DNA of 64,000 nt from Negativicutes bacterium (lineage in GTDB: Bacteria; Bacillota; Negativicutes; UBA1444): positions 224,001 through 288,000 of the forward strand of contig CAXXIN010000018.1 in assembly GCA_963665275.2 (NCBI GenBank). Reading direction: 5' to 3'. This document shows positions 1 through 64,000 of the stretch, one piece after another. Below the pieces are notes generated by a model. It had not been told where the DNA came from and did no database searches. It saw only the letters and a program-made list of their open reading frames with translations. Position 1 is the stretch's first letter, and every line of letters starts with the position of its first letter. The position numbers and the translations under genes are program-made.

Positions 1-782
1 CCGGAGCAACTGCCGGAACACCACAAAATATTCTCCTGATGGGCAAAAAAGAAGCTGAAGTGGCTTTTGCACAAAATGGCGTGGCCTACTATGCTTACAA
101 TGGAATAGAAATGTTTAAAGATAAGCCCGCAAAATTTTTGCGAGGCATCACCAATTTGTATCCCAACGTCATGCACATCGTGGTTGCGGCGAACTCCGAT
201 ATCAAATCTATCAAAGATTTTGAAGGGAAAAAGTTTGTGCCGGGAGCTATTGGAAGTGCCACTGAAATCAATTCCAGAGAAATTTTAGGTTTGTATGGTC
301 TTGATTATAAAAATAAGAAGAATGTGAAGGGTGAATATCTTGGTTACTCTGAGGCCGCAGAAGCACTAAAAGATGGACGCGTGGACGGGATCCTTATTGC
401 TGGAGGGTTGCCGACATCTGCGGTGTTAGACGCAGCCTCTTCTCTGAAGATACGGATTCTTTCCTTGGAGCCGGATATGATCGCCAAGTTGAAGGAAACT
501 ATGCCTTGGTACTATGAAATCACTATTCCAAAGGGATCTTACATCGGCCAGACAGAAGATGTGCACACAGTTGCTGTTGCCAATTTGCTGATTTGTCGTG
601 ACGACCTAAGCACTGATTTGGTCTATAACATGACCAAAGCTTTGTATGAAAACCAAAAAGAGCTGGTCGCTGCTCACTCCGCTGCAAAATCTATGTTACT
701 GGAAATTGCTCTTAAAGGGATGACCGTACCGTTGCATCCTGGCGCTGAAAAATATTATAAAGAAAAAGGAATAATGAAATAA
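1..782 (+). CDS. TAXI-family TRAP transporter solute-binding protein (5' partial)
   Basis: Frame is open from the window start. Motifs LYPNVMHIVV, GAIGSATE, ALKDGRVDG and VPLHPGAEKYY are typical of TAXI proteins. Lies upstream of a fused TRAP permease. Confidence 0.9.
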   Translation, partial: GATAGTPQNILLMGKKEAEVAFAQNGVAYYAYNGIEMFKDKPAKFLRGITNLYPNVMHIVVAANSDIKSIKDFEGKKFVPGAIGSATEINSREILGLYGLDYKNKKNVKGEYLGYSEAAEALKDGRVDGILIAGGLPTSAVLDAASSLKIRILSLEPDMIAKLKETMPWYYEITIPKGSYIGQTEDVHTVAVANLLICRDDLSTDLVYNMTKALYENQKELVAAHSAAKSMLLEIALKGMTVPLHPGAEKYYKEKGIMK

Positions 783-874
783 TCCTAACGGTTTGTTTTG
801 GTCGCAGACATGCATTTTGCATGTCTGCGATATTTGTATGATGTCGCCTAGTAACAATAAGGAGCGATGTTGTT

Positions 875-2836
875 TTGGTTAATGAAGAAAAAACCACTAT
901 TGATAAGTCCGCAATTGATGCATTTATTAACGAGGAGTCCGTTGAGAATGTCGATGCGGTAGTTCGCAAATATGAAGCTGAATCCCGGTTTCGTAAGTTT
1001 ACTGGGAATATGGGCAAACTTGTTGCTGGAATCTGCATCGCTTTGTCAATCTTTCATCTTTATACCGCAGGATTCGGTGTATTGGAAGCCATCAAGCAAC
1101 GAAATATCCATCTGACATTTGTTCTTGTTCTATCTTTTTTGTTGTATCCATCAGGAGCAAAAGGGAGTGCGAATAGGATCACTTGGTGGGACTGGATATT
1201 AGTCGCTTTGTCGGTTAGCGTTGGAACGTACCTGATGGTTATTTATGATGACTTGGCGAATCGCGGTGGCGTAACCGTGCCGATGGACATTTATATGGGG
1301 GGGATACTTTGCCTATTGGTTCTGGAAGCCGCCCGGCGTGCGACAGGCAAAGAATTGCCTATAATGGCCCTGTGTTTTGTTGTGTATGCTCTCTATGGAG
1401 ATCTTATTCCGGGTGAGTTCGGACATAGGGGATATAGTTTGGATCGATTAATCGATCATATGTTTTTGACTACAGAAGGAATTTATGGCGTAGCTCTCGG
1501 TGTTTCAGCCACATATATTTATCTGTTCATTCTGTTTGGCGCATTCTTGACCGAAACCGGAATGGCGAAGTTTTTTAACTCTTTGGCTATGGCGATGGCG
1601 GGAGGATCACCCGGCGGTCCGGCTAAAGTTGCGGTGTTTGCCAGTGGCTTGCTTGGCATGATTAATGGCAGCGCAGTGGCAAACGTGGCAACGATTGGCG
1701 CATTTACGATTCCGTTGATGAAGAGCATTGGATACCGGCCACACTTCGCTGGCGCTGTGGAAGCGGTAGCTTCAACAGGTGGACAGATCATGCCGCCGGT
1801 TATGGGCGCGGCGGCTTTTGTTATGGCGGAATTCCTTGGAGTGTCGTATTCTACAATCATGATTGCTGCCGTGGTGCCAGCTGTGTTATATTATCTGGCG
1901 TGCTGGACCATGATCCATTTGGAGGCACGAAAACTTGGGTTGGAAGGTCTGCCTAAAGATCAACTGCCTGTTGTCAGTGTGATTCTGAAAAGTCATGGAC
2001 ATTTGTCAATTCCTATTATTGGAATAATAGCCTTGTTGTTATACGGACTTACTCCATTATATGCTGCTTTTTTCACAATCCTTATGACCATAGTGGTCAG
2101 CCATTTTCGCAAAGAAACAGCGATCAGTTTTGCAGGGATCATCCGGGCTCTGATTGCTGGAGCCAAGGGCTCGGTCGGCGTTGCCATGGCTTGCGCCGTT
2201 GTTGGTTTTGTTGTAGGTGTCAGTTCACTGACCAGCTTGGGGTTAACCTTTGGATCCAACATCTTGGCATTCTCACATAATAACATGATGCTCACTCTGG
2301 TTTTGACAATGATTACAATGTTAATTCTCGGCATGGGATTGCCAACTACCGCCTGTTATATTGTTGGAGCGACAATAGCAGCTCCAGCCCTGGTCAAAAT
2401 TGGAGTCCTCCCTTTGGTTGCTCATTTTTTCGTATTCTATTTTGCCTGTTTGTCCAATCTAACCCCACCGGTTTGTCTGGCAGCTTTTACCGCCGCTGGA
2501 ATAGCCGGAGCCAGTCCATATAAAGTTGGGTGGACATCTACACGTTTAGGCGTGGCTGGCTTTCTCGTTCCTTTCTTAGCTGTATATTCACCGATGCTTA
2601 TGTTTGCGGGAGAATATTCTTCGCTCGCCCTGGTGGAAGCCATCATCACAGCGGTTGTCGGCGTGATCGCATTGAGCGCTGCGCTTGAAAACTGGTTTTT
2701 ACGGGAATGTCGTCTCTGGGAACGCGCCTTGTTACTGGTAGGTTCCTTGATGTTGATGGTCCCTGGACAATTGACCGATATAGCGGGGGGGATATCCGTT
2801 GCCATCGTATATTTTGTTCAAAAAAGGAGCTTATAA
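875..2836 (+). CDS. TRAP transporter 4TM/12TM fused permease
   Basis: GGPAKVAV, GSAVANV, ASTGGQIMPPVMGAAAF, LGMGLPTTACY and TPPVCLAAF motifs. Confidence 0.93.
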   Translation: MVNEEKTTIDKSAIDAFINEESVENVDAVVRKYEAESRFRKFTGNMGKLVAGICIALSIFHLYTAGFGVLEAIKQRNIHLTFVLVLSFLLYPSGAKGSANRITWWDWILVALSVSVGTYLMVIYDDLANRGGVTVPMDIYMGGILCLLVLEAARRATGKELPIMALCFVVYALYGDLIPGEFGHRGYSLDRLIDHMFLTTEGIYGVALGVSATYIYLFILFGAFLTETGMAKFFNSLAMAMAGGSPGGPAKVAVFASGLLGMINGSAVANVATIGAFTIPLMKSIGYRPHFAGAVEAVASTGGQIMPPVMGAAAFVMAEFLGVSYSTIMIAAVVPAVLYYLACWTMIHLEARKLGLEGLPKDQLPVVSVILKSHGHLSIPIIGIIALLLYGLTPLYAAFFTILMTIVVSHFRKETAISFAGIIRALIAGAKGSVGVAMACAVVGFVVGVSSLTSLGLTFGSNILAFSHNNMMLTLVLTMITMLILGMGLPTTACYIVGATIAAPALVKIGVLPLVAHFFVFYFACLSNLTPPVCLAAFTAAGIAGASPYKVGWTSTRLGVAGFLVPFLAVYSPMLMFAGEYSSLALVEAIITAVVGVIALSAALENWFLRECRLWERALLLVGSLMLMVPGQLTDIAGGISVAIVYFVQKRSL

Positions 2837-2959
2837 GGTTTTCTCTGTAAAATACTTTTCTTGAGAAAGTTTGTTTCAGGTCTTAACAAAAATTCTCATA
2901 TAAGGTATACTTAAGCCTAAGGGTTTTTTCCCTATCTGACTACATCTAGGAGGACATAA

Positions 2960-4093
2960 ATGGACTTCAATTTTACACCAGACCAGCTTGCTCTAAAAAA
3001 GATGACACAAGATTTGGTCGCGAAAGAAATCACGCCTTATGTTCATGAAATGGATGAAAAGAACGAGATGCGGCCTGGTCTGCTCCAGAAGTTTAATGAG
3101 GCTGGAATTTTGAATCTGGTCGTTCCAGAGGAGTATGACGGACCGGGTCTGGATGCGTTGTCTATGGCTTTGATTTATGAAGAACTGGGTAAGGGGTGCG
3201 CTGGAGTAGCTACATCGGCAGCAGCCAATGCGTTGGCATCATATCCTGTTGTGGTCGCTGGATCGGAAATCCAAAAACGTAAAATGTTTGATGCATTGAA
3301 TGAAGGAAAACTCGCTGCGTTTGCATTGACAGAACCAAACGCTGGATCCGATGCGGGCGGCGTGTCCACTTCGGCTGTCCGGGATGGAGAATACTACGTT
3401 TTAAATGGCACGAAGTGCTTTATTACGAATGGCGGAATTTCCGATATTTACACCGTTTTTGCGAATGCGCGCAAATCGGCTGGGATTCGGGGACTGACTG
3501 CGTTCATCGTGGATCGCAACACTCCAGGTTTTTCTGTGGGCAAGAAGGAAGACAAGATGGGGATCCGTCCTTCCAATACCACAGAGCTGATTTTGGACAA
3601 TGTGCGGATTCATGAGAGTATGCGGATCGGTCGGGAAGGCGAAGGTTTCAAGATCGCTATGAAAACTCTTGATGCGGCTCGTCCTTTGGTCGGCGCCGTT
3701 TCAGTGGGATTAGCTTCGGCTGCGTTTGAAGCAGCCTGTAAATATGCCAAAGAACGGCAGCAGTTCGGTAAACCGATCGCTTCCTTTCAACTGGTTCAGG
3801 CCATGATTGCGGATATGGCTATGGCGGTTGAAACTGCTCGTCTGATGGTATATAAGGCTTGCTGGCTCAAGGATCAGGGACAGAATTATCAATTGGAATC
3901 GGCTATGGCTAAGTGTCTGGCTGCTGATGTTGCTATGAAAGTAACTACTGATGCGGTTCAGGTCATGGGTGGTTACGGGTATATGAAAGAATACCCGGTG
4001 GAAAAAATGATGCGCGATGCGAAAATCATGCAGATTTACGAAGGGACCAACCAAATTCAACGGCTGGTTATCGCCAACAATATTCTTTATTGA
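2960..4093 (+). CDS. acyl-CoA dehydrogenase (butyryl-CoA dehydrogenase-like)
   Basis: AFALTEPNAGSDA, NGTKCFITNG, KEDKMGIR, RQQFGKPI, QVMGGYGY and QIYEGTNQIQR motifs. AGGAGG RBS. Confidence 0.95.
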   Translation: MDFNFTPDQLALKKMTQDLVAKEITPYVHEMDEKNEMRPGLLQKFNEAGILNLVVPEEYDGPGLDALSMALIYEELGKGCAGVATSAAANALASYPVVVAGSEIQKRKMFDALNEGKLAAFALTEPNAGSDAGGVSTSAVRDGEYYVLNGTKCFITNGGISDIYTVFANARKSAGIRGLTAFIVDRNTPGFSVGKKEDKMGIRPSNTTELILDNVRIHESMRIGREGEGFKIAMKTLDAARPLVGAVSVGLASAAFEAACKYAKERQQFGKPIASFQLVQAMIADMAMAVETARLMVYKACWLKDQGQNYQLESAMAKCLAADVAMKVTTDAVQVMGGYGYMKEYPVEKMMRDAKIMQIYEGTNQIQRLVIANNILY

Positions 4094-4117
4094 TTTAACC
4101 CTTGGGGTCGCATTTTA

Positions 4118-4155
4118 ACCCTCTCTGTCAAAACCTGATGGAGGGGGCTTTTTTA
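4118..4155 (+). terminator. intrinsic terminator after the acyl-CoA dehydrogenase
   Basis: ccctctctgtca-aaacc-tgatggagggg stem followed by a T run. Confidence 0.7.
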
Positions 4156-4240
4156 TGGGAAAAGCAGTAAAAAGGTAAGAGAATCCCGGAACAACGCCAT
4201 ATTATCTTTACCCAGAAGAGATTTATGTTAACAGGACTGA

Positions 4241-4777
4241 ATGAAAATTGAAGAATACAGAGGGGGTCTAAAATCTGTGAGCATTAGAAAATCGGTTAAT
4301 TTTTTTGTGGTAATTAATGTCCTCGTGATATTTTTTATCGTCGCTGACCCGACAGTTGTCTTTGCAAAAGACAATAACTCAATCGCAATCGAAAAATTGC
4401 TTTCTCAGACGGGCTACACATATGTTGATAGATCGGATGCGACGGATGCGATCTGGACTATAGATTTTATCGGTAAATCTTTGCCGAGATATATGGTGAT
4501 AATTACTAAGGCAGACGATTTGGTAATTGCTTTTGTCACAGTAGCCGAAAAGAATAATATGAAGCTTACTACAGAGGCAATGCAGAAATTATTGCAGGCC
4601 AACTTCAGTTACGACAAGGTGAAAATTGGTCTAGGCCGGAATGGCGACCTATCCATTCGCATAGACCAAAGTATACGGATTACTGACCTACAGGAAATGA
4701 AAGAAAATATTAACCAAGTTGCAGTGGCGGCGGACGAATTATATGCGCTTTTAACGCCTTACTTAATAAAAAACTAG
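4241..4777 (+). CDS. exported YbjN-like (T3SS-chaperone-fold) protein
   Basis: Signal-peptide-like N-terminus (likely GTG start at 4277). LLQANFSYDKVKIGL...GDLSIRID...VAVAADELY resembles YbjN domains. Confidence 0.55.
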   Translation: MKIEEYRGGLKSVSIRKSVNFFVVINVLVIFFIVADPTVVFAKDNNSIAIEKLLSQTGYTYVDRSDATDAIWTIDFIGKSLPRYMVIITKADDLVIAFVTVAEKNNMKLTTEAMQKLLQANFSYDKVKIGLGRNGDLSIRIDQSIRITDLQEMKENINQVAVAADELYALLTPYLIKN

Positions 4778-4808
4778 AAGGAGTATAGCGGTAACAGGGA
4801 GGAAATAG

Positions 4809-5303
4809 ATGATGTTCAAAGTTGTCAGAACTCTTATGGTTGCATTGATTATATCGTCGGGGTTTATTCCGACTAGTGAGGCGTTACCGCGAGTCATACC
4901 AGAAAGAACTCGAGACGAAATCATTCAAAAGTACCTTTCAAATCGCTCATTAGATCCTGTGGAAGGCGCATGGGCGTTTTGTCTTGAAATGAAATGTGGC
5001 GAAGTTGCGATAGTGAAAAATGACACTGGAAAATTTTCGGATCTTGACTATGTTGGAATCCTGACAGTTGCAAAAGGAATAGGCGAAATTGGAGAGGCAA
5101 AGTTGTTTCTCAATAAGGGTGAGAGTCCCAAATTATTTCCGGGCAAGTACATTGTTCAAACAGGGTTCGGAATCGAAAGTCGATTTGGAACTAACTTTAT
5201 ACTGTCGAATGCGGATAATACGTTAACGACTGTTAATCCAATTCAAGAAGATAACAAACCCCGCACCAAAATTGAATTTTCTCGTTCGTATCCCCTAAAA
5301 TAG
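4809..5303 (+). CDS. exported hypothetical protein
   Basis: GGAGG RBS and a signal peptide ending SEA. LDPVEGAW motif; family not recognised. Confidence 0.6.
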   Translation: MMFKVVRTLMVALIISSGFIPTSEALPRVIPERTRDEIIQKYLSNRSLDPVEGAWAFCLEMKCGEVAIVKNDTGKFSDLDYVGILTVAKGIGEIGEAKLFLNKGESPKLFPGKYIVQTGFGIESRFGTNFILSNADNTLTTVNPIQEDNKPRTKIEFSRSYPLK

Positions 5304-5430
5304 TATTGATCATTTGAGAAGAGGGCTGTATTACTCGCAATAAAAGCGGGCCTGCATGGTTTAGGCATAGTTAAAAAGGTGCATTATCTTTACAGCTCTT
5401 TTCGGGTAGTTTGTGTATGGATGTAGCAGG

Positions 5431-5526
5431 GGAAAACATGATGTGCGACACGAAAATCATGAGATTTACGCAGGGTCCAATCAAATTTAACGACTGGTCA
5501 TAGCCAACAACATTTTTTATTGATTT
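5431..5526 (+). repeat. degenerate direct copy of the 3' end of the acyl-CoA dehydrogenase gene (4000-4096)
   Basis: Manual alignment gives about 83/97 identity with one deletion, including the stop codon region. Confidence 0.9.
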
Positions 5527-5548
5527 TCGATGATATGTGGCTAATCGC

Positions 5549-5578
5549 TTGACAAAGAGGGAGCCTGCATACTATAAT
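5549..5578 (+). promoter_or_regulatory. sigma70/sigmaA promoter of tRNA-Val
   Basis: TTGACA-18 bp-TATAAT. Confidence 0.8.
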
Positions 5579-5604
5579 AAACCTCGTCACATTACAGTAA
5601 CTTT

Positions 5605-5681
5605 GGGGTTATAGCTCAGTTGGTTAGAGCGCTTCGTTGACATCGAAGAGGTCTGCGGTTCGAGTCCGCCTAACCCCACCA
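5605..5681 (+). tRNA. tRNA-Val(GAC); integration site (attL)
   Basis: Cloverleaf with GGGGTTA/TAACCCC acceptor stem, GCTC/GAGC D-stem, CTTCG-TTGACAT-CGAAG anticodon arm, GGTTCGAGTCC and encoded CCA. Confidence 0.97.
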
Positions 5682-5691
5682 AAACAAAATC

Positions 5692-5725
5692 AAGGTTTCC
5701 GAGATTTTTTTCGGAAGCCTTTTTT
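5692..5725 (+). terminator. terminator after tRNA-Val
   Basis: aaggtttccga...tcggaagcctt stem followed by a T run. Confidence 0.7.
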
Positions 5726-5730
5726 AATGC

Positions 5731-5773
5731 TTGGGGACAGTTTTGGGGACAGTAGCCTGCAAACTGTCCCCAA
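5731..5773. repeat. TTGGGGACAGT twice direct (5731, 5743) plus once inverted (5763); likely integrase arm-type sites
   Basis: Exact 11-mers with a 12-bp period, next to attL. Confidence 0.7.
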
Positions 5774-5904
5774 TGAGTAACAGTTTGCATTTCAGTGATA
5801 TAATAAATTCCAAGGAACTTTCAGATGAAAGCAGATTATCCTGCAGGGCGATATTAAACGGCTGAAATGCTATTAATAATTAAAATTTGAAAGGGGGCGA
5901 AAAC

Positions 5905-7299
5905 ATGAAAGCCGATCTCGTTAAAGTCAGCGATATTATGGACGGACTTTTAAATGATTTTGTTACTCTTATAACTGATGCAAATGGTAATATTCTCTAT
6001 CTTCATGAGAATTACGCTGCAATACTGGACGTTGACCCGGAAGAGGCCAAAGGCAAGTATTGCTGTGATATCATTCCCAATAGCCGTATGCATATTGTCG
6101 CAAAGACGGGGAAGAGCGATCTTGGAGCTACTTTTCTAATGAAGAATGGTGAATATGCAGTAGTCAATCGTCTGCCCATTAAGCGCGATGGCAAAGTAGT
6201 CGGGGTTATATGCTTTGTTTTGTTTTCGACCATGATCATGACTACGGCGCAAGCCGCAAAGGTAATAAATTGTTTAAAAGATGAGTTTTCACAATGTGAG
6301 CATAAATTTGCCGGATTTTTCAAGGCTAAATATTCGATTGATCAAATCGTAGGCACTGTACCGGTTATGCAGACAATTAAAGAGTCAATTTATAAAATTG
6401 GACAAACGAAATCGACTGTATTGATAAGCGGTGAAACGGGAACCGGCAAAGAGCTTTTTGCGCATGCCATCCACCAGATAAGTCCACGCAGCCAGCACCC
6501 ATTGGTCATGGTAAACTGCGCGGCCATTCCAACGGAATTGTTTGAAGCCGAGCTTTTTGGTTATGAGGAAGGTGCATTTACAGGAGCAAAGAAAAGCGGT
6601 AAAGTCGGCAAATTTGAGCTTGCTAACAACGGCACCCTGGTTCTGGATGAAATTCATCAGATGCCTCTGACAATGCAGCCGAAATTGCTGAGGGTTTTAC
6701 AAGAAAAAGAAGTAGAGCGTGTAGGTAGCAATAAACCGTTTAATGTTGATGTGCGGTTAATCTTTATTACGAACAAAAACCTGTTTGACTTGGTGGGTAA
6801 GGGTGAATTTAGGGAAGATTTATTTTACCGAATTAATATTGTGCCATTAGAGATACCTCCTCTCAGAGAACGACTGGATGACTTGCCGGAGCTAGTGGAA
6901 AAATTGATAAGAAAAATAAATAGTAACCTTGGTTTGAATATTTCCTGTATTGATCGGAACGTGCTCAATCTCTTCTGTCAGCACAACTGGCCTGGCAATG
7001 TTCGCGAACTTGAACACACATTAGAACGAGCAGCAAATACCGTCCTGTCTGGTCCGTTGACCCTGGATTGCTTCGACAGCCTGAAAGCGAGAGTGCAAAT
7101 GGCTGCTTTCCATGAAGACACGGATCATACCCTGGGTTCGGCAAAAAGAAATGCCGAGTATGAGAAAATTGTGGAAGCTCTTCGGGAATCGCAAGGCAAC
7201 GTGTCGCAATCATGTAAAATCTTAAATGTTTCTCGCAGTGTACTGTATGAGAAGATAAGGCGATATGACATAAAAATTAACCGCATATCCCGAGTTTAG
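5905..7299 (+). CDS. sigma54-dependent activator (PAS-AAA+-Fis HTH)
   Basis: GETGTGKE, ELFGYEEGAFTGA, LDEI, FREDLFYRIN, WPGNVREL and a C-terminal HTH. Confidence 0.95.
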   Translation: MKADLVKVSDIMDGLLNDFVTLITDANGNILYLHENYAAILDVDPEEAKGKYCCDIIPNSRMHIVAKTGKSDLGATFLMKNGEYAVVNRLPIKRDGKVVGVICFVLFSTMIMTTAQAAKVINCLKDEFSQCEHKFAGFFKAKYSIDQIVGTVPVMQTIKESIYKIGQTKSTVLISGETGTGKELFAHAIHQISPRSQHPLVMVNCAAIPTELFEAELFGYEEGAFTGAKKSGKVGKFELANNGTLVLDEIHQMPLTMQPKLLRVLQEKEVERVGSNKPFNVDVRLIFITNKNLFDLVGKGEFREDLFYRINIVPLEIPPLRERLDDLPELVEKLIRKINSNLGLNISCIDRNVLNLFCQHNWPGNVRELEHTLERAANTVLSGPLTLDCFDSLKARVQMAAFHEDTDHTLGSAKRNAEYEKIVEALRESQGNVSQSCKILNVSRSVLYEKIRRYDIKINRISRV

Positions 7300-7305
7300 C
7301 CTTAA

Positions 7306-7356
7306 AAGCCTTTAGTTGACGGAAAGTAAGATTTGTCAGCTAAGGGCTTTTTTTTG
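7306..7356 (+). terminator. intrinsic terminator
   Basis: aagcctttagttgac...gtcagctaagggctt followed by a T run. Confidence 0.75.
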
Positions 7357-7530
7357 TTGCGACTTACTCATTTCAGACGTTCATTATGGGGTATGTCTGG
7401 AAAGTAGGAATATTAGCGGGATTATTCCGGAAATTCGGACAATTAAATCGCATAGGCAGACGAAATTTTTGGTTCTTCATCTAACGAGATTCATAATAGC
7501 CCCTGAGCCACATGGCATTATTATCTGGTC

Positions 7531-7546
7531 TGGCACACATTATGCA
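7531..7546 (+). promoter_or_regulatory. sigma54 -24/-12 promoter of the BKACE operon
   Basis: TGGCACACATTATGCA (GG-N10-GC). Confidence 0.8.
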
Positions 7547-7585
7547 TAATTTCATACTAGCAAATAAATTTATGAGGTGAGCGCA

Positions 7586-8422
7586 ATGAAAAAAACAATC
7601 ATTACCGTGGCTACAACAGGCGCATTTCCAACGAAGGAACACAATCCCAATGTTCCGCTGACGCCGAAGGAAATTGCAGCTCAAGTACATGAGTGCTGGC
7701 AGGCCGGAGCGGCTGTCGCGCATCTGCATATGAGGGACGACGAAGGCAAAGGGACGATGGACAAGGAAAAGTTCAAGGAAACGGTCGGGCTGATTCGAAG
7801 TCAGTGCGATATTATCCTGAATCTAACGACGTCAGGTGACTTGAAGGCGACCGATGAAACCCGGATGGCGCATCTGATCGAATTAAAACCCGAGATGGCT
7901 TCTTATGATGCGGGTTCGATGAACTGGATGCATAGCGGTCTGTTTTTGAATCCGCCGCAGTTTTTGGAGAAGTTGGGACACACGATGCAGGAAAACCAAG
8001 TGAAGCCAGAAATCGAAATTTTTGATGCAGGTATGGTCTATAATGCACTCTACTATCTCAAAAAAGGGGTGCTGACTGCGCCGCTTCATTTTCAATTTGT
8101 CCTGGGAGCCGCAGGCGGAACGGCGGCCACGGTGGAAAACCTGGTGTATCTGAAAAGCCTGATCCCGCAGGATGCAACCTGGTCGGCTCTTGGCATCGGC
8201 GCCGGTCACTTGCCTATCCTATATGCGACGCTAGCCTTGGGCGGACATGTCCGGGTTGGAATGGAAGATAATGTTTTGTATGCCAAAGATCGACCGGCCC
8301 GGTCAAACGCTGAATTTGTGGCTCGGGCAGCTCGACTGATACGAGAAGCCAATCAAGAGGTGGCATCGCCGGCAGAGGCTGCAGCAATTCTTAACCTGAA
8401 GCAGCGGGGGAGTTTGACATGA
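7586..8422 (+). CDS. beta-keto acid cleavage enzyme (BKACE/Kce, DUF849)
   Basis: ITVATTGA...NPNVPLTPKEIA, AHLHMRD (Zn-binding HxH), KPEIEIFD and GGHVRVGMEDN. Confidence 0.93.
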   Translation: MKKTIITVATTGAFPTKEHNPNVPLTPKEIAAQVHECWQAGAAVAHLHMRDDEGKGTMDKEKFKETVGLIRSQCDIILNLTTSGDLKATDETRMAHLIELKPEMASYDAGSMNWMHSGLFLNPPQFLEKLGHTMQENQVKPEIEIFDAGMVYNALYYLKKGVLTAPLHFQFVLGAAGGTAATVENLVYLKSLIPQDATWSALGIGAGHLPILYATLALGGHVRVGMEDNVLYAKDRPARSNAEFVARAARLIREANQEVASPAEAAAILNLKQRGSLT

Positions 8423-9363
8423 TTCGCAAGGTAGCTGTTCTTGGTGCAGGAACCATGGGGCATGGCATTGCGGAAAGCTTTGCACTGCATGCTTACGATG
8501 TCGTATTGTACGACACGGATATCGCGCGGCTGAATGCAGCGAAACTGGAAATCAAGGCGGAATTGGAACTATTGGCGGAAGAGGACTTCATCAGCCCTCA
8601 GGAAGTCCAACCGACACTGGATCGGATCCAGCTCCACGTTGAATTGCTGGGTGCAGTGCAAGACAGAGATTATGTGATTGAAGCCGTTCCTGAAATCATA
8701 GGACTCAAACAGCAGTTGTTTCGTCAGTTGGACGAATATTGTCCACAGCATACCGTACTGGCAAGCAACACATCAAGTCTGAAATTGAACGACATGATGG
8801 CACTTGTCAGTGCAGAGCGCAAACAAAGAATGATCGTAAATCATTGGTATAATCCCGCCCATTTGATGCCGATTATTGAAATGTCGTTCTTTGGCAATAT
8901 GCCTGCAGCAATCTATGACGAGGTGGACGCGTTATATCGTTCACTCGACAAACAGATTGTCAAGGTTCTCAAGGATGTACCGGGACTTGTCGCAAATCGA
9001 ATCCAGCAGGGGGTTGCCCGCGAAGCCTTCTCGCTCATTGAGCAGGGGATTGCTTCGCCGGAAGATGTAGACAAGGCGCTCAAGTTCGGGCCGGCGTTTC
9101 GCTATGCCACAACCGGCCAATTGGAAGTAGCTGATTTCGGCGGCTTGGATATTTGGTGCACAGTGGGTGATAATCTATTGCCGGCAATGGACAATTCACA
9201 GCAGGCGAATCCGGTGCTGCGGCAGCTGGTAGCGCAGGGACGGCTGGGCATTAAATCCGGAGAAGGGTTCTTCAAGTACGAGGCAGCAGAAATACCGTCT
9301 ATCAAGAACAAATTCATGCGAAAATTAATCCGGCAGTTGAAGACGTCTGCGTTCTACGTCTGA
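8419..9363 (+). CDS. 3-hydroxyacyl-CoA dehydrogenase-family NAD-dependent dehydrogenase
   Basis: GAGTMGHGIA, EAVPE, ASNTSS, HWYNPAHLMPIIE, PGLVANRIQ and ADFGGLD. Confidence 0.9.
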   Translation: MIRKVAVLGAGTMGHGIAESFALHAYDVVLYDTDIARLNAAKLEIKAELELLAEEDFISPQEVQPTLDRIQLHVELLGAVQDRDYVIEAVPEIIGLKQQLFRQLDEYCPQHTVLASNTSSLKLNDMMALVSAERKQRMIVNHWYNPAHLMPIIEMSFFGNMPAAIYDEVDALYRSLDKQIVKVLKDVPGLVANRIQQGVAREAFSLIEQGIASPEDVDKALKFGPAFRYATTGQLEVADFGGLDIWCTVGDNLLPAMDNSQQANPVLRQLVAQGRLGIKSGEGFFKYEAAEIPSIKNKFMRKLIRQLKTSAFYV

Positions 9364-9419
9364 CGTGGAACGTCCCAGCAGTGCTCAAATTAATAATTAA
9401 TAACGGGAGGAAAAAGAAT

Positions 9420-10460
9420 ATGCGAATAGCGGTTATGGGTGTAGGGTCATTGGGGACCATCATCGGTGGACTGATTGCAAAAAGCGGCAGGGATGTTGAA
9501 CTTATCGATGCAGATGAACGGAATGTCGCCGCTTTGAACAGTCGGGGCGCCACCATTAAAGGGGCTGTCGAGACCACGGTCCCGGTAAAGGCGATTACAC
9601 CTCAGCAAATGACAGGCCAATATGACTACGTGTTTTTGCTTACCAAACAGACCTATAATGATAATGCCCTGAAGCAGCTTCTGCCGCATCTGCATGCGAA
9701 AAGTGTCGTTTGTACGCTGCAGAACGGTATACCGGAGGAATCGGTCGCTTCTTACGTGGGGAAAGAGCGAACCGTCGGTGGTACGGTGGGTTTTGGCGCG
9801 ACGTGGCTGGAACCCGGGGTGTCCATGCTGACTTCGAGCCTTGAAGCGTTGCAAAAGTTCGGGTTTGATATTGGGGAAATTGATGGACAAACGACTTCTA
9901 AGATAAAAGCAATACAGGAGATTCTGTCCGCAGTGGGCGGGTGCGCCGTTCTTCCCAATCTGTTGGCCGTCCGGTGGTCAAAACTGCTGATGAATGCTAC
10001 CTTTAGCGGCATGTCAGCCGCGATGGGCTGCACGTTCGGGGAGGTTCTCGAAAACCCCGATGCAATGAAGGTTCTGTCCCATATTGCTGATGAAACGATA
10101 AAAACAGCCCGTGCCTGCGGTCATCGCCTGGCGGAAATGCAGGGAGAGGATCTGGAACTGTTGGAACTTAAACCGGGCGAAAGCGTGAATGATAAAATGG
10201 AATTGTATCATCGGGTCTGGGATCGCCATGCCAAGCTAAAGGCCAGTATGTTGCAAGATCTGGAGAAAGGCAGGAAGACCGAAATACAATATATCAATGG
10301 TTATGTGTGCCGCAAGGGCGTGGAAAACAACGTGCCAACACCCTACAACGATTTTGTGGTTCGGCTGGTGACTGAAGCTGAAAATAGCAAGAAAGTACCG
10401 GGATTTAAGACGGCGCTTGTGCTTGTACGCAGCTTTATCGAAGAGATGGCCCGGAAGTAA
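9420..10460 (+). CDS. ketopantoate reductase (PanE/ApbA)-family 2-oxoacid reductase
   Basis: GVGSLG, LQNG, WSKLLMNA and SMLQDLEKGRKTEIQYING. Confidence 0.9.
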   Translation: MRIAVMGVGSLGTIIGGLIAKSGRDVELIDADERNVAALNSRGATIKGAVETTVPVKAITPQQMTGQYDYVFLLTKQTYNDNALKQLLPHLHAKSVVCTLQNGIPEESVASYVGKERTVGGTVGFGATWLEPGVSMLTSSLEALQKFGFDIGEIDGQTTSKIKAIQEILSAVGGCAVLPNLLAVRWSKLLMNATFSGMSAAMGCTFGEVLENPDAMKVLSHIADETIKTARACGHRLAEMQGEDLELLELKPGESVNDKMELYHRVWDRHAKLKASMLQDLEKGRKTEIQYINGYVCRKGVENNVPTPYNDFVVRLVTEAENSKKVPGFKTALVLVRSFIEEMARK

Positions 10461-10761
10461 AAATGGCTGGAAGAAAGTAAGCCGACACCAGCATTGATTC
10501 GGCGCCAAAAAATCAGCGGGATATTAATTTGGCCCGGACCAGATATCTTGCTGGATCCGGGTATTTCTTTCTTCTGAATGAAAAGCAATATATACATTAC
10601 ATTGACAAACGAAAGAGAAAAATTGCTGATGTCATTAATTTGAGCAAAGCTGATAGTTAATGTGCATTTATTTGGCACAAATAATTGGATTGATATTTTA
10701 AAATGAAAGTAAAGTTATACAATTAGGTGCAATTTTCAAAAAAAACAAAACAATAATTGTT

Positions 10762-10777
10762 TGGCATAGTTATTGCA
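10762..10777 (+). promoter_or_regulatory. sigma54 promoter upstream of the MFS/SDR genes
   Basis: TGGCATAGTTATTGCA. Confidence 0.8.
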
Positions 10778-11090
10778 TAAATAGTTGAAAAGAATCTGTT
10801 AATTAGTTAATGCCACCATAACTAAGAACGGGAGGAGCTATCTGCGGCTAATGAGCAAGGTGTTATGATGGGTTCAATAAGTGCAGTGGCAATGAGAAAG
10901 GAGGTATTTTAATAGCCGGGTACGGAAGAAACTTCGACTTCAATCGTGTGAGATAATGAGTTTGGTGGTAACGGGCAGTTTTAAAACTGTTAACTGAGTT
11001 GAGTGACGATGCACAAGGATTAACAATTAAGTGGCTTTTTAAATAAGATATCTTGTGGCTTTCGAGCGGAATAATTAATACGGAGGTATC

Positions 11091-12362
11091 GTGATGAAAA
11101 TATCAGGCGTTGAAATTTCCGGTAATCAATGGAAGAGTCTGATGGGAGCCAGTTTTGGCTGGACACTGGATGCTATGGATTGGATGATGTTGGCTCTTGC
11201 CCTTCCCTTGATTCGTGCTACTTTCGATGTCAGCTTGGCGCAGGTTGGCTTGTTGGCGACTGCAACGCTGGGCGGCGCAGCCTTGGGTGGGATTTTCGTC
11301 GGGATGCTGGCCGACTATATGGGGCGCGTCAAGGTCCTCATGATTACCATGCTCTGGTACGGTATTATGACTGCAGCTTGCGGTTTCGCCCAAAGCTACG
11401 AACAGCTGCTCATCCTCCGTTTCATCTGTGGAATCGGACTTGGCGGCGAATGGGGAGTCGGCGCAGCGTTGGTAACGGAGTACTGGCCGGAAAATCTTCG
11501 GTCGAGAGCGACTTCTTTCGTTCACAGCGGTTGGCCTGTCGGTTATGGATTGGCTTCGTTGGCTTACATGTACGTTGTTCCCATTTATGGTTGGAGATCC
11601 TTGTTCTTCATCGGCATTATACCGGCGTTCCTGGCCATTTGGGTTCGTTACTCGGTTCCTGAACCGGAAGCCTATGTTGAGGCCCAGAAGAAACGTGCTG
11701 ATGCTGAAAAGGCTGGAAATGCGGAAGCAACGAAAGCACCCTTGCGTGTACTTTTTTCAGCCGAACATCGTCGGCGCACGTTCGTGGCCTGCCTTCTGAC
11801 TACGGGCGCCCTGATGGCATATTGGGGATCAGCCAGCTGGCTGCCTTCCTACTTGGCCACGACCAGGGGCTTGGATGTCGTTAAGACCGGCGGTTTCTTG
11901 ATCATTTTGAACATCGGCGCTTTTTTCGGTTATCAGTTCTTTGGCTGGGTGGCAGATACCTACGGTCGCAGGGCATCCTTTATGCTAGGGATTACTGGTT
12001 CGATTGTCGTTACATTGGTTTATGTTTCTATCAGCGATAATGCGGCGTTAATGTGGTTCGGTCCGTTATTTGCCTTTGTCACTTATGGATTCTTCGGGCC
12101 TTTCGGATCATTCCTGGCAGAGTTGTTCCCGCCCGAGATTCGGGCTACAGCGGCAAGTCTGTGCTTCAATGTCGGACGCGGCATGTCCATGCTCTCGCCT
12201 TTGCTTATTGGAGCTTTCGCGTCAAATTATGGACTCGCGTATGGCCTCGGGCTCACCGCTGTGTTCAACCTGTTAGGTTTAGTTGCGGTTTTCCTGTTGC
12301 CTGAAACAAGAAACCTCGGGGCTGCTATTGCAAAAAAAGTAGCTGCGTCGAATAAAGCCTGA
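11091..12362 (+). CDS. MFS transporter (carboxylate/aromatic acid:H+ symporter-like)
   Basis: GWTLDAMD, LADYMGRV, GIGLGGEW...EYWP...R, ELFPPEIRATA and LPET. Confidence 0.92.
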   Translation: MMKISGVEISGNQWKSLMGASFGWTLDAMDWMMLALALPLIRATFDVSLAQVGLLATATLGGAALGGIFVGMLADYMGRVKVLMITMLWYGIMTAACGFAQSYEQLLILRFICGIGLGGEWGVGAALVTEYWPENLRSRATSFVHSGWPVGYGLASLAYMYVVPIYGWRSLFFIGIIPAFLAIWVRYSVPEPEAYVEAQKKRADAEKAGNAEATKAPLRVLFSAEHRRRTFVACLLTTGALMAYWGSASWLPSYLATTRGLDVVKTGGFLIILNIGAFFGYQFFGWVADTYGRRASFMLGITGSIVVTLVYVSISDNAALMWFGPLFAFVTYGFFGPFGSFLAELFPPEIRATAASLCFNVGRGMSMLSPLLIGAFASNYGLAYGLGLTAVFNLLGLVAVFLLPETRNLGAAIAKKVAASNKA

Positions 12363-12709
12363 CCCATAAGCCAAGAAGGGCTGTGTTGAAACTTTGGTTT
12401 CTGCACAGCCTTTCGTTTTAATGACAGCAAATTAGTCTGCAGGCGAGCATAGCCAGTAGTGGCACGCAAGATTTGACATATTCGATCGGAAATTTTGAGC
12501 AAGTGTTTTTAATATCTTTGGATTGCGAATCATATTGGTAAGTTATTCTGGCGTTGACCTGATCGTGGCGATGAAAAAAGTGCAATTGCCAGAATAATTA
12601 ACAATTTGTAAATCATGTGTTCAATTATTTAACAGTCAAGCTGGAACTGCTGCAGATTATCAAATCTCAGCCATTCTTCGGAAAAATTTGTAAGTGGGGG
12701 GCATGAATT

Positions 12710-13447
12710 GTGATTTTAAGAGACAAAGTGGCGGTAGTCACGGGCGCAGGGCAGGGAATCGGTGAAGCGATCGCAATGGCATTCGCGATTGCAGGGGCTT
12801 CGATTGTTGTAGCAGACATTAATTTTGACAATGCAAAAAAAGTTGCTTCCCAGTTGGCTACAGTGCATAAAATAGCAGCTGAAGCGGTGAAGGTAGATGT
12901 CAGCGACAATGAAAGTGTTGTTAAAATGATTGCTTTCGTCCAAGAAAAATTTGGCCATATCGATATTTTGGTCAACAATGCCGGGATCGTCCAGGCAGCA
13001 ACAACGTTTGAAGACATAAGCGACAAAGATTGGGATCGAGTGCTTGGTGTAAATCTTCGAGGAACGATCAATTGCTGCAAGGCCGTTATCCCCTCGTTCA
13101 AGGAAAGAAAATATGGCAAAATTATCAACCTGGCTTCTCTTGCCGGAGAAGTCGGCGGCATCGCTGTTGCACCGACCTATGCAGTCAGCAAAGCGGCAAT
13201 CATCTGCCTGACGAAATCGTTGGCCAAGTATCTGGGGCCCTACCAGGTGAATGTGAATGCAGTTGCTCCGGGATTCATCAAAACCACGATGACTGCAGAT
13301 CTTAATTACAATCCAGACACAGTGCCGATGAAACGGCTGGGTGAAGCTGCGGAAGTTGCCGATCTGATCCTTTATTTGGCGTCGGACCGCTCAAGCTATA
13401 TTACCGGGGCAACTATGGATGTGAATGGCGGCGTGTACATGAAATAG
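12710..13447 (+). CDS. SDR-family oxidoreductase
   Basis: TGAGQGIG, NNAG and YAVSK catalytic motif. Confidence 0.93.
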   Translation: MILRDKVAVVTGAGQGIGEAIAMAFAIAGASIVVADINFDNAKKVASQLATVHKIAAEAVKVDVSDNESVVKMIAFVQEKFGHIDILVNNAGIVQAATTFEDISDKDWDRVLGVNLRGTINCCKAVIPSFKERKYGKIINLASLAGEVGGIAVAPTYAVSKAAIICLTKSLAKYLGPYQVNVNAVAPGFIKTTMTADLNYNPDTVPMKRLGEAAEVADLILYLASDRSSYITGATMDVNGGVYMK

Positions 13448-13476
13448 TCCAAACTCATTCGAAAGGGGGTGTAGGT

Positions 13477-14262
13477 ATGGAACTGGGTTTAACGAACCGG
13501 GTAGTGGCTGTCACCGGTGGCGCCGCAGGCATAGGCAAGGGGTGTGTACAGGCTTTCCTGCAAGAGGGGTGCCGGGTGGCTATCTGCGGGCGTAGCCTGG
13601 AAAAACTGGCAGCAGCGAAGGCGGAGTTCCGTCAGATGGGTTATGAAGTTTTGACCTGCGTAGCAGATGTCACGCAAAGTCAGGAGCTTGTGGATTTTGC
13701 CGCTAAAGTGGAAGCCGAATACGGTGGGATTGACGTTTGGATCAACAATGCAGGCAAATTTATGATTAAAAATCTGCTGGATATGAGCGAAGATGAATGG
13801 GACGAAATTTTCAAGCAAAATGTTAAGTCTGTTTTCATCGGCGCAAAAGTTGCAGCCCCCCATTTGATTAAGCGGGGTGGCGGAGTCATCTTCAACGCAT
13901 CCTCTTATGCCTCCATCATTCCATCGGCAAGCGTGGGCGCGTATGCCGCGACCAAGGCGGCGGTATCCAGCATTAACCGCGTTTTGGCTGCTGAGCTTGC
14001 ACCGTTTGGAATTCGCGTGATCGCATACGCTCCTGGCGTCGTAGTGACAGATATGAGTGCCGCAATGATTTCGGCCAATGGCCCCAAAATAGCTGAGCAA
14101 AGTGCTTTAAACCGTCTTGGCGTGCCTGGCGATGTTGCCAACTATCTTGTATTTCTTGCTTCTGACGCCGCCAGCTATATCACAGGGACTACTGTGGAGA
14201 TAAGCGGTGGCAAGTTATGTGTTCAAAACCCAGCTCAACCCTGGAACCAAAGAAAGGGGTAG
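13477..14262 (+). CDS. SDR-family oxidoreductase
   Basis: TGGAAGIG, NNAG and YAATK. Confidence 0.93.
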   Translation: MELGLTNRVVAVTGGAAGIGKGCVQAFLQEGCRVAICGRSLEKLAAAKAEFRQMGYEVLTCVADVTQSQELVDFAAKVEAEYGGIDVWINNAGKFMIKNLLDMSEDEWDEIFKQNVKSVFIGAKVAAPHLIKRGGGVIFNASSYASIIPSASVGAYAATKAAVSSINRVLAAELAPFGIRVIAYAPGVVVTDMSAAMISANGPKIAEQSALNRLGVPGDVANYLVFLASDAASYITGTTVEISGGKLCVQNPAQPWNQRKG

Positions 14263-14268
14263 ATAAGG

Positions 14269-15309
14269 GTGAAATGTGCAGTTTTGACCGGAAACGAAAA
14301 ATTTGAGCTCAAAGAGACGGAATTAAGAGTTAAGCGAAATCCAATCATTAAAGTGACTCATGTTGGAGTATGCGGTACGGATCTTTCTTATTGGAAAGAC
14401 GGTGAAAACTATAAAGGCATGGTCATTGGGCATGAGTATGCAGGGATTATTGAAGACCCCGGGACGACGGGCTTGTTCAAACAAGGGGACCGAGTTGCAG
14501 GCTATACGCAGAACGTTTACGATGAACCATGCGGTCATTGCGAGAATTGCCTGCAAGAAAATTTCGATCAATGCACCAATCGAAAAATCCTGACCTGGAA
14601 GGGCGGGGAACTCAGTCACCCTGGGGCGTATTGCCAATTCACCACTTGGTTTCCCCGGAGCCTGTTTAAGTTGCCTGATCAAGTATCCACTGCTGAAGCG
14701 GCGCTCATTGAACCGATTACAGTAGCGCTGCATGCGGTGATGCTTACTGAGGTTAAACCCGGTGATAAAGTGCTGATTTTAGGCGGGGGAATTATCGGCC
14801 TGGGTGTTGCGGAGTGGGTGAGGAGCTTCGGCGCAGCAGAAATCACAATTTCTGAAATCAACCAACAGAAGATTGAAGTAATCACGAACTATCAGATTGC
14901 CGAGCATGTAATTCAAGCTGATGCCCCTGACTTGGACGATCAATTTTGGGCAGCCTCCGATGGAGGTTATGATATTATCTTTGACTGCGCCGGGATAGCA
15001 TCAGCCGTTAATGCAGGCATTAGAGCCTTAAAGAAAGAAAAGAAAAAGCAAATCACGGCGATTGCTCTACCACGCAGTGAGTTGGCAATAAATTATCGGG
15101 AACTGGTGTTAAGAGAGATTGTCCTGCGTGGAAGCAAAGGCCACACAGCGGATGAATTTAAGGCTGTTCTTCGTGCTGTTGGCGACAACCGGATCAATTT
15201 GGAAAAATATATTTCCAAACGCATTAAGTTTGAAAATGTTCAACAGGGATTCGAGGAATTAAAGAAGAGCGGCGGGTTGGAAACCAAGGCGATCCTCGAA
15301 ATGGAATGA
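14269..15309 (+). CDS. Zn-dependent MDR alcohol/diol dehydrogenase (butanediol/sorbitol dehydrogenase-like)
   Basis: CGTD, GHEYAG, structural Zn motif CxxCxxC-x7-C and GGGIIG. Confidence 0.9.
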   Translation: MKCAVLTGNEKFELKETELRVKRNPIIKVTHVGVCGTDLSYWKDGENYKGMVIGHEYAGIIEDPGTTGLFKQGDRVAGYTQNVYDEPCGHCENCLQENFDQCTNRKILTWKGGELSHPGAYCQFTTWFPRSLFKLPDQVSTAEAALIEPITVALHAVMLTEVKPGDKVLILGGGIIGLGVAEWVRSFGAAEITISEINQQKIEVITNYQIAEHVIQADAPDLDDQFWAASDGGYDIIFDCAGIASAVNAGIRALKKEKKKQITAIALPRSELAINYRELVLREIVLRGSKGHTADEFKAVLRAVGDNRINLEKYISKRIKFENVQQGFEELKKSGGLETKAILEME

Positions 15310-15334
15310 CCGGGAGCTAAATTGAGAGGAAAGG

Positions 15335-15814
15335 GTGATTTTCACAATGAAAAAACTAAAAGATTTTGGGATTGAACATGTGGGCTTTATCGTTAAAGAT
15401 TTAGATGCTGCAGTTGATCACTTTAAAAACCTTTATGGCATAGAGGAATTTCAAATTTATAATTTTTCGCCAGGCAGGGCGTGGTCTTATGGCAAAGAGG
15501 TTGAAAATTACGCCCTGAAGATTGCAATGTGCGGTGTAAATGATGTAAGCAGCGGGATTGAAATTATTCAGCCTGTTTCAGGCGAGGGCGTGCACAAGGA
15601 CTTTATCGCAGAGGGAAACACCGGACTGCATCACATTGCCTTTAAGGTTGATGACTACGATTACTGGCGGGAGTATTTTGTTGCCAAAGGTTCACGGTTT
15701 GTTTTCGAATCAGAAACAGAGGATGCGGTCAATGGCTACCGACGTTGTTTTTATGCAGAAGATAAGGAAAACAATATGGTGTATGAAATCAAAGAGACGG
15801 CGCATTTTAGATAA
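15335..15814 (+). CDS. VOC-family protein (methylmalonyl-CoA epimerase/glyoxalase-like)
   Basis: IEHVGFIVKDLDAA, IEIIQP, GLHHIAFKVDD and terminal YEI. Confidence 0.88.
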   Translation: MIFTMKKLKDFGIEHVGFIVKDLDAAVDHFKNLYGIEEFQIYNFSPGRAWSYGKEVENYALKIAMCGVNDVSSGIEIIQPVSGEGVHKDFIAEGNTGLHHIAFKVDDYDYWREYFVAKGSRFVFESETEDAVNGYRRCFYAEDKENNMVYEIKETAHFR

Positions 15815-16043
15815 TCGGAGCGTGCAGTTTCGGCAGGTTGACTGAGTAAAGCGGGCCCTGGAGCACTTGGCGTGTTTCGGGCTCACTTTTTTTTGCATGT
15901 TCGATGACACGCTCATTGCCAGGAGGTGATAGTGTTAACAAATTCTGCAATAACGCAATCAAGTGCTCAATTTTAGGACAGCGATCCTTTGGCGGAAATC
16001 ATTTAACGCTGAAAAAGGCTTATACTAGCTGAAATGTATCAGT

Positions 16044-16059
16044 TGGCATGATTTTTGCA
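16044..16059 (+). promoter_or_regulatory. sigma54 promoter of 4hbD-lipB-lipA
   Basis: TGGCATGATTTTTGCA. Confidence 0.85.
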
Positions 16060-16099
16060 ACAGTGAAGATTATAAACTAATATGAATGGAGATGTTCAC

Positions 16100-17215
16100 A
16101 TGTATAACTTTAAATTGGCAACGGAAATCAAAATGTTCGATTCCATCGATGAATTTGTAACAGCCATGGATTTCACCGAACGCGATCTGGTCGTCACCAA
16201 TGCTCCGGTATATGAGCCCCAATTAAACGGGTATAATCTGAAATGTCGGGTAGTCTTCCAGGAAAAATACGGCAATGGTGAACCGAACGATCGTATGATC
16301 AATGCTATCCTTCAGGATTTGCGCGGATACGAATTCGACCGCGTATTTGCCATCGGTGGAGGGACCGTTATTGACGTCGCCAAGATTATTTCTTTATCTG
16401 GCGTTGAAGATGTACTGGATGCCCTATATGGACGGATTTCCATAACACGGACACGCAAATTGATGGTTATTCCCACTACCTGCGGCACAGGCAGCGAAGT
16501 GACCAATATTGCAATCCTTGAGGATACTCAGGCCCATGTCAAGAAAGGCATCGTCGGTCCGGCGATCTTCCCGGACGCGGCAATTCTGGTGCCGGATTTG
16601 GTCAAAGGTCTGCCATACAAATTCTTTGCATTCAGTTCCATCGATGCTTTGATCCATGCCATAGAATCCTATTTGGCGCCAGCTTCGAACAGCATTACGG
16701 AAATGTTTGCGGTCAGTGCAATGCAAAGTATCATTGCCGCCTATCGCGACATCGCCCAGAATGGACCGGCCGCTCAAGCGAAAAATATCGGTAAAGTGTT
16801 ACTTGCCAGTACCAGTGCCGGCATCGCTTTCGGCAATACCGGCGTCGGCGCCGTTCACGCCATGTCTTACCCTCTGGGCGGGAAATATCACGTTCCTCAT
16901 GGTGAAGCTAATTATGCTTTCCTGGATATTGTGCTGAGAAAATATGAGCAACTGAATCCCAATGGAAAAATCCAGAGTCTAAAACATATATTGGGGGATT
17001 GTCTGGGAGTTGTCGGCGACGATCAAGTCATTGCGGCCTTGGCCGAACTTCTGAACCGGATTATTCCCCTCAAGAGCTTACAGGAGTATGGCGTTCAGGA
17101 GAATGAACTGGGAAACTTTGCCGAGGCGGCTATGGCGCAGGAACGGCTGATGAAAAATAATTACAAACCGTTAAGCCTGCAAGACGTGACCAAAATGTAT
17201 CAATCCCGCTACTGA
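16100..17215 (+). CDS. 4hbD: 4-hydroxybutyrate dehydrogenase (Fe-containing ADH family)
   Basis: FQEKYGNGEPND is characteristic of clostridial 4HbD. Also AIGGGTVID, PTTCGTGSEVT and HAMSYPLGGKYHVPHGEANY. Confidence 0.85.
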   Translation: MYNFKLATEIKMFDSIDEFVTAMDFTERDLVVTNAPVYEPQLNGYNLKCRVVFQEKYGNGEPNDRMINAILQDLRGYEFDRVFAIGGGTVIDVAKIISLSGVEDVLDALYGRISITRTRKLMVIPTTCGTGSEVTNIAILEDTQAHVKKGIVGPAIFPDAAILVPDLVKGLPYKFFAFSSIDALIHAIESYLAPASNSITEMFAVSAMQSIIAAYRDIAQNGPAAQAKNIGKVLLASTSAGIAFGNTGVGAVHAMSYPLGGKYHVPHGEANYAFLDIVLRKYEQLNPNGKIQSLKHILGDCLGVVGDDQVIAALAELLNRIIPLKSLQEYGVQENELGNFAEAAMAQERLMKNNYKPLSLQDVTKMYQSRY

Positions 17216-17225
17216 TTCGAAATAA

Positions 17226-17888
17226 ATGACAAGGCGATGTGCGTTGATCAAGTCAGGACAACTGACTTATGAAGAAGGGTTGCGATTACAACAGAAAGCT
17301 TGGGATTCTGTGGCGGCAGGGGAATGGGACGGCGCTCTTATATTACTGGAGCATTCCCCGGTAGTTACCCTGGGGAGAAATCATGCCACCCCGGAGTTAC
17401 TGCTGTCGTCGGAAGAATATCGAGAGCGGGGCATTGAGGTAGTGCATTGCAAGCGCGGCGGTAAAGCAACCTGCCATAATCCAGGCCAATTGGTTGGTTA
17501 TCCCATCCTGAATTTAACGAACTGGCAACAAGATAGTCATTGGTATTTGCGTCTACTTGAACAAGCCGTCATAAACACGGTGGGAAAATTCGGCATAGTC
17601 GCTGGACGCAAGGAGGTCTATACAGGGGTATGGGCCAACGACCGAAAAATTGCCGCCATCGGGGTTGCTATTCGCCGCTGGATTACCAGTCATGGATTTG
17701 CCTTGAATGTGCATAACGACCTAGACCTTTTTTCGGCTATTGTGCCTTGTGGCATCAGCGAATTCGGCGTGACCAGTATGCTGGCGGAGGGTGTTGCCGG
17801 ATTATCTGTGGGAGAGGTTGCGGATGTTCTTATCCGTGAAATGGAAGTAGCGCTGCAATGTTCTTTTGTCACCACGGAAATAGAATAG
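17226..17888 (+). CDS. lipB: lipoyl(octanoyl) transferase
   Basis: LLEHSPVVTLGR, RGGKATCHNPGQLVGYPI, KIAAIG, HGFALN and IVPCGI. Confidence 0.93.
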   Translation: MTRRCALIKSGQLTYEEGLRLQQKAWDSVAAGEWDGALILLEHSPVVTLGRNHATPELLLSSEEYRERGIEVVHCKRGGKATCHNPGQLVGYPILNLTNWQQDSHWYLRLLEQAVINTVGKFGIVAGRKEVYTGVWANDRKIAAIGVAIRRWITSHGFALNVHNDLDLFSAIVPCGISEFGVTSMLAEGVAGLSVGEVADVLIREMEVALQCSFVTTEIE

Positions 17889-17914
17889 AATGAGTCAGCG
17901 CACTTAGAACGGAG

Positions 17915-18793
17915 ATGGTTCAACAGATGGCAACAATGGACAAGAAAAAACAAGAACGCCCACAGTGGCTGAAACAGCGGGTAACTGCCGCGGGGGTGAC
18001 TGCCGTCAGTGCCCTGATGCGTGATTTCGAACTCCATACAGTATGTCAGAGTGCTGATTGCCCCAATCTGGGGGAGTGCTTTGGCGCCCGGACGGCTACC
18101 TTTCTGATATTGGGTGGTGTTTGTACCAGAAATTGCCGCTTCTGTTCGATAGCCAAAGGAGTACCGCAGCAACTGGATATGAATGAACCTGAACGGGTTG
18201 CGCAGGCGGTAAAGACCCTGGGACTGAAGCATGCGGTCGTAACTTCCGTAACACGGGATGACCTTCCAGACGGCGGGGCGGGACAATTCGTCGCTTGTAT
18301 CCAAAAGATACGGCAAGTGAACCCAGGCACAACCGTGGAGGTACTGGTTCCGGATTTTGGAGGGGATGAGGTCGCCTTGATGGCAGTGTTGGAAGCAAAT
18401 CCTGATGTATTCAACCACAACGTCGAAACTGTTCCCAGATTGTATCCCACGGTGCGACCGGAAGCGGAGTACCAACGTTCTCTCGGTGTTCTGCAGCAAG
18501 CAGCCCAATACGATTCCATCATCACTAAAAGTGGCATTATGCTGGGTTTGGGTGAAACGGAAGCAGAAGTTATCCAGCTCCTAAAGGACTGGGCGGCCAA
18601 CGGCGTGCAGGCGATAACCATCGGCCAGTACATGCAGCCATCGCCGGCGCACCTGGAGATCGTGGAATATATTCATCCGGATCAGTTCAAGAATTATGAA
18701 AAAATCGGTTACGACATGGGTTTTCGACAGGTTGTATCGGGCCCCCTGGTACGTAGCTCATACCATGCAGCAGCATTGTTGAAGGAGGTTTAA
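17915..18793 (+). CDS. lipA: lipoyl synthase (radical SAM)
   Basis: CQSADCPNLGEC, CTRNCRFC, NHNVETV and GPLVRSSYHA. Confidence 0.96.
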   Translation: MVQQMATMDKKKQERPQWLKQRVTAAGVTAVSALMRDFELHTVCQSADCPNLGECFGARTATFLILGGVCTRNCRFCSIAKGVPQQLDMNEPERVAQAVKTLGLKHAVVTSVTRDDLPDGGAGQFVACIQKIRQVNPGTTVEVLVPDFGGDEVALMAVLEANPDVFNHNVETVPRLYPTVRPEAEYQRSLGVLQQAAQYDSIITKSGIMLGLGETEAEVIQLLKDWAANGVQAITIGQYMQPSPAHLEIVEYIHPDQFKNYEKIGYDMGFRQVVSGPLVRSSYHAAALLKEV

Positions 18794-18947
18794 TCGAGAA
18801 CTGTAAATTGCATGGTTGGGCTACTCTAGATGATTTGTATCTACAAGGCGAATCCGTTATAATAAATACGTCCTAAATATCGCAATTGAATGACAATTGC
18901 GATTGTTCACCTGCGGTGACCTAGCAGCTAACGGGGAGGTTTGGTAG

Positions 18948-20900
18948 ATGCCGGATAAGAAATACAGGGAAATATCCTATGATATTTGGGAACGGTTCAC
19001 TAACGGCGGAGAGCTGGCCGCAGATATAAACCCAGTAATTGCAGCGTCATGGAAACGTTCCAGAGACTATGGGGTCGACCCTTTTGGCACTTCTTTGCCG
19101 GTTGAGGAACGGTTGCTCGTGAGCTTGCGTAGGGAAAACCGGATATTGCTCGACGTTGTGAAACCCTTCATTGGGTTAATTGAAAAGTTTATTCAAAATA
19201 CGGGCTTCATGTTAACTTTGGTGGATAAAGATGGTTTCCTGCTCGAAATTAAAGGGGATAGTGAAGCTCTCAAACGCGCTCATATAAGCCAGCTGGTGGA
19301 AGGCGCAAACCGCAGTGAAACGAAAGCGGGCACCAATGCCATCGGATTGGCCCTGACCGAGGATCGCCCCTTGCAGCTCGCCGGCCCGGAGCATTTCAAA
19401 CAATGCTATCATGACTGGACGTGCTCCGCTGCCCCCATCCATGATACAAGGGGCAAGATTCTAGGTGTATTGAATTTATCCGGCCACCGATCCCTGATTC
19501 ATAAGCATACCTTGGGAATGGTAACATCCCTTGCCCAAGATATTGAGAGGGAGTTGCGCATACAGGAACAGAATGCTGCTTTGCGGCTGGCCAATGAACA
19601 GCTCCAAGCGGTAATCGACTCGATAGCTGAAGGGGTCATAGCCGTTGATCAAAATGGCCGGATCATAGAAGCCAACGTGAAATTCCAAAAACTGTTTCAG
19701 GTGTCCAAAACTGAATTGCTGGGCAGGCAAATTGCGAACGTATTCTCTACACCCAGTTCTCTAACGGAGATCCTGCACACAGGCAAGGAATATTTCGACC
19801 GGGAGGAAATGATTACCCGCGCTGATTTCCACGTTTCCGCCATGACGACAGGTAGAAAAATCTTGAACGACAAAGCTGAAATCGTTGGTGCTGTGGAGAT
19901 TATCAAAGAGAAGAAAGATGTATACCGCCTGGTTAATAAATTAACCGGCGCCAAGGCAGTGTTTAACTTTGATAATATCGTGCATGAAGATCTGCAGATG
20001 GCCAATATTATCGACATGGCCAAATCGGTGGCTGAAACTGACACACGGGTATTGCTGGAAGCCGAAAGCGGAACCGGCAAGGAGTTGTTTGCCCAGGCTA
20101 TCCATAACGCCAGCCCGCGCCATAAGGGACCCTTTGTGGCAGTAAACTGCAGCGCCATTCCCCGGGAGCTGATTGAGAGCGAACTGTTCGGTTATTCTGA
20201 AGGAGCATTTACGGGGGCAAAAAAAGGCGGCAAACCTGGGAAGTTTGAACTGGCTGAGGGTGGAACGCTTTTTTTGGACGAGGTTAACAGCATGCCCTTG
20301 GACATGCAGGTGAAATTACTGCGTGTCCTGCAACAAAACGAAGTGACCCGCTTGGGTGGGGAGCAGCCAGTTCCTTTAAATGTGCGCATTGTCGCCGCCT
20401 CCAACAGATCGCTGGAGGAATTAGTGAGGGAGGGCCATTTTAGGCTGGATCTCTTTTATCGATTAGGCGTGGTGGTTTTGAAAATACCTCCTCTCAGGGA
20501 AAGGGTCAAAGACATTCCTGTTCTCTTCAAGCATTTGCTGCGAAAAATCAGTCACTCCATCGGTAAATCAGTGACCTGCAGCGAGGATGATATACTCCCC
20601 GCCTTATGCGCCTATGACTGGCCGGGAAATGTCCGTGAGATGGAAAATTATATCGAACGGGCCGTCGTTCTGGCCAGGGATGGCGTATTGACGGTCGGGC
20701 ATTTCCCAGAGAAACTTTGCCCTAAAGCTACTAAAGTGGGTGAAGTGAATCTGCATTACTTGGCTCTGAAAGAGAGAGAGTCTATCATCAAAATGATTGA
20801 AATGTATCATGGCAATATTTCGAAGGCTGCTAAAAACTTAGGCATTAGCAGGAATACGCTTTACGCCAAGCTTAAGTCTTATGGCATTGCCGCTGATTAA
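18948..20900 (+). CDS. AcoR/DhaR-like sigma54 activator (GAF-PAS-AAA+-HTH)
   Basis: SWKRS, GTNAIG...EHF...WTCSAAPI (GAF), a PAS domain, GAFTGA and LGISRNTLY. Confidence 0.92.
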   Translation: MPDKKYREISYDIWERFTNGGELAADINPVIAASWKRSRDYGVDPFGTSLPVEERLLVSLRRENRILLDVVKPFIGLIEKFIQNTGFMLTLVDKDGFLLEIKGDSEALKRAHISQLVEGANRSETKAGTNAIGLALTEDRPLQLAGPEHFKQCYHDWTCSAAPIHDTRGKILGVLNLSGHRSLIHKHTLGMVTSLAQDIERELRIQEQNAALRLANEQLQAVIDSIAEGVIAVDQNGRIIEANVKFQKLFQVSKTELLGRQIANVFSTPSSLTEILHTGKEYFDREEMITRADFHVSAMTTGRKILNDKAEIVGAVEIIKEKKDVYRLVNKLTGAKAVFNFDNIVHEDLQMANIIDMAKSVAETDTRVLLEAESGTGKELFAQAIHNASPRHKGPFVAVNCSAIPRELIESELFGYSEGAFTGAKKGGKPGKFELAEGGTLFLDEVNSMPLDMQVKLLRVLQQNEVTRLGGEQPVPLNVRIVAASNRSLEELVREGHFRLDLFYRLGVVVLKIPPLRERVKDIPVLFKHLLRKISHSIGKSVTCSEDDILPALCAYDWPGNVREMENYIERAVVLARDGVLTVGHFPEKLCPKATKVGEVNLHYLALKERESIIKMIEMYHGNISKAAKNLGISRNTLYAKLKSYGIAAD

Positions 20901-20935
20901 TACTCACTGTCAAATTAATTGAATCTGGCATACGC

Positions 20936-20966
20936 AAAAACGTCCTGTGATACAGGACGTTTTTTT
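20936..20966 (+). terminator. intrinsic terminator
   Basis: aaaaacgtcctgt-gat-acaggacgttttttt. Confidence 0.85.
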
Positions 20967-21129
20967 GTGCTCAAACAACGGCGAAGGATTGATCAATTTT
21001 TGAACAATAAACTGTTTAATGCGAAAAATATGAACAAGTCAGACGGATTTAAAAGATGTTGAGGGAAGCGTTCCAACGAAATAATGGCTATTCAGCCGGA
21101 TTCTACAAGAAAAAACATTAACCCGGTTT

Positions 21130-21145
21130 TGGCACGATTATTGCA
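21130..21145 (+). promoter_or_regulatory. sigma54 promoter of the acoABCL-like/abfD operon
   Basis: TGGCACGATTATTGCA, near-perfect consensus. Confidence 0.9.
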
Positions 21146-21249
21146 TAAGTGTTACAACAATGAATAAAAAATGAGCAGAAGGGGGCTGGCATCAGATCGG
21201 TCCGGGTAAGAAGCTGTTTTAATCGTACGCTTTGAAAGGATGGGGTAAC

Positions 21250-22224
21250 ATGGCAGTAAAAAAGTATGAAAAAAAATTCCTCGGGGACTTGTATTCAACG
21301 ATGGTTCGGATCAGATTATTTGAGGAGCAGGTATTGGAATTCTACAAATACGGCAAGATGCCGGGCCTGGCACATCTGTATATCGGTGAAGAGGCAGTGG
21401 CGGCGGGTGCTTGTGCTGCACTCGACTCCGGCGATTATGCCGGCAGCACTCATCGCGGTCATGGACACGTAATTGCCCAGGGGGCTGACGTGAACCGTAT
21501 GATGGCTGAAATATTGGGCAAGAAAGATGGTCAATGCGGCGGCAAGGGTGGTTCCATGCACATCATGGACATGAGCAAGGGAATTCTCGGGGCCAACGGG
21601 ATTGTTGGCGGCGGCATACCCATTGCAACCGGCGCTGCTTATAAAGCTAAAGTAATGGGTACCAACCAAGTCGTCATCTCTTTCTTCGGGGACTCCGCGA
21701 GCAACGAGGGTACTTTCCACGAAAGTCTAAATATGGCTTCAGCTTGGAAGTTGCCGGTCGTTTATATTATCGAAAATAATCTCTATGGCATCTCCGTAGG
21801 GATTGAACGCGTTACTAACGTGAAAAATCTGTCCGACCGTGCTCATGGATATGGCATCAAGGGTATTTCGATCGATGGCAACGACGTATTGAAAGTCTAT
21901 GAGACGGTTAAGGAAGCGGTGGACTTTGCAAGAGCCGGCAATGGGCCGACTTTGATCGAGTGCAAAACCTATCGCTGGAAAGGGCATCATTCCGGGGACC
22001 CTGCCACGGCCTATCGAACCCGGGAGGAAGAAGATGCCTGGAAAGAAAAATGTCCCTGGAAATGCTTCCGTGGCTATCTGGAGACAAAAGGAAACTACAA
22101 GGGAGCGGAACTCGACCAGATGGAAGCTGATATTGCTGCGGAAATAAAGGCAGCGGCGGAATTTGCGGAAAAGAGCCCATACCCGGACCCTGCGGAAGCC
22201 TATACGGATATTTTTGCAGAATAG
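21250..22224 (+). CDS. TPP-dependent dehydrogenase E1 alpha (AcoA-like)
   Basis: HLYIGEEA, THRGHGH, GKGGSMH, TPP motif GDSASNEG...ENN and TYRWKGH. Confidence 0.92.
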   Translation: MAVKKYEKKFLGDLYSTMVRIRLFEEQVLEFYKYGKMPGLAHLYIGEEAVAAGACAALDSGDYAGSTHRGHGHVIAQGADVNRMMAEILGKKDGQCGGKGGSMHIMDMSKGILGANGIVGGGIPIATGAAYKAKVMGTNQVVISFFGDSASNEGTFHESLNMASAWKLPVVYIIENNLYGISVGIERVTNVKNLSDRAHGYGIKGISIDGNDVLKVYETVKEAVDFARAGNGPTLIECKTYRWKGHHSGDPATAYRTREEEDAWKEKCPWKCFRGYLETKGNYKGAELDQMEADIAAEIKAAAEFAEKSPYPDPAEAYTDIFAE

Positions 22225-22242
22225 AGAACGGAGGTCATAATA

Positions 22243-23235
22243 ATGGCGCAAGAAGTAAAAATGAAAGAAATTACCTATGCTCAAGCGGTTTGCGAGGCAT
22301 TAGACGAAGAAATGGCCAGGGATTCCAGTGTCGCATTGCTCGGTGAAGATGTGGGGATCATTGGTGGAAATTTCAAAACTTCGGTGGGATTACGTGATAA
22401 ATACGGCGACTGGCGTGTGAAAGACACGCCCATATCAGAGGCAGGCTTCGTGGGCATGGGGGTGGGGATGGCACTCACCGGTATGCGTCCGGTAATTGAA
22501 TTAATGTTCTGCGACTTTTTGGGGGTCTGCATGGATCAAATCTTCAATCAGGCAGCCAAAATCCGTTATATGTCAGGCGGCCAGGCCCAAGTTCCCTTGA
22601 CCGTCAGAATGCCGATGGGAGGCGGGCGCTCCTCGGCCGCCCAGCATTCCCAGAGTTTGCAGGCATGGGTGGCGCATATCCCGGGGCTCAAAGTCGTCCT
22701 GCCATCTTCCGCGGCGGAAGTGAAAGGTCTGCTAAAAACCGCGATCCGCGACAACAATCCGGTTATATTCTTCGAACATAAAATGCAATATAACAAAACA
22801 TTTTCTGTTCCGGTAGGAGAATATACCATTCCTTTCGGCAAGGCGAATATTGTCCATGTCGGTGACCAACTGACCATTGTCGCCACTTCGGATTTGGTGC
22901 TGAAGGCCAATGAAGCTGCGGTGGAATTGGCCAAAGATGGAGTTTTTGTTGAAGTGATCGACCTTCGTACCCTGGTGCCTCTTGATCGCCAGACCATCAT
23001 CGATTCGGTCAAGAAAACCGGCAAGTTGCTGATCCTGGACGAAGGCCATATCCAGTATGGCGTTCACGGAGAAATTGGCATGGGCATCATGGACGATATA
23101 TTCTACGATCTGGATATGCCAATCATGCGGATGGGCACGGGACAGACTCCCATTCCGTTCAGCCCGGCGCTGGAATTCCCGATTCTGGTGGATGTAAAAA
23201 AAATCTATGACAAAGCAAAAGAAATGACAAAATAG
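22243..23235 (+). CDS. TPP-dependent dehydrogenase E1 beta (AcoB-like)
   Basis: LGEDVG, DTPISE, AAQHSQS and IDLRTLVPLD. Confidence 0.92.
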   Translation: MAQEVKMKEITYAQAVCEALDEEMARDSSVALLGEDVGIIGGNFKTSVGLRDKYGDWRVKDTPISEAGFVGMGVGMALTGMRPVIELMFCDFLGVCMDQIFNQAAKIRYMSGGQAQVPLTVRMPMGGGRSSAAQHSQSLQAWVAHIPGLKVVLPSSAAEVKGLLKTAIRDNNPVIFFEHKMQYNKTFSVPVGEYTIPFGKANIVHVGDQLTIVATSDLVLKANEAAVELAKDGVFVEVIDLRTLVPLDRQTIIDSVKKTGKLLILDEGHIQYGVHGEIGMGIMDDIFYDLDMPIMRMGTGQTPIPFSPALEFPILVDVKKIYDKAKEMTK

Positions 23236-23274
23236 GCGACGCAGGGATGTACGGTCGCAGAGGAGGGAATATCG

Positions 23275-24630
23275 TTGGCTGAGTTTATCATCATGCCCAA
23301 ACTTGGATTCAATATGGATGTTGGCGAGCTGGTTAAATGGCGTAAGGCCGAAGGCGATACGGTCAAAAAAGAGGATGTCGTGTTCGAGATCCAGACGGAC
23401 AAGACAACGATGGAAATTGAATCGACAATCAGCGGGGTACTCTTGAAAATCCTGGTGGAAGAGGGACAAACCGTGCCGGTTATCATGCCGGTTTGTATTG
23501 TCGGCGAAGCTGGCGAGGATATCAGCGCCATGATTGCCGAAGCCGGGAGGCAACTCGGGATTGAGTCCACTGTGGCTGCGGAGCCGGCAGTAGAAGTTTC
23601 TGCCATTGCCGCACCAGAGGCAACCGTGGCAGCGGTCGTGCCGGGGGATTTGAAAATATCGCCCCGGGCGCAGAAGTATGCGACCGAGCACGGCTTGGAC
23701 CTGAGCAGCGCGGCCATTGTGGGAACGGGTTTCCAAGGCGGCATTATGCAACGGGATTTGGAACAGGCGGCGAAAGTTGGCAAAATCACACCACTGGCGA
23801 AAAAAATTGCTGCCGCAGCACAAGTTGACGTGACTGCCGTGAGTGGAACAGGCATCGGCGGCAAGATTGTGAAAGCGGATATTGAAGCTGTAACCAAAGT
23901 GCCCAAGGCAGCGGTCAATATTCCTGGCAGCGAAATCGAAGTTCTGCGTACACTTTCATACAGCGGGATGCGGAAAATAATCGGTGATCGCTTGTCCCAA
24001 AGCAAGTTCACGGCGCCGCATTTGTATTTCACTGCTGCAGTTGATGTTACGGAGCTGATCAAGTTCCGGGAAATGGTGAACAAATCCCAGCAGCAAAAAG
24101 TATCGTACAATGATTTTGTGATCGCGGCTGTATCTCAGGCACTGCAAAAACATCCGGAAATTAACTGCTCTCTCCAAGGTGAAAAAATTGTGCAGTACAA
24201 GGATGTCAACATTGGTATGGCAGTGGGAATGGAAAGCGGACTCATTGTTCCGGTCATCAAAAAAAGTCAAAGCAAGAAATTGACCGCCATTGCAGCCGAG
24301 ACGCAGGCCTTGGCCGAAAAAGCGCGCACCGGCAAGCTACTTCCACAGGATTATCAAGGCGGAACTTTTACGGTCAGCAATTTGGGCATGTTCGGCATTG
24401 AAAACTTCACGGCAATCATTAACCCGCCAGAGGCGGCTATTCTGGGTGTCGGCGCACTCAGGAAAACTCCAGTGGTCATCAGCAAAGATGGCGAAGATCA
24501 AATTGAGGTGCGCACGATCATGAACATCACCCTTTCGATCGATCACCGCCTGATTGACGGGATGAACGCTGTGAAGTTCATTAAAGACGTGCAGGGGCTG
24601 CTGGAAAATCCCTTGATCATTTTGATCTAA
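23275..24630 (+). CDS. dihydrolipoamide acyltransferase E2
   Basis: Lipoyl domain (TDKTTME), two peripheral-subunit-binding repeats, SNLGM and DHRLIDG. Confidence 0.93.
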   Translation: MAEFIIMPKLGFNMDVGELVKWRKAEGDTVKKEDVVFEIQTDKTTMEIESTISGVLLKILVEEGQTVPVIMPVCIVGEAGEDISAMIAEAGRQLGIESTVAAEPAVEVSAIAAPEATVAAVVPGDLKISPRAQKYATEHGLDLSSAAIVGTGFQGGIMQRDLEQAAKVGKITPLAKKIAAAAQVDVTAVSGTGIGGKIVKADIEAVTKVPKAAVNIPGSEIEVLRTLSYSGMRKIIGDRLSQSKFTAPHLYFTAAVDVTELIKFREMVNKSQQQKVSYNDFVIAAVSQALQKHPEINCSLQGEKIVQYKDVNIGMAVGMESGLIVPVIKKSQSKKLTAIAAETQALAEKARTGKLLPQDYQGGTFTVSNLGMFGIENFTAIINPPEAAILGVGALRKTPVVISKDGEDQIEVRTIMNITLSIDHRLIDGMNAVKFIKDVQGLLENPLIILI

Positions 24631-24652
24631 TTGATCTAACAGGAGTGAAAAT

Positions 24653-26026
24653 ATGAAACAGTTTGATATTGTAGTGGTCGGTGGCGGGCCTGGCGGATAT
24701 GTTGCCGCCATTAAGGCAGCTCAGGCAGGCAAGAAGGTCTGTCTGGTCGAGAAGAATAAACTTGGCGGTGTTTGCCTGAACTGGGGATGCATCCCCACTA
24801 AAACCTTACTTAAAAGTGTTGAGGTGTTGGATTCTATTCGGCATAGTGCCGACTTCGCTGTCACAGGTCTTGACACTTCTGCCGCTGCCATCGATATGGT
24901 GAAATTGCAGAAACGCAAAAACAGTATCGTTCAGAAGCTTACCGGTGGCGTAGGCATGTTGTTGAAGGCCAATGGCGTAACTGTAGTCAATGGGCAAGGG
25001 ACCTTCGTTGATGCCAATACTCTGGCCGTCGGGCCAGAGCAGATCAATGCCGATAAATTTATTATTGCCACCGGCTCCGTGCCTGTCAAACCGCCCATTC
25101 CCGTCAGCGGAACAGCGCCTGTTATCGGCAGCGATGAAGCCCTGGATTTGACAGAGGTACCCGCAAGCATGGTGATTATCGGCGGTGGGGTTATCGGTAT
25201 TGAGTTTGCTTATCTGTATGCCAGTCTGGGCGCTAAAGTGACGGTAATCGAGTTAATGGACCGCATCTTGCCGATGGTGGATAAGGAAATTACCGTTGAA
25301 GTGACAAAAATGCTGAGCGGCATGGGGATCAAGATCCTCACACAAGCCAAGGTAACCAAAATCGACGGCAACACGGTTCATTACGAGCTGGCGGGCGCCG
25401 AGGCCAGCGCAAGCGGCGACAAAATCCTGATGTCCGTCGGGCGGGCGCCAAATACGGAAAGCCTGAATCTGGAAGGCATCGGGATCGCAATGAACCGCCG
25501 TGCTATTAAAGTTAACCGGGCTATGCAAACCAATGTACCCGGCATTTATGCCATTGGGGATGTGAATGGTACGTCCATGCTGGCCCATACCGCGTCAATG
25601 GAGGGGATAGTGGCCGTAGAAAGCATTCTCGGTCACGAGGCATCGCTGGATTATGATAAGATTCCTTCTTGTATCTATATTCAGCCGGAGATCGCGGCAG
25701 TCGGCCTGACGGAAGAGCAGGCGCGGGAAAAATATGGCAACGTGCTGGTCGGGAAGTTCCCGATTGCCGCTAACGGCAAAGCCATGGTGCAAGGCGAAAC
25801 CCGCGGCCTGATCAAGGTAATACTGGAACCGAAATTTCAAGAAATCCTGGGTGTCCATATTTACGGACCCCATGCTACTGATCTAATCGCCGAAGTGGCA
25901 TTAGCAATGAATCTGGAAGCAACAGCAGAAGAGGTTGCCCTGTCGATTCATCCCCATCCGACGATTTCGGAAATTGTTCCTGAAGCATTTCATGCTGCTT
26001 TGGGTAAAGCCATTCACAACATTTAG
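24653..26026 (+). CDS. lpdA: dihydrolipoyl dehydrogenase E3
   Basis: GGGPGGY, GGVCLNWGCIPTK and HPHPTISE. Confidence 0.95.
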   Translation: MKQFDIVVVGGGPGGYVAAIKAAQAGKKVCLVEKNKLGGVCLNWGCIPTKTLLKSVEVLDSIRHSADFAVTGLDTSAAAIDMVKLQKRKNSIVQKLTGGVGMLLKANGVTVVNGQGTFVDANTLAVGPEQINADKFIIATGSVPVKPPIPVSGTAPVIGSDEALDLTEVPASMVIIGGGVIGIEFAYLYASLGAKVTVIELMDRILPMVDKEITVEVTKMLSGMGIKILTQAKVTKIDGNTVHYELAGAEASASGDKILMSVGRAPNTESLNLEGIGIAMNRRAIKVNRAMQTNVPGIYAIGDVNGTSMLAHTASMEGIVAVESILGHEASLDYDKIPSCIYIQPEIAAVGLTEEQAREKYGNVLVGKFPIAANGKAMVQGETRGLIKVILEPKFQEILGVHIYGPHATDLIAEVALAMNLEATAEEVALSIHPHPTISEIVPEAFHAALGKAIHNI

Positions 26027-26052
26027 CGAAAATAAAGGAGCGTGGCATTCTT

Positions 26053-27501
26053 ATGATTACTGCACAACAATATGAAGATAGTCTCCGCAAGCTGAACCTC
26101 AAAGTCTATCTGCAAGGGGAACGGGTGGAAAACCCGGTGGATCACCCGATCATCCGCCCCTCTTTAAATTCAGTCAAAATGACCTATGAACTGGCGCAGG
26201 AACCCCAGTATGAAGATCTGATGACAGCTACATCCCACTTGACCGGGAAGAAGATCAATCGATTCTGCCACCTACACCAATCGACTGAAGATCTGGTGAA
26301 AAAAGTCAAAATGCAGCGTCTGCTGGGCCAAAAGACCGCCGCCTGCTTCCAGCGTTGCGTGGGCATGGATGCAATCAATGCCGTGGACAGTGTAACATTT
26401 GAAATGGATAAAAAGCTTGGAACGCCTTATCATAGTCGCTTTGAAAAATTCCTGCTGAAGATGCAGGAAGAAGACATGACCGTCGACGGCGCCATGACCG
26501 ATCCAAAAGGCGACCGCGGTTTGTCCCCCAGCCAGCAGGCCGATCCCGACCTGTTCGTCCATGTCGTGGAACGACGCGAAGACGGCATCGTGGTCAGCGG
26601 CGCCAAAGCGCATCAGACCGGCGCGATCAACTCGCACTGGATACTGGTCATGCCAACAATCGCCATGGGAAAAGAAGACGCCGATTACGCAGTCAGTTTC
26701 GTCGCGCCTGCCGATGCCGAAGGCGTTTTCTACATCTATGGACGCCAATCCTGCGACACCCGAAAACTGGAAGGCGGAACCATTGACGTAGGAAACAAAC
26801 AGTTTGGCGGACACGAAGCGCTGATGGTCTTCGATAATCTGTTCATTCCCTGGGAGAACGTTCTCATGTGCGGCGAATATGAATTCAGCGGCGCTCTGGT
26901 CGAGCGGTTCGCCGGCTATCACCGCCAAAGCTACGGCGGCTGCAAAGTCGGTGTAGGCGATGTCCTCATCGGGGCGGCGGCTCTGGCGGCCGACTATAAT
27001 GGCGCACACAAAGCTTCGCATCTCAAGGACAAACTCATTGAGATGGTGCATCTGAACGAAACTTTATACGCCTGCGGCATTGCATGCTCGGCAGAAGGTA
27101 CGAAAACCGCTTCCGGCAACTACATCATTGATCTTATGCTGGCTAATGTCTGCAAACAGAACGTAACCAGATTTCCTTACGAGATTGCCCGCCTGGCCCA
27201 GGATATCGCCGGTGGACTGATGGTCACGATGCCTTCGGAAAAAGACCTCCGTCATCCGGAAATCGGCAAGGTGGTAGAGAAATATTTCAAAGGCATCGCT
27301 TCGGTTCCGACGGAGAACCGCATGCGCATCCTGCGTCTGGTCGAAAACCTGACCCTCGGAACGGCCGCAGTCGGGTATCTGACCGAATCAATGCACGGCG
27401 CAGGTTCACCGCAGGCGCAGCGCATCATGATCGCCCGGCAGGGTAATATGGAGCATAAAAAGGAACTGGCCAAGGCGATTGCCGGAATCCCCGCCAAATA
27501 A
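26053..27501 (+). CDS. abfD: 4-hydroxybutyryl-CoA dehydratase/vinylacetyl-CoA isomerase
   Basis: CFQRCVGMD, AMTDPKGDR, GAKAHQTG, YHRQSYGGCKVG and ESMHGAGSPQAQ. Confidence 0.95.
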   Translation: MITAQQYEDSLRKLNLKVYLQGERVENPVDHPIIRPSLNSVKMTYELAQEPQYEDLMTATSHLTGKKINRFCHLHQSTEDLVKKVKMQRLLGQKTAACFQRCVGMDAINAVDSVTFEMDKKLGTPYHSRFEKFLLKMQEEDMTVDGAMTDPKGDRGLSPSQQADPDLFVHVVERREDGIVVSGAKAHQTGAINSHWILVMPTIAMGKEDADYAVSFVAPADAEGVFYIYGRQSCDTRKLEGGTIDVGNKQFGGHEALMVFDNLFIPWENVLMCGEYEFSGALVERFAGYHRQSYGGCKVGVGDVLIGAAALAADYNGAHKASHLKDKLIEMVHLNETLYACGIACSAEGTKTASGNYIIDLMLANVCKQNVTRFPYEIARLAQDIAGGLMVTMPSEKDLRHPEIGKVVEKYFKGIASVPTENRMRILRLVENLTLGTAAVGYLTESMHGAGSPQAQRIMIARQGNMEHKKELAKAIAGIPAK

Positions 27502-27543
27502 GCATCTCTTGGAAATAAGAAGCTGTTATTGGAAGGGGTATCG

Positions 27544-27825
27544 ATGGATAAAGTCACCCAGGTCATCGAACAAAAAATCCGCCCATTATTGCAGGAGCAC
27601 CAGGGTGACCTTGAATTGGTGGAGATCACCGCTGACGGTTATGTGAAAGTACGGCTGACCGGGGCATGCGCTGCATGCCCCGGAGCCCAGCAAACGCTGT
27701 CCGAGATCGTCGAAGCCAAGTTGACGGAAGCCTGTCCGGAAATCAGAGGAGTAATCGCTGTCCACCAAGTCAATGAGGATTTAATACAAGAGGCTTTGAA
27801 GATTTTGCGCAAGGACCGCAAATAG
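27544..27825 (+). CDS. NifU/NfuA-like Fe-S carrier
   Basis: IRPLLQEHQGDLELV...LTGACAACP. Confidence 0.88.
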   Translation: MDKVTQVIEQKIRPLLQEHQGDLELVEITADGYVKVRLTGACAACPGAQQTLSEIVEAKLTEACPEIRGVIAVHQVNEDLIQEALKILRKDRK

Positions 27826-27940
27826 GATCGATCATAGTTAATATGCAAAAAGCAGGTCAGTATTAAGTTTTGTGGTAGATGTGACCGGAGAATTGACCTT
27901 GCTGATATAGCTCCAAATTAATAAAAAATGGGGGATTATC

Positions 27941-29248
27941 TTGAGAAATTGGAGAGACCTCAGTAAAGGGAAAATAGTGTCGGCGACCGAAGCCGTGAAA
28001 GCCATAAAATCAGGTGACAGAGTCGTAATCGGGCATGCCTGCGGCGAACCGCAGACTTTGGTCGCAGCGATGATGGACCGGGCGTCGGAACTGAAAAATG
28101 TAGAAATCGTGCACATGGTGGCGATGGGACCGGCCAACTATGCCCAGCCTGGCATGGAAGAAAGTTTTCACCATAATGCTCTGTTTGTTGGCGGATCAAC
28201 GCGCAAAGCAGTGGCGGAAAAACGTGCGGATTATACCCCTTGCTTTTTTTCAGAGATCCCACGTTTGTTTCGTGAAGGGTATTTGTCTGTTGATGTGGCA
28301 TTGGTTCAAGTGACACCGCCAGATGATACGGGTCATTGTAGTTTGGGAGTTTCAGTCGACTATACCTATGAGGCGATAAAACAAGCGCGAATCGTAATTG
28401 CACAGGTGAATCGAAATCTGCCCCGCACTTGCGGACAAAAAGTCCATTTGGATGAGCTTGATCTTTTAGTCGAACAAGAGGAGCCGTTAATCGAACTTCA
28501 ACCACCGAAGATTGGCAACATAGAAAAAGCAATTGGTGAAAATATCGCGACTTTGGTAGAAGACGGAGCTACCTTGCAACTCGGGTATAGGGGCAATTCC
28601 TGACGCGGCGTTATTGTTCCTTGGCGGCAAAAAGGACCTGGGAATTCATTCGGAAATGTTTTCTGATGGCGTGGTGGCATTGGCAGAGAGCGGCGTCATA
28701 AACAACCGTAAAAAAAGTATGCATCCAGATCGGTTTGTAGCCACTTTCCTGATGGGAACGCGACGCCTCTATGATTTCGTTGATAATAATCAAGCAGTGG
28801 AGTTGCATCCGGTAGATTTCGTAAATGATCCCTGTATAATCAAGATGCAGCATAAAATGGTATCGATCAACTCGGCGCTGCAAGTGGATCTTGCAGGCCA
28901 AGTGAACGCCGAATCGATTGGCTACCGTCAATTCAGCGGTACAGGCGGACAGGTCGATTTTATTCGCGGCGCCAGCATGTGCGAAGGGGGAAAGTCGATC
29001 ATAGCCTTCTCATCTACGGCAGCCGGCGGCTCCATCTCAAGAATCACGACTGCATTAGAATGCGGGGTCTGCTGTTACTACGACGAGAAAATGATGTGCA
29101 TTATGTGGTGACCGAATACGGTATCGCAGATCTGCGGGGGAAAACGCTGCGCAGCCGCGCAAAGGCCTTAATTGAGATAAGTCATCCGAATTTTCGGGTA
29201 ACGTTGATGAAAGAAGCAACTGAAAAAAGGAATATTATAAAAAAATAA
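27941..29248 (+). CDS. 4-hydroxybutyrate CoA-transferase (AbfT/Cat2-like), split by +1 frameshifts at ~28586, ~29066 and ~29090
   Basis: The three frames join to GATLQLG|IGAIP...LGIHSEMFSDG...SGTGGQVDF...VTTTRNDVHYVVTEYGIADLRGK. The frameshifts may be sequencing errors. Confidence 0.85.
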
Positions 29249-29645
29249 CCGCACAAATAGTGTTGAGTATTGCGGAAATTACTAATTGGCAGCGTTTCGG
29301 ACGGAATTTCCCCAATGATTTTTAAAAGCATAAGTCGACGAATTCGTGCGTTTTGTTTGCCTGGACTTCGGTTCAGGCTGATTTTTTATTTTCATGGGGC
29401 GCATATTCAATTCGAATTGACCTTACAAAAATTGTCCGGAAAAAGTGTTGGTAAGTCCAATAACGTTATCCGCGCTGCTGGTTGGATTGGGTGCCAGCAT
29501 GCGAGAAAATTTTCCCTGCGGGTTGCCGCCTTTGCCGGCTGGGTCAGGTAGGCATCTGAATTGCGTCGCTGTGCGCGGGCTCCAGCCCGGCTGCGCCGAT
29601 CTTCCCGCTCCGTGCTCGCGCCACCGTTGCAACAGTTTCCGATAA

Positions 29646-29835
29646 TTGACAAACGTTTTCCAACTCGATATACTGAAACAAAGTTATTATCGGACCGGAG
29701 GGAATGCCATGTTTCCAGCGTATTTGCCGAAAATAGAATTTTACCAGCCTTCGCCATAAATGGCGGAATGGATCGGGTCCAGTATCAGTGTTGATTTTTT
29801 GGAGCCGTGCGCTAGGTGCATGGCTCTATTTTTTT
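29646..29835 (+). promoter_or_regulatory. promoter, structured leader and intrinsic terminator upstream of the MFS (attenuator/riboswitch-like)
   Basis: TTGACA-17-TATACT, several hairpins, then gagccgtgcgc-tag-gtgcatggctc and a T run ending 14 nt before the ATG. Confidence 0.6.
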
Positions 29836-29848
29836 GCGGAGGTTTCTC

Positions 29849-31004
29849 ATGGAGCGTGATAAGACATTTTGGGGCCTGATTGGGGCGGTGTTTTTGATGA
29901 TGATTGGAGTGGGCATGATTGTGGCGCTATTGCCGCAGCGAGTGATTGAACTGGACGGGGCATAGCCGGTTTGTCGGGTATTTGGCCTCCGCAGTCGCGT
30001 TACCCTATATTGCGCTGCAGGTACCGATCGGATCGCTGGCCGACCGATTTGGCTTCAAACCGTTTCTGGTTGGGAGCTACGGGGTTTGTTTCGCAGCCGG
30101 ATTGTTATTTTATTTCTCAGATCGTTCTTTCATGCTGTTCTGGGGTCGCTTGCTCCAAGGCGTAGGGGAAGCGCCGGTATGGGCTTTGGCTCCGGCTTTG
30201 CTGACGTTGCGTTTTCCAAGCCGCAAGGGAAAAGTGATGGGGATTTACAACGCAACCATTCATTTGGGGTTGATGACAGGGTCGGCGGGCGGGATTGTAG
30301 TTGCAAAGATTTGGCAAAAAGGTGAGCCATTTCTGCTCTACGCGACCCTTTGCCTACTGGGGGCTGTGGTTCTGGGCATCGCATTGCCTGGGACAAAACC
30401 GGCGGCAGTGTCTGAAAGAGAGACTTGGACCTTGGCAAGACTGGGCGCATTGCTGCGGCAGGGAGGTGTCGCGGGAACTTTGGCAGGCATTGCATTATAT
30501 GGAGCAGGGTATGGGATTTTTCTTACGAATATTCCGGCTTATCTGTTGGAGGTAAAAACCGCATCGGCTACCATGGTCGGCATCTTTTTCGCCTTGTTTT
30601 ATTTGGCGGTCAGTGTTGCCCAGGTTGTAACGGGGCCTTTGACAGACAGGCTGGGTAGCCGGATTTTCATGGCCGGAGGGTTGGGGTTGGCAGCTCTGGG
30701 AATGAGTGCATCGCCGTTTTGCGATTTGGAAGGGTTACTTCTCGTATTGTCGATAGGAAGTTTGGGCTTGGGCGTATTTTGTATAGCTTCGATGACATTT
30801 TTGCAGGGTGCAGTACCGGATGCATTGAAAGGAACGACAGGCGGGGCTTATTATCTGTTCTGGGGGCTGGGTATGTTTGTCGGGCCGCCTCTGTTCACGA
30901 TGATGGCTCAAGGTCAGGGATATTTCTGGGCAATGCAAGCTTATGCCGGTTTGTTGGGCCTCGGCGCATTGGGGATTGTTGCCATGATTAAACGGAAAGG
31001 CTAG
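29849..31004 (+). CDS. MFS transporter (+1 frameshift in GGGG at ~29958)
   Basis: MERDKTFWGLIGAVFLMMIGVGMIVALLP joins the 29946 ORF. GSLADRFG and GRLLQGVG motifs. Confidence 0.85.
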
Positions 31005-31351
31005 CCATATTTCGAAGACGGTAATATGATTCAGCAGAAAAAAGACCGGCGAAAAAAGAAGATGAAAATTCACGAAAATAAACTGCTGCGACACAGGAGC
31101 GAGGGCCCTGATCCACAGCAGTTTGTTTTTTTGTCCTCTCATTTTAGGCGCTTTTGCTATTTTGGCAAGGGGAGAGCTGCTGCGCAGCCGGCCGCAATCA
31201 AAAGGATGGGAGGCTGCACAACATGGAAAAAGCGTTAAGCGTCTTTGAGAACCGGCGGAAGAGTGTCGAGGATATGCGGGAGTTGCTGAATGATCTGTGC
31301 TATAATCAGGCACCATCTCCAAGGGTTATTGGGATGTAAGGAGAAAATGAT

Positions 31352-31552
31352 ATGACCACTTTGTTAAGGTACTGTTTAAAGTTTGCTTTATATGTTGCTG
31401 GAATCGGTGCTGCTTTGGGTTATGTATTTCTAGTTTGCATTTTTGTAGAAAGCTTTACCAAGGATTCAGTGGTATTCATACTGAGCTTGGGGGCGATTTT
31501 GAGCGGTACTGCGTTTGGAATCAATAAATATTGGTTTTCAAAACAGGGATAA
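31352..31552 (+). CDS. small 2-TM membrane protein
   Basis: AGGAG RBS and two hydrophobic helices. Confidence 0.55.
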   Translation: MTTLLRYCLKFALYVAGIGAALGYVFLVCIFVESFTKDSVVFILSLGAILSGTAFGINKYWFSKQG

Positions 31553-31799
31553 GACAGGAGCCTTTCTTGCGTTTTCCGATAATTTGCCGACAAGAGACAA
31601 ATGAACCACATATGATACGTTTTAGCAGGTAATTAATTTGCTGGGGCTGATATCGTGTCGCCGCGGAAATAATAAAACCATAAAATATTTTATGGTATAA
31701 AAAAGGATACTATGGCACAAAAAAGTGCATACTTGTATTAAATATGCTTGATAGGTATTATTAAAACATGGATGCAAATAAATGGGGAGGGAGTAATGG

Positions 31800-32348
31800 A
31801 TGGCAAAACATATACTTGTGCTAACAGGCAGTCCCAGAAAAGGCGGCAATAGTGACAAGCTGGCGGATGCTTTTATTGCCGGGGCTCAACAGGCAGGACA
31901 CACGACTGTTAAATTTTCAACTGCAGAAAAAAACATCAAGGGTTGTATAGACTGTCAGACTTGTTTCACCAGAGGAAGCGCCTGCTCCATACCGGACGAT
32001 TTCGCTAGCCTGGCGCCACTGTTGGAACAGGCTGATATGATTGTGTTCGCGACGCCGTTGTACTGGTTCACTTTTCCGATGCAATTGAAAGCGACCATAG
32101 ACAAATTCTATTCTTTCATAATCGGCAAAAGACTGCTCGCGGTGAAAGAATGCGCATTGCTGGTTTGCGGTGGGGGGACGGAGGTGGCAGTTTTTGACGG
32201 CATTGTTAAATCCTATCAACTGATTGCCGAATTCTTGGGCTGGAAAGACAGCGGCGTGATCCTCGTGCCCGGGCTTCATGGCAAAGACGAAATTCTGGAG
32301 ACCGATGGATTGCAGCGGGCCGAACTGCTGGGAAAAAACTTGGTTTGA
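31800..32348 (+). CDS. iron-sulfur flavoprotein/NADPH-dependent FMN reductase family
   Basis: GSPRKGGNS, CIDCQTC...CSIPDD and ATPLYW. Confidence 0.9.
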   Translation: MAKHILVLTGSPRKGGNSDKLADAFIAGAQQAGHTTVKFSTAEKNIKGCIDCQTCFTRGSACSIPDDFASLAPLLEQADMIVFATPLYWFTFPMQLKATIDKFYSFIIGKRLLAVKECALLVCGGGTEVAVFDGIVKSYQLIAEFLGWKDSGVILVPGLHGKDEILETDGLQRAELLGKNLV

Positions 32349-32657
32349 TCGGTTGCGAAAAAATGTAAGAAAACTGCCGCGGGACTAGAGCGATGGCTCG
32401 TGCCGCAGGCAGTTTTTTTTGCCCATTTATTTTAGCCGCTTGCTATTGTGACGAGGGGAGAGCGGGGAGAAAAGGGACGAATTTTGCGGCAAGGTGGCGA
32501 AAAAACGGGCTCATAGAAGGCGCTCTACGGCCCGAAAAATCTTTGCGAAGGGTATTCTGCCGGGCTGTTTTACTCGCCTTTCGGCCATTTTTCGTCACCG
32601 AAAAAAGTTCACAATTTGTTCACTTTACACGTCCAGTTTCATCGGCCATATTAATCA

Positions 32658-32677
32658 TACAGAACAAACGCTCTGTA
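32658..32677 (+). promoter_or_regulatory. putative Firmicute LexA (SOS) box
   Basis: tacaGAAC-aaac-GCTCtgta (consensus GAAC-N4-GTTC, 1 mismatch) just upstream of the dinB remnant. Confidence 0.6.
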
Positions 32678-32701
32678 AAAAGATAAGCCGGTGAAGACGT
32701 A

Positions 32702-32842
32702 ATGCGCACGATTTTGCACTGTGATCTCAATAGTTTTTATGCCAGTGTCGAGTGTCTGTATTACCTGGAACTGCGGGGAAAGCCGACGGGATTTAATCCG
32801 AAGGATGATCACGTGATTCATCCCGTATCTTATTTTGGGTGA
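32702..32842 (+). pseudogene. dinB: Y-family DNA polymerase (DinB) with a large in-frame internal deletion
   Basis: The N-terminus MRTILHCDLNSFYASVECLYYLELRGKP is fused to a C-terminus-like TGFNPKDDHVIHPVSYFG*. Confidence 0.85.
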
Positions 32843-33875
32843 GGTGAAAGCTTTGCCGGGATCAAAACAGATACGTGGCTTTCAGCCGAAACGCCCAAGA
32901 GTCCCAGCGAACTTCATTCAACCGAATTTGAACATTCGTGCCGTTCGCAAAATTCACCTGATCGGTTCCCGGGAAAGTGGTGTAGTTGGTATAGTCGACG
33001 GCAGCACCCAAAATCCAGCGAGGCCCGGTTACATAGTCGATCCCGAGCGAGGCGACGATTCCTTGGGCGCTGGCCCAGTGGTTATTCGTAACAGGCTGAG
33101 CGAGATCGGGTCGCGAACGCCAGTAGCATTCCCCGTCATAATCCGGCAGATGGTATTCCAGGCGCGTTGTCAGATGAAGGCGTTTGTTCAGGTTCTGCTC
33201 ATGCACGACGCCTGCCCAGGGACCCCGCCAAAGTGCCTTATAGGAGGCGGAGACGCCGGGAAACGGACCGAGTTGGGGGATGGTTTGAAGATAGTTGGTC
33301 ACGTTCAGGTACTGACGGTTGAGCGCATAGCCAGCCTGCAAACTGGTTTTCGCCTTTTTTGAATCCTGTAGCTTCCAGCCTAGTGACAGGGATGCGTCAA
33401 ACATGTCTCCGCCGCTGCCGTTGCTGTTGGACCGGGAATATTCCTGCGTGCGGTTGTCTCCGTCCGTAATCGGAATCCTGAGTGGTTCCGGAGTAGGTGT
33501 ACCCATAGCTGCCTGTAGCTTCTAGAAAATATCGCGGTCCTAGGTCGTGCTTCAGTACCGCCTTGATGCCCTGCGTCCGCAAGTTTTCCCACTTCAGCTC
33601 GGATAGGACATTAGGGAAATTGTCTAGTCCGGCTTTGTTCCAGATCAGGTTATCCTGGCGATAGAAGGGGAAAATGTCCAGTTGTGTTGCGGCGGCGGCT
33701 GTTTGGAGGTTGGAAGTTCCGCTAAAAAGCAGCAGAAAAAATAGGACCATGCGAAAGGAACGGATCGGTTTCAATGATTCAACCACCTTTGTATAAGCTC
33801 TGTTACAGCATTATATTGCAAAATGAGGAGATCGACTAGGAATCAAAATCTTTTATGATTTGGGTGAGGTGAAAG
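32834..33875. repeat. 17-bp direct repeat TTTGGGTGAGGTGAAAG (32834-32850 and 33859-33875) flanking the omptin-like gene
   Basis: Exact match read from the sequence. Confidence 0.9.
32862..33786 (-). CDS. omptin-like outer-membrane beta-barrel protein (+1 frameshift at ~33465)
   Basis: Signal peptide, NVLSELKW, QDSDY|DGDNRTQEYSRS, alternating beta-strands and a C-terminal Phe. Confidence 0.6.
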
Positions 33876-33878
33876 AGG

Positions 33879-34109
33879 ATGGGAAAAACTTTCGTGAAGG
33901 TGACGGCGGAACATGATGTGGACGGGAAGACGAAGCCGCTGGCGATGGTATGGACGGACGGAAAGAAATATGAGATCGACCGGGTGGCGGACGTGAGGCA
34001 GGCACCGTCGTTACGTGGGGACGGGCTGGGGATAAGGTATACGGTGAAGATACGGGGGAAAGAAGTGTATTTGTTTGAGGACGAGGGCCGGTGGTTCTTG
34101 GAGGGATAG
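33879..34109 (+). CDS. small conserved protein typically found downstream of dinB in Firmicute mutagenesis cassettes
   Basis: VKVTAEHDVDG..P....W.DG..YEIDRV...G.G.RYTVKI.GKE.YLF.....WF.E pattern. Confidence 0.75.
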   Translation: MGKTFVKVTAEHDVDGKTKPLAMVWTDGKKYEIDRVADVRQAPSLRGDGLGIRYTVKIRGKEVYLFEDEGRWFLEG

Positions 34110-34875
34110 TGTATATTTAAGGCTTGTTACACTATTCGATGGTGCTAAATCTTTCAGATTGCAGGTCTCGAGGCATAAAATGATGTTTGGGGCCTTTTTT
34201 GATTTATGGCAGGTATTTACATATCGATAGAGAACAAAACCTATAAGAAGAATCTTGTGAGGTAATACTGCAGTCGTGGGGGTTATTAAACTGATGGGGC
34301 AAATATCGCATTTAAGTGTGCATATAACAATGGTGGTAAGGGGATTTACGTTGGATTTGATGGCGCATGCTCTGACGAGATAATCTAGTGGAATATTGAA
34401 AATGGTCTTACATGGAGTCGTAATCTAGGTTGTGAGTGTATGCAATACTATGAAAAAGGATTTCCCATTACATCTAACAAAGTAAAATCATTTTTAATTG
34501 CATGGGCTATTCCCAAGGCTGTGGAGAAATTATGCGACCAGTATATGATTGCTCCCAAGGCAATTAAGTTTTGATATTTTGTTCTGACTTGAAGTATTGT
34601 GTGAGCTTCGTGGTTTTTTTGTTGGCTTTCTTAGTTTGTAAATTTTGCGTTTATCTTCATGGGCAAATGATTGAGTGTAGGCGGCGATGAAGCTTCGTAT
34701 AGTTGTCTATCGGGCATGGAAACGCTTTAATTAATATTATGGCGGGTGGGTTGTCCGGATATTTAATTGCGGGACGTGAGAACGCATTATTATAGTAAAA
34801 CCCATTTGGGCAAGAAGTTATTGGCCGGGCGAGAATAAATGAATTAAGGACATATAAAGCACCCGGGGAAGTGAA

Positions 34876-37800
34876 TTGTATATGCTGGCAATGAACATTC
34901 AAAGTGAAGAAGACGTAAAAATTAAAATAGTAATACCCTATCTTTTAGATCTTGGATTTATCAGCGAAGAGCTTGAGCTTGAAACTAATTTTCATCTCAA
35001 ATTTGGAAAAAGCGTTATTCCAATTGGGGCTAAGAAACCTAAAACAGAGGCGAATGCACGATTGGATATTTTAGTAAAATATCAAGGAACAAATATTTGT
35101 GTTTTTGAGGTTAAGCGGGATTCTGTCGTAATATCTGCTGATGATATTGCACAGGCGGTATCTTATGGTAGCTTAGTGAAACCGACAGTGCCTTTTTGTA
35201 TTGTAACTAACGGGGAAAACAGTGTTATTGTAGATACGATTAGTGGGATACCATTTGATGGCAAAGACATCGAAAAATACAAAGTAAATGGGTATAAGGT
35301 GGTTCTGCCGGAAGAAGTATACTATGAACGCATAAAACACTTTCTTGGTTATTCCAAGGAAAACTTACTGAAGTTTTGCGAAATGCAAGTGTCTCAATAT
35401 ATTAAGCCGCTAAAAGGCTCTAAAGAGAAGAAAAACAATAAATACATTCCCGAAATATATGAACCCTCAGAAATCATAACAGACGCGGTGAACGATTTTT
35501 TGGGAAACGATTCTTCTTCATCTTTTGTATTAGTTGCTAAGTCAGGAATGGGCAAAACTTGCTGGGCATGTAGCACTGCGGAGAAGCTTTTGGATATGGG
35601 GATCCCGATCCTGTTTTACCCCTCAAAAGATGTGAAGGACGGAATATTTGAAGCAATTATTGAGGATTTAAACTGGGAACTATCGCCACAACTGGACGTA
35701 GTACAGGGAATGAGACGTTTTTTTGACATTTTTAACGACGCTACTGTTTGCATCGTTCTTGATGGGTTGGACGAGCTTGGAGTAGATTTGGCTTATGAAT
35801 TAACAGAAAAATTTTTACGACGTATTGAGAATCGGAATGTAAAATTGCTTACTACATGTAAAACTGAAATTTGGCCAGATTTGCAAATGATTGATGGTAC
35901 TCCTTCTAGATTGGCGGAGGTGGCATTTAAAAGAGGAATTTCGATTGATGTAATAGATGACGTCCAGTTTTTTAAGCTAATAGAAAAATATAGACAATTC
36001 TATCATTTCAACGGAATTTTTCAGCAAGAAGTGATAGAAGATTGTAAAAGGAATTTGTTTTTATTACGGATAATGTTTGAAGTTGCCGAAGAGGAGAACT
36101 TTCAACACTTATCATATTCATCGGCTGTTTTTTTTCAAAAATATTACAAGCGAGTTATTTCAAAGAATTTTGAGAAAGCGCAACAAGAAAGCACACAAAA
36201 CATTCTTTGCCAGTTGGCTAAATTGCTGTTCGAAAAAAACTGCGATTATGTTGATATGCAAGATGTGCGGAAATATCTCGGATTAAATGCGTTAGAGTCA
36301 TTGCCGGAAAAGCTTTTCCTCATAAATGTTTTGGACCGACGAAGCGGTGCTCATTTTGATGAAGTCGGATTCTATTTCCAGAGATTTCGTGATTATATTA
36401 CAGCGTTTTATGTATGTAAGTGGCAAAACGTATCGCCTGAACAATTCAAGGAACAAGTTTTTAAGAGTTTTTTGTTTACAGGCGTGCGCTTAAACGTATT
36501 GGAATTATATTACACACTTGCTGACGAGTGCCATAAGAGGGTTCTGGATAATATGTTATATGACAAGGCACTTGGATACGTAGAATTCTATGAAAACCTT
36601 CTTAACACTTTTCTTTTACCACTTAAGGAAGAATTTAAACCGTACACATGTGACGAAATTGGGATAGTTGGATACTTCGATATTATCGGAAAGAATATGC
36701 TGATGCATGGATTCCGTAGCATTTCGAAGTCAGATCCCAAAGTGATCTTAATTCCAGCAAGTGGTCGAGATTGGCAGAACCATGATGACAGAGCTAGTGA
36801 GTTAGGAGCTAACGCTGGGCTTCACATGGCATTTCCATCATGCTTTACACAGAACATGAACATCGCAAAGTGTGTGATTAAAGATGAAATTATTGACCAA
36901 ATTAAGATGATCATCGCACGCGGCAATTTGGACGAAACACAGTCAATCACTTTATTGAGCGAGAAGCTGTTTGCAATTGGCTGCATAGATTATCCTAATT
37001 TTGTTGGTGCTGATCCAAAGTTTAATGGAGTGACAATTAAAGGCTTTGCATTGGGAAAATTAAAGGAAGGGGTATTGGTTAAGCGTGCTCATCGTTTTCT
37101 TAAACATGAGCTTGTTGAAAGGAAAATCAATACGGGCGAAATTCCCGTTCATTATAGCAAAGGCACTGCGACCTATTCGGAAACATTATCGAGTTTAGAG
37201 AAAGATGAATTATGCCGACAAGCAATTCAAATCGGAAAGGCAGGAAAGTTTTATTCTTCGTCGATAATCTTCGCAGCAGAAGAAAAATTTGAACAACAAG
37301 TATTGGATGAGATTAAAATATTCGAGCAGGCAGGAATTGCGGAAATACTGGATCCGCTGGTAACACGCAGGGAAGACCCAATGAAGTTTCATGAGATGTA
37401 TTGGGGACATAAATCTGATGAGGAATATGCAAAGAAATTCTTGTGTGAGTTGTTAGAGATAGCTTACAAGGAATATAAAGGGTTGATTGACAGGAACTTT
37501 CCGTTGATGCGCAATAGTTTCAAGCTTATTGACGAAAAACCGGTCAAAATGTTTGTTTCTTTTATTCCGCGGGATAGAGGCTTAATATATAAATTGTTGG
37601 TTGCACATCCTATAATAGAGGAAGCAAATTGTGATTTTTCAGTAGAAGCCAGGGAAGAAATTTTAAAACAAAATTGGGATAGTCGTGACGAATTTGTAGA
37701 AATCGCAGAGAAAAAATATAAAATTTTGTATTGTAAATCTGGATTGCTCTCCAATTTTTTGATGACGTCAACAAACTTTCATACATTTAAGAGTACGGAA

Positions 37801-37917
37801 TATTTAACTGTAATTAGAAATTTAGTATATAAGCTGATTTCGGAAAATATTGATTCACTCATTGGCGGTTTAGCAGAACAATTCGGTGTAACCTTGAATA
37901 AAACAGAAGGGTTGTGA
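34876..37917 (+). CDS. HsdR-N-like PD-(D/E)xK nuclease fused to a NACHT/STAND ATPase and an unknown C-terminal region (Avs/bNACHT-like candidate)
   Basis: Nuclease motifs SEEDVK..IVIPYL..LGF, RLDILV, FEVKR, AQAVSY and IVTNG. Walker A AKSGMGKT, Walker B IVLDGLDE and WHD-like FYFQRFRDYITA. AT-rich. Confidence 0.8.
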   Translation: MYMLAMNIQSEEDVKIKIVIPYLLDLGFISEELELETNFHLKFGKSVIPIGAKKPKTEANARLDILVKYQGTNICVFEVKRDSVVISADDIAQAVSYGSLVKPTVPFCIVTNGENSVIVDTISGIPFDGKDIEKYKVNGYKVVLPEEVYYERIKHFLGYSKENLLKFCEMQVSQYIKPLKGSKEKKNNKYIPEIYEPSEIITDAVNDFLGNDSSSSFVLVAKSGMGKTCWACSTAEKLLDMGIPILFYPSKDVKDGIFEAIIEDLNWELSPQLDVVQGMRRFFDIFNDATVCIVLDGLDELGVDLAYELTEKFLRRIENRNVKLLTTCKTEIWPDLQMIDGTPSRLAEVAFKRGISIDVIDDVQFFKLIEKYRQFYHFNGIFQQEVIEDCKRNLFLLRIMFEVAEEENFQHLSYSSAVFFQKYYKRVISKNFEKAQQESTQNILCQLAKLLFEKNCDYVDMQDVRKYLGLNALESLPEKLFLINVLDRRSGAHFDEVGFYFQRFRDYITAFYVCKWQNVSPEQFKEQVFKSFLFTGVRLNVLELYYTLADECHKRVLDNMLYDKALGYVEFYENLLNTFLLPLKEEFKPYTCDEIGIVGYFDIIGKNMLMHGFRSISKSDPKVILIPASGRDWQNHDDRASELGANAGLHMAFPSCFTQNMNIAKCVIKDEIIDQIKMIIARGNLDETQSITLLSEKLFAIGCIDYPNFVGADPKFNGVTIKGFALGKLKEGVLVKRAHRFLKHELVERKINTGEIPVHYSKGTATYSETLSSLEKDELCRQAIQIGKAGKFYSSSIIFAAEEKFEQQVLDEIKIFEQAGIAEILDPLVTRREDPMKFHEMYWGHKSDEEYAKKFLCELLEIAYKEYKGLIDRNFPLMRNSFKLIDEKPVKMFVSFIPRDRGLIYKLLVAHPIIEEANCDFSVEAREEILKQNWDSRDEFVEIAEKKYKILYCKSGLLSNFLMTSTNFHTFKSTEYLTVIRNLVYKLISENIDSLIGGLAEQFGVTLNKTEGL

Positions 37918-38137
37918 GATTTGCTGCACCTTAAGTCAAATCAGCGCTTTTCGGCATGGTGTTTAACTTTGTGAATATTGCCCCCAAACCCCTTGAAGAA
38001 ACTCAAAATCTGCCGACATTAATTGACATGCCTATAATGAATTCCCGAAGGAAATTACAAAAAATGCCGGGATGAATTTGCCCAAGGTCGCGACGATTCC
38101 GAAAAACCTTCCTAGGCCATATCCATCCCGACAACTT

Positions 38138-38190
38138 TTGACTACCGGCTTGACTACTTTTTTGTGACAGACGATTTTTAGCGGTAGTCA
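38138..38190. repeat. TTGACTAC twice direct (38138, 38150) plus inverted GTAGTCA (38184); likely integrase arm-type sites
   Basis: 12-bp period, ~110-165 bp upstream of attR. Confidence 0.6.
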
Positions 38191-38303
38191 GATAATACAG
38201 TTAAACTTGTCAGAAAGCTTGATAAATGAGGGTGTTGACCAACTGTTGGAGGAACTACGCAGGCTGCCGGTTTTCTGCCGGGAAAAGACCCAGATATCTT
38301 TGG

Positions 38304-38345
38304 CATCGAAGAGGTCTGCGGTTCGAGTCCGCCTAATCCCACCAA
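38304..38345 (+). repeat. attR: duplicated 3' half of tRNA-Val
   Basis: catcgaagaggtctgcggttcgagtccgcctaaTcccaccaa vs 5641-5682, 41/42 identical. Confidence 0.95.
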
Positions 38346-38407
38346 TTAAATTCAAACCCTCCGGCGTTTTGTTCGGAGAATTTTTTGTATAGGTAGGAGT
38401 GGTCGCA

Positions 38408-38989
38408 ATGAGAACATTGTTGTTTTTGCTAAAGGGATTCGAAACGATGGAATTTAGTGTTTTTGTTGATGTCATGGGTTGGGCGAGAAATGATTTTGGG
38501 TATGATGTGCCAGTTGTCACATGTGGTTTTCAAAAAATAGTTATCAGTACCTTTGGCATTCCAGTCTTGGTTGAAAAAATAATTGATGAAATTATTGTCG
38601 ATGATTATGATGCTTTAACGATCCCCGGCGGATTTGAGGAATATGGATTCTACGACGAAGCCTATGATGAAAAATTTTTAAATTTAATTCGCGAGTTCGA
38701 TAATAAGGGTAAAATCATCGCTTCGATTTGCGTTGGTGCGTTACCGGTTGGAAAAAGTGGAGTGCTAAAAGGAAGGAAAGCCACGACATATCATTTGAAC
38801 GAAGCACATCGACAGAAGCAGTTGAAAGAATTTGATGTAGATGTGGTAAATGAACCTATCGTAGTGGATAAGAATATTATTACCTCATATTGTCCTGAAA
38901 CATCTCCAGGTGTTGCGTTTAAATTATTGGAAATGCTAACATCAACAAACCAAATGGAACTTGTAAAACATTCAATGGGTTTTAAATAA
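38408..38989 (+). CDS. DJ-1/PfpI family protein
   Basis: KGFETME, YDALTIPGG, ASICVGA and GRKATTY. Confidence 0.9.
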   Translation: MRTLLFLLKGFETMEFSVFVDVMGWARNDFGYDVPVVTCGFQKIVISTFGIPVLVEKIIDEIIVDDYDALTIPGGFEEYGFYDEAYDEKFLNLIREFDNKGKIIASICVGALPVGKSGVLKGRKATTYHLNEAHRQKQLKEFDVDVVNEPIVVDKNIITSYCPETSPGVAFKLLEMLTSTNQMELVKHSMGFK

Positions 38990-39056
38990 ACTTGTTCCTT
39001 CACACTTGACGATATTGAAGTTAAATAATATGGAATAGTATTAGAAAATAATGCTA

Positions 39057-39090
39057 AGAGGCACCTCGGACGAAAATCTGAGGTGCCTTA
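39057..39090. terminator. hairpin between convergent genes
   Basis: aggcacctcgga-cgaaaa-tctgaggtgcct. Confidence 0.6.
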
Positions 39091-39121
39091 GTTAAAGATG
39101 AAAGCGGCAAAGCAAAAGCTG

Positions 39122-39586
39122 CTATTTTCGTTCCGAAAGTTCGGATAGCAGTTCCAAGGAAGAGGCTAGTAGACCGGACGGCTCCATGAAAAATACACGG
39201 GATGTCATCTCGGGGCAGTTTTGGTAAATCTCTTTCGCATGCTGTTGACAGGCGGATGTGCGAGGAACGAGCTTGCGGAATTGGAATGCGGGCTTTTCTG
39301 GCGGATTTTCGTCGTTGTCGAGACCGAGAGCTGTTAAAGCCATGACGAGAAAGTCGTCATCATCAAAAGCCTCTGGGAATTTTTGCGGGTTTGCCAAACA
39401 GGTTTCTATGTCTAGAACCTCGTACAAGTAAATGGTTGGATGAGAGCTTTTTATGTCCATAGTGAAAAGGTAGGGGCCTTCCTCACGGTAGTATAAAGGC
39501 TGGGTAATTCGATCATAGTTCTTGGAGTTTGTCTGAATAAACCAGGACGCCATTTCGGATGTTGTCAAATATAACAGCCCTTTCAT
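39122..39586 (-). CDS. hypothetical protein
   Basis: 154-aa ORF with no recognised motif. Confidence 0.5.
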   Translation of the reverse strand: MKGLLYLTTSEMASWFIQTNSKNYDRITQPLYYREEGPYLFTMDIKSSHPTIYLYEVLDIETCLANPQKFPEAFDDDDFLVMALTALGLDNDENPPEKPAFQFRKLVPRTSACQQHAKEIYQNCPEMTSRVFFMEPSGLLASSLELLSELSERK

Positions 39587-40106
39587 AAATTGATATTAGA
39601 TTATTTTTCATTATACTCCTATGAAATCTGTTTAGTCGGATGAGGTGACAAGATTTATAGTCGAAAAGTGTATAACATATTGAAGCCTACGGATTTCGAC
39701 TGGACGCGATCAGGGCTGCCAGTAAACGACGCCGTCGTTTTCCATGTAGCAGCGGTCAAGGGAGATCTTGCGCCGATTGGTGCCGGCCGGACACGTTTCT
39801 CCTTCATAGCTGTTTGCGCATGAAATTATTGTATCGTTGTTGAATGCCTAATTTGATCGCATGATTGAGCGATTCTATTTCCAGGGTGCATCCAGTGTAG
39901 TACTTTCTCCATTGTTGTAGTCGCCTCCTACTTGTTGGCGCATAAGATCTTCACGATCTCACAGTTATAACTATACATTTAAAGCATACCGACAGGAGAG
40001 CCCTCAAAAAAGTAGCCTTTTGGCAGTAACGTCACTTTAATTAGGCAAGACCAAGGGCCTGCATTGCTGCAAACCCTTGGTCTTTTTAGAGCAATAGAAG
40101 CGTTTT

Positions 40107-40359
40107 TGTCACCGCCAGGCTATAATTGACCGCAGCGCCGGGCAGAAATTGACCCACACCAAAACCATAAGCTACCATTCGGATTGCAAGATCGCCAAGG
40201 AGGTAGCAGATGATAAGGAGTGGGCTGATACTCATGATAAGACAAAAAGTACAAGCCGGTCAATCCTCGTATTCAATCGGCAAGGAATTAGGGATATCCA
40301 AGAACACTGCAAAGAAATATTCCACCAACCCTGTAAAGGAGCCAAAACAGCCGGGATGA
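40107..40359 (+). mobile_element. IS21-family left end with truncated istA (40210-40359)
   Basis: TGTC terminus with repeated AATTGACC boxes and an AAGGAGGT RBS. MIRSGLILMIRQKVQAGQSSYSIGKELGISKNTAKKY matches the IstA N-terminal HTH. Confidence 0.75.
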
Positions 40360-40427
40360 ATCGGCCCAGAGTTGCGGTGATTCCAAAGAATCTCCCCTGG
40401 GTAATTTCTATCCCGGCTGTTTTGGCT
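40340..40427. repeat. perfect 18-bp inverted repeat with a 52-bp spacer
   Basis: AGCCAAAACAGCCGGGAT (40340-40357) / ATCCCGGCTGTTTTGGCT (40410-40427). Confidence 0.9.
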
Positions 40428-40551
40428 ATCTTCATCCAGTCCTTGGTTATTCAAACCGAAGGGTACAACCCAAGGGGTAAGAAAAAGGAAATCGGCGATT
40501 CAGGTAGAAGGAAAGTTAAGTACGTATCGTTTGAAAGAAAGAGGATGCTAG

Positions 40552-41424
40552 ATGGAAGACCGCGACTGGTTGATCATTAAAGAGCTTCATGAATACAAGA
40601 ATATTACCAAAACTGCCCAGGCGCTATTTATTTCACAGCCGTATCTGACCACCCGCATTCGGCAAATCGAGGACGAGCTCGGCGTGAAGATGATCTACCG
40701 CGGCAGCCGTGGCATTCATTTCACGACGGAGGGGGATTATCTGGCCCAGTGTGCGCAGGAAATGCTGCTGAACATTCGCCGGATCAAGGAGCAGGTCGTC
40801 AGCATGGGGACCGAGGTCAAGGGCACGATCCGGGTCGGCGCGTCGAATTATCTGTCCAAATACAAGATTCCGCGTCTGCTCGGTCTGTTCAAGGAGCGTT
40901 ACCCGCAAGTGGAGTTCAATGTCTCCACGTCGCTGAGCAAGGATGTGTGCGGGCGATTGTACAATCAAGATGTGCATATGGGGTTCGTGCGCTCGGATTT
41001 TGGCTGGCGCGGCGAGAAGCACGTTTTGTACGAGGAGCCGGTATGCATCGCGTCGACGAAAAAGGTGACATTGGCTGATCTGCCGGGGTTGCCGCGCATT
41101 GATTATCATACGGATGACACCTTCAAGAGCGAAATGGATGAATGGTGGCTTGAGACTTTTACCAAACCGCCGACGATCGGCATGACGGTAGGGTATATCG
41201 ATGTTTGCCGCTCCATGGTGGCCAACGGCCTAGGCTATGCCATCGTTCCGGCATCCTTGATCGACGGCCTGGCGCCGATGCATAGGATTCCCATTGCCCA
41301 CCGCGACGGCCAGCCGATCCTGCGCAAAACCTGGATGCTGTATCACAAGGAGATGCTGGAGCTAAAAATTGTGCGGCTGTTTTTGGACTTTGCCAAAACT
41401 GTGGATTATGCGGAATTGACGTAA
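40552..41424 (+). CDS. LysR-family regulator
   Basis: NITKTAQALFISQPYLTTRIRQIEDELG HTH; FTTEG. Confidence 0.93.
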   Translation: MEDRDWLIIKELHEYKNITKTAQALFISQPYLTTRIRQIEDELGVKMIYRGSRGIHFTTEGDYLAQCAQEMLLNIRRIKEQVVSMGTEVKGTIRVGASNYLSKYKIPRLLGLFKERYPQVEFNVSTSLSKDVCGRLYNQDVHMGFVRSDFGWRGEKHVLYEEPVCIASTKKVTLADLPGLPRIDYHTDDTFKSEMDEWWLETFTKPPTIGMTVGYIDVCRSMVANGLGYAIVPASLIDGLAPMHRIPIAHRDGQPILRKTWMLYHKEMLELKIVRLFLDFAKTVDYAELT

Positions 41425-41588
41425 GCGACGAAAGAATGGTCCTTGCCGTAATGAGGATTTGCGGCGGGGACTTTTTTTGTCGGCATAGCTATTTGCAATG
41501 CCCCCCATTCCACATACATATTTCTAATTTTTCTGAATCATGTATATGATTAAACAGGAAAAAGAGTGAAAGCAAAAGGGGGATTTTC

Positions 41589-42983
41589 ATGTTAGTACGT
41601 TGGTTGAGTTTAGCAATTGTTCCAATCATTATTTTGCTGACGCCGGTTCCTGCCGGATTAACGCCGGAGGCGTGGAAGATTTTCGCCGTTTACTGCGCGG
41701 CAATTTTGGGGTTGATCCTCAGACCGGCGAGTGAATCGGTCGTTATGATAACGGTGATTGCATTCGGTTCGCTGATTGTTCCGGTAGGGAAAATGCTCAG
41801 CGGCTATGCATCGACTACCGTTTGGCTGGTATTCTCGGCTTTTTTGATCAGTCAGGCTTTTGCCGATACGGGTCTCGGGAAACGGGTCGCGTATCTTCTG
41901 ATCGGCCGTTTCGGCAAGTCCGCCATGGGGCTGGTGTATAGCGAAACAATCACCGATTTTTTGCTCAGCCCGGCGACTCCGTCCAATACCGCCCGCTCCG
42001 GCGGCATTGTCTATCCTATTTTCCGCAACGTTGCCAGCGCTCTCGGCTCTGAGCCCGGTCCGACCGGACGCAAGATCGGCTCGTTTTTGACGTTGTCCAC
42101 CTACGGCATCAGCATGTCGACTTCGGCGCTGTTCATTACCGCTTGCGCCCCGAATGTCTTAACGGTCGCTTTTGCCAAAAACATTATGAAAGTGGATATT
42201 TCCTGGATGCAATGGATGGTGGCGTTCATTGTGCCCGGCCTGCTTGTCCTGATTGCAGTTCCGTACATTATCTATAAAATGTACCCGCCGGAAATGACCC
42301 GGATCAGCAATGCGGGCGAACTTTCGCGCCAAGGGCTGGCGGAGCTGGGGCCGATTACATCGAAAGAAAAGCTGCTGATCGTAGTATTCATTTTGGCGAT
42401 CATCGGTTGGGCGACCGGCAATATTACCAAGATCGATGCAACCGTCATCGCGCTCTTATTCTTTAGCATCTGTGCGATTTTCAAACTGATTTCCTGGGAT
42501 AACGTGCTGAAAAACACGGGAGCCTGGAGCACGTTGATCTGGTATGGTGCGATCATCGGGTTGTCCGGGATTCTGGCGCAAGCCAAGTTCTTCACCTGGT
42601 TGGCCAAGCTGACGGCGGACAATGTCCATTTGGCCGGGTTCAATGTTTATCTGGTGTTGTTCACTCTCGTAGTGATCAGCTTATTGGTGCGTTACATTTT
42701 TGCCTCCATGGGCGCTTATGTGGGCGCGTTTATTCCGGTGCTGTTCACGATCGGGCTGGCGGCGCAGGCTCCGGCGATGCCGTTGGCTTTGCTGATTGCT
42801 TCTTCGGCTGCGTATGGCTGCCTATTGACTCATTACGGCGGCGCGGTCGGCCCGGTGCTGTTCGGTACGGGGTATGTCGATCAAAAAACGTGGTGGAAGG
42901 TCGGCGCCGTATTGGCTGCGTTCAATGTAGCGGTTTATATGATCATTGGGCTTCCCTATTGGAAAATCATCGGATTGTGGTAG
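41589..42983 (+). CDS. DASS-family di/tricarboxylate transporter (CitT/TtdT-like)
   Basis: TGLGKRVA, PSNTARSGG and LTHYG...FGTGYV...WWKVG. Confidence 0.92.
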   Translation: MLVRWLSLAIVPIIILLTPVPAGLTPEAWKIFAVYCAAILGLILRPASESVVMITVIAFGSLIVPVGKMLSGYASTTVWLVFSAFLISQAFADTGLGKRVAYLLIGRFGKSAMGLVYSETITDFLLSPATPSNTARSGGIVYPIFRNVASALGSEPGPTGRKIGSFLTLSTYGISMSTSALFITACAPNVLTVAFAKNIMKVDISWMQWMVAFIVPGLLVLIAVPYIIYKMYPPEMTRISNAGELSRQGLAELGPITSKEKLLIVVFILAIIGWATGNITKIDATVIALLFFSICAIFKLISWDNVLKNTGAWSTLIWYGAIIGLSGILAQAKFFTWLAKLTADNVHLAGFNVYLVLFTLVVISLLVRYIFASMGAYVGAFIPVLFTIGLAAQAPAMPLALLIASSAAYGCLLTHYGGAVGPVLFGTGYVDQKTWWKVGAVLAAFNVAVYMIIGLPYWKIIGLW

Positions 42984-42995
42984 GAGGCGATACAC

Positions 42996-44123
42996 GTGAA
43001 AGTGGATATTGCGATTCGTAATGGCAAGGTAGTGGACCCGGCGGCCCACCGTGAGGGGTTAGGCGATATTTACATCCAGAATGGGAAAATCGTCGCCGGC
43101 GGTGCGGACGTACAGGCGGACCACGAAATCGACGCGGCGGGGCAGCTCGTATTGCCGGGCTTGATTGACTATCATCTGCATGTGTTTCCCCAAGGCACGG
43201 ATATCGGCATTGACGCCGATTCCTCGCTGTTGCCGCAAGGGGTTACGACCGCTGTAGATGCCGGCAGCGCCGGGACCTCTAATTTCGCGGCATTTCGGGA
43301 GTTGGTGGCGGAGCGGAGCACCACGCGCATCAAGGCGTTCATCAACGTGTGCCCCGCAGGGCTGGCCACGAGCCAATATCATGAAAATGTCGACCCGAAG
43401 TATTGGAACCGAGCGGGGATCCGCAAGATCCTCGAACAGTATCCCGAATTCGTTCAGGGGATCAAGATCCGAATCAGTCGGGCCATCGTGCAGGAACTGG
43501 GCATGAAACCGCTGGAAGAAGCGGTCAAGCTAGCCGCAGAAGCCGGAACCCGCCTGGCGGTGCACTCGACGGACCCGACAGGAACCATGGCGGATATCGC
43601 CAGTTGCCTGCGCGCCGGGGATATTCTGGTGCATTGCTTCCATGGAACCGGCCATACCCTCGTGGATGGGGAGGGGAAAATTCACGAACCGATCTGGCAG
43701 GCGCGGCGTCGCGGCGTGGTGATGGATGCGGCGAACGGGCGGAACCACTGGGCGTTTGCCGTGGCTGAGGCAGCGCTGGCGCAGGGGTTTGCACCGGATA
43801 TCATCTCGACGGACCTGACGGGGCGGACCTTGTTTCGCGACCCCGTATTCGGGTTGCCCTATCTGATGTCTAAATACCTCATGCTGGGGATGTCGCTGCC
43901 TGACGTCGTCACCGCCTGCACGGTGAAACCGGCGGAATTGCTGGGAATGACCGGAGTGATCGGGACACTGGCGCCGGGAGCGTTGGCGGATGTCAGCGTA
44001 TTTAGCTTAGCAGACAAGACGGTGGATTTCGCTGATACCCAAAGGGTCGTGAAACAAGGAAAAGTGCTCCTTAGCCCACGGCTCACCCTCAGCGGCGGCA
44101 AAATCGTATTTCGCAGTTTATAA
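42996..44123 (+). CDS. metal-dependent amidohydrolase (dihydroorotase-like deacetylase subfamily)
   Basis: PGLIDYHLH, GVTTAVDAGSAG, GIKIR, HCFHG and PDIISTD. Confidence 0.88.
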   Translation: MKVDIAIRNGKVVDPAAHREGLGDIYIQNGKIVAGGADVQADHEIDAAGQLVLPGLIDYHLHVFPQGTDIGIDADSSLLPQGVTTAVDAGSAGTSNFAAFRELVAERSTTRIKAFINVCPAGLATSQYHENVDPKYWNRAGIRKILEQYPEFVQGIKIRISRAIVQELGMKPLEEAVKLAAEAGTRLAVHSTDPTGTMADIASCLRAGDILVHCFHGTGHTLVDGEGKIHEPIWQARRRGVVMDAANGRNHWAFAVAEAALAQGFAPDIISTDLTGRTLFRDPVFGLPYLMSKYLMLGMSLPDVVTACTVKPAELLGMTGVIGTLAPGALADVSVFSLADKTVDFADTQRVVKQGKVLLSPRLTLSGGKIVFRSL

Positions 44124-44143
44124 CCCAACTTAATTTTCTTCAC

Positions 44144-45043
44144 ATGGGAGGCGAAAGTGCTTTGGATTATTCAACGACTTTATCAACAGTAGTGCCCAAT
44201 TCCAGCGGAACAGCGGTTCCCCGCACGGCTACTCCGCTTCACGCGTGCGACTCGCACATTCACATCGTGGATGAGCGCTTTGCTTCGAATATGGTTGCCA
44301 TGCCCGGCTCAACCGTTGCCGATTACCGCTGGCTGCAACGCAGGTTGGGAACCTCGCGAGCGGTTATTGTGCAGCCGAAAAACTATGGAACAGATAATAG
44401 TTGCACGCTGGATGCGATCGCTCAACTCGGGATTGAAAATGCCCGAGGCATTGGCGTGGTTTACCCGGATGTCACGGATGGGCAGTTGCAGCGAATGGAT
44501 CAAGGCGGGATTCGCGGCTTGCGTTTCAGTCTCTGGAACGCCTCGAACAATGTCACGACGATTGATATGGTTCTTCCCTTGGCTCAGCGGATCGACAGCC
44601 TGGGCTGGCATGTGCAACTGCATATGTCCGGTGACCAGCTGCTCGCCAATACCCAGCTGCTGGATAGCATTCCCTGTCCCATCGTGATCGATCACATGGG
44701 CAGGATGCCGGTGGCTGCCGGGGCCGATCATCCGTCGTTTAAAATCATCACAGGTTTGATTGACCGGGGGCGCACCTGGGTGAAGCTGTCCGGCGCGTAT
44801 TTGAATACTGAATCCGGCCCTCCCGATTATGCGGACGCGACAGCGATTGCCAAAGCGTTTGCGGTTTATGCGCCGGAACGCATGGTCTGGGGCAGCGACT
44901 GGCCGCATGTGACGGAGAAGCAGGAACACAAGCCGGATGATGCGCAGCTGTTTGATTTGTTGGCGGAATGGATTCCTGATGAGAGCGCTCGCAAACGGGT
45001 ACTGGTGGACAATCCCGCCGCTCTCTATGGGTTCACACTGTAA
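44144..45043 (+). CDS. amidohydrolase_2 protein (LigI/galactarolactone isomerase-like lactonase)
   Basis: ACDSHIH, VQPKNYGTDN, GWHVQ, IDHMG, WVKLSG and WGSDWPH. Confidence 0.85.
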   Translation: MGGESALDYSTTLSTVVPNSSGTAVPRTATPLHACDSHIHIVDERFASNMVAMPGSTVADYRWLQRRLGTSRAVIVQPKNYGTDNSCTLDAIAQLGIENARGIGVVYPDVTDGQLQRMDQGGIRGLRFSLWNASNNVTTIDMVLPLAQRIDSLGWHVQLHMSGDQLLANTQLLDSIPCPIVIDHMGRMPVAAGADHPSFKIITGLIDRGRTWVKLSGAYLNTESGPPDYADATAIAKAFAVYAPERMVWGSDWPHVTEKQEHKPDDAQLFDLLAEWIPDESARKRVLVDNPAALYGFTL

Positions 45044-45094
45044 GATCATACCGGTAAGTTTCATGAAAGCCAAAAAAATGGAGGGGGAACGAAA

Positions 45095-46450
45095 ATGGGG
45101 TTAAGTATCTGGTCGTTGATTGCGTATATCGCCGCTATTATTTTCTGGAATTCGAAAATGAAGCGCAACATCGGTGAGGCTATGGTCGTGGGCTGGGTTG
45201 TAGTGCTGCTGTTCGGCGGCAGCAAAATATTGGATCTTTTGCTGAAAAGCTTGGAATTCGCCGCTACGCAGGAAACAGTTTACGCAGCGTTGGCGTTTGT
45301 CTTCATGGCGTTTGTCATGACCAAAACCGGCTTGGTGAACCGCATGGTAGATATTCTTAACTCGACTCTAGGCCGCATCCCCGGTGGGGCCGGATATATT
45401 TCCACCTTGGCGAGTGCGTTGATGGGCCTGATTTCCGGCTCCGGGTCCGGGAACGCGGCGGCGGTCGGCTCCGTCACGATTCCTTGGATGGTTAAATCCA
45501 ACTGGTCGCCGCAACTGAGCGCGACGATGGTGTCGGGGAACGCCGGTCTGGGGATCGCCTTGCCGCCTTGTTCTTCGATGTTTCTACTGCTCGGGCTGGG
45601 CGTCGTGGCCGAAAAATTGACGACTGGCTCGCTCTATGTTGCCCTGCTTAGCGCCGGACTATGGACACTGCTGTATCGGCTCATTTTGGTCCGTTGGTTC
45701 GTCTATCGTTACAATATCGAGCCGTTGCCGAGAGATATGATCAAGCCGTTCGGCCAGACCTTCCGGGATGGTTGGACCTCGCTACTGATCTTCGCAGGCA
45801 TCATCATTCCTGTGGGCCTGACCATCGGACCGGTGGCTGAGGCACTGGAAGCGGTCAAGTCCTTTGGCCCCAAAGGAATGAAAAGCATTTCAATCATCGT
45901 CTGGATACCGGTTCTGATCAGTTGGATCGCTATTTTCGAAGGGCGCAAATATCTGCCCAAAACGGCATCGGGAATGTATAATCTCATTCAATCTTCGGCG
46001 AAACGTTATGTTGTTGTGGGCGCGACACTGTTCTTTGCGTTTGCGGCCGGGGAAGTAATGACCCGGTTGGGCTTGGCCAAGGATATGATGGTTATTTTGC
46101 AATCCCTGCAACTCTCGCCGCTGCTCATGATCGTGCTCGTAGGAATCTTGGTAACCGTGATCGGCGGACCGCTTACATCCACCGCCACGGTTGTGGCGAT
46201 TGGCTCGGTTTCTTTCTCCGCGCTGATTTACGCCGGAGTGCATCCGGCAACGGCTGCGGCGGTCATCCTGATTTTTTCTTCCACCGAAGGAGCGACACCA
46301 CCTGGCGCTGCACCGATATTCATTGCCTGCGGCATTGCCAATGTCGACCCGGTGAAAACCTTCATACCCCTTATCTTGTACTATGTTTTGCCGATCCTGG
46401 TGATCGGTGTCCTGATTGCACTGGGCTTATTGCCGACATTGGTCATGTAG
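45095..46450 (+). CDS. TRAP large-permease (DctM-like/IT superfamily) membrane protein
   Basis: ISGSGSGNAAAVG, LGIALPP and GATPP; 11-12 TM helices. Confidence 0.75.
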   Translation: MGLSIWSLIAYIAAIIFWNSKMKRNIGEAMVVGWVVVLLFGGSKILDLLLKSLEFAATQETVYAALAFVFMAFVMTKTGLVNRMVDILNSTLGRIPGGAGYISTLASALMGLISGSGSGNAAAVGSVTIPWMVKSNWSPQLSATMVSGNAGLGIALPPCSSMFLLLGLGVVAEKLTTGSLYVALLSAGLWTLLYRLILVRWFVYRYNIEPLPRDMIKPFGQTFRDGWTSLLIFAGIIIPVGLTIGPVAEALEAVKSFGPKGMKSISIIVWIPVLISWIAIFEGRKYLPKTASGMYNLIQSSAKRYVVVGATLFFAFAAGEVMTRLGLAKDMMVILQSLQLSPLLMIVLVGILVTVIGGPLTSTATVVAIGSVSFSALIYAGVHPATAAAVILIFSSTEGATPPGAAPIFIACGIANVDPVKTFIPLILYYVLPILVIGVLIALGLLPTLVM

Positions 46451-46462
46451 GAGGGAAGCAGC

Positions 46463-46696
46463 ATGGATATTTTGCGAAAAGGACTGAACGTCCTGTTTGT
46501 TTGCGGCGTTGTGGTTTTCATGACTCTGGGAACGGTCATTGTTCTGGTGCAGGCGTACAGCATCGTTACCGCCAACGGGGCGTTGGCCGTGAAGGCAATG
46601 AAAACGATCGGGAAGCCGGCGTTTATTGTTGCGTCGCTAACCGGAGTCATTGGTTTTGTTCAAGGTTACATCAACGGTTGGGAAATGGGAGACTAG
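46463..46696 (+). CDS. small 2-TM membrane protein
   Basis: GGAGG RBS and two hydrophobic segments; within the operon. Confidence 0.7.
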   Translation: MDILRKGLNVLFVCGVVVFMTLGTVIVLVQAYSIVTANGALAVKAMKTIGKPAFIVASLTGVIGFVQGYINGWEMGD

Positions 46697-46699
46697 AAA

Positions 46700-47656
46700 G
46701 TGGAAGGGAGATCGGTCAAATTGTTGAATTACACGCAGGAGGTGGTTCGTCGGTCCCGCTTGATCGTACCGGCGAATTCGCCCAAGTTTTTGGATAAGGC
46801 TTATGCCCGCAATGCCGACGCCATCGTTTTGGATTTGGAAGACAGTGTCCCACAAGCGGAAAAGGTGCCTACCCGTCAAACGATCAGAGCGTCAATCCCG
46901 TTAGTAGGCAAAGGCGCCAGCGATGTTATGGTGCGCGTCAATCACACGAGTGAATTGCTGCGGGGAGACGTGGAGGCGGCGATATGGCCGGGCGTATACG
47001 GGATCGTATTTCCGAAGGTGGAGAGTGCCGCCGAAATTCATGAAATCGAAAAACTGATTGCCGAGCTGGAACAACAGCGGAATATCCCGGTGGGGACGAT
47101 TAAGATTTCGGTTTTGATTGAATCGGGTACCGGCTATCTGAACATGAACGAGATTGCCAAGGCGAGTGAGCGGGTCGATTCGCTGACGATCGGCAATGAG
47201 GATTTCCTCAGTGATCTCGGGATCGTAGCCAACGAACACACGTATCATGCGCTGTTGGTGCCGCGAATCCAGTTGGTCATCACGGCCCGGGCGAACCAAA
47301 AGATCCCGATGGGCTTGATCGGCTCGCTGGCCAATTACAATGATGCCAATGCTTTCGAGCAAAGCGCCATTTTGGCGTATCAACACGGTTATCTGGGCGC
47401 CAGCTGCATCAACCCGCGCAATGTGGACACCCTGAATCAATGCTTCTCACCCAGTTCTGCGGAGCTGTTGCGGGCGGAACGCCTTATCGTCGCTTTTGAT
47501 GCCGCGCTGGCAGAGGGCAAGGGCGCCACGACGTTTGAAGGCAAGATGATCGATTATGTCCACTATGAAAAAGCGAAGAAGATTATAACCCGTCAGGAAC
47601 TGATCAATAAGGTCGAACGCAAAAAACAACAGGCCCGTGAAGCTCAGCAAAGGTAG
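46700..47656 (+). CDS. CitE-like acyl-CoA lyase (HpcH/HpaI family)
   Basis: RSRLIVPA, DAIVLDLEDSV, VRVN, PKVES, LIES and GKMID. Confidence 0.88.
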   Translation: MEGRSVKLLNYTQEVVRRSRLIVPANSPKFLDKAYARNADAIVLDLEDSVPQAEKVPTRQTIRASIPLVGKGASDVMVRVNHTSELLRGDVEAAIWPGVYGIVFPKVESAAEIHEIEKLIAELEQQRNIPVGTIKISVLIESGTGYLNMNEIAKASERVDSLTIGNEDFLSDLGIVANEHTYHALLVPRIQLVITARANQKIPMGLIGSLANYNDANAFEQSAILAYQHGYLGASCINPRNVDTLNQCFSPSSAELLRAERLIVAFDAALAEGKGATTFEGKMIDYVHYEKAKKIITRQELINKVERKKQQAREAQQR

Positions 47657-47667
47657 GTGTAAGTGAA

Positions 47668-49161
47668 ATGAAAAATGCTGCAGGGCGTGAAATTCCTGCC
47701 GAGGTCGCAGGGAAAAAAATAACCCCGTATGGCGGGGCGCTGGCGTGCATCCCAAGTAGCGAAAAAGTTCTGCAATCCATTGAAGACGCTATCGATGCGG
47801 TAGGATTGCGCGATGGGATGACGATCTCTTTTCATCATCATATGCGCAACGGCGATTATGTGATGAAACTGGTCGTGGATGCGATTGCCCGCAAGGGAAT
47901 CAAGGGACTGAAACTATCCGCCAGTTCGCTGAGCGCGGTTCAGGACAGCTTGTTGCCGCACTTGGAGTCAGGAGTCATTACGGCTCTGGACACCAGCGGC
48001 ATCCGCGGCGAGCTCGGCAAATTCGTGTCGGCAGGCAAACTGCCGAATCCGGTCATGATCCGAACGCACGGCGGGCGGGCGAGGGCGATCGAGTCCGGCG
48101 AACTGCCCATCGACGTGGCGTTTATCAGCGCCCCGACTTGTGACACGTTTGGCAATATCAACGGGGTGGAAGGCCCGGCGGCCTGCGGGTCCATGGGGTA
48201 TGCGATGGTCGATGCCGCCCACGCCGCCAAAGTCGTGGCCATCACCGACAATCTGGCGCCGCATCCGCTGCACCGCATCAGCATTCCCCAGACCCAGGTA
48301 AACTATATTGTCAAAGTGGATTCGATCGGCGATCCGAAGGGGATCAGCACCGGCTCCTTGCGCATCAGCACCGATCCCAAGGAATTGCTGATATCGGAAT
48401 ATGCCGCCACGGTGATCGAGCACTCCGGTTATTTTAAACAAGGCTTTTCGTTCCAACTGGGGAGCGGTGGCGCTTCGTTGTCCGCCGCCAAATTTATCCG
48501 GGAAAAAATGCTGGCCTCGGGAATTACCGCAGCTTTTGGCGTAGGCGGCATCACCGGACTGTTCGTCGAGATGATGGAGGAAGGGCTGGTGGAACTGCTG
48601 TTTGACGCCCAGAGCTTTGACAGCAAATCGATCGAGTCCCTGCGCAAAAACCCCCGGCATCTGGAGATGTCAGCTGCCTATTACGCGAGCCCCGGTAATT
48701 GCGGCCCGATCGTCAATAATGTCGATGTCGTCATCTTGAGCGCGACCGAAGTGGACATTCATTTCAACGTGAATGTGCTCACCGGCTCCAACGGCAAGCT
48801 GATGGGAGCTCCCGGCGGACACCCGGACACTGCGGCGGGCTCCAAACTCTGCATCGTCACGTTGCCGCTAATGCGAAAAAACTTCTCGGTCATTCGGGAA
48901 GCGGTGCACACCATCGTTACCCCCGGCGAAACGATCGATGTGATCGTAACGGACCGCGGTGTGGCCATCAATCCCCTGCGGCAGGATTTGATCAGCAATT
49001 TGAAAGACTCCGGACTACCGATTCTGCCGATCGAAGAGCTGTGGAAGTTGGGCAATGAGCTGGCGGGACCGGCGGAAGCCGCGCCTGTTGGCGGAGATAT
49101 CGTCGGCCTGGTCGAGTACCGGGATGGAACGATCATCGATGTCATTCGGCAGCTTGGCTAA
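47668..49161 (+). CDS. citF: citrate lyase alpha chain-like CoA/ACP transferase
   Basis: ISFHHHMRNGD, THGGRARAIESG, CGSMGYA, GGHPDTA and VEYRDGTIIDV. Confidence 0.9.
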   Translation: MKNAAGREIPAEVAGKKITPYGGALACIPSSEKVLQSIEDAIDAVGLRDGMTISFHHHMRNGDYVMKLVVDAIARKGIKGLKLSASSLSAVQDSLLPHLESGVITALDTSGIRGELGKFVSAGKLPNPVMIRTHGGRARAIESGELPIDVAFISAPTCDTFGNINGVEGPAACGSMGYAMVDAAHAAKVVAITDNLAPHPLHRISIPQTQVNYIVKVDSIGDPKGISTGSLRISTDPKELLISEYAATVIEHSGYFKQGFSFQLGSGGASLSAAKFIREKMLASGITAAFGVGGITGLFVEMMEEGLVELLFDAQSFDSKSIESLRKNPRHLEMSAAYYASPGNCGPIVNNVDVVILSATEVDIHFNVNVLTGSNGKLMGAPGGHPDTAAGSKLCIVTLPLMRKNFSVIREAVHTIVTPGETIDVIVTDRGVAINPLRQDLISNLKDSGLPILPIEELWKLGNELAGPAEAAPVGGDIVGLVEYRDGTIIDVIRQLG

Positions 49162-49192
49162 TCACAGGGTAAACAATGAAATAATTGGATTG

Positions 49193-49237
49193 CAAAGCAA
49201 ATGACTGCGCCGTAACGGTAAGTCATTTGCTTTTTTT
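49193..49237 (+). terminator. intrinsic terminator
   Basis: aaagcaaatgact...agtcatttgcttt followed by a T run. Confidence 0.8.
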
Positions 49238-49247
49238 ACAAAACCCC

Positions 49248-49278
49248 TTGACTTGGAGTTAACTCATAGTAGTATAGT
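49248..49278 (+). promoter_or_regulatory. MerR-type promoter/operator
   Basis: TTGACT-19 bp-TATAGT with the dyad GAGTTAACTC in the spacer. Confidence 0.85.
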
Positions 49279-49329
49279 GTCGAATAACGGAGGTAATATA
49301 TAATGTTGGGCAACAGGAGGTGAACGGAT

Positions 49330-49725
49330 ATGACGATTACAGAGGTAAGCCAAAAATATGATCTGCCGCAAGATACGCTTCGCTATTATGAACGCATTGG
49401 ACTGCTTCCGCGCATGAATCGCAATAAAAGCGGCAACAGGGACTATACGGAGGAAAACTGCAAATGGATTGAATTCATCAAATGCATGCGGTCGGCAGGG
49501 ATGCCGATTGACGTATTGCTGGAGTATGTGGGGCTGTTCATGCAGGGAGATGCCACCATTGCAGCGCGCAAGGAACTGTTTGTCGAACAGCGCAGGCAGC
49601 TGGCGGCGCGCATGGAAGATATGCAAAAAACGCTGGACCGGCTGGATTATAAGATTGCGGAATATGAAAATGCCGTGGTCAGCAAAGAAAATGAATTGAA
49701 AAATCGGAGGCGACGCGCAATATGA
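49330..49725 (+). CDS. MerR-family regulator (AdhR-like)
   Basis: DTLRYYERIGLLP...G.RDY and IKCMRSAGM. Confidence 0.93.
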   Translation: MTITEVSQKYDLPQDTLRYYERIGLLPRMNRNKSGNRDYTEENCKWIEFIKCMRSAGMPIDVLLEYVGLFMQGDATIAARKELFVEQRRQLAARMEDMQKTLDRLDYKIAEYENAVVSKENELKNRRRRAI

Positions 49726-50877
49726 ATAAAAAATTGGGATTTGGGTTTATGCGGTTACCGCTACGGGACCCGAACGATTATGCGAACATTGATCTGGAAA
49801 CGTTGAATCAAATGGTCGACACTTTTTTGGCGAGAGGCTTCACCTATTTTGACACGGCCTATATGTATCACATGGGGCAGAGTGAGGTCGCGCTGCGCGA
49901 GGCGTTGGTGAAACGCCATCCGCGAGGCAGTTTCACGGTTACAACCAAACTGCCGACTATGATGCTGAAATCAAAAGAAGATCAGGAAAAAATCTTTGCC
50001 GAACAATTGGCAAAGTGCGGTGTGGATTATTTTGACTATTATCTACTGCATAATTTGGGGGTAGCCAATTACGAGACCGCCGAAAAATTCGGCAGCTTTG
50101 CCTTTGTCCAGCAAAAGAAACAGGAAGGGAAAATCAAAAAAATCGGTTTTTTCGTTCCACGATACGCCGGAGTTGCTGGACAAAATCCTGACCGCGCATC
50201 CGGAAGCGGAGTTCGTTCAGTTGCAGATCAACTATCTGGATTGGGATAGCGAAAGCATTCAGTCCCGCAAATGTTACGAAGTGGCCCGGAAACATCACAA
50301 GCCGGTGATTGTCATGGAGCCGGTCAAAGGCGGAATGCTGGCGAAGATTCCCGAAAAAGCGGAAGAATTGATGCAGGCCTATCATCCTGATATGTCCATC
50401 CCCTCCTGGGCCATCCGTTATGTGGCGAGCCACGAAGGAATCATGATGGTGCTGAGCGGGATGTCCACGCTGGAGCAGCTCTTGGATAATACCGGCTATA
50501 TGCAGGACTTCAAGCCGTTTGTCCAGGCTGAATACGACATCGTGCAGCAAGCGGTCGGCATCATCAACGAATCCATCGCGATTCCCTGCACAGCCTGCCA
50601 GTACTGCGAAAAGGGCTGTCCCAAACACATCGCCATCCCCAAATACTTCGCCTTGTACAACGCCGAAAAACAAGCCCCGCCTTCGCTTTTTTCCATTCAA
50701 CGGGTGTATTACGATAATTATTCCAAGACGCATGGCAAGGCGTCCGATTGCATCGGCTGCAAGCAATGTGAGGGCAGCTGTCCGCAGCATATCGAGATTG
50801 TCAATTGGCTAAAAGCTGTAGCCGAAACGTTCGAAACCGAGCTGCCGCCCCGCGTAGTGATACCCGATAATAAATGA
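49722..50877 (+). CDS. aldo/keto reductase with C-terminal 2x[4Fe-4S] domain (+1 frameshift in T run at ~50150)
   Basis: [17 protein letters not shown]|[19 protein letters not shown] and [13 protein letters not shown]. Confidence 0.88.
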
Positions 50878-51788
50878 AATTAAACCGCCTCTTTGAAATC
50901 GCCACGATTTTGTTGAATAAGGGCTCCATTACCGCCAAAGAGCTCGCTGAACGGTTCGGGGTTTCGACCCGGACAATTTATCGGGATGTTGACGTGCTTT
51001 CGTCTGCGGGTATGCCTGTATATATGAACAAAGGCAATGGCGGAGGCATATATCTGCTGGATAATTATGCGGTAGCCCGAACGCTTATCTCCGAGCAGGA
51101 AAGCGAAAATTTGCTGTTGGCGATCCAAACTATGCAGGCAACGCAGTACCCCGAACTGGATACGGTACTGGAAAAAATGGGGTCAATTTTCAAGAAGGCG
51201 GCTGCCAATGATTGGGTGGAGGTAGATTTTTCACCCTGGGGGAGTATGCCGAATGAAAATAACAAGTTCACCGATATTAAACGGGCCATGCTGGGGCGGC
51301 GCGTCATTCGGTTCGAATATGTCAACGCGACGGGGCGTAAGAGTATTCGACTGGCCGAGCCCGAAAAGCTGGTTTTCAAGGACAACGCGTGGTATTTGCG
51401 GGCTTTTTGCCGGGAACGTCAGGCGCACAGATCTTTTCGGATTTCACGCATCAAGAAGCTGGAAATCACGACGGAGCTTTTTGAGCAGAAACAAGCGCCT
51501 GCGGGAGAGGGAAAAGCTGCGCCCCGGTATGATTCAGAGACGCTCATTCCCCTGAAGCTTCGCTTTCATGCCAGTGTCGTGAATCGGCTATATGATTATT
51601 TTGACGATGCGTTTGTTACTCCTGGCGGCGATGGTAGTTTCATTTTGGAGGTAGCGCTGCCGCCAGGGGAATGGATTTACAGCTACATTCTTTCCTTTGG
51701 GCAGTATGTGGAAGTGCTGGAGCCGGAATCGGTGAAAAAATCTATTGCCCAGCGTATGAAAGAAGCGCTGAAATTCTATGAGCCCTGA
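50874..51788 (+). CDS. YafY-family HTH-WYL regulator
   Basis: [24 protein letters not shown]...R.FRISRI and VEVLEP. Confidence 0.92.
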
Positions 51789-51858
51789 CTCAAATATGAC
51801 ATACCTATGTCTTATTTCCATGGTTATAATGAACCAAAAGGTATAAGGGGGTTTGGCA

Positions 51859-52692
51859 ATGGCTATGGATTTTATTCAAGTCGATCAGGCGAAATGTACG
51901 CGCTGCGGCATCTGTGCCGAAGTTTGTCCGGGGGTTATCGGGATGGGGGGGAAAACGGGCCGCAGGTCATACGGGATCTTTGCGTGAGCTGTGGACAGTG
52001 TGTGGCGGTTTGTCCCCACGGGGCGCTCGATAACGCCAACGCGCCGCTGGATACGCAAGTGGCGCGGGATCGGGCGACGGATATTCGCGAAGAGGCGGCG
52101 GCGCAGTTTTTGCGCTCGCGCCGGTCTGTCCGCAATTATCGGTCCCAAGCGGTACCACGGGAGACGATCAGGAAAGTTCTCGATATTGCCCCGCCTGGCG
52201 CCTACGGCCTGCAATTCACAAGGCGTCGCTTACCATGTGGTGGATGACCCCGCGACCTTGCGCCGGATTGCCTCTGCGGTCATTGATTGGGTGGAAGGGG
52301 AACTCACGAACTCTCTCGCCATGGCTGCATCCAAGTATGCTCCTCATACCTGGATGATGGTGGAGATTTATCGCCAATCCGGGGAAGATACAGTCCTGCG
52401 TTCGGCGTCTTGCTTGATCGTGGCGATTGCGGATAAAGACGCGGCTCTTGCCGGCCGGGATAATGCTTATTTGTCACTGGCCTATTCGCAGTTGTTTGCC
52501 ACCTCGATGGGGCTGGGAACGTGCTGGGCCGGGCTGTTCGAGTATTGCGCCGCCGCCGGGTATGAACCGCTAATGCGGCTGCTGAACTTACCGCAGGATA
52601 TGCGGGTGGTCGGCGGAATGATGCTGGGCTATCCGAAGTATGAGTATTACCGGCTGGTCGAGAGAAATCCGCTGCAGGTTACCTGGCAATAA
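51859..52692 (+). CDS. nitroreductase with N-terminal ferredoxin domain (frameshifts at ~51948 and ~52190)
   Basis: CTRCGICAEVCP, CVSCGQCVAVCP, RRSVRNY, APTACNSQ and GLGTCWAG. The upstream dyad atatgacatacctatgtcttat (~51794-51815) may be the YafY operator. Confidence 0.85.
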
Positions 52693-52741
52693 AGCTGATG
52701 CTTCGGCAAATTGCCGCGGCAGTTGAGAAAAAAACAGATAG

Positions 52742-53585
52742 GTGGAGAATGAATTGGGGAAAACTGTAATCGATTTTCATGTTCATCTGGCCAAGTACGA
52801 AGTCTGTACCGAGAGCGCCTATGAGTGGTTCGCGCAAGCTTTTGCTTCGCCGGAGGCATATCATGATTTTTGCCACAAATATCAGCAGGCGGATAATTTT
52901 CTGGCCTTGATGGATGAAAATGGTGTCGATTATTCCGTGGTGTTGGCGGAGGTCGCACCGCTGACGACTGGGATTGCCACCAATGAAATGGTGGCGGATT
53001 TTTGCGGGGGGAATCCGCGTCTCATTCCTTTTTGCACGTTTAATCCGTTTCAGGATTCCAACATGGGGGAACAGTTGTCAACACTGGTGACGCGTCAAGG
53101 CTTTAAGGGCGTGAAGCTCTATCCCACCTACAACTATTTTTACCCCAATGATCTCTGCTCTTTATCCGCTCTATGCCGTTGCGGAAAAACTGGAGATCCC
53201 CATTTTGTTTCACACCGGTTCTTCGGTTTTCAAAAATTCCCGTATCAAGTATGGGAATCCTATTTTTTACGATGATGTCGCAGTGGACTTCCCCAATTTG
53301 AAAATCGTGATGGCTCATGGCGGTAGGGGCCCTTGGTATGATGAGGCTTTTGTCATGGCTCGCCTCCATCAAAATGTCTACATTGATGCCACAGGCTTGC
53401 CTCCCCAAAAACTGTTGACTTATTTTCCAGATATGGAGCGTCTGGCCCATAAATTTATCTTTGGCACGGATTGGCCGAGTGTTGATGTGAAGAAAAACAT
53501 TGATTTGGTGCGTCAGTTGCCGATAACTGCCCAAGCGATCGATCAAATTCTCGGCGAAAATGCCAAACAGGTCTTGGGACTATAG
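52742..53585 (+). CDS. amidohydrolase_2 family protein (frameshift at ~53155)
   Basis: IDFHVH, GVKLYP, FHTG, MAHGG and FGTDWP. Confidence 0.85.
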
Positions 53586-53610
53586 GCGAAAGCACCTTCT
53601 ATGCTCCGCT

Positions 53611-54490
53611 TTAAGAGAAAAGCAGTTTCAGATATTGGTTCAAAATTGCCAGACTTCCTGTTTACTGTCGGCTTGGGATGTTTGTGCGTGAGCTTATAAC
53701 AGGTCCTCACCGGCGGCGCTTCCCATAGCTCTTGAATGACGAAACGGCCCGACTGAACGAACGCAGTGGCTACCGATTTTGGGACGATACTCCATTGCCG
53801 GGCATCTTGCATGAGCGAGAAAATCAACCCGGCAGTGTCAACCGGAATACGGGTTGGCGAGAAGGGGTCCCACCAGCGGTCATGCCATAGTTGGTAAGTC
53901 GGGCTCCAATTCATGTAGATTTCGTAGTCGCTTTTGAGAGACTCCGGGGTCGCCGCCTCCAGTGCGGAGTTTTTGGGCGTTGCTGTCCGGATCAACACCA
54001 TTTCGTCGATGAAGAAAGGCTCCACGAGTATATTCGGCACGGTTCGCTCCATCTTGACGAAGGCGACATCGACCTCGCGGCGTTCGATGGTATCATAGAG
54101 TTCTACCGAGTGTTGCGTGCGCAACCGCAGTCGCAGTCGCGGCGCATGCCGACTCAGCGCACAATAAAGCTGGGGCAGTACGTAGGTGTTGATGCTGTTC
54201 GAACCGGCGAGTGAGAGGCTAAGCTGCACGCCTCCGGCCTGCATGATTTCGATTTCCCGTTTTAACGAACTCCAGCGCTCGGCTATCGTGACGAAATTTT
54301 CGCCGAAAGGGGTCAGCGTAACGGCCTGAACTCCTTGGCTGCGCTCGATCAGCGTGGCGCCCAGCTCCTGCTCCAGCGTTTTCAGCCGATAACTGACTGT
54401 CGCCTGGGACAGATGCAAGAGGTCGGCGGCCTTGATCAGGCTATGGGTTTGCAAAATGGCCAGAAAAGCGTCAATTCCCGCAACGTACAT
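53611..54490 (-). CDS. LysR-family regulator (probable +1 frameshift near the 3' end, ~53660)
   Basis: AADLLHLSQATVSYRLKTLEQELG and LTPFG. The alternative frame gives SLAILNQYLKLLFS*. Confidence 0.88.
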
Positions 54491-54626
54491 GATTTTCTCC
54501 TTCATATAGAATATTTCGATAGGATAAGCCAAATTAATTTGTTTTACATTTGCGCTTTCTATATTTAAAATTAACATGAAGTTGATCGAAAATCAACTAA
54601 CCCCAGGAATATAGGGAGAGCATAAT

Positions 54627-55820
54627 TTGAGTAGTCAAACGGATGCGAATAAACGGCAGGTCATTGTCATTTCATTGCTTACGGCGGCTTGCTTGCTGGG
54701 CGATTCGATGCTCTACATCGTGTTGCCGATACACTGGCAAGCAGTGGGGCTGGCTTCACTCTGGGAAGTGGGGATCTTGTTGTCGGTCAACCGCATGGTG
54801 CGATTGCCGCTGAATCCGCTGGTCGGCTGGCTCTATGGCAGGATGAGCAGCCGAAGCGGCATTATTTTTGCGGGAGTGCTGGCGACGTGTACGACGCTGT
54901 CGTATGCGTGGATTAACGGGTTCGCTTGGTGGCTCTTAGCGCGATGCGTGTGGGGAGTGGCCTGGACTTTTTTGCGGCTGGGCGCGTACTTTACCATTTT
55001 GGAAGCGGCGGGGGAACAGAACCGCGGGCATTACATGGGGATGTATAACGGCCTTTACCGGTTGGGCAGCTTGGTTGGTATGCTCACAGGCGGCTTTTTG
55101 GCCGACCGCTTCGGTATCGGCGTCACGGCTACTTTGTTTGGCTGTGCGACCCTTCTGGCGATTCCGTTTGCGTATCGGCTGATTCCCGCAGCCAACGCGC
55201 ATGTGGAAGTTGAGAAAAAGCCGGTGGAGTTGTCGACGCTTTGGAATGCGAACGTGGTGTGGACGCTATTGACAGGCCTGGTGCTGGCGATGGTCTATCA
55301 GGGGACTTTTACCGCGAGTCTTAGCTATTTGATTCAGGTTCACTATTCTTCACCGCTTCTGCTGTTCGGCATGTCGGTGGGCGCCGCGTCCCTGGCCGGT
55401 ACCCTGCAGGCGCTTCGGTGGAGCTGGGAGCCGTGGCTGGCGCCGTGGTTCGGCAAATTATCCGATGGCAAGTTGAGTCGCCAAGCTTTGTTGACGACAA
55501 CGTTGCTGCTGGCGGCGGTGCTGTTCGCCGTCATCCCTTTGCAAATGCCGCTGGAGCCTTGGCTGATCTTAATCATGCTGATTCTCTTGACGGCGACGAT
55601 CCTGACGACGATTATCGATGCCATCGCCTGTGATGTCGCGTTCGGCTGCCCGGCCAAGGCGTTCATGACGGCCTATTCCTTTGCGATCGACATCGGCGCG
55701 GCCCTCGGCCCGTTGATTGGCTATGCGCTGAATGATATAGTAGGACCACACGCCATTTATTGGGCATTTGCCTGCGGCCTGTCTCTTTTGGCGGTCAAAT
55801 GGTTTGCGTGGGCGAAATGA
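54627..55820 (+). CDS. MFS transporter
   Basis: LLGDSMLY, LLSVNRMVR, GFLADRFG and DIGAALGP. Confidence 0.88.
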   Translation: MSSQTDANKRQVIVISLLTAACLLGDSMLYIVLPIHWQAVGLASLWEVGILLSVNRMVRLPLNPLVGWLYGRMSSRSGIIFAGVLATCTTLSYAWINGFAWWLLARCVWGVAWTFLRLGAYFTILEAAGEQNRGHYMGMYNGLYRLGSLVGMLTGGFLADRFGIGVTATLFGCATLLAIPFAYRLIPAANAHVEVEKKPVELSTLWNANVVWTLLTGLVLAMVYQGTFTASLSYLIQVHYSSPLLLFGMSVGAASLAGTLQALRWSWEPWLAPWFGKLSDGKLSRQALLTTTLLLAAVLFAVIPLQMPLEPWLILIMLILLTATILTTIIDAIACDVAFGCPAKAFMTAYSFAIDIGAALGPLIGYALNDIVGPHAIYWAFACGLSLLAVKWFAWAK

Positions 55821-55837
55821 TGGGAGGTTTTTAACCA

Positions 55838-57102
55838 TGGCGATTGTACAAACTTCGTATTCTGTTTCTTCTGAGGTTCAAGGCGTCTATGATCAACTCA
55901 CGTCTAGCGAACAGGTTCGACAGGCGTTGGATTTTTTGCGCAGCGACGCGGACGCTACGCTGGCCGACCAAAAAATCATCACGGAAATTCCGGCACCTCC
56001 TTTTCAGGAGCAGGAGCGGGCGGCGTATTATTTGCAGCGACTGACGGAGCTGGGGTTGCAGGATGCGGCGATGGACAGCGAAGGCAATGTCATGGGGGTT
56101 TATAAAGGGCGCGGCGTCGGGCCGACAGTGTTTGTGTCCGCCCATTTGGATACCGTTTTTCCGGCAGGTACGGCTATCTCCGTTACCGAAAAAAACGGGC
56201 GTCTCTATGCGCCGGGGATTTCGGATGATGCGCGGGGGCTGGCCACGATTCTGTCGGTGATCCGCGCACTGCGCGCAGCAGGCATAGAGACTGCGGGTGA
56301 TATTGTGTTCGGCGGGGATGTGGGCGAGGAGGGCCTCGGAGATCTGCGCGGCGTCAAGGCCTTTTTTCGCGACAATCCGGACATTGACGGATTTATTACG
56401 GTGGATGGGACGAGCCACGGCATCATCACCTATCTGGCCACAGGCAGCCGGCGCTTTGAAGTCACCTATCAAGGTTCAGGCGGACATAGTTTTAAAGAAT
56501 TCGGGATTCCCAGCGCGATTCATGCCTTGGGCCGGGCGATAGCGAAAATCGCGGAGCTGACGGTGCCGCAGCAGCCGAAGACGACCTTTACCGTGGGAAC
56601 CATTACCGGTGGGACTTCAGTCAATTCTATCGCCGCGATGGCTTCCATGTTGGTGGATATGCGCTCGGACAGCCCGGAGGAGCTGCGGAAATTGGAAGAA
56701 GCTTTATTGGTGCTTGTTCGAGAGGCAAATGACGAGGAAAATGCCCGCTGGAATAGCCAGGAACTTACGGTGGAATTGAAATTGGTGGGGGATCGACCGG
56801 CAGGCCAGCAAAGCGTGGATGCGCCGATCGTGCAGGCTGCCTATGCCGCGACAGTCGCGCTGGGGGAGACGCCGGAATTAAGTCCGGCGAGCAGCACCGA
56901 CGCTAACCTGCCGTTGAGTCTGGGGATTCCTTCGCTCCGTTTGGGTGGTGGCGGCGTCGACGGCAAGAATCACTCGCCGGAGGAATGGTTTGATCCAACG
57001 AACGCTTATTTGGGACCGCAAAAAGTTCTCTTGACGCTTCTGGGACTGGTCGGTCTGGCTGGGGGTCCGCAGCCGCTGCTGTCGGTGCGAAAAAAAAGAT
57101 AG
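55838..57102 (+). CDS. M20/M25/M40 metallopeptidase
   Basis: SAHLDTVF, PGISDD, GEEGLGDL, GGHS, STDAN and HSPEEW. Confidence 0.9.
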
Positions 57103-57219
57103 CCACGTGAGCTGACTAAGACGGATCAAGTTTTTGCCGCCACCATCACCGCTGACAGAGAATATGAAATTTCTTTATCGATAGCTGCCACTCGCATTTA
57201 CTTAGTTTGTCTAACCTCG

Positions 57220-57299
57220 TTGACAAATGAACATACTGTTATATAATTTACATAAATATCCCATGGCAATGAAGCCTTCGCAAAATGCGGAGGCTTTTT
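57220..57299 (+). promoter_or_regulatory. promoter plus ANTAR-like hairpin overlapping a leader terminator
   Basis: TTGACA-16-TATAAT, then GGC-AATGAA-GCC overlapping aagccttcgca-aaa-tgcggaggctt and a T run. Confidence 0.55.
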
Positions 57300-57397
57300 C
57301 TGTACCCCAAAATACTGAGAAGAAAAGAGGGCTGTGCTAATCGAATTGAATGTTTGGGGAAGTTTGCGAAAGAATAATGAGACGAGGAGTGTTAATC

Positions 57398-58762
57398 ATG
57401 CCTGAGAATCAATATTCACCATCAGTTCAAATTGCTGCAAGATTGGATAGGTTGCCCTTAGCCAGAGTTCATTACAAATTGTTGCTGATCCACGGATGTG
57501 CCTGGGCTTTTGATGCGTTTGACGTTGGCTTGGTTACTTTTATTGCAACCGCACTTATTCAAGATTGGCATTTAAACCCTGCCCAAGTCGGAATTTTGCT
57601 GAGCTCAGGTCTCGTCGGCATGATGGTTGGTGCATTTCTGTCAGGTCCGATTGCTGACCGTTTTGGTCGAAAGACGGTATTCCAGTCCACGATGCTGATC
57701 TTCTCCCTGGCATCTCTGGCTTGTGCGGCTGCCTGGGATTTTAATTCTCTGATCTTCTTCCGCTTTTTGGTCGGTGTGGGCCTGGGCGGAGAAACTCCGG
57801 CCGTTACAGCTCTAATGGGAGAGTTTATTCCGGCGAAGGATCGCGGCAAGGTGCAAGGGTTGCTGAATACTTTCTGGGCAGTAGGTTGGCTCGCAGCGGC
57901 TGGTTTATCCTATTTCGTCATACCCGGACTTGAGAACGGTTGGCGCTGGGCCTTTGTCGGCGGAGCCGTACCAGCATTCTATGTATGGGTTGTCCGTAGA
58001 CATTTGCCGGAATCTCCGCGTTGGCTGGCGGTCCACGGTAAATCGGAAAAAGCGTTGGCCATCGTGGATCAGATTGAATCGGAAGTTGCCCAAACCAAGA
58101 CAATTCCGCCGTTGACAGAAGAAAATCTGAAAGCGGTTTTGGTTGAAGGCAAGACGTCTGTCAGCAAACTGTTTTCTCCGGAATATCTGCGCACTACGTT
58201 GATGCTGTGGGCACTTTGGTTTTTGGGAATGTTCGGTTACTATGGCCTGTTTGCCTGGATGCCTTCACTATTGGTTAAAGCCGGTCACAGCATGGTAAAA
58301 TCTTTCTTGTATGTGGTTATCATGCAGGCGGCCTATATTCCCAACCAAATCCTTTGCGCCTACGGGATGGACAAATTTGGGCGCAAGAAACTTTTGACGA
58401 TGAACCTGTTGATGGCGGCGCTTTCCGCTCTGGTGTTCGGATGGGCGCTGGGTATTGGCGGTTTGGCCATCGCGCAGGTAGTTGCGTTGGGAGTAGTGAC
58501 GTCCTTCTTTGTTTCAGGAATCTGGGGAATTACATATACCTATACGCCTGAACTTTATCCCACAAGCATCAGGGTGACAGGCACCAGTTTGGCGGCGACC
58601 TGGTCGCGGGTTGGTTCCATGCTGGCCCCGCTGGTCATTGGTTTTGCACTGAATTCAGTCGGAGTCTCCGGCGCCATTGCCATAGTGGCCGCTGCGTTTG
58701 CACTGGGTGGGGTGATCGTGGCGATATGGGGCATTGAAACAAAAGGACGAACTCTGAAATAA
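57398..58762 (+). CDS. MFS transporter (metabolite:H+ symporter)
   Basis: ARLDRLP, ADRFGRK, GVGLGGE, PESPRWL, ELYPTSIR and ETKGRTL. Confidence 0.92.
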   Translation: MPENQYSPSVQIAARLDRLPLARVHYKLLLIHGCAWAFDAFDVGLVTFIATALIQDWHLNPAQVGILLSSGLVGMMVGAFLSGPIADRFGRKTVFQSTMLIFSLASLACAAAWDFNSLIFFRFLVGVGLGGETPAVTALMGEFIPAKDRGKVQGLLNTFWAVGWLAAAGLSYFVIPGLENGWRWAFVGGAVPAFYVWVVRRHLPESPRWLAVHGKSEKALAIVDQIESEVAQTKTIPPLTEENLKAVLVEGKTSVSKLFSPEYLRTTLMLWALWFLGMFGYYGLFAWMPSLLVKAGHSMVKSFLYVVIMQAAYIPNQILCAYGMDKFGRKKLLTMNLLMAALSALVFGWALGIGGLAIAQVVALGVVTSFFVSGIWGITYTYTPELYPTSIRVTGTSLAATWSRVGSMLAPLVIGFALNSVGVSGAIAIVAAAFALGGVIVAIWGIETKGRTLK

Positions 58763-58963
58763 AATCACTTAGAAGATGCTTGTCTCAGCAAAAATTCATC
58801 AATCAAGCTGGTACTTAGGTGGAAATAATGGTAAAGTATTATTGTAACATCCCAATAATTCGTGAAATTAATGGTTGTTACGTTTGCGGATATTCGCGTG
58901 GCAATGCTTGCGACTCGAACACCGCTCCATATACCCAATAATAAAGATTAAGGAGAGAAAAGA

Positions 58964-59608
58964 ATGAACAAAAGACTTAAATCCTGTTTCGCATTCATGG
59001 TGGCGGTTTTGCTATTTGCATCAATGTCGCCTGCAATGGCGTCGGTTCCGGAGAAACTTCCCCAACCCGACGGAATTTTGGTTGATGATGTGATTCAAAA
59101 TCAATTCACTGTTCAATTTGTAGGAGAAATTCCTGATCCGAATGATGATACCGATCAAGTCATGGATGGAACTTCAGGTATGGTCACCCATAATATCCGA
59201 CAAGCTATCCTCAAAGATAAGACCGGGCATGAAGAAACTATCAAGCTAGGTAAAGAAGTTAAAAACTATGACCAGATCAAAAAAGATGATATCGTTACAA
59301 TCCGTGTAGAAAGACGAGTGGCATTCTTCGTTGGAAAAGACGAACTCGTTCCAGGGTCGGGTGATAAGACCACTAAGTATTCTGCGCCCAAAGGTTCAAA
59401 GCCGGGCTACGTTGAAGTGAAAGAATCGTTTCTTACATTGGCAATCATGAAACTCGATGCAGCCAAGAAAGAAGTGACTGTCAAATTGCCGGACAAAACG
59501 ATCAAGACGGTTGTTACACCAAAACTTGATTTTTCATTGCTGAAAGTCGGCCAAAATGTAATTGTACAGGTAGTGAGCGAACAAAGCATTGCCGTTACAA
59601 CTCCATAA
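58964..59608 (+). CDS. exported hypothetical protein
   Basis: AGGAG RBS, signal peptide ending AMA and beta-rich repeats. Confidence 0.7.
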   Translation: MNKRLKSCFAFMVAVLLFASMSPAMASVPEKLPQPDGILVDDVIQNQFTVQFVGEIPDPNDDTDQVMDGTSGMVTHNIRQAILKDKTGHEETIKLGKEVKNYDQIKKDDIVTIRVERRVAFFVGKDELVPGSGDKTTKYSAPKGSKPGYVEVKESFLTLAIMKLDAAKKEVTVKLPDKTIKTVVTPKLDFSLLKVGQNVIVQVVSEQSIAVTTP

Positions 59609-59721
59609 CAAGCCGAAAAATCTGCCTCCACCCTGTAAAAGGGGAGACGCTGCAAGTATTTGCAGCGTTTTTCTTTTCGCCGGTAAACTTTTCATGTCGA
59701 TTGAGAGACGGATAACATCAA

Positions 59722-60180
59722 TCAATTGCGTAGATTGATCCGCACGGCGCGGCGCTCTTTGAGCACATAGCAGCCTGCCACGGAAACTGCTCGCGGCGTA
59801 AGGGCCGTGAATACAGCGGTGTTGGTAGGAACACTATATTCCACATGAAAATCCGCGGCGCCGTCCAGATCAAAATCGATATCTTCACTGATCGTTTCCG
59901 GCAAGGATTTTAACGGCGAAAAATCGAGCTGCACGAACCCTTCGGAGCGTTGACCGATGAGCGCGTCGAAAACGGCGCGGTGTTGCAGGGTTTGATACGA
60001 ACCGTGGTCAATGGTGCGGACGATTTCGCCGCCGGTAAACCAAGGGGAAATTTTCAGACCGGTGACATCGATCAGCTTGTGCGAAAAAAATTTCATACCA
60101 AGAAAAGTGGCTAAAGCGATGATAATCGTGAGTGCGGCTGCGGTATAGCCGAAAAATGTACGTAGGCGCATGGTGAACAT
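59722..60180 (-). CDS. membrane-anchored hypothetical protein
   Basis: AGGAGG RBS and an N-terminal TM helix. Confidence 0.65.
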   Translation of the reverse strand: MFTMRLRTFFGYTAAALTIIIALATFLGMKFFSHKLIDVTGLKISPWFTGGEIVRTIDHGSYQTLQHRAVFDALIGQRSEGFVQLDFSPLKSLPETISEDIDFDLDGAADFHVEYSVPTNTAVFTALTPRAVSVAGCYVLKERRAVRINLRN

Positions 60181-60192
60181 CGCCTCCTTTTC

Positions 60193-61347
60193 TTAATGGA
60201 GCATGCTGCCGGTGAAGAACAGGCGAAAAATTCGTTCCAAGCCGCCATAAATGCAGCCACCGCCGATCACTGCGGCAAAGGTAAAGGCCGGGTAGAGAAA
60301 CAGGGTTCTCGCCGTCTGCAAGTTGACATTCAAAGGCGTACCTTTGATGTGGAAAGCGATGGCGCCTTTGGGACAGGTGTCGATGCATTTTCCGCACTTG
60401 GTGCAGGAGAAGCGCGTTTTTCCTGCCTGCAGGCTTTGTTTATCGATGCTGAAAGTGGGGCAGCTTTTCAGGCAAAGTCGGCAATTTACACATTCGGCGC
60501 GATTGATCCGTACTTCAAATACATTCAGTTTGTTGAAGAGCGACTGAAAAGCGCCGAAGGGGCAGAACAGTCCGCATTGGATGCGGCGGCCGGTAAGTAT
60601 CGGCAGGGTGACGACCAGACCGAGGAACAGGGAAACGAAGATGAAGGCCTGCAACGCTGTTTTCACGGATTGAATCGCCGGAAATTCGGTGACGGTCTTG
60701 AAGGGGCACAGCCAGGCGCAGTAGGTGGGCGACAGAGTGGCGGCGGAAGTCAATACGATTCCCAGCAGGACGGCCCACGGCAGGTACGTCCATTTTTTAT
60801 TGATGGCAGTGATTTTTGGTTGACGGCAGAGATGGGAAAAGCCTTCATCCATGCCGCCGAAAAAACAGATCCAACTGCACCAGCCACGCCCGACTGCGAG
60901 CGAAAATCCCAGCCACAGCACAATTCCGCTGGCGATACCGGCATAGGAAGCGAAGAAAGAGCCGGGGAAAATAATCGTATTCGTCAGAGCCGCCGGGATG
61001 ATGAGCATCGGGATGACTAAGGGACAGAGCGGAGTTTCGCCGTCAAGCATATTGGCGGGAGATAGTTCCATGGTTCCCCGGACTTCAATGAGGTTGGCGA
61101 TGAATGAGACGATGAAGAGCAGGGAGACGAGGATGAAAAAACGGGAACGGTATTTGTGGGTCTGACCGGTGTAAATCATACTGAAAAAAGTGGCGTTGAC
61201 CACGCAATAGGTGATCAAAGCAGGCAAAATCTTCGCCGGGGTGGAGAGCTGTTTGCCGTAGAGCAGAAACAGGGCGGTGATGAGTGCCATCGGCAGAGCG
61301 ATGAGTATTGCCCGACTCAAACCGATTTTTTGATTGCAAGTCGTCAT
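60193..61347 (-). CDS. polytopic membrane 4Fe-4S protein (NapH/YccM-like)
   Basis: GRGWCSWICFFG, CAWLCP, CGLFCPFG, CVNCRLCLKSCP and CTKCGKCIDTCP. Confidence 0.85.
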   Translation of the reverse strand: MTTCNQKIGLSRAILIALPMALITALFLLYGKQLSTPAKILPALITYCVVNATFFSMIYTGQTHKYRSRFFILVSLLFIVSFIANLIEVRGTMELSPANMLDGETPLCPLVIPMLIIPAALTNTIIFPGSFFASYAGIASGIVLWLGFSLAVGRGWCSWICFFGGMDEGFSHLCRQPKITAINKKWTYLPWAVLLGIVLTSAATLSPTYCAWLCPFKTVTEFPAIQSVKTALQAFIFVSLFLGLVVTLPILTGRRIQCGLFCPFGAFQSLFNKLNVFEVRINRAECVNCRLCLKSCPTFSIDKQSLQAGKTRFSCTKCGKCIDTCPKGAIAFHIKGTPLNVNLQTARTLFLYPAFTFAAVIGGGCIYGGLERIFRLFFTGSMLH

Positions 61348-61982
61348 GATATGAAGATCCCTCCTGCTATCATCAACATTCCGGTGTAGAAATAATAAAT
61401 GGACATCACGGCGGCGGCAAGTTTGCCGATAATTTTCAAAGACGGGATGCATTTACAGGCGCCCAGAAGCGGTATCGGCAGAAAAAACAGGGTGGTTCCC
61501 AGGAAAAAAGACAAAAAAAATAATAGGCTGTGCGCTAGAGTAGGGTTTTCACATGCTGCGGCAAAGGCCAACAGAAAAGGCGGGCACAGGTTAAGTCCAG
61601 TCAATAAGCCCATCACAAGAGGTACGAGCGCAGGATGGCGGAGAGCCATATGCGTGAGTCGGGCATGTAGCGATCTGCCAGCGCAGGGGGCGGCGGATTG
61701 CGAGAGTCCATACCAGAAGAGGAGCGAGGCGAGCAGGATGTAAATGAACCCCATGAGCACTTCGCGGCGGTCGGTCAGGGAACTGAGATAGTAGCCGGCC
61801 AGCCAAGCGAACACCGCGAATAGGAGATAGCCCAGCAAACGGCCCAGCAGAAATTGACTCAATGTCGAGGCGGTTTGGCGGATGGATTTTCCCTCTCCGA
61901 GCAGATAGGGAACCAACACAGGGGAACAGTAAGCCAGACAGGTTATGCCGGTGGATAGGCCGAGCAAAAATCCCTGCATCAT
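61344..61982 (-). CDS. DsbD_2/TauE-like membrane protein
   Basis: GLSTGITCLAYCSP, GRLLGY and GLNLCPP conserved Cys pair. Confidence 0.75.
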   Translation of the reverse strand: MMQGFLLGLSTGITCLAYCSPVLVPYLLGEGKSIRQTASTLSQFLLGRLLGYLLFAVFAWLAGYYLSSLTDRREVLMGFIYILLASLLFWYGLSQSAAPCAGRSLHARLTHMALRHPALVPLVMGLLTGLNLCPPFLLAFAAACENPTLAHSLLFFLSFFLGTTLFFLPIPLLGACKCIPSLKIIGKLAAAVMSIYYFYTGMLMIAGGIFIS

Positions 61983-62401
61983 GATGGAACCTTGCGGGCC
62001 GCTTTTTGGGTAAGTGACGATTGTTTGCGTTTCAGCCCGGCATTGAGCTGATGAAAATAGCGAATGTTTAAATACATGGTGAGTAGGGCCAGCGGTTCCA
62101 CAACCGCCAAAGCTGTCAGTTGAGTGGTAAAGTCCAGTGAATAAGAGGTGGCTAGGGTCAGACCGCCGGCAATGAGAAGCATCAGGCAATAGAGAACCCA
62201 GCGGCTACTCTTGATGGCGCGATGCAAGAGCACGACGGAGAATTTGGTGATCGTGCCGATGACGACCCCGGTCAAAGCACCCCGCCACAATAGTGAAAAC
62301 AGTTGGATGTCCATTCCCCGATAATAGGTGATGGCAACGCCGACAAGCATCCCGATACAGGCATATATAAATGTGTTAATGAGAAAAATCAATACAGTCA
62401 T
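61979..62401 (-). CDS. 4-TM membrane protein (LytTR-system partner-like)
   Basis: Four hydrophobic helices and C-terminal LNAGLK; directly after the LytTR gene. Confidence 0.6.
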   Translation of the reverse strand: MTVLIFLINTFIYACIGMLVGVAITYYRGMDIQLFSLLWRGALTGVVIGTITKFSVVLLHRAIKSSRWVLYCLMLLIAGGLTLATSYSLDFTTQLTALAVVEPLALLTMYLNIRYFHQLNAGLKRKQSSLTQKAARKVPS

Positions 62402-62442
62402 CAGGTTCAGTCCTTTCTTTCGCTTGGTCTTGATTTAGGGGG

Positions 62443-62991
62443 TTACAGCTCCAGGAATTCCTTGAAGCCTTTCACGTAGTTTCGCGAGACTTCGATTTCT
62501 TGTCCGCCCTTTAGTTTCAGCAGCAAGCGTGACCCGAACCAGGGCGTGATTTCGGCTACATTCATGATGTTAACAATCAGGGACTTGCTGATTCGGACGA
62601 AGCCCTGCTCAAGCAAAGTGACTTCCAACTCATATATTTTGTTTTTGACCCGCAGTTTGCGTCCGGCTGTCAGGCAATACGCGTAATTGCCCTCGGCTTC
62701 AAAGTAGCTGATATCATCCAACGCAATAATTTCCCAGGTTTCCGAATCGGGTTGCCGGCCGACAATCAGAGTCTTGCCGTTGTCTGGCTTGCGGCCAAGA
62801 GTCGCCAACAAATCGGTCAGCTCTCCTAAGGACTGTGCATCAAAGACAATCGACAGGCCACGCGCGGGAAGCCCAAAGCCTCTTTCCAGCAAAGTCAGTG
62901 CAGCTTCGGGGTTGATTTGTAATCCGTTCGCTTCAAGCAGCGCGGCGATAACCTTTTGGAGCGAATCGGAACAGCGTAAGTTGAGTTGCAT
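62443..62991 (-). CDS. LytTR DNA-binding domain regulator (no receiver domain recognised)
   Basis: ISYFEAEGNY, IYELE...FVRISKSLIVN and VSRNY. Confidence 0.9.
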   Translation of the reverse strand: MQLNLRCSDSLQKVIAALLEANGLQINPEAALTLLERGFGLPARGLSIVFDAQSLGELTDLLATLGRKPDNGKTLIVGRQPDSETWEIIALDDISYFEAEGNYAYCLTAGRKLRVKNKIYELEVTLLEQGFVRISKSLIVNIMNVAEITPWFGSRLLLKLKGGQEIEVSRNYVKGFKEFLEL

Positions 62992-63159
62992 GATCTAAAA
63001 AAACACCGCCCATGGGTTCATTTTCTTTATGGTTTGATTATAGCGGAATCTCAGAAGAAAAAAACAAATGTTGGGTAAGAGGATGAAATTTCATTGTAAC
63101 AGGCTAATTCGAAAGTCATTGTAATAAAATAATCTCGGTACATTGGGAGGTGTTGAGGT

Positions 63160-63430
63160 TTGAATGAAATCAGAGTGAGGTTTGCGCCCAGTCCAACGGG
63201 CTATCTGCATATTGGCGGAGCGGCTCGTTCGTGAAGGAAAAGCCTATTGCTCACCGGAGGAATTGGACCAGGTAAGGGAAGGTCAACGCCAAGCCGGAGA
63301 GGCTTTTCGCTATAATCGAAAATGCAAGGAGATTGCCCCGGAAGTGGCGGATAAGCGAATCGCAGCGGGGGAAAAGGCCGTAGTCCGGCTAAAGATCCCG
63401 GCGACCGGAACCATTACGGTGACGGACTTA
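63160..63430 (+). pseudogene. gltX: glutamyl-tRNA synthetase fragment with internal deletions
   Basis: LNEIRVRFAPSPTGYLHIGGA, then a jump to LVREGKAYCSPEELD...RYNRKC...VVRLKIP, then truncation. Confidence 0.85.
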
Positions 63431-63645
63431 GCCATATTAAATTTGGGGGACATAGCGAATGGTTGGTAAAATAATCATGGATGTGGTGTGCCAGTTCGGT
63501 GCTGTGAATATAGCCGATGGGAATCCGGTTCGACAAGGTATAGCCAAGGATTGTTTTGTTCCAAGCAGGAAACAGACCGCGTAAGGGAGAAGTGCGTAAG
63601 CCTGAGAGCCTATCTTAAATACAATGGTAGTAAAGGAGATTGCAA

Positions 63646-64000
63646 ATGTCACCCTATAATGTGAAGCAAGAAATTCGCACGACTTTCGCAAAACTGATGG
63701 ACATGGAGCAGATCAGAAACGGGATCGCTTTTATCGAAGCGGACCAGCCACGCTGTATAGAAGAGCAAAAAGTTATGGTAACTATTGAGGCCCCTACGTT
63801 TGCTGAAGAAAAAAGAGCGCAGTGCTACGCAGAACGTTTGAAAGATCTGGGACTGGATAATGTCCATATTGATAAGCAAGGAAATGTTATGGGGACGCGC
63901 CCAGGGAAAGGCAATGGCCCCAAAATCCTATTAGAGGCGCATTTGGATACAGTCTTTCCATTTGGTACCGATGTCACGCCAATCGAACGTGATGGGAAGA
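63646..64000 (+). CDS. M20 metallopeptidase (3' partial), paralogue of 55838-57102
   Basis: AAGGAG RBS; EAPTFAEEKRA...DKQGNVMG...EAHLDTVFP. Confidence 0.85.
   Translation, partial: MSPYNVKQEIRTTFAKLMDMEQIRNGIAFIEADQPRCIEEQKVMVTIEAPTFAEEKRAQCYAERLKDLGLDNVHIDKQGNVMGTRPGKGNGPKILLEAHLDTVFPFGTDVTPIERDGK

Follow-up and report, generated by a model that had tools for sequence, protein, structure and literature searches.

A regulon with three sigma54 promoters in a Negativicutes bacterium links the genes of an Aco-type (acetoin-dehydrogenase-like) E1-E2-E3 complex to those of the 4-hydroxybutyrate pathway, and this linkage probably marks an undescribed breakdown route for a hydroxy-acid. In the reading that we prefer, with a probability of roughly one half, the regulon serves hydroxy-carboxylic acid catabolism: a hydroxy-acid would be oxidized to an acyloin acid, and the complex would cleave the latter to an acyl-CoA and succinic semialdehyde, which would be converted via 4-hydroxybutyrate to crotonyl-CoA. 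Both halves are textbook modules; the coupling is the new part, as far as full-text literature searches show, in which no description of an aco-type complex coupled to the 4-hydroxybutyrate pathway was found.

Gene content and promoters

The window, that is, the whole stretch of DNA analyzed here, comprises 64,000 nt of the Negativicutes bacterium assembly GCA_963665275.2 (contig CAXXIN010000018.1, positions 224,001-288,000, forward strand). A preliminary description had named 16 genes, and the analysis of open reading frames, Pfam and NCBIfam matches confirmed their content, positions and order, all on the plus strand.

10762..10777, +, sigma54 -24/-12 box P1, TGGCAT-N5-TTGCA, some 310 nt ahead of the MFS gene (strict pattern)
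11091-12362, +, MFS transporter of the aromatic-acid/sialate:H+ symporter type, organic-anion importer (Pfam MFS_1)
12710-13447, +, SDR1, secondary-alcohol dehydrogenase (Pfam/NCBIfam)
13477-14262, +, SDR2, second short-chain dehydrogenase (Pfam/NCBIfam)
14269-15309, +, MDR, Zn-dependent medium-chain dehydrogenase, polyol/threonine-dehydrogenase group (Pfam/NCBIfam)
15335-15814, +, VOC (glyoxalase-fold) protein (Pfam/NCBIfam)
15857-15881, terminator-like hairpin after the VOC gene (terminator scan)
16044..16059, +, sigma54 box P2, preceding the Fe-ADH gene (strict pattern)
16082-17215, +, Fe-ADH, Fe-dependent 4-hydroxybutyrate dehydrogenase, 4HbD type (PDB 30SM, Cvir-Hbd2, 325.5 bits)
17226-17888, +, LipB, octanoyltransferase (Pfam)
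17915-18793, +, LipA, lipoyl synthase, radical SAM (Pfam)
18948-20900, +, AcoR-like GAF-PAS-AAA+ sigma54 enhancer-binding protein with HTH_8 (Pfam/NCBIfam)
21130..21145, +, sigma54 box P3, in front of E1α (strict pattern)
21232-22224, +, E1α subunit, TPP motif GDS...NN (Pfam/NCBIfam, motif)
22243-23235, +, E1β subunit (Pfam/NCBIfam)
23275-24630, +, E2, dihydrolipoamide acyltransferase, lipoyl-Lys motif TDKTT, catalytic DHRLIDG (Pfam/NCBIfam, motifs)
24653-26026, +, E3, dihydrolipoamide dehydrogenase, CLNWGC disulfide, HPTISE (Pfam, motifs)
26053-27501, +, AbfD, 4-hydroxybutyryl-CoA dehydratase/vinylacetyl-CoA isomerase (PDB 1U8V, 787 bits)
27529-27825, +, NifU-like Fe-S scaffold protein, travelling with abfD (Pfam, neighbourhoods)
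27941-29248, +, AbfT, 4-hydroxybutyrate CoA-transferase (Pfam; recorded as three frames)
29359..29378, +, terminator-like hairpin with T-run, end of the operon (terminator scan)

The strict sigma54 pattern has only three matches on the plus strand of the 64-kb window, each just upstream of a transcription unit, and together they flank the single GAF-PAS activator gene. A looser pattern gives 13 matches versus 12.3 expected, and therefore weight is placed only on position and the strict match. A block of about 50 bp upstream of P3 is common to the window and the Sporomusa rhizae promoter, and the activators of the two are 64% identical. The claim that the E1-E2-E3 genes run into abfD-nifU-abfT from one sigma54 promoter holds, the gaps being short (26 bases between E3 and AbfD, 27 between AbfD and NifU, 115 between NifU and AbfT) and the terminator scan showing no terminator-like site in this unit before 29359. 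The E3-AbfD junction is present in independent contigs from two sequencing runs, which argues for the acyloin-acid reading. Similarly, 4hbD was correctly placed in one transcription unit with lipB and lipA, as the three genes lie behind P2 and are arranged likewise in S. rhizae; LipA paralogues adjoin other E1 clusters as well. The scan gave no sigma54 box ahead of the SDR1-SDR2-MDR-VOC block, and a hairpin with a T-run, read by eye, follows the MFS gene, so that co-regulation of this block is only putative.

The E1-E2-E3 complex and the 4-hydroxybutyrate branch

The complex has separate E1α and E1β subunits with the TPP motif GDS..NN (PF00676, 300.7 bits; PF02779, PF02780), a lipoyl E2 with the catalytic His (TDKTT, DHRLIDG), an E3 with the redox disulfide (CLNWGC, HPTISE), a sigma54 promoter and a nearby enhancer-binding protein with an HTH domain. 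In these features, their gene order and the SDR/MDR neighbours it resembles AcoABCL/AcoR of Bacillus subtilis and Clostridium; Pelobacter carbinolicus also has AcoABCL with AcoR. In contrast to these systems, the operon extends through abfD-nifU-abfT, the regulon includes a 4-hydroxybutyrate dehydrogenase and a carboxylate permease, and the predicted aldehyde is succinic semialdehyde rather than acetaldehyde. Moreover, E1 of the window falls into a well-supported clade separate from that of Bacillaceae loci of the same aco-like order (50-53% E1α identity, in a comparison that included no named AcoA reference).

The cut-offs of pyruvate dehydrogenase equivalogs are not reached by E1α (TIGR03182, 363.5 versus 393.85 bits) or E2 (TIGR01349, 380.1 versus 445), the sole model of this type passed being the E1β subfamily NF006667 (361.4 versus 321). 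E2 scores 380 bits with acetyltransferase models versus 242-257 with succinyltransferase models, which argues for an acyloin acid as the substrate, while the fact that acyloin-cleaving and 2-oxoacid E1 subunits are not separable by sequence here counts against it.

The reference for the Fe-ADH, Cvir-Hbd2, is a selective 4-hydroxybutyrate dehydrogenase (about 100-fold for C4 over C5) with metal ligands D181, H185, H252 and H266, two residues located at the ribose of NAD (N34, Y36), N270, Y256, and R348 as the carboxylate-recruiting Arg (PMC13495136). Eight of these nine functional residues are kept in the window protein, including R348, Y256 and N270, with Y36 replaced by P. The four metal ligands together with N34, Y256, N270 and R348 are present in all five full-length complex-linked Fe-ADHs, again in favor of the acyloin-acid reading, while R348 is found in none of the four other Fe-ADHs of the same genome. 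In the alignment of AbfD with 1U8V, the [4Fe-4S] ligands C99, C103, H292 and C299 and the catalytic residues Y296, E257, E455 and T190 are all conserved.

The preliminary description placed abfT correctly but overlooked that the record contains it in three frames. Four extra bases in homopolymers (28583, 29059, 29088 and 29223) split the gene; contigs from runs X1 and X2, which come from two studies, have one base fewer at each site and no other differences over 25900-29300. The split is thus an assembly error: without the four bases abfT is a single 431-aa frame, and with this two-run sequence the product is a full-length two-domain AcetylCoA_hydro protein, 70.5% identical to S. rhizae AbfT in a gapless alignment. 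The latter scores 525.6 bits with 3EH7 and 466.6 bits with 3GK7, both solved AbfT structures, while its best NCBIfam match is butyryl-CoA:acetate CoA-transferase, below the cut-off. Judging by these sequence features, AbfD and AbfT are genuine, which counts for the acyloin-acid reading.

The usual sources of succinic semialdehyde are absent, as had been noted for the window: the entire contig has no Aldedh, Aminotran_3 or second AcetylCoA_hydro match and no SucD-type or GABA-transaminase gene, which also speaks for the acyloin-acid reading. The branch thus resembles the 4-hydroxybutyrate route of C. aminobutyricum, C. kluyveri and C. viride in having 4HbD, AbfT/Cat2 and AbfD with signature residues, but in the window cluster a TPP/lipoamide complex stands in place of GABA transaminase and of SucD with Cat1.

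Recurrence of the linkage in other anaerobes

Absence of the aco-abf linkage elsewhere would have refuted the proposal; instead, two E1 clades that are not sisters both show it, in differing gene orders. The same regulon is found in Sporomusa rhizae DSM 16652, in a near-identical MAG and in metagenome contig L101. In S. rhizae the order is FeADH-LipB-LipA-EBP, GntP-MDR-VOC and E1a-E1b-E2-E3-AbfD-NifU-AbfT-MBL, with a sigma54 box at each of the three corresponding positions, while in L101 it is E1-E3-AbfD-AbfT-MBL-GntP-FeADH. S. rhizae DSM 16652 is a cultured strain with a complete genome that carries the full regulon. In the second clade (L107, L110, L111, L112, L116) 4hbD, abfD or abfT adjoin the E1 genes in varied orders, e.g. 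NifU-AbfT-E1a in L107, FeADH-E1a..E3-EBP in L112, and, in L111, AbfD-NifU-AbfT..SDR-GntP, a divergent EBP and E1a-E1b-E2-E3-FeADH-GDSL-LplA-LipA. No SucD-type or GABA-transaminase gene is present in L111, where all ORFs of at least 110 aa were identified. In the E1α tree, linked loci make up four of six rows of the first clade (97*), the remaining two being contigs of at most 3.1 kb, and five of eight rows of the second.

Several observations count against the acyloin-acid reading. Among 401 genomes sampled from the class only 4 carry the orthologous cluster, and the 11 other genomes of the genus lack it; of the loci with E1 relatives, 77 of the 80 from genomes and 74 of the 80 from metagenomes, many on short contigs, have no 4-hydroxybutyrate gene within reach; and a third linked case (L045) adjoins a butyrate operon, its closest E1 relatives having no linkage.

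It also counts against this reading that abfD-nifU-abfT forms a stand-alone sigma54 module in genus relatives and in S. rhizae (with its own sigma54 activator in G007 and S. rhizae), which makes a fusion of two independent modules possible. A rearrangement would then have merely placed an acetoin/2,3-butanediol system and a 4-hydroxybutyrate/gamma-butyrolactone module (abfD-nifU-abfT, 4hbD) under one activator, with the SDRs and the MDR acting as butanediol dehydrogenases and AcoABCL producing acetyl-CoA and acetaldehyde. The SDRs do match meso-2,3-butanediol dehydrogenase models, below the cut-off of 270 (SDR1, 206.8 bits; SDR2, 176.4), and none of the other genomes of the genus has an E1 orthologue. 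The stand-alone copies resemble the sigma54-dependent XanR regulon abfD-nifU-hyp-ach-golB predicted in Clostridium, which Nie et al. 2019 (PMC6615313) list separately from acoABCL, unlike in the window, where both share one operon and promoter. We nevertheless consider mere joining unlikely, since two E1 clades that are not sisters have either acquired or retained the linkage, in four gene orders, 4hbD, besides abfD, abuts E1 or E3 (L111, L112, L116), 4hbD and the lipoylation genes of the complex form one transcription unit in both the window and S. rhizae, and neutral acetoin has no need of carboxylate permeases.

Proposed pathway and its implications

In the pathway consistent with these data, a carboxylate permease would import the acid. 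Carboxylate permeases of unrelated types accompany the complex (MFS in the window, GntP in S. rhizae, L101 and L111), in agreement with the acyloin-acid reading; the MFS protein scores 261.8 bits with TIGR00895 and 221.9 bits with TIGR00891, both below the cut-off. NAD-dependent SDR1, which has an orthologue (68%) directly before E1α in G001 and a 52% relative in L111, would produce an alpha-hydroxyketone (acyloin) acid R-CO-CH(OH)-CH2-CH2-COO-, SDR2 and MDR possibly serving other isomers or relatives. The need for three dehydrogenases assumed initially is not borne out, a single MDR being present in S. rhizae and a single SDR in L111. The VOC protein would probably racemise the acyloin acid or shift its carbonyl via an enediol. 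Its nearest solved relatives are methylmalonyl-CoA epimerases (weak match, best PDB 37 bits), and its score with TIGR03081 is below the epimerase cut-off (44 bits versus 114.95), so that it is classed only as a VOC-fold protein. It occurs in the window and S. rhizae, is absent from L111 and was not seen in the examined part of L101; the lack of conservation of VOC, SDR2 and MDR among cluster variants counts against the acyloin-acid reading.

The complex, lipoylated by its own LipB and LipA, would then cleave the acyloin acid, R being such that acyl-CoA, probably acetyl-CoA, is released with succinic semialdehyde. Flux would proceed through 4HbD, reducing the semialdehyde to 4-hydroxybutyrate, AbfT, transferring CoA from the newly made acyl-CoA, and AbfD, dehydrating the product to crotonyl-CoA, with NifU supplying Fe-S. 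The core of the earlier proposal, an Aco-type complex feeding succinic semialdehyde to 4HbD, AbfT and AbfD, gains support from the recurrent linkage, the 4HbD signature residues and the carboxylate permeases. 4,5-Dihydroxyhexanoate is no more than a candidate for the substrate. In mammals with SSADH deficiency it is formed from succinic semialdehyde and a TPP-bound C2 unit; the bond made there joins an acetyl-level carbon to the aldehyde carbon of succinic semialdehyde, as does the bond to be broken here, but the mammalian process is a side reaction of carboligation that runs towards synthesis, while oxidative cleavage is proposed here. Literature searches found no bacterial catabolism of this compound. 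It counts against the acyloin-acid reading that we know of no acyloin acid with a suitable structure that is abundant in nature.

Equally improbable as mere joining, in our estimate, is an alternative named in the preliminary description, in which the complex acts as a 2-oxoacid dehydrogenase. Some 2-hydroxy or omega-oxo acid would yield 5-hydroxy-2-oxopentanoate, which the complex would convert by oxidative decarboxylation directly to 4-hydroxybutyryl-CoA for AbfD; Fe-ADH would form the 5-hydroxyl from 2,5-dioxopentanoate, and "AbfT" would be a terminal butyryl-CoA:acetate CoA-transferase, as the best NCBIfam match of the S. rhizae protein suggests. The carboxylate permeases fit this scheme too, as do the TRAP carboxylate transporter between E1β and E2 in a paralogous E1-E2-E3 cluster of the same genome and the pyruvate dehydrogenase models, which are best for both E1 subunits, E1β passing a subfamily cut-off. 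Against it, E1α remains below its cut-off, AbfT matches solved 4-hydroxybutyrate CoA-transferases (467-526 bits), a dehydratase able to make 2,5-dioxopentanoate is absent from every cluster variant, and the Fe-ADH keeps the residues of the C4-selective dehydrogenase (PMC13495136). Decay of the 4-hydroxybutyrate branch, with abfT a pseudogene and the linkage without present function in the organism, is suggested by the three frames of the record and is highly improbable, being contradicted by the two runs, otherwise identical over 3.4 kb, whose sequence restores the open frame.

More tentatively, and with less confidence than for the window itself, cleavage of an acyloin acid may extend to an entire clade of complexes of strict anaerobes that go by the name "acetoin dehydrogenase" and would act not on acetoin but on gamma-hydroxy-delta-oxo acids, releasing acyl-CoA and succinic semialdehyde as an unrecognised entry into 4-hydroxybutyrate and butyrate formation beyond GABA and succinate. 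Candidate substrates include 4,5-dihydroxyhexanoate or its lactone, as well as plant-lipid-derived 4,5-diol or alpha-ketol acids of greater chain length. The VOC gene might then be the first for an acyloin racemase/isomerase, acetoin racemase being, to our knowledge, an orphan activity. If the complex releases succinic semialdehyde, the range of the acetoin-dehydrogenase family extends to carboxylated acyloins, and a new feeder would be added to the formation of butyrate via 4-hydroxybutyrate, a route on which predictions of butyrate output by gut and sediment communities draw; many "acetoin dehydrogenase" or "pyruvate dehydrogenase E1" annotations in Clostridia and Negativicutes may then be misnamed.

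Gene content and transcription units

Gene calls agree with the preliminary description as to both the gene set at 10630-29248 and its coordinates, with sixteen genes, all on the + strand.

Genes of the cluster at 10630-29248, as identified with Pfam and NCBIfam (all +)
MFS symporter of the aromatic-acid/sialate type
Two short-chain dehydrogenases (SDR1, SDR2)
Zn-dependent MDR
VOC-fold protein
Iron-dependent alcohol dehydrogenase (Fe-ADH)
LipB and LipA
GAF-PAS sigma54 activator
E1alpha, E1beta, E2 and E3 of an Aco-type complex
AbfD
NifU-like protein
CoA-transferase of the AcetylCoA_hydro family (AbfT)

The working motifs of the complex are all present (TPP motif, lipoyl-lysine, DHRLIDG histidine, E3 disulfide). 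The strict sigma54 pattern has only three + strand matches in the 64-kb window, at 10762, 16044 and 21130 (P1, P2 and P3), each directly upstream of one transcription unit. The looser pattern occurs at chance frequency (13 matches vs 12.3 expected), and thus the argument rests on the position and the strict match. E3, abfD, nifU and abfT are separated by gaps of 26-115 bases, and a terminator-like site first appears behind them at 29359. No sigma54 box was found before the SDR1-SDR2-MDR-VOC block, and a hairpin with a T-run is seen by eye 3' of the MFS gene, so that this block is only possibly co-regulated.

P1 and the MFS start codon are separated by an untranslated leader of some 300 nt (window 10790-11090); the Rfam search over 10000-30500 yielded one chance-level match, and none in this leader. 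A common activator operator was rejected as too weak, the 12-mer search in six promoter regions yielding only a block conserved between the two P3 orthologues, plus a loose word resembling TTGAGCA. Upstream, 5887-10460 is a separate sigma54 unit with an activator (5887-7299) and a box at 7531, followed by genes of a beta-keto-acid cleavage enzyme (BKACE), a 3-hydroxyacyl-CoA dehydrogenase and a PanE-like reductase. In a related genome (G003, locus L009), the BKACE-dehydrogenase pair (81% and 71% identical) adjoins an activator gene and an AbfD relative of 61% identity.

The record has abfT spread over three frames. Two runs, each from a different study, gave contigs that lack a single base at 28583, at 29059, at 29088 and at 29223, four homopolymer positions within the last 670 bases of the gene, and that otherwise do not differ from the window over 25900-29300. 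Without these four surplus bases abfT is a single frame of 431 aa, and the mended protein is 70.5% identical to that of Sporomusa rhizae over the full length with no gaps; the latter reaches 467-526 bits with 4-hydroxybutyrate CoA-transferases of solved structure. On the basis of the two-run contigs and the open frame a pseudogene was rejected, and the organism's own abfT is intact. These contigs also bear out the E3-abfD junction. The assembly may itself derive from one of the two runs, so their independence is not assured. The overlapping ORF pairs 49722-50249/50098-50877 and 54627-55820/55768-57102 might hide similar errors.

Enzymes of the 4-hydroxybutyrate branch and the E1 substrate

AbfD scores 787 bits against 1U8V, whose four cluster ligands and catalytic residues (Tyr, two Glu and Thr) are all retained. 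A second AbfD, 91% identical, is found with NifU at the end of another operon of the same genome (C16:40001-60000, positions 2838-12950 of that stretch), together with a sigma54 activator, two HgdA/B-like 2-hydroxyacyl-CoA dehydratase subunits, their activator ATPase, a crotonase, a thiolase and a 3-hydroxyacyl-CoA dehydrogenase.

The NCBIfam matches of the Fe-ADH are all far below the cut-off and would not have named it. Among solved structures it is closest to Cvir-Hbd2 (325.5 bits), shown in PMC13495136 to be a selective 4-hydroxybutyrate dehydrogenase whose efficiency needs R348 and Y256; of the nine residues which that paper names, eight are retained. N34, Y256, N270 and R348 are present in all five full-length Fe-ADHs beside such a complex; the genome's four other Fe-ADHs all lack R348. 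Given this distribution, the aldehyde handled beside the complex is most likely succinic semialdehyde, not acetaldehyde. For VOC, MDR and SDR1, comparison with PDB and NCBIfam yielded generic relatives only.

The usual sources of succinic semialdehyde had been described as absent from the window, and indeed neither a SucD-type aldehyde dehydrogenase nor a class-III aminotransferase is encoded on the window's contig; both are also absent from the identified genes of the metagenomic locus L111. Elsewhere in the genome, an Fe-ADH gene adjoins that of a class-III aminotransferase (C12:77500-79817), and a CoA-transferase, an Fe-ADH and a weak Aldedh-family gene lie near another sigma54 activator (C16:306730-313991). 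Both sets are candidate canonical feeders of succinic semialdehyde.

It was proposed earlier that the complex cleaves an acyloin acid to acyl-CoA and succinic semialdehyde. The E1 scores under the pyruvate dehydrogenase cut-off, and the solved structures closest to it are those of 2-oxoacid E1s. The motifs YRxxGH and NNxYG were discarded as specificity markers, since differences between clades are present, none of them interpretable. Three further E1ab-E2(-E3) clusters are found in the genome (C16:9208-21010, C15:45802-53947, C3:183692-190415), each with its own lipA and/or lipB, and two of the three with an AcoR-like activator. In the C16 cluster dctP-dctQ-dctM, encoding a TRAP carboxylate transporter, is inserted between E1beta and E2, which makes a 2-oxoacid, e.g. 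5-hydroxy-2-oxopentanoate, a possible substrate.

Linkage of the two modules in other lineages

Conservation of the aco-abf linkage elsewhere was the check suggested in the preliminary description. Within the genus it is not conserved: no E1alpha closer than 55% is found in the 11 other genomes, and the abf copies examined stand apart from any E1-E3, the full abfD-nifU-abfT occurring among them in G007 only, behind its own sigma54 activator. An E1alpha orthologue is present in only 4 of 401 sampled genomes of the class. Outside the genus the linkage recurs, in two non-sister E1 clades. Among the 80 closest E1alpha loci of species genomes, E1a-E1b-E2-E3-AbfD-NifU-AbfT is found in S. rhizae DSM 16652, which reproduces the layout of the entire cluster with sigma54 boxes at three places equivalent to those of the window, and in a near-identical MAG; among 80 metagenome loci, six more link E1 genes to 4-hydroxybutyrate genes.

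Gene orders in the linked loci
L017 (S. rhizae): FeADH-LipB-LipA-activator, then GntP-MDR-VOC, then long operon ending in MBL-fold hydrolase
L101: E1-E3-AbfD-AbfT-MBL-GntP-FeADH
L111: AbfD-NifU-AbfT ... SDR (52% to SDR1)-GntP, divergent activator, E1a-E1b-E2-E3-FeADH-GDSL hydrolase-LplA-LipA
L112: FeADH-E1a-E1b-E2-E3-activator
L107: NifU-AbfT-E1a
L110: AbfD relative (56%) divergent from E1a
L116: FeADH adjoins E1a

The E1alpha tree comprises 74 rows, i.e. the window and 73 of 74 loci (L016-L057, L099-L130; one with a short match was left out). Linked loci account for four of the six rows in the window's clade (97*), the remaining two being contigs of at most 3.1 kb, and for five of the eight rows in the second clade. 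AbfD at >=70% identity occurs in 9/10 genomes whose E1 belongs to the same large clade but is unlinked, vs 3/10 with an E1 of other clades (9/10 vs 5/10 at E <= 1e-100), which is suggestive only, as taxonomy is confounded.

A chance fusion of the complex genes with the abfD-nifU-abfT module is possible, since stand-alone modules exist and the regulon account of PMC6615313 treats acoABCL and the abfD-nifU-abfT unit of Clostridium as two separate regulons, but the recurrence of the linkage across clades speaks against it, and the occurrence of four distinct gene orders favours selection over a single accident passed on by descent. The linkage is real and conserved in a few lineages.

The Lachnospiraceae locus L045 was downgraded to a weak tenth case, because its 4hbD-abfD-abfT-nifU abuts apparent butyrate-pathway genes. 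Among these, tblastn matched the hbd- and bcd-like ones only; the thl, crt and etf assignments are guesses based on ORF size. In the loci with the most closely related E1 (E. ramulus type, for example L122) the corresponding stretch has no Fe-ADH or AbfD. The locus (1-20963; also L096), from a MAG, encodes an SDR with an N-terminal extension, a PTE-family hydrolase, a sugar ABC transporter and an aldo-keto reductase, then an Aco-like E1-E3, an RpiB-like isomerase, an MDR and a split transketolase before the 4-hydroxybutyrate genes and the hbd- and bcd-like ones, and looks like a sugar or polyol pathway.

Putative route to crotonyl-CoA

The smallest variant, L111, would require no more than a permease and a single SDR besides the complex and the 4-hydroxybutyrate enzymes. 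The simplest scheme using every conserved gene would lead from a hydroxy-acid to crotonyl-CoA via an acyloin acid: the hydroxy-acid would be oxidized to the acyloin acid, which the complex would cleave to acyl-CoA and succinic semialdehyde; the latter would be converted to 4-hydroxybutyrate, then, with the acyl-CoA as CoA donor, to 4-hydroxybutyryl-CoA, and finally to crotonyl-CoA. Such an acyloin route from a predicted hydroxy-acid is mechanistically plausible. E2 is closer to acetyltransferases than to succinyltransferases, which weakly favours acetyl as the cleaved group and hence 4-hydroxy-5-oxohexanoate as the candidate substrate. VOC, SDR2 and MDR are not conserved across the cluster variants, and we infer for them roles with stereoisomers and in racemisation.

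The cluster permeases are mutually unrelated and all of carboxylate type (MFS in the window, GntP in three variants), and L112 has a divergent DASS-type gene. Esterase- or lactonase-like hydrolases (MBL, GDSL, PTE) recur across the clusters. An MBL-fold hydrolase adjoins abfD/abfT with or without the E1 complex (L017 18236-18895, L101 9217-9951, L001 12023-12832), and L110 has one (1779-2768) some 4 kb away from its AbfD relative; this hydrolase may act as a gamma-lactonase or as a thioesterase.

In a search of the main text of openly accessible articles, nothing was found that joins an acetoin dehydrogenase system to 4-hydroxybutyrate enzymes or succinic semialdehyde. The modules themselves are known; their coupling appears to be new, and the idea is testable in a cultured strain.
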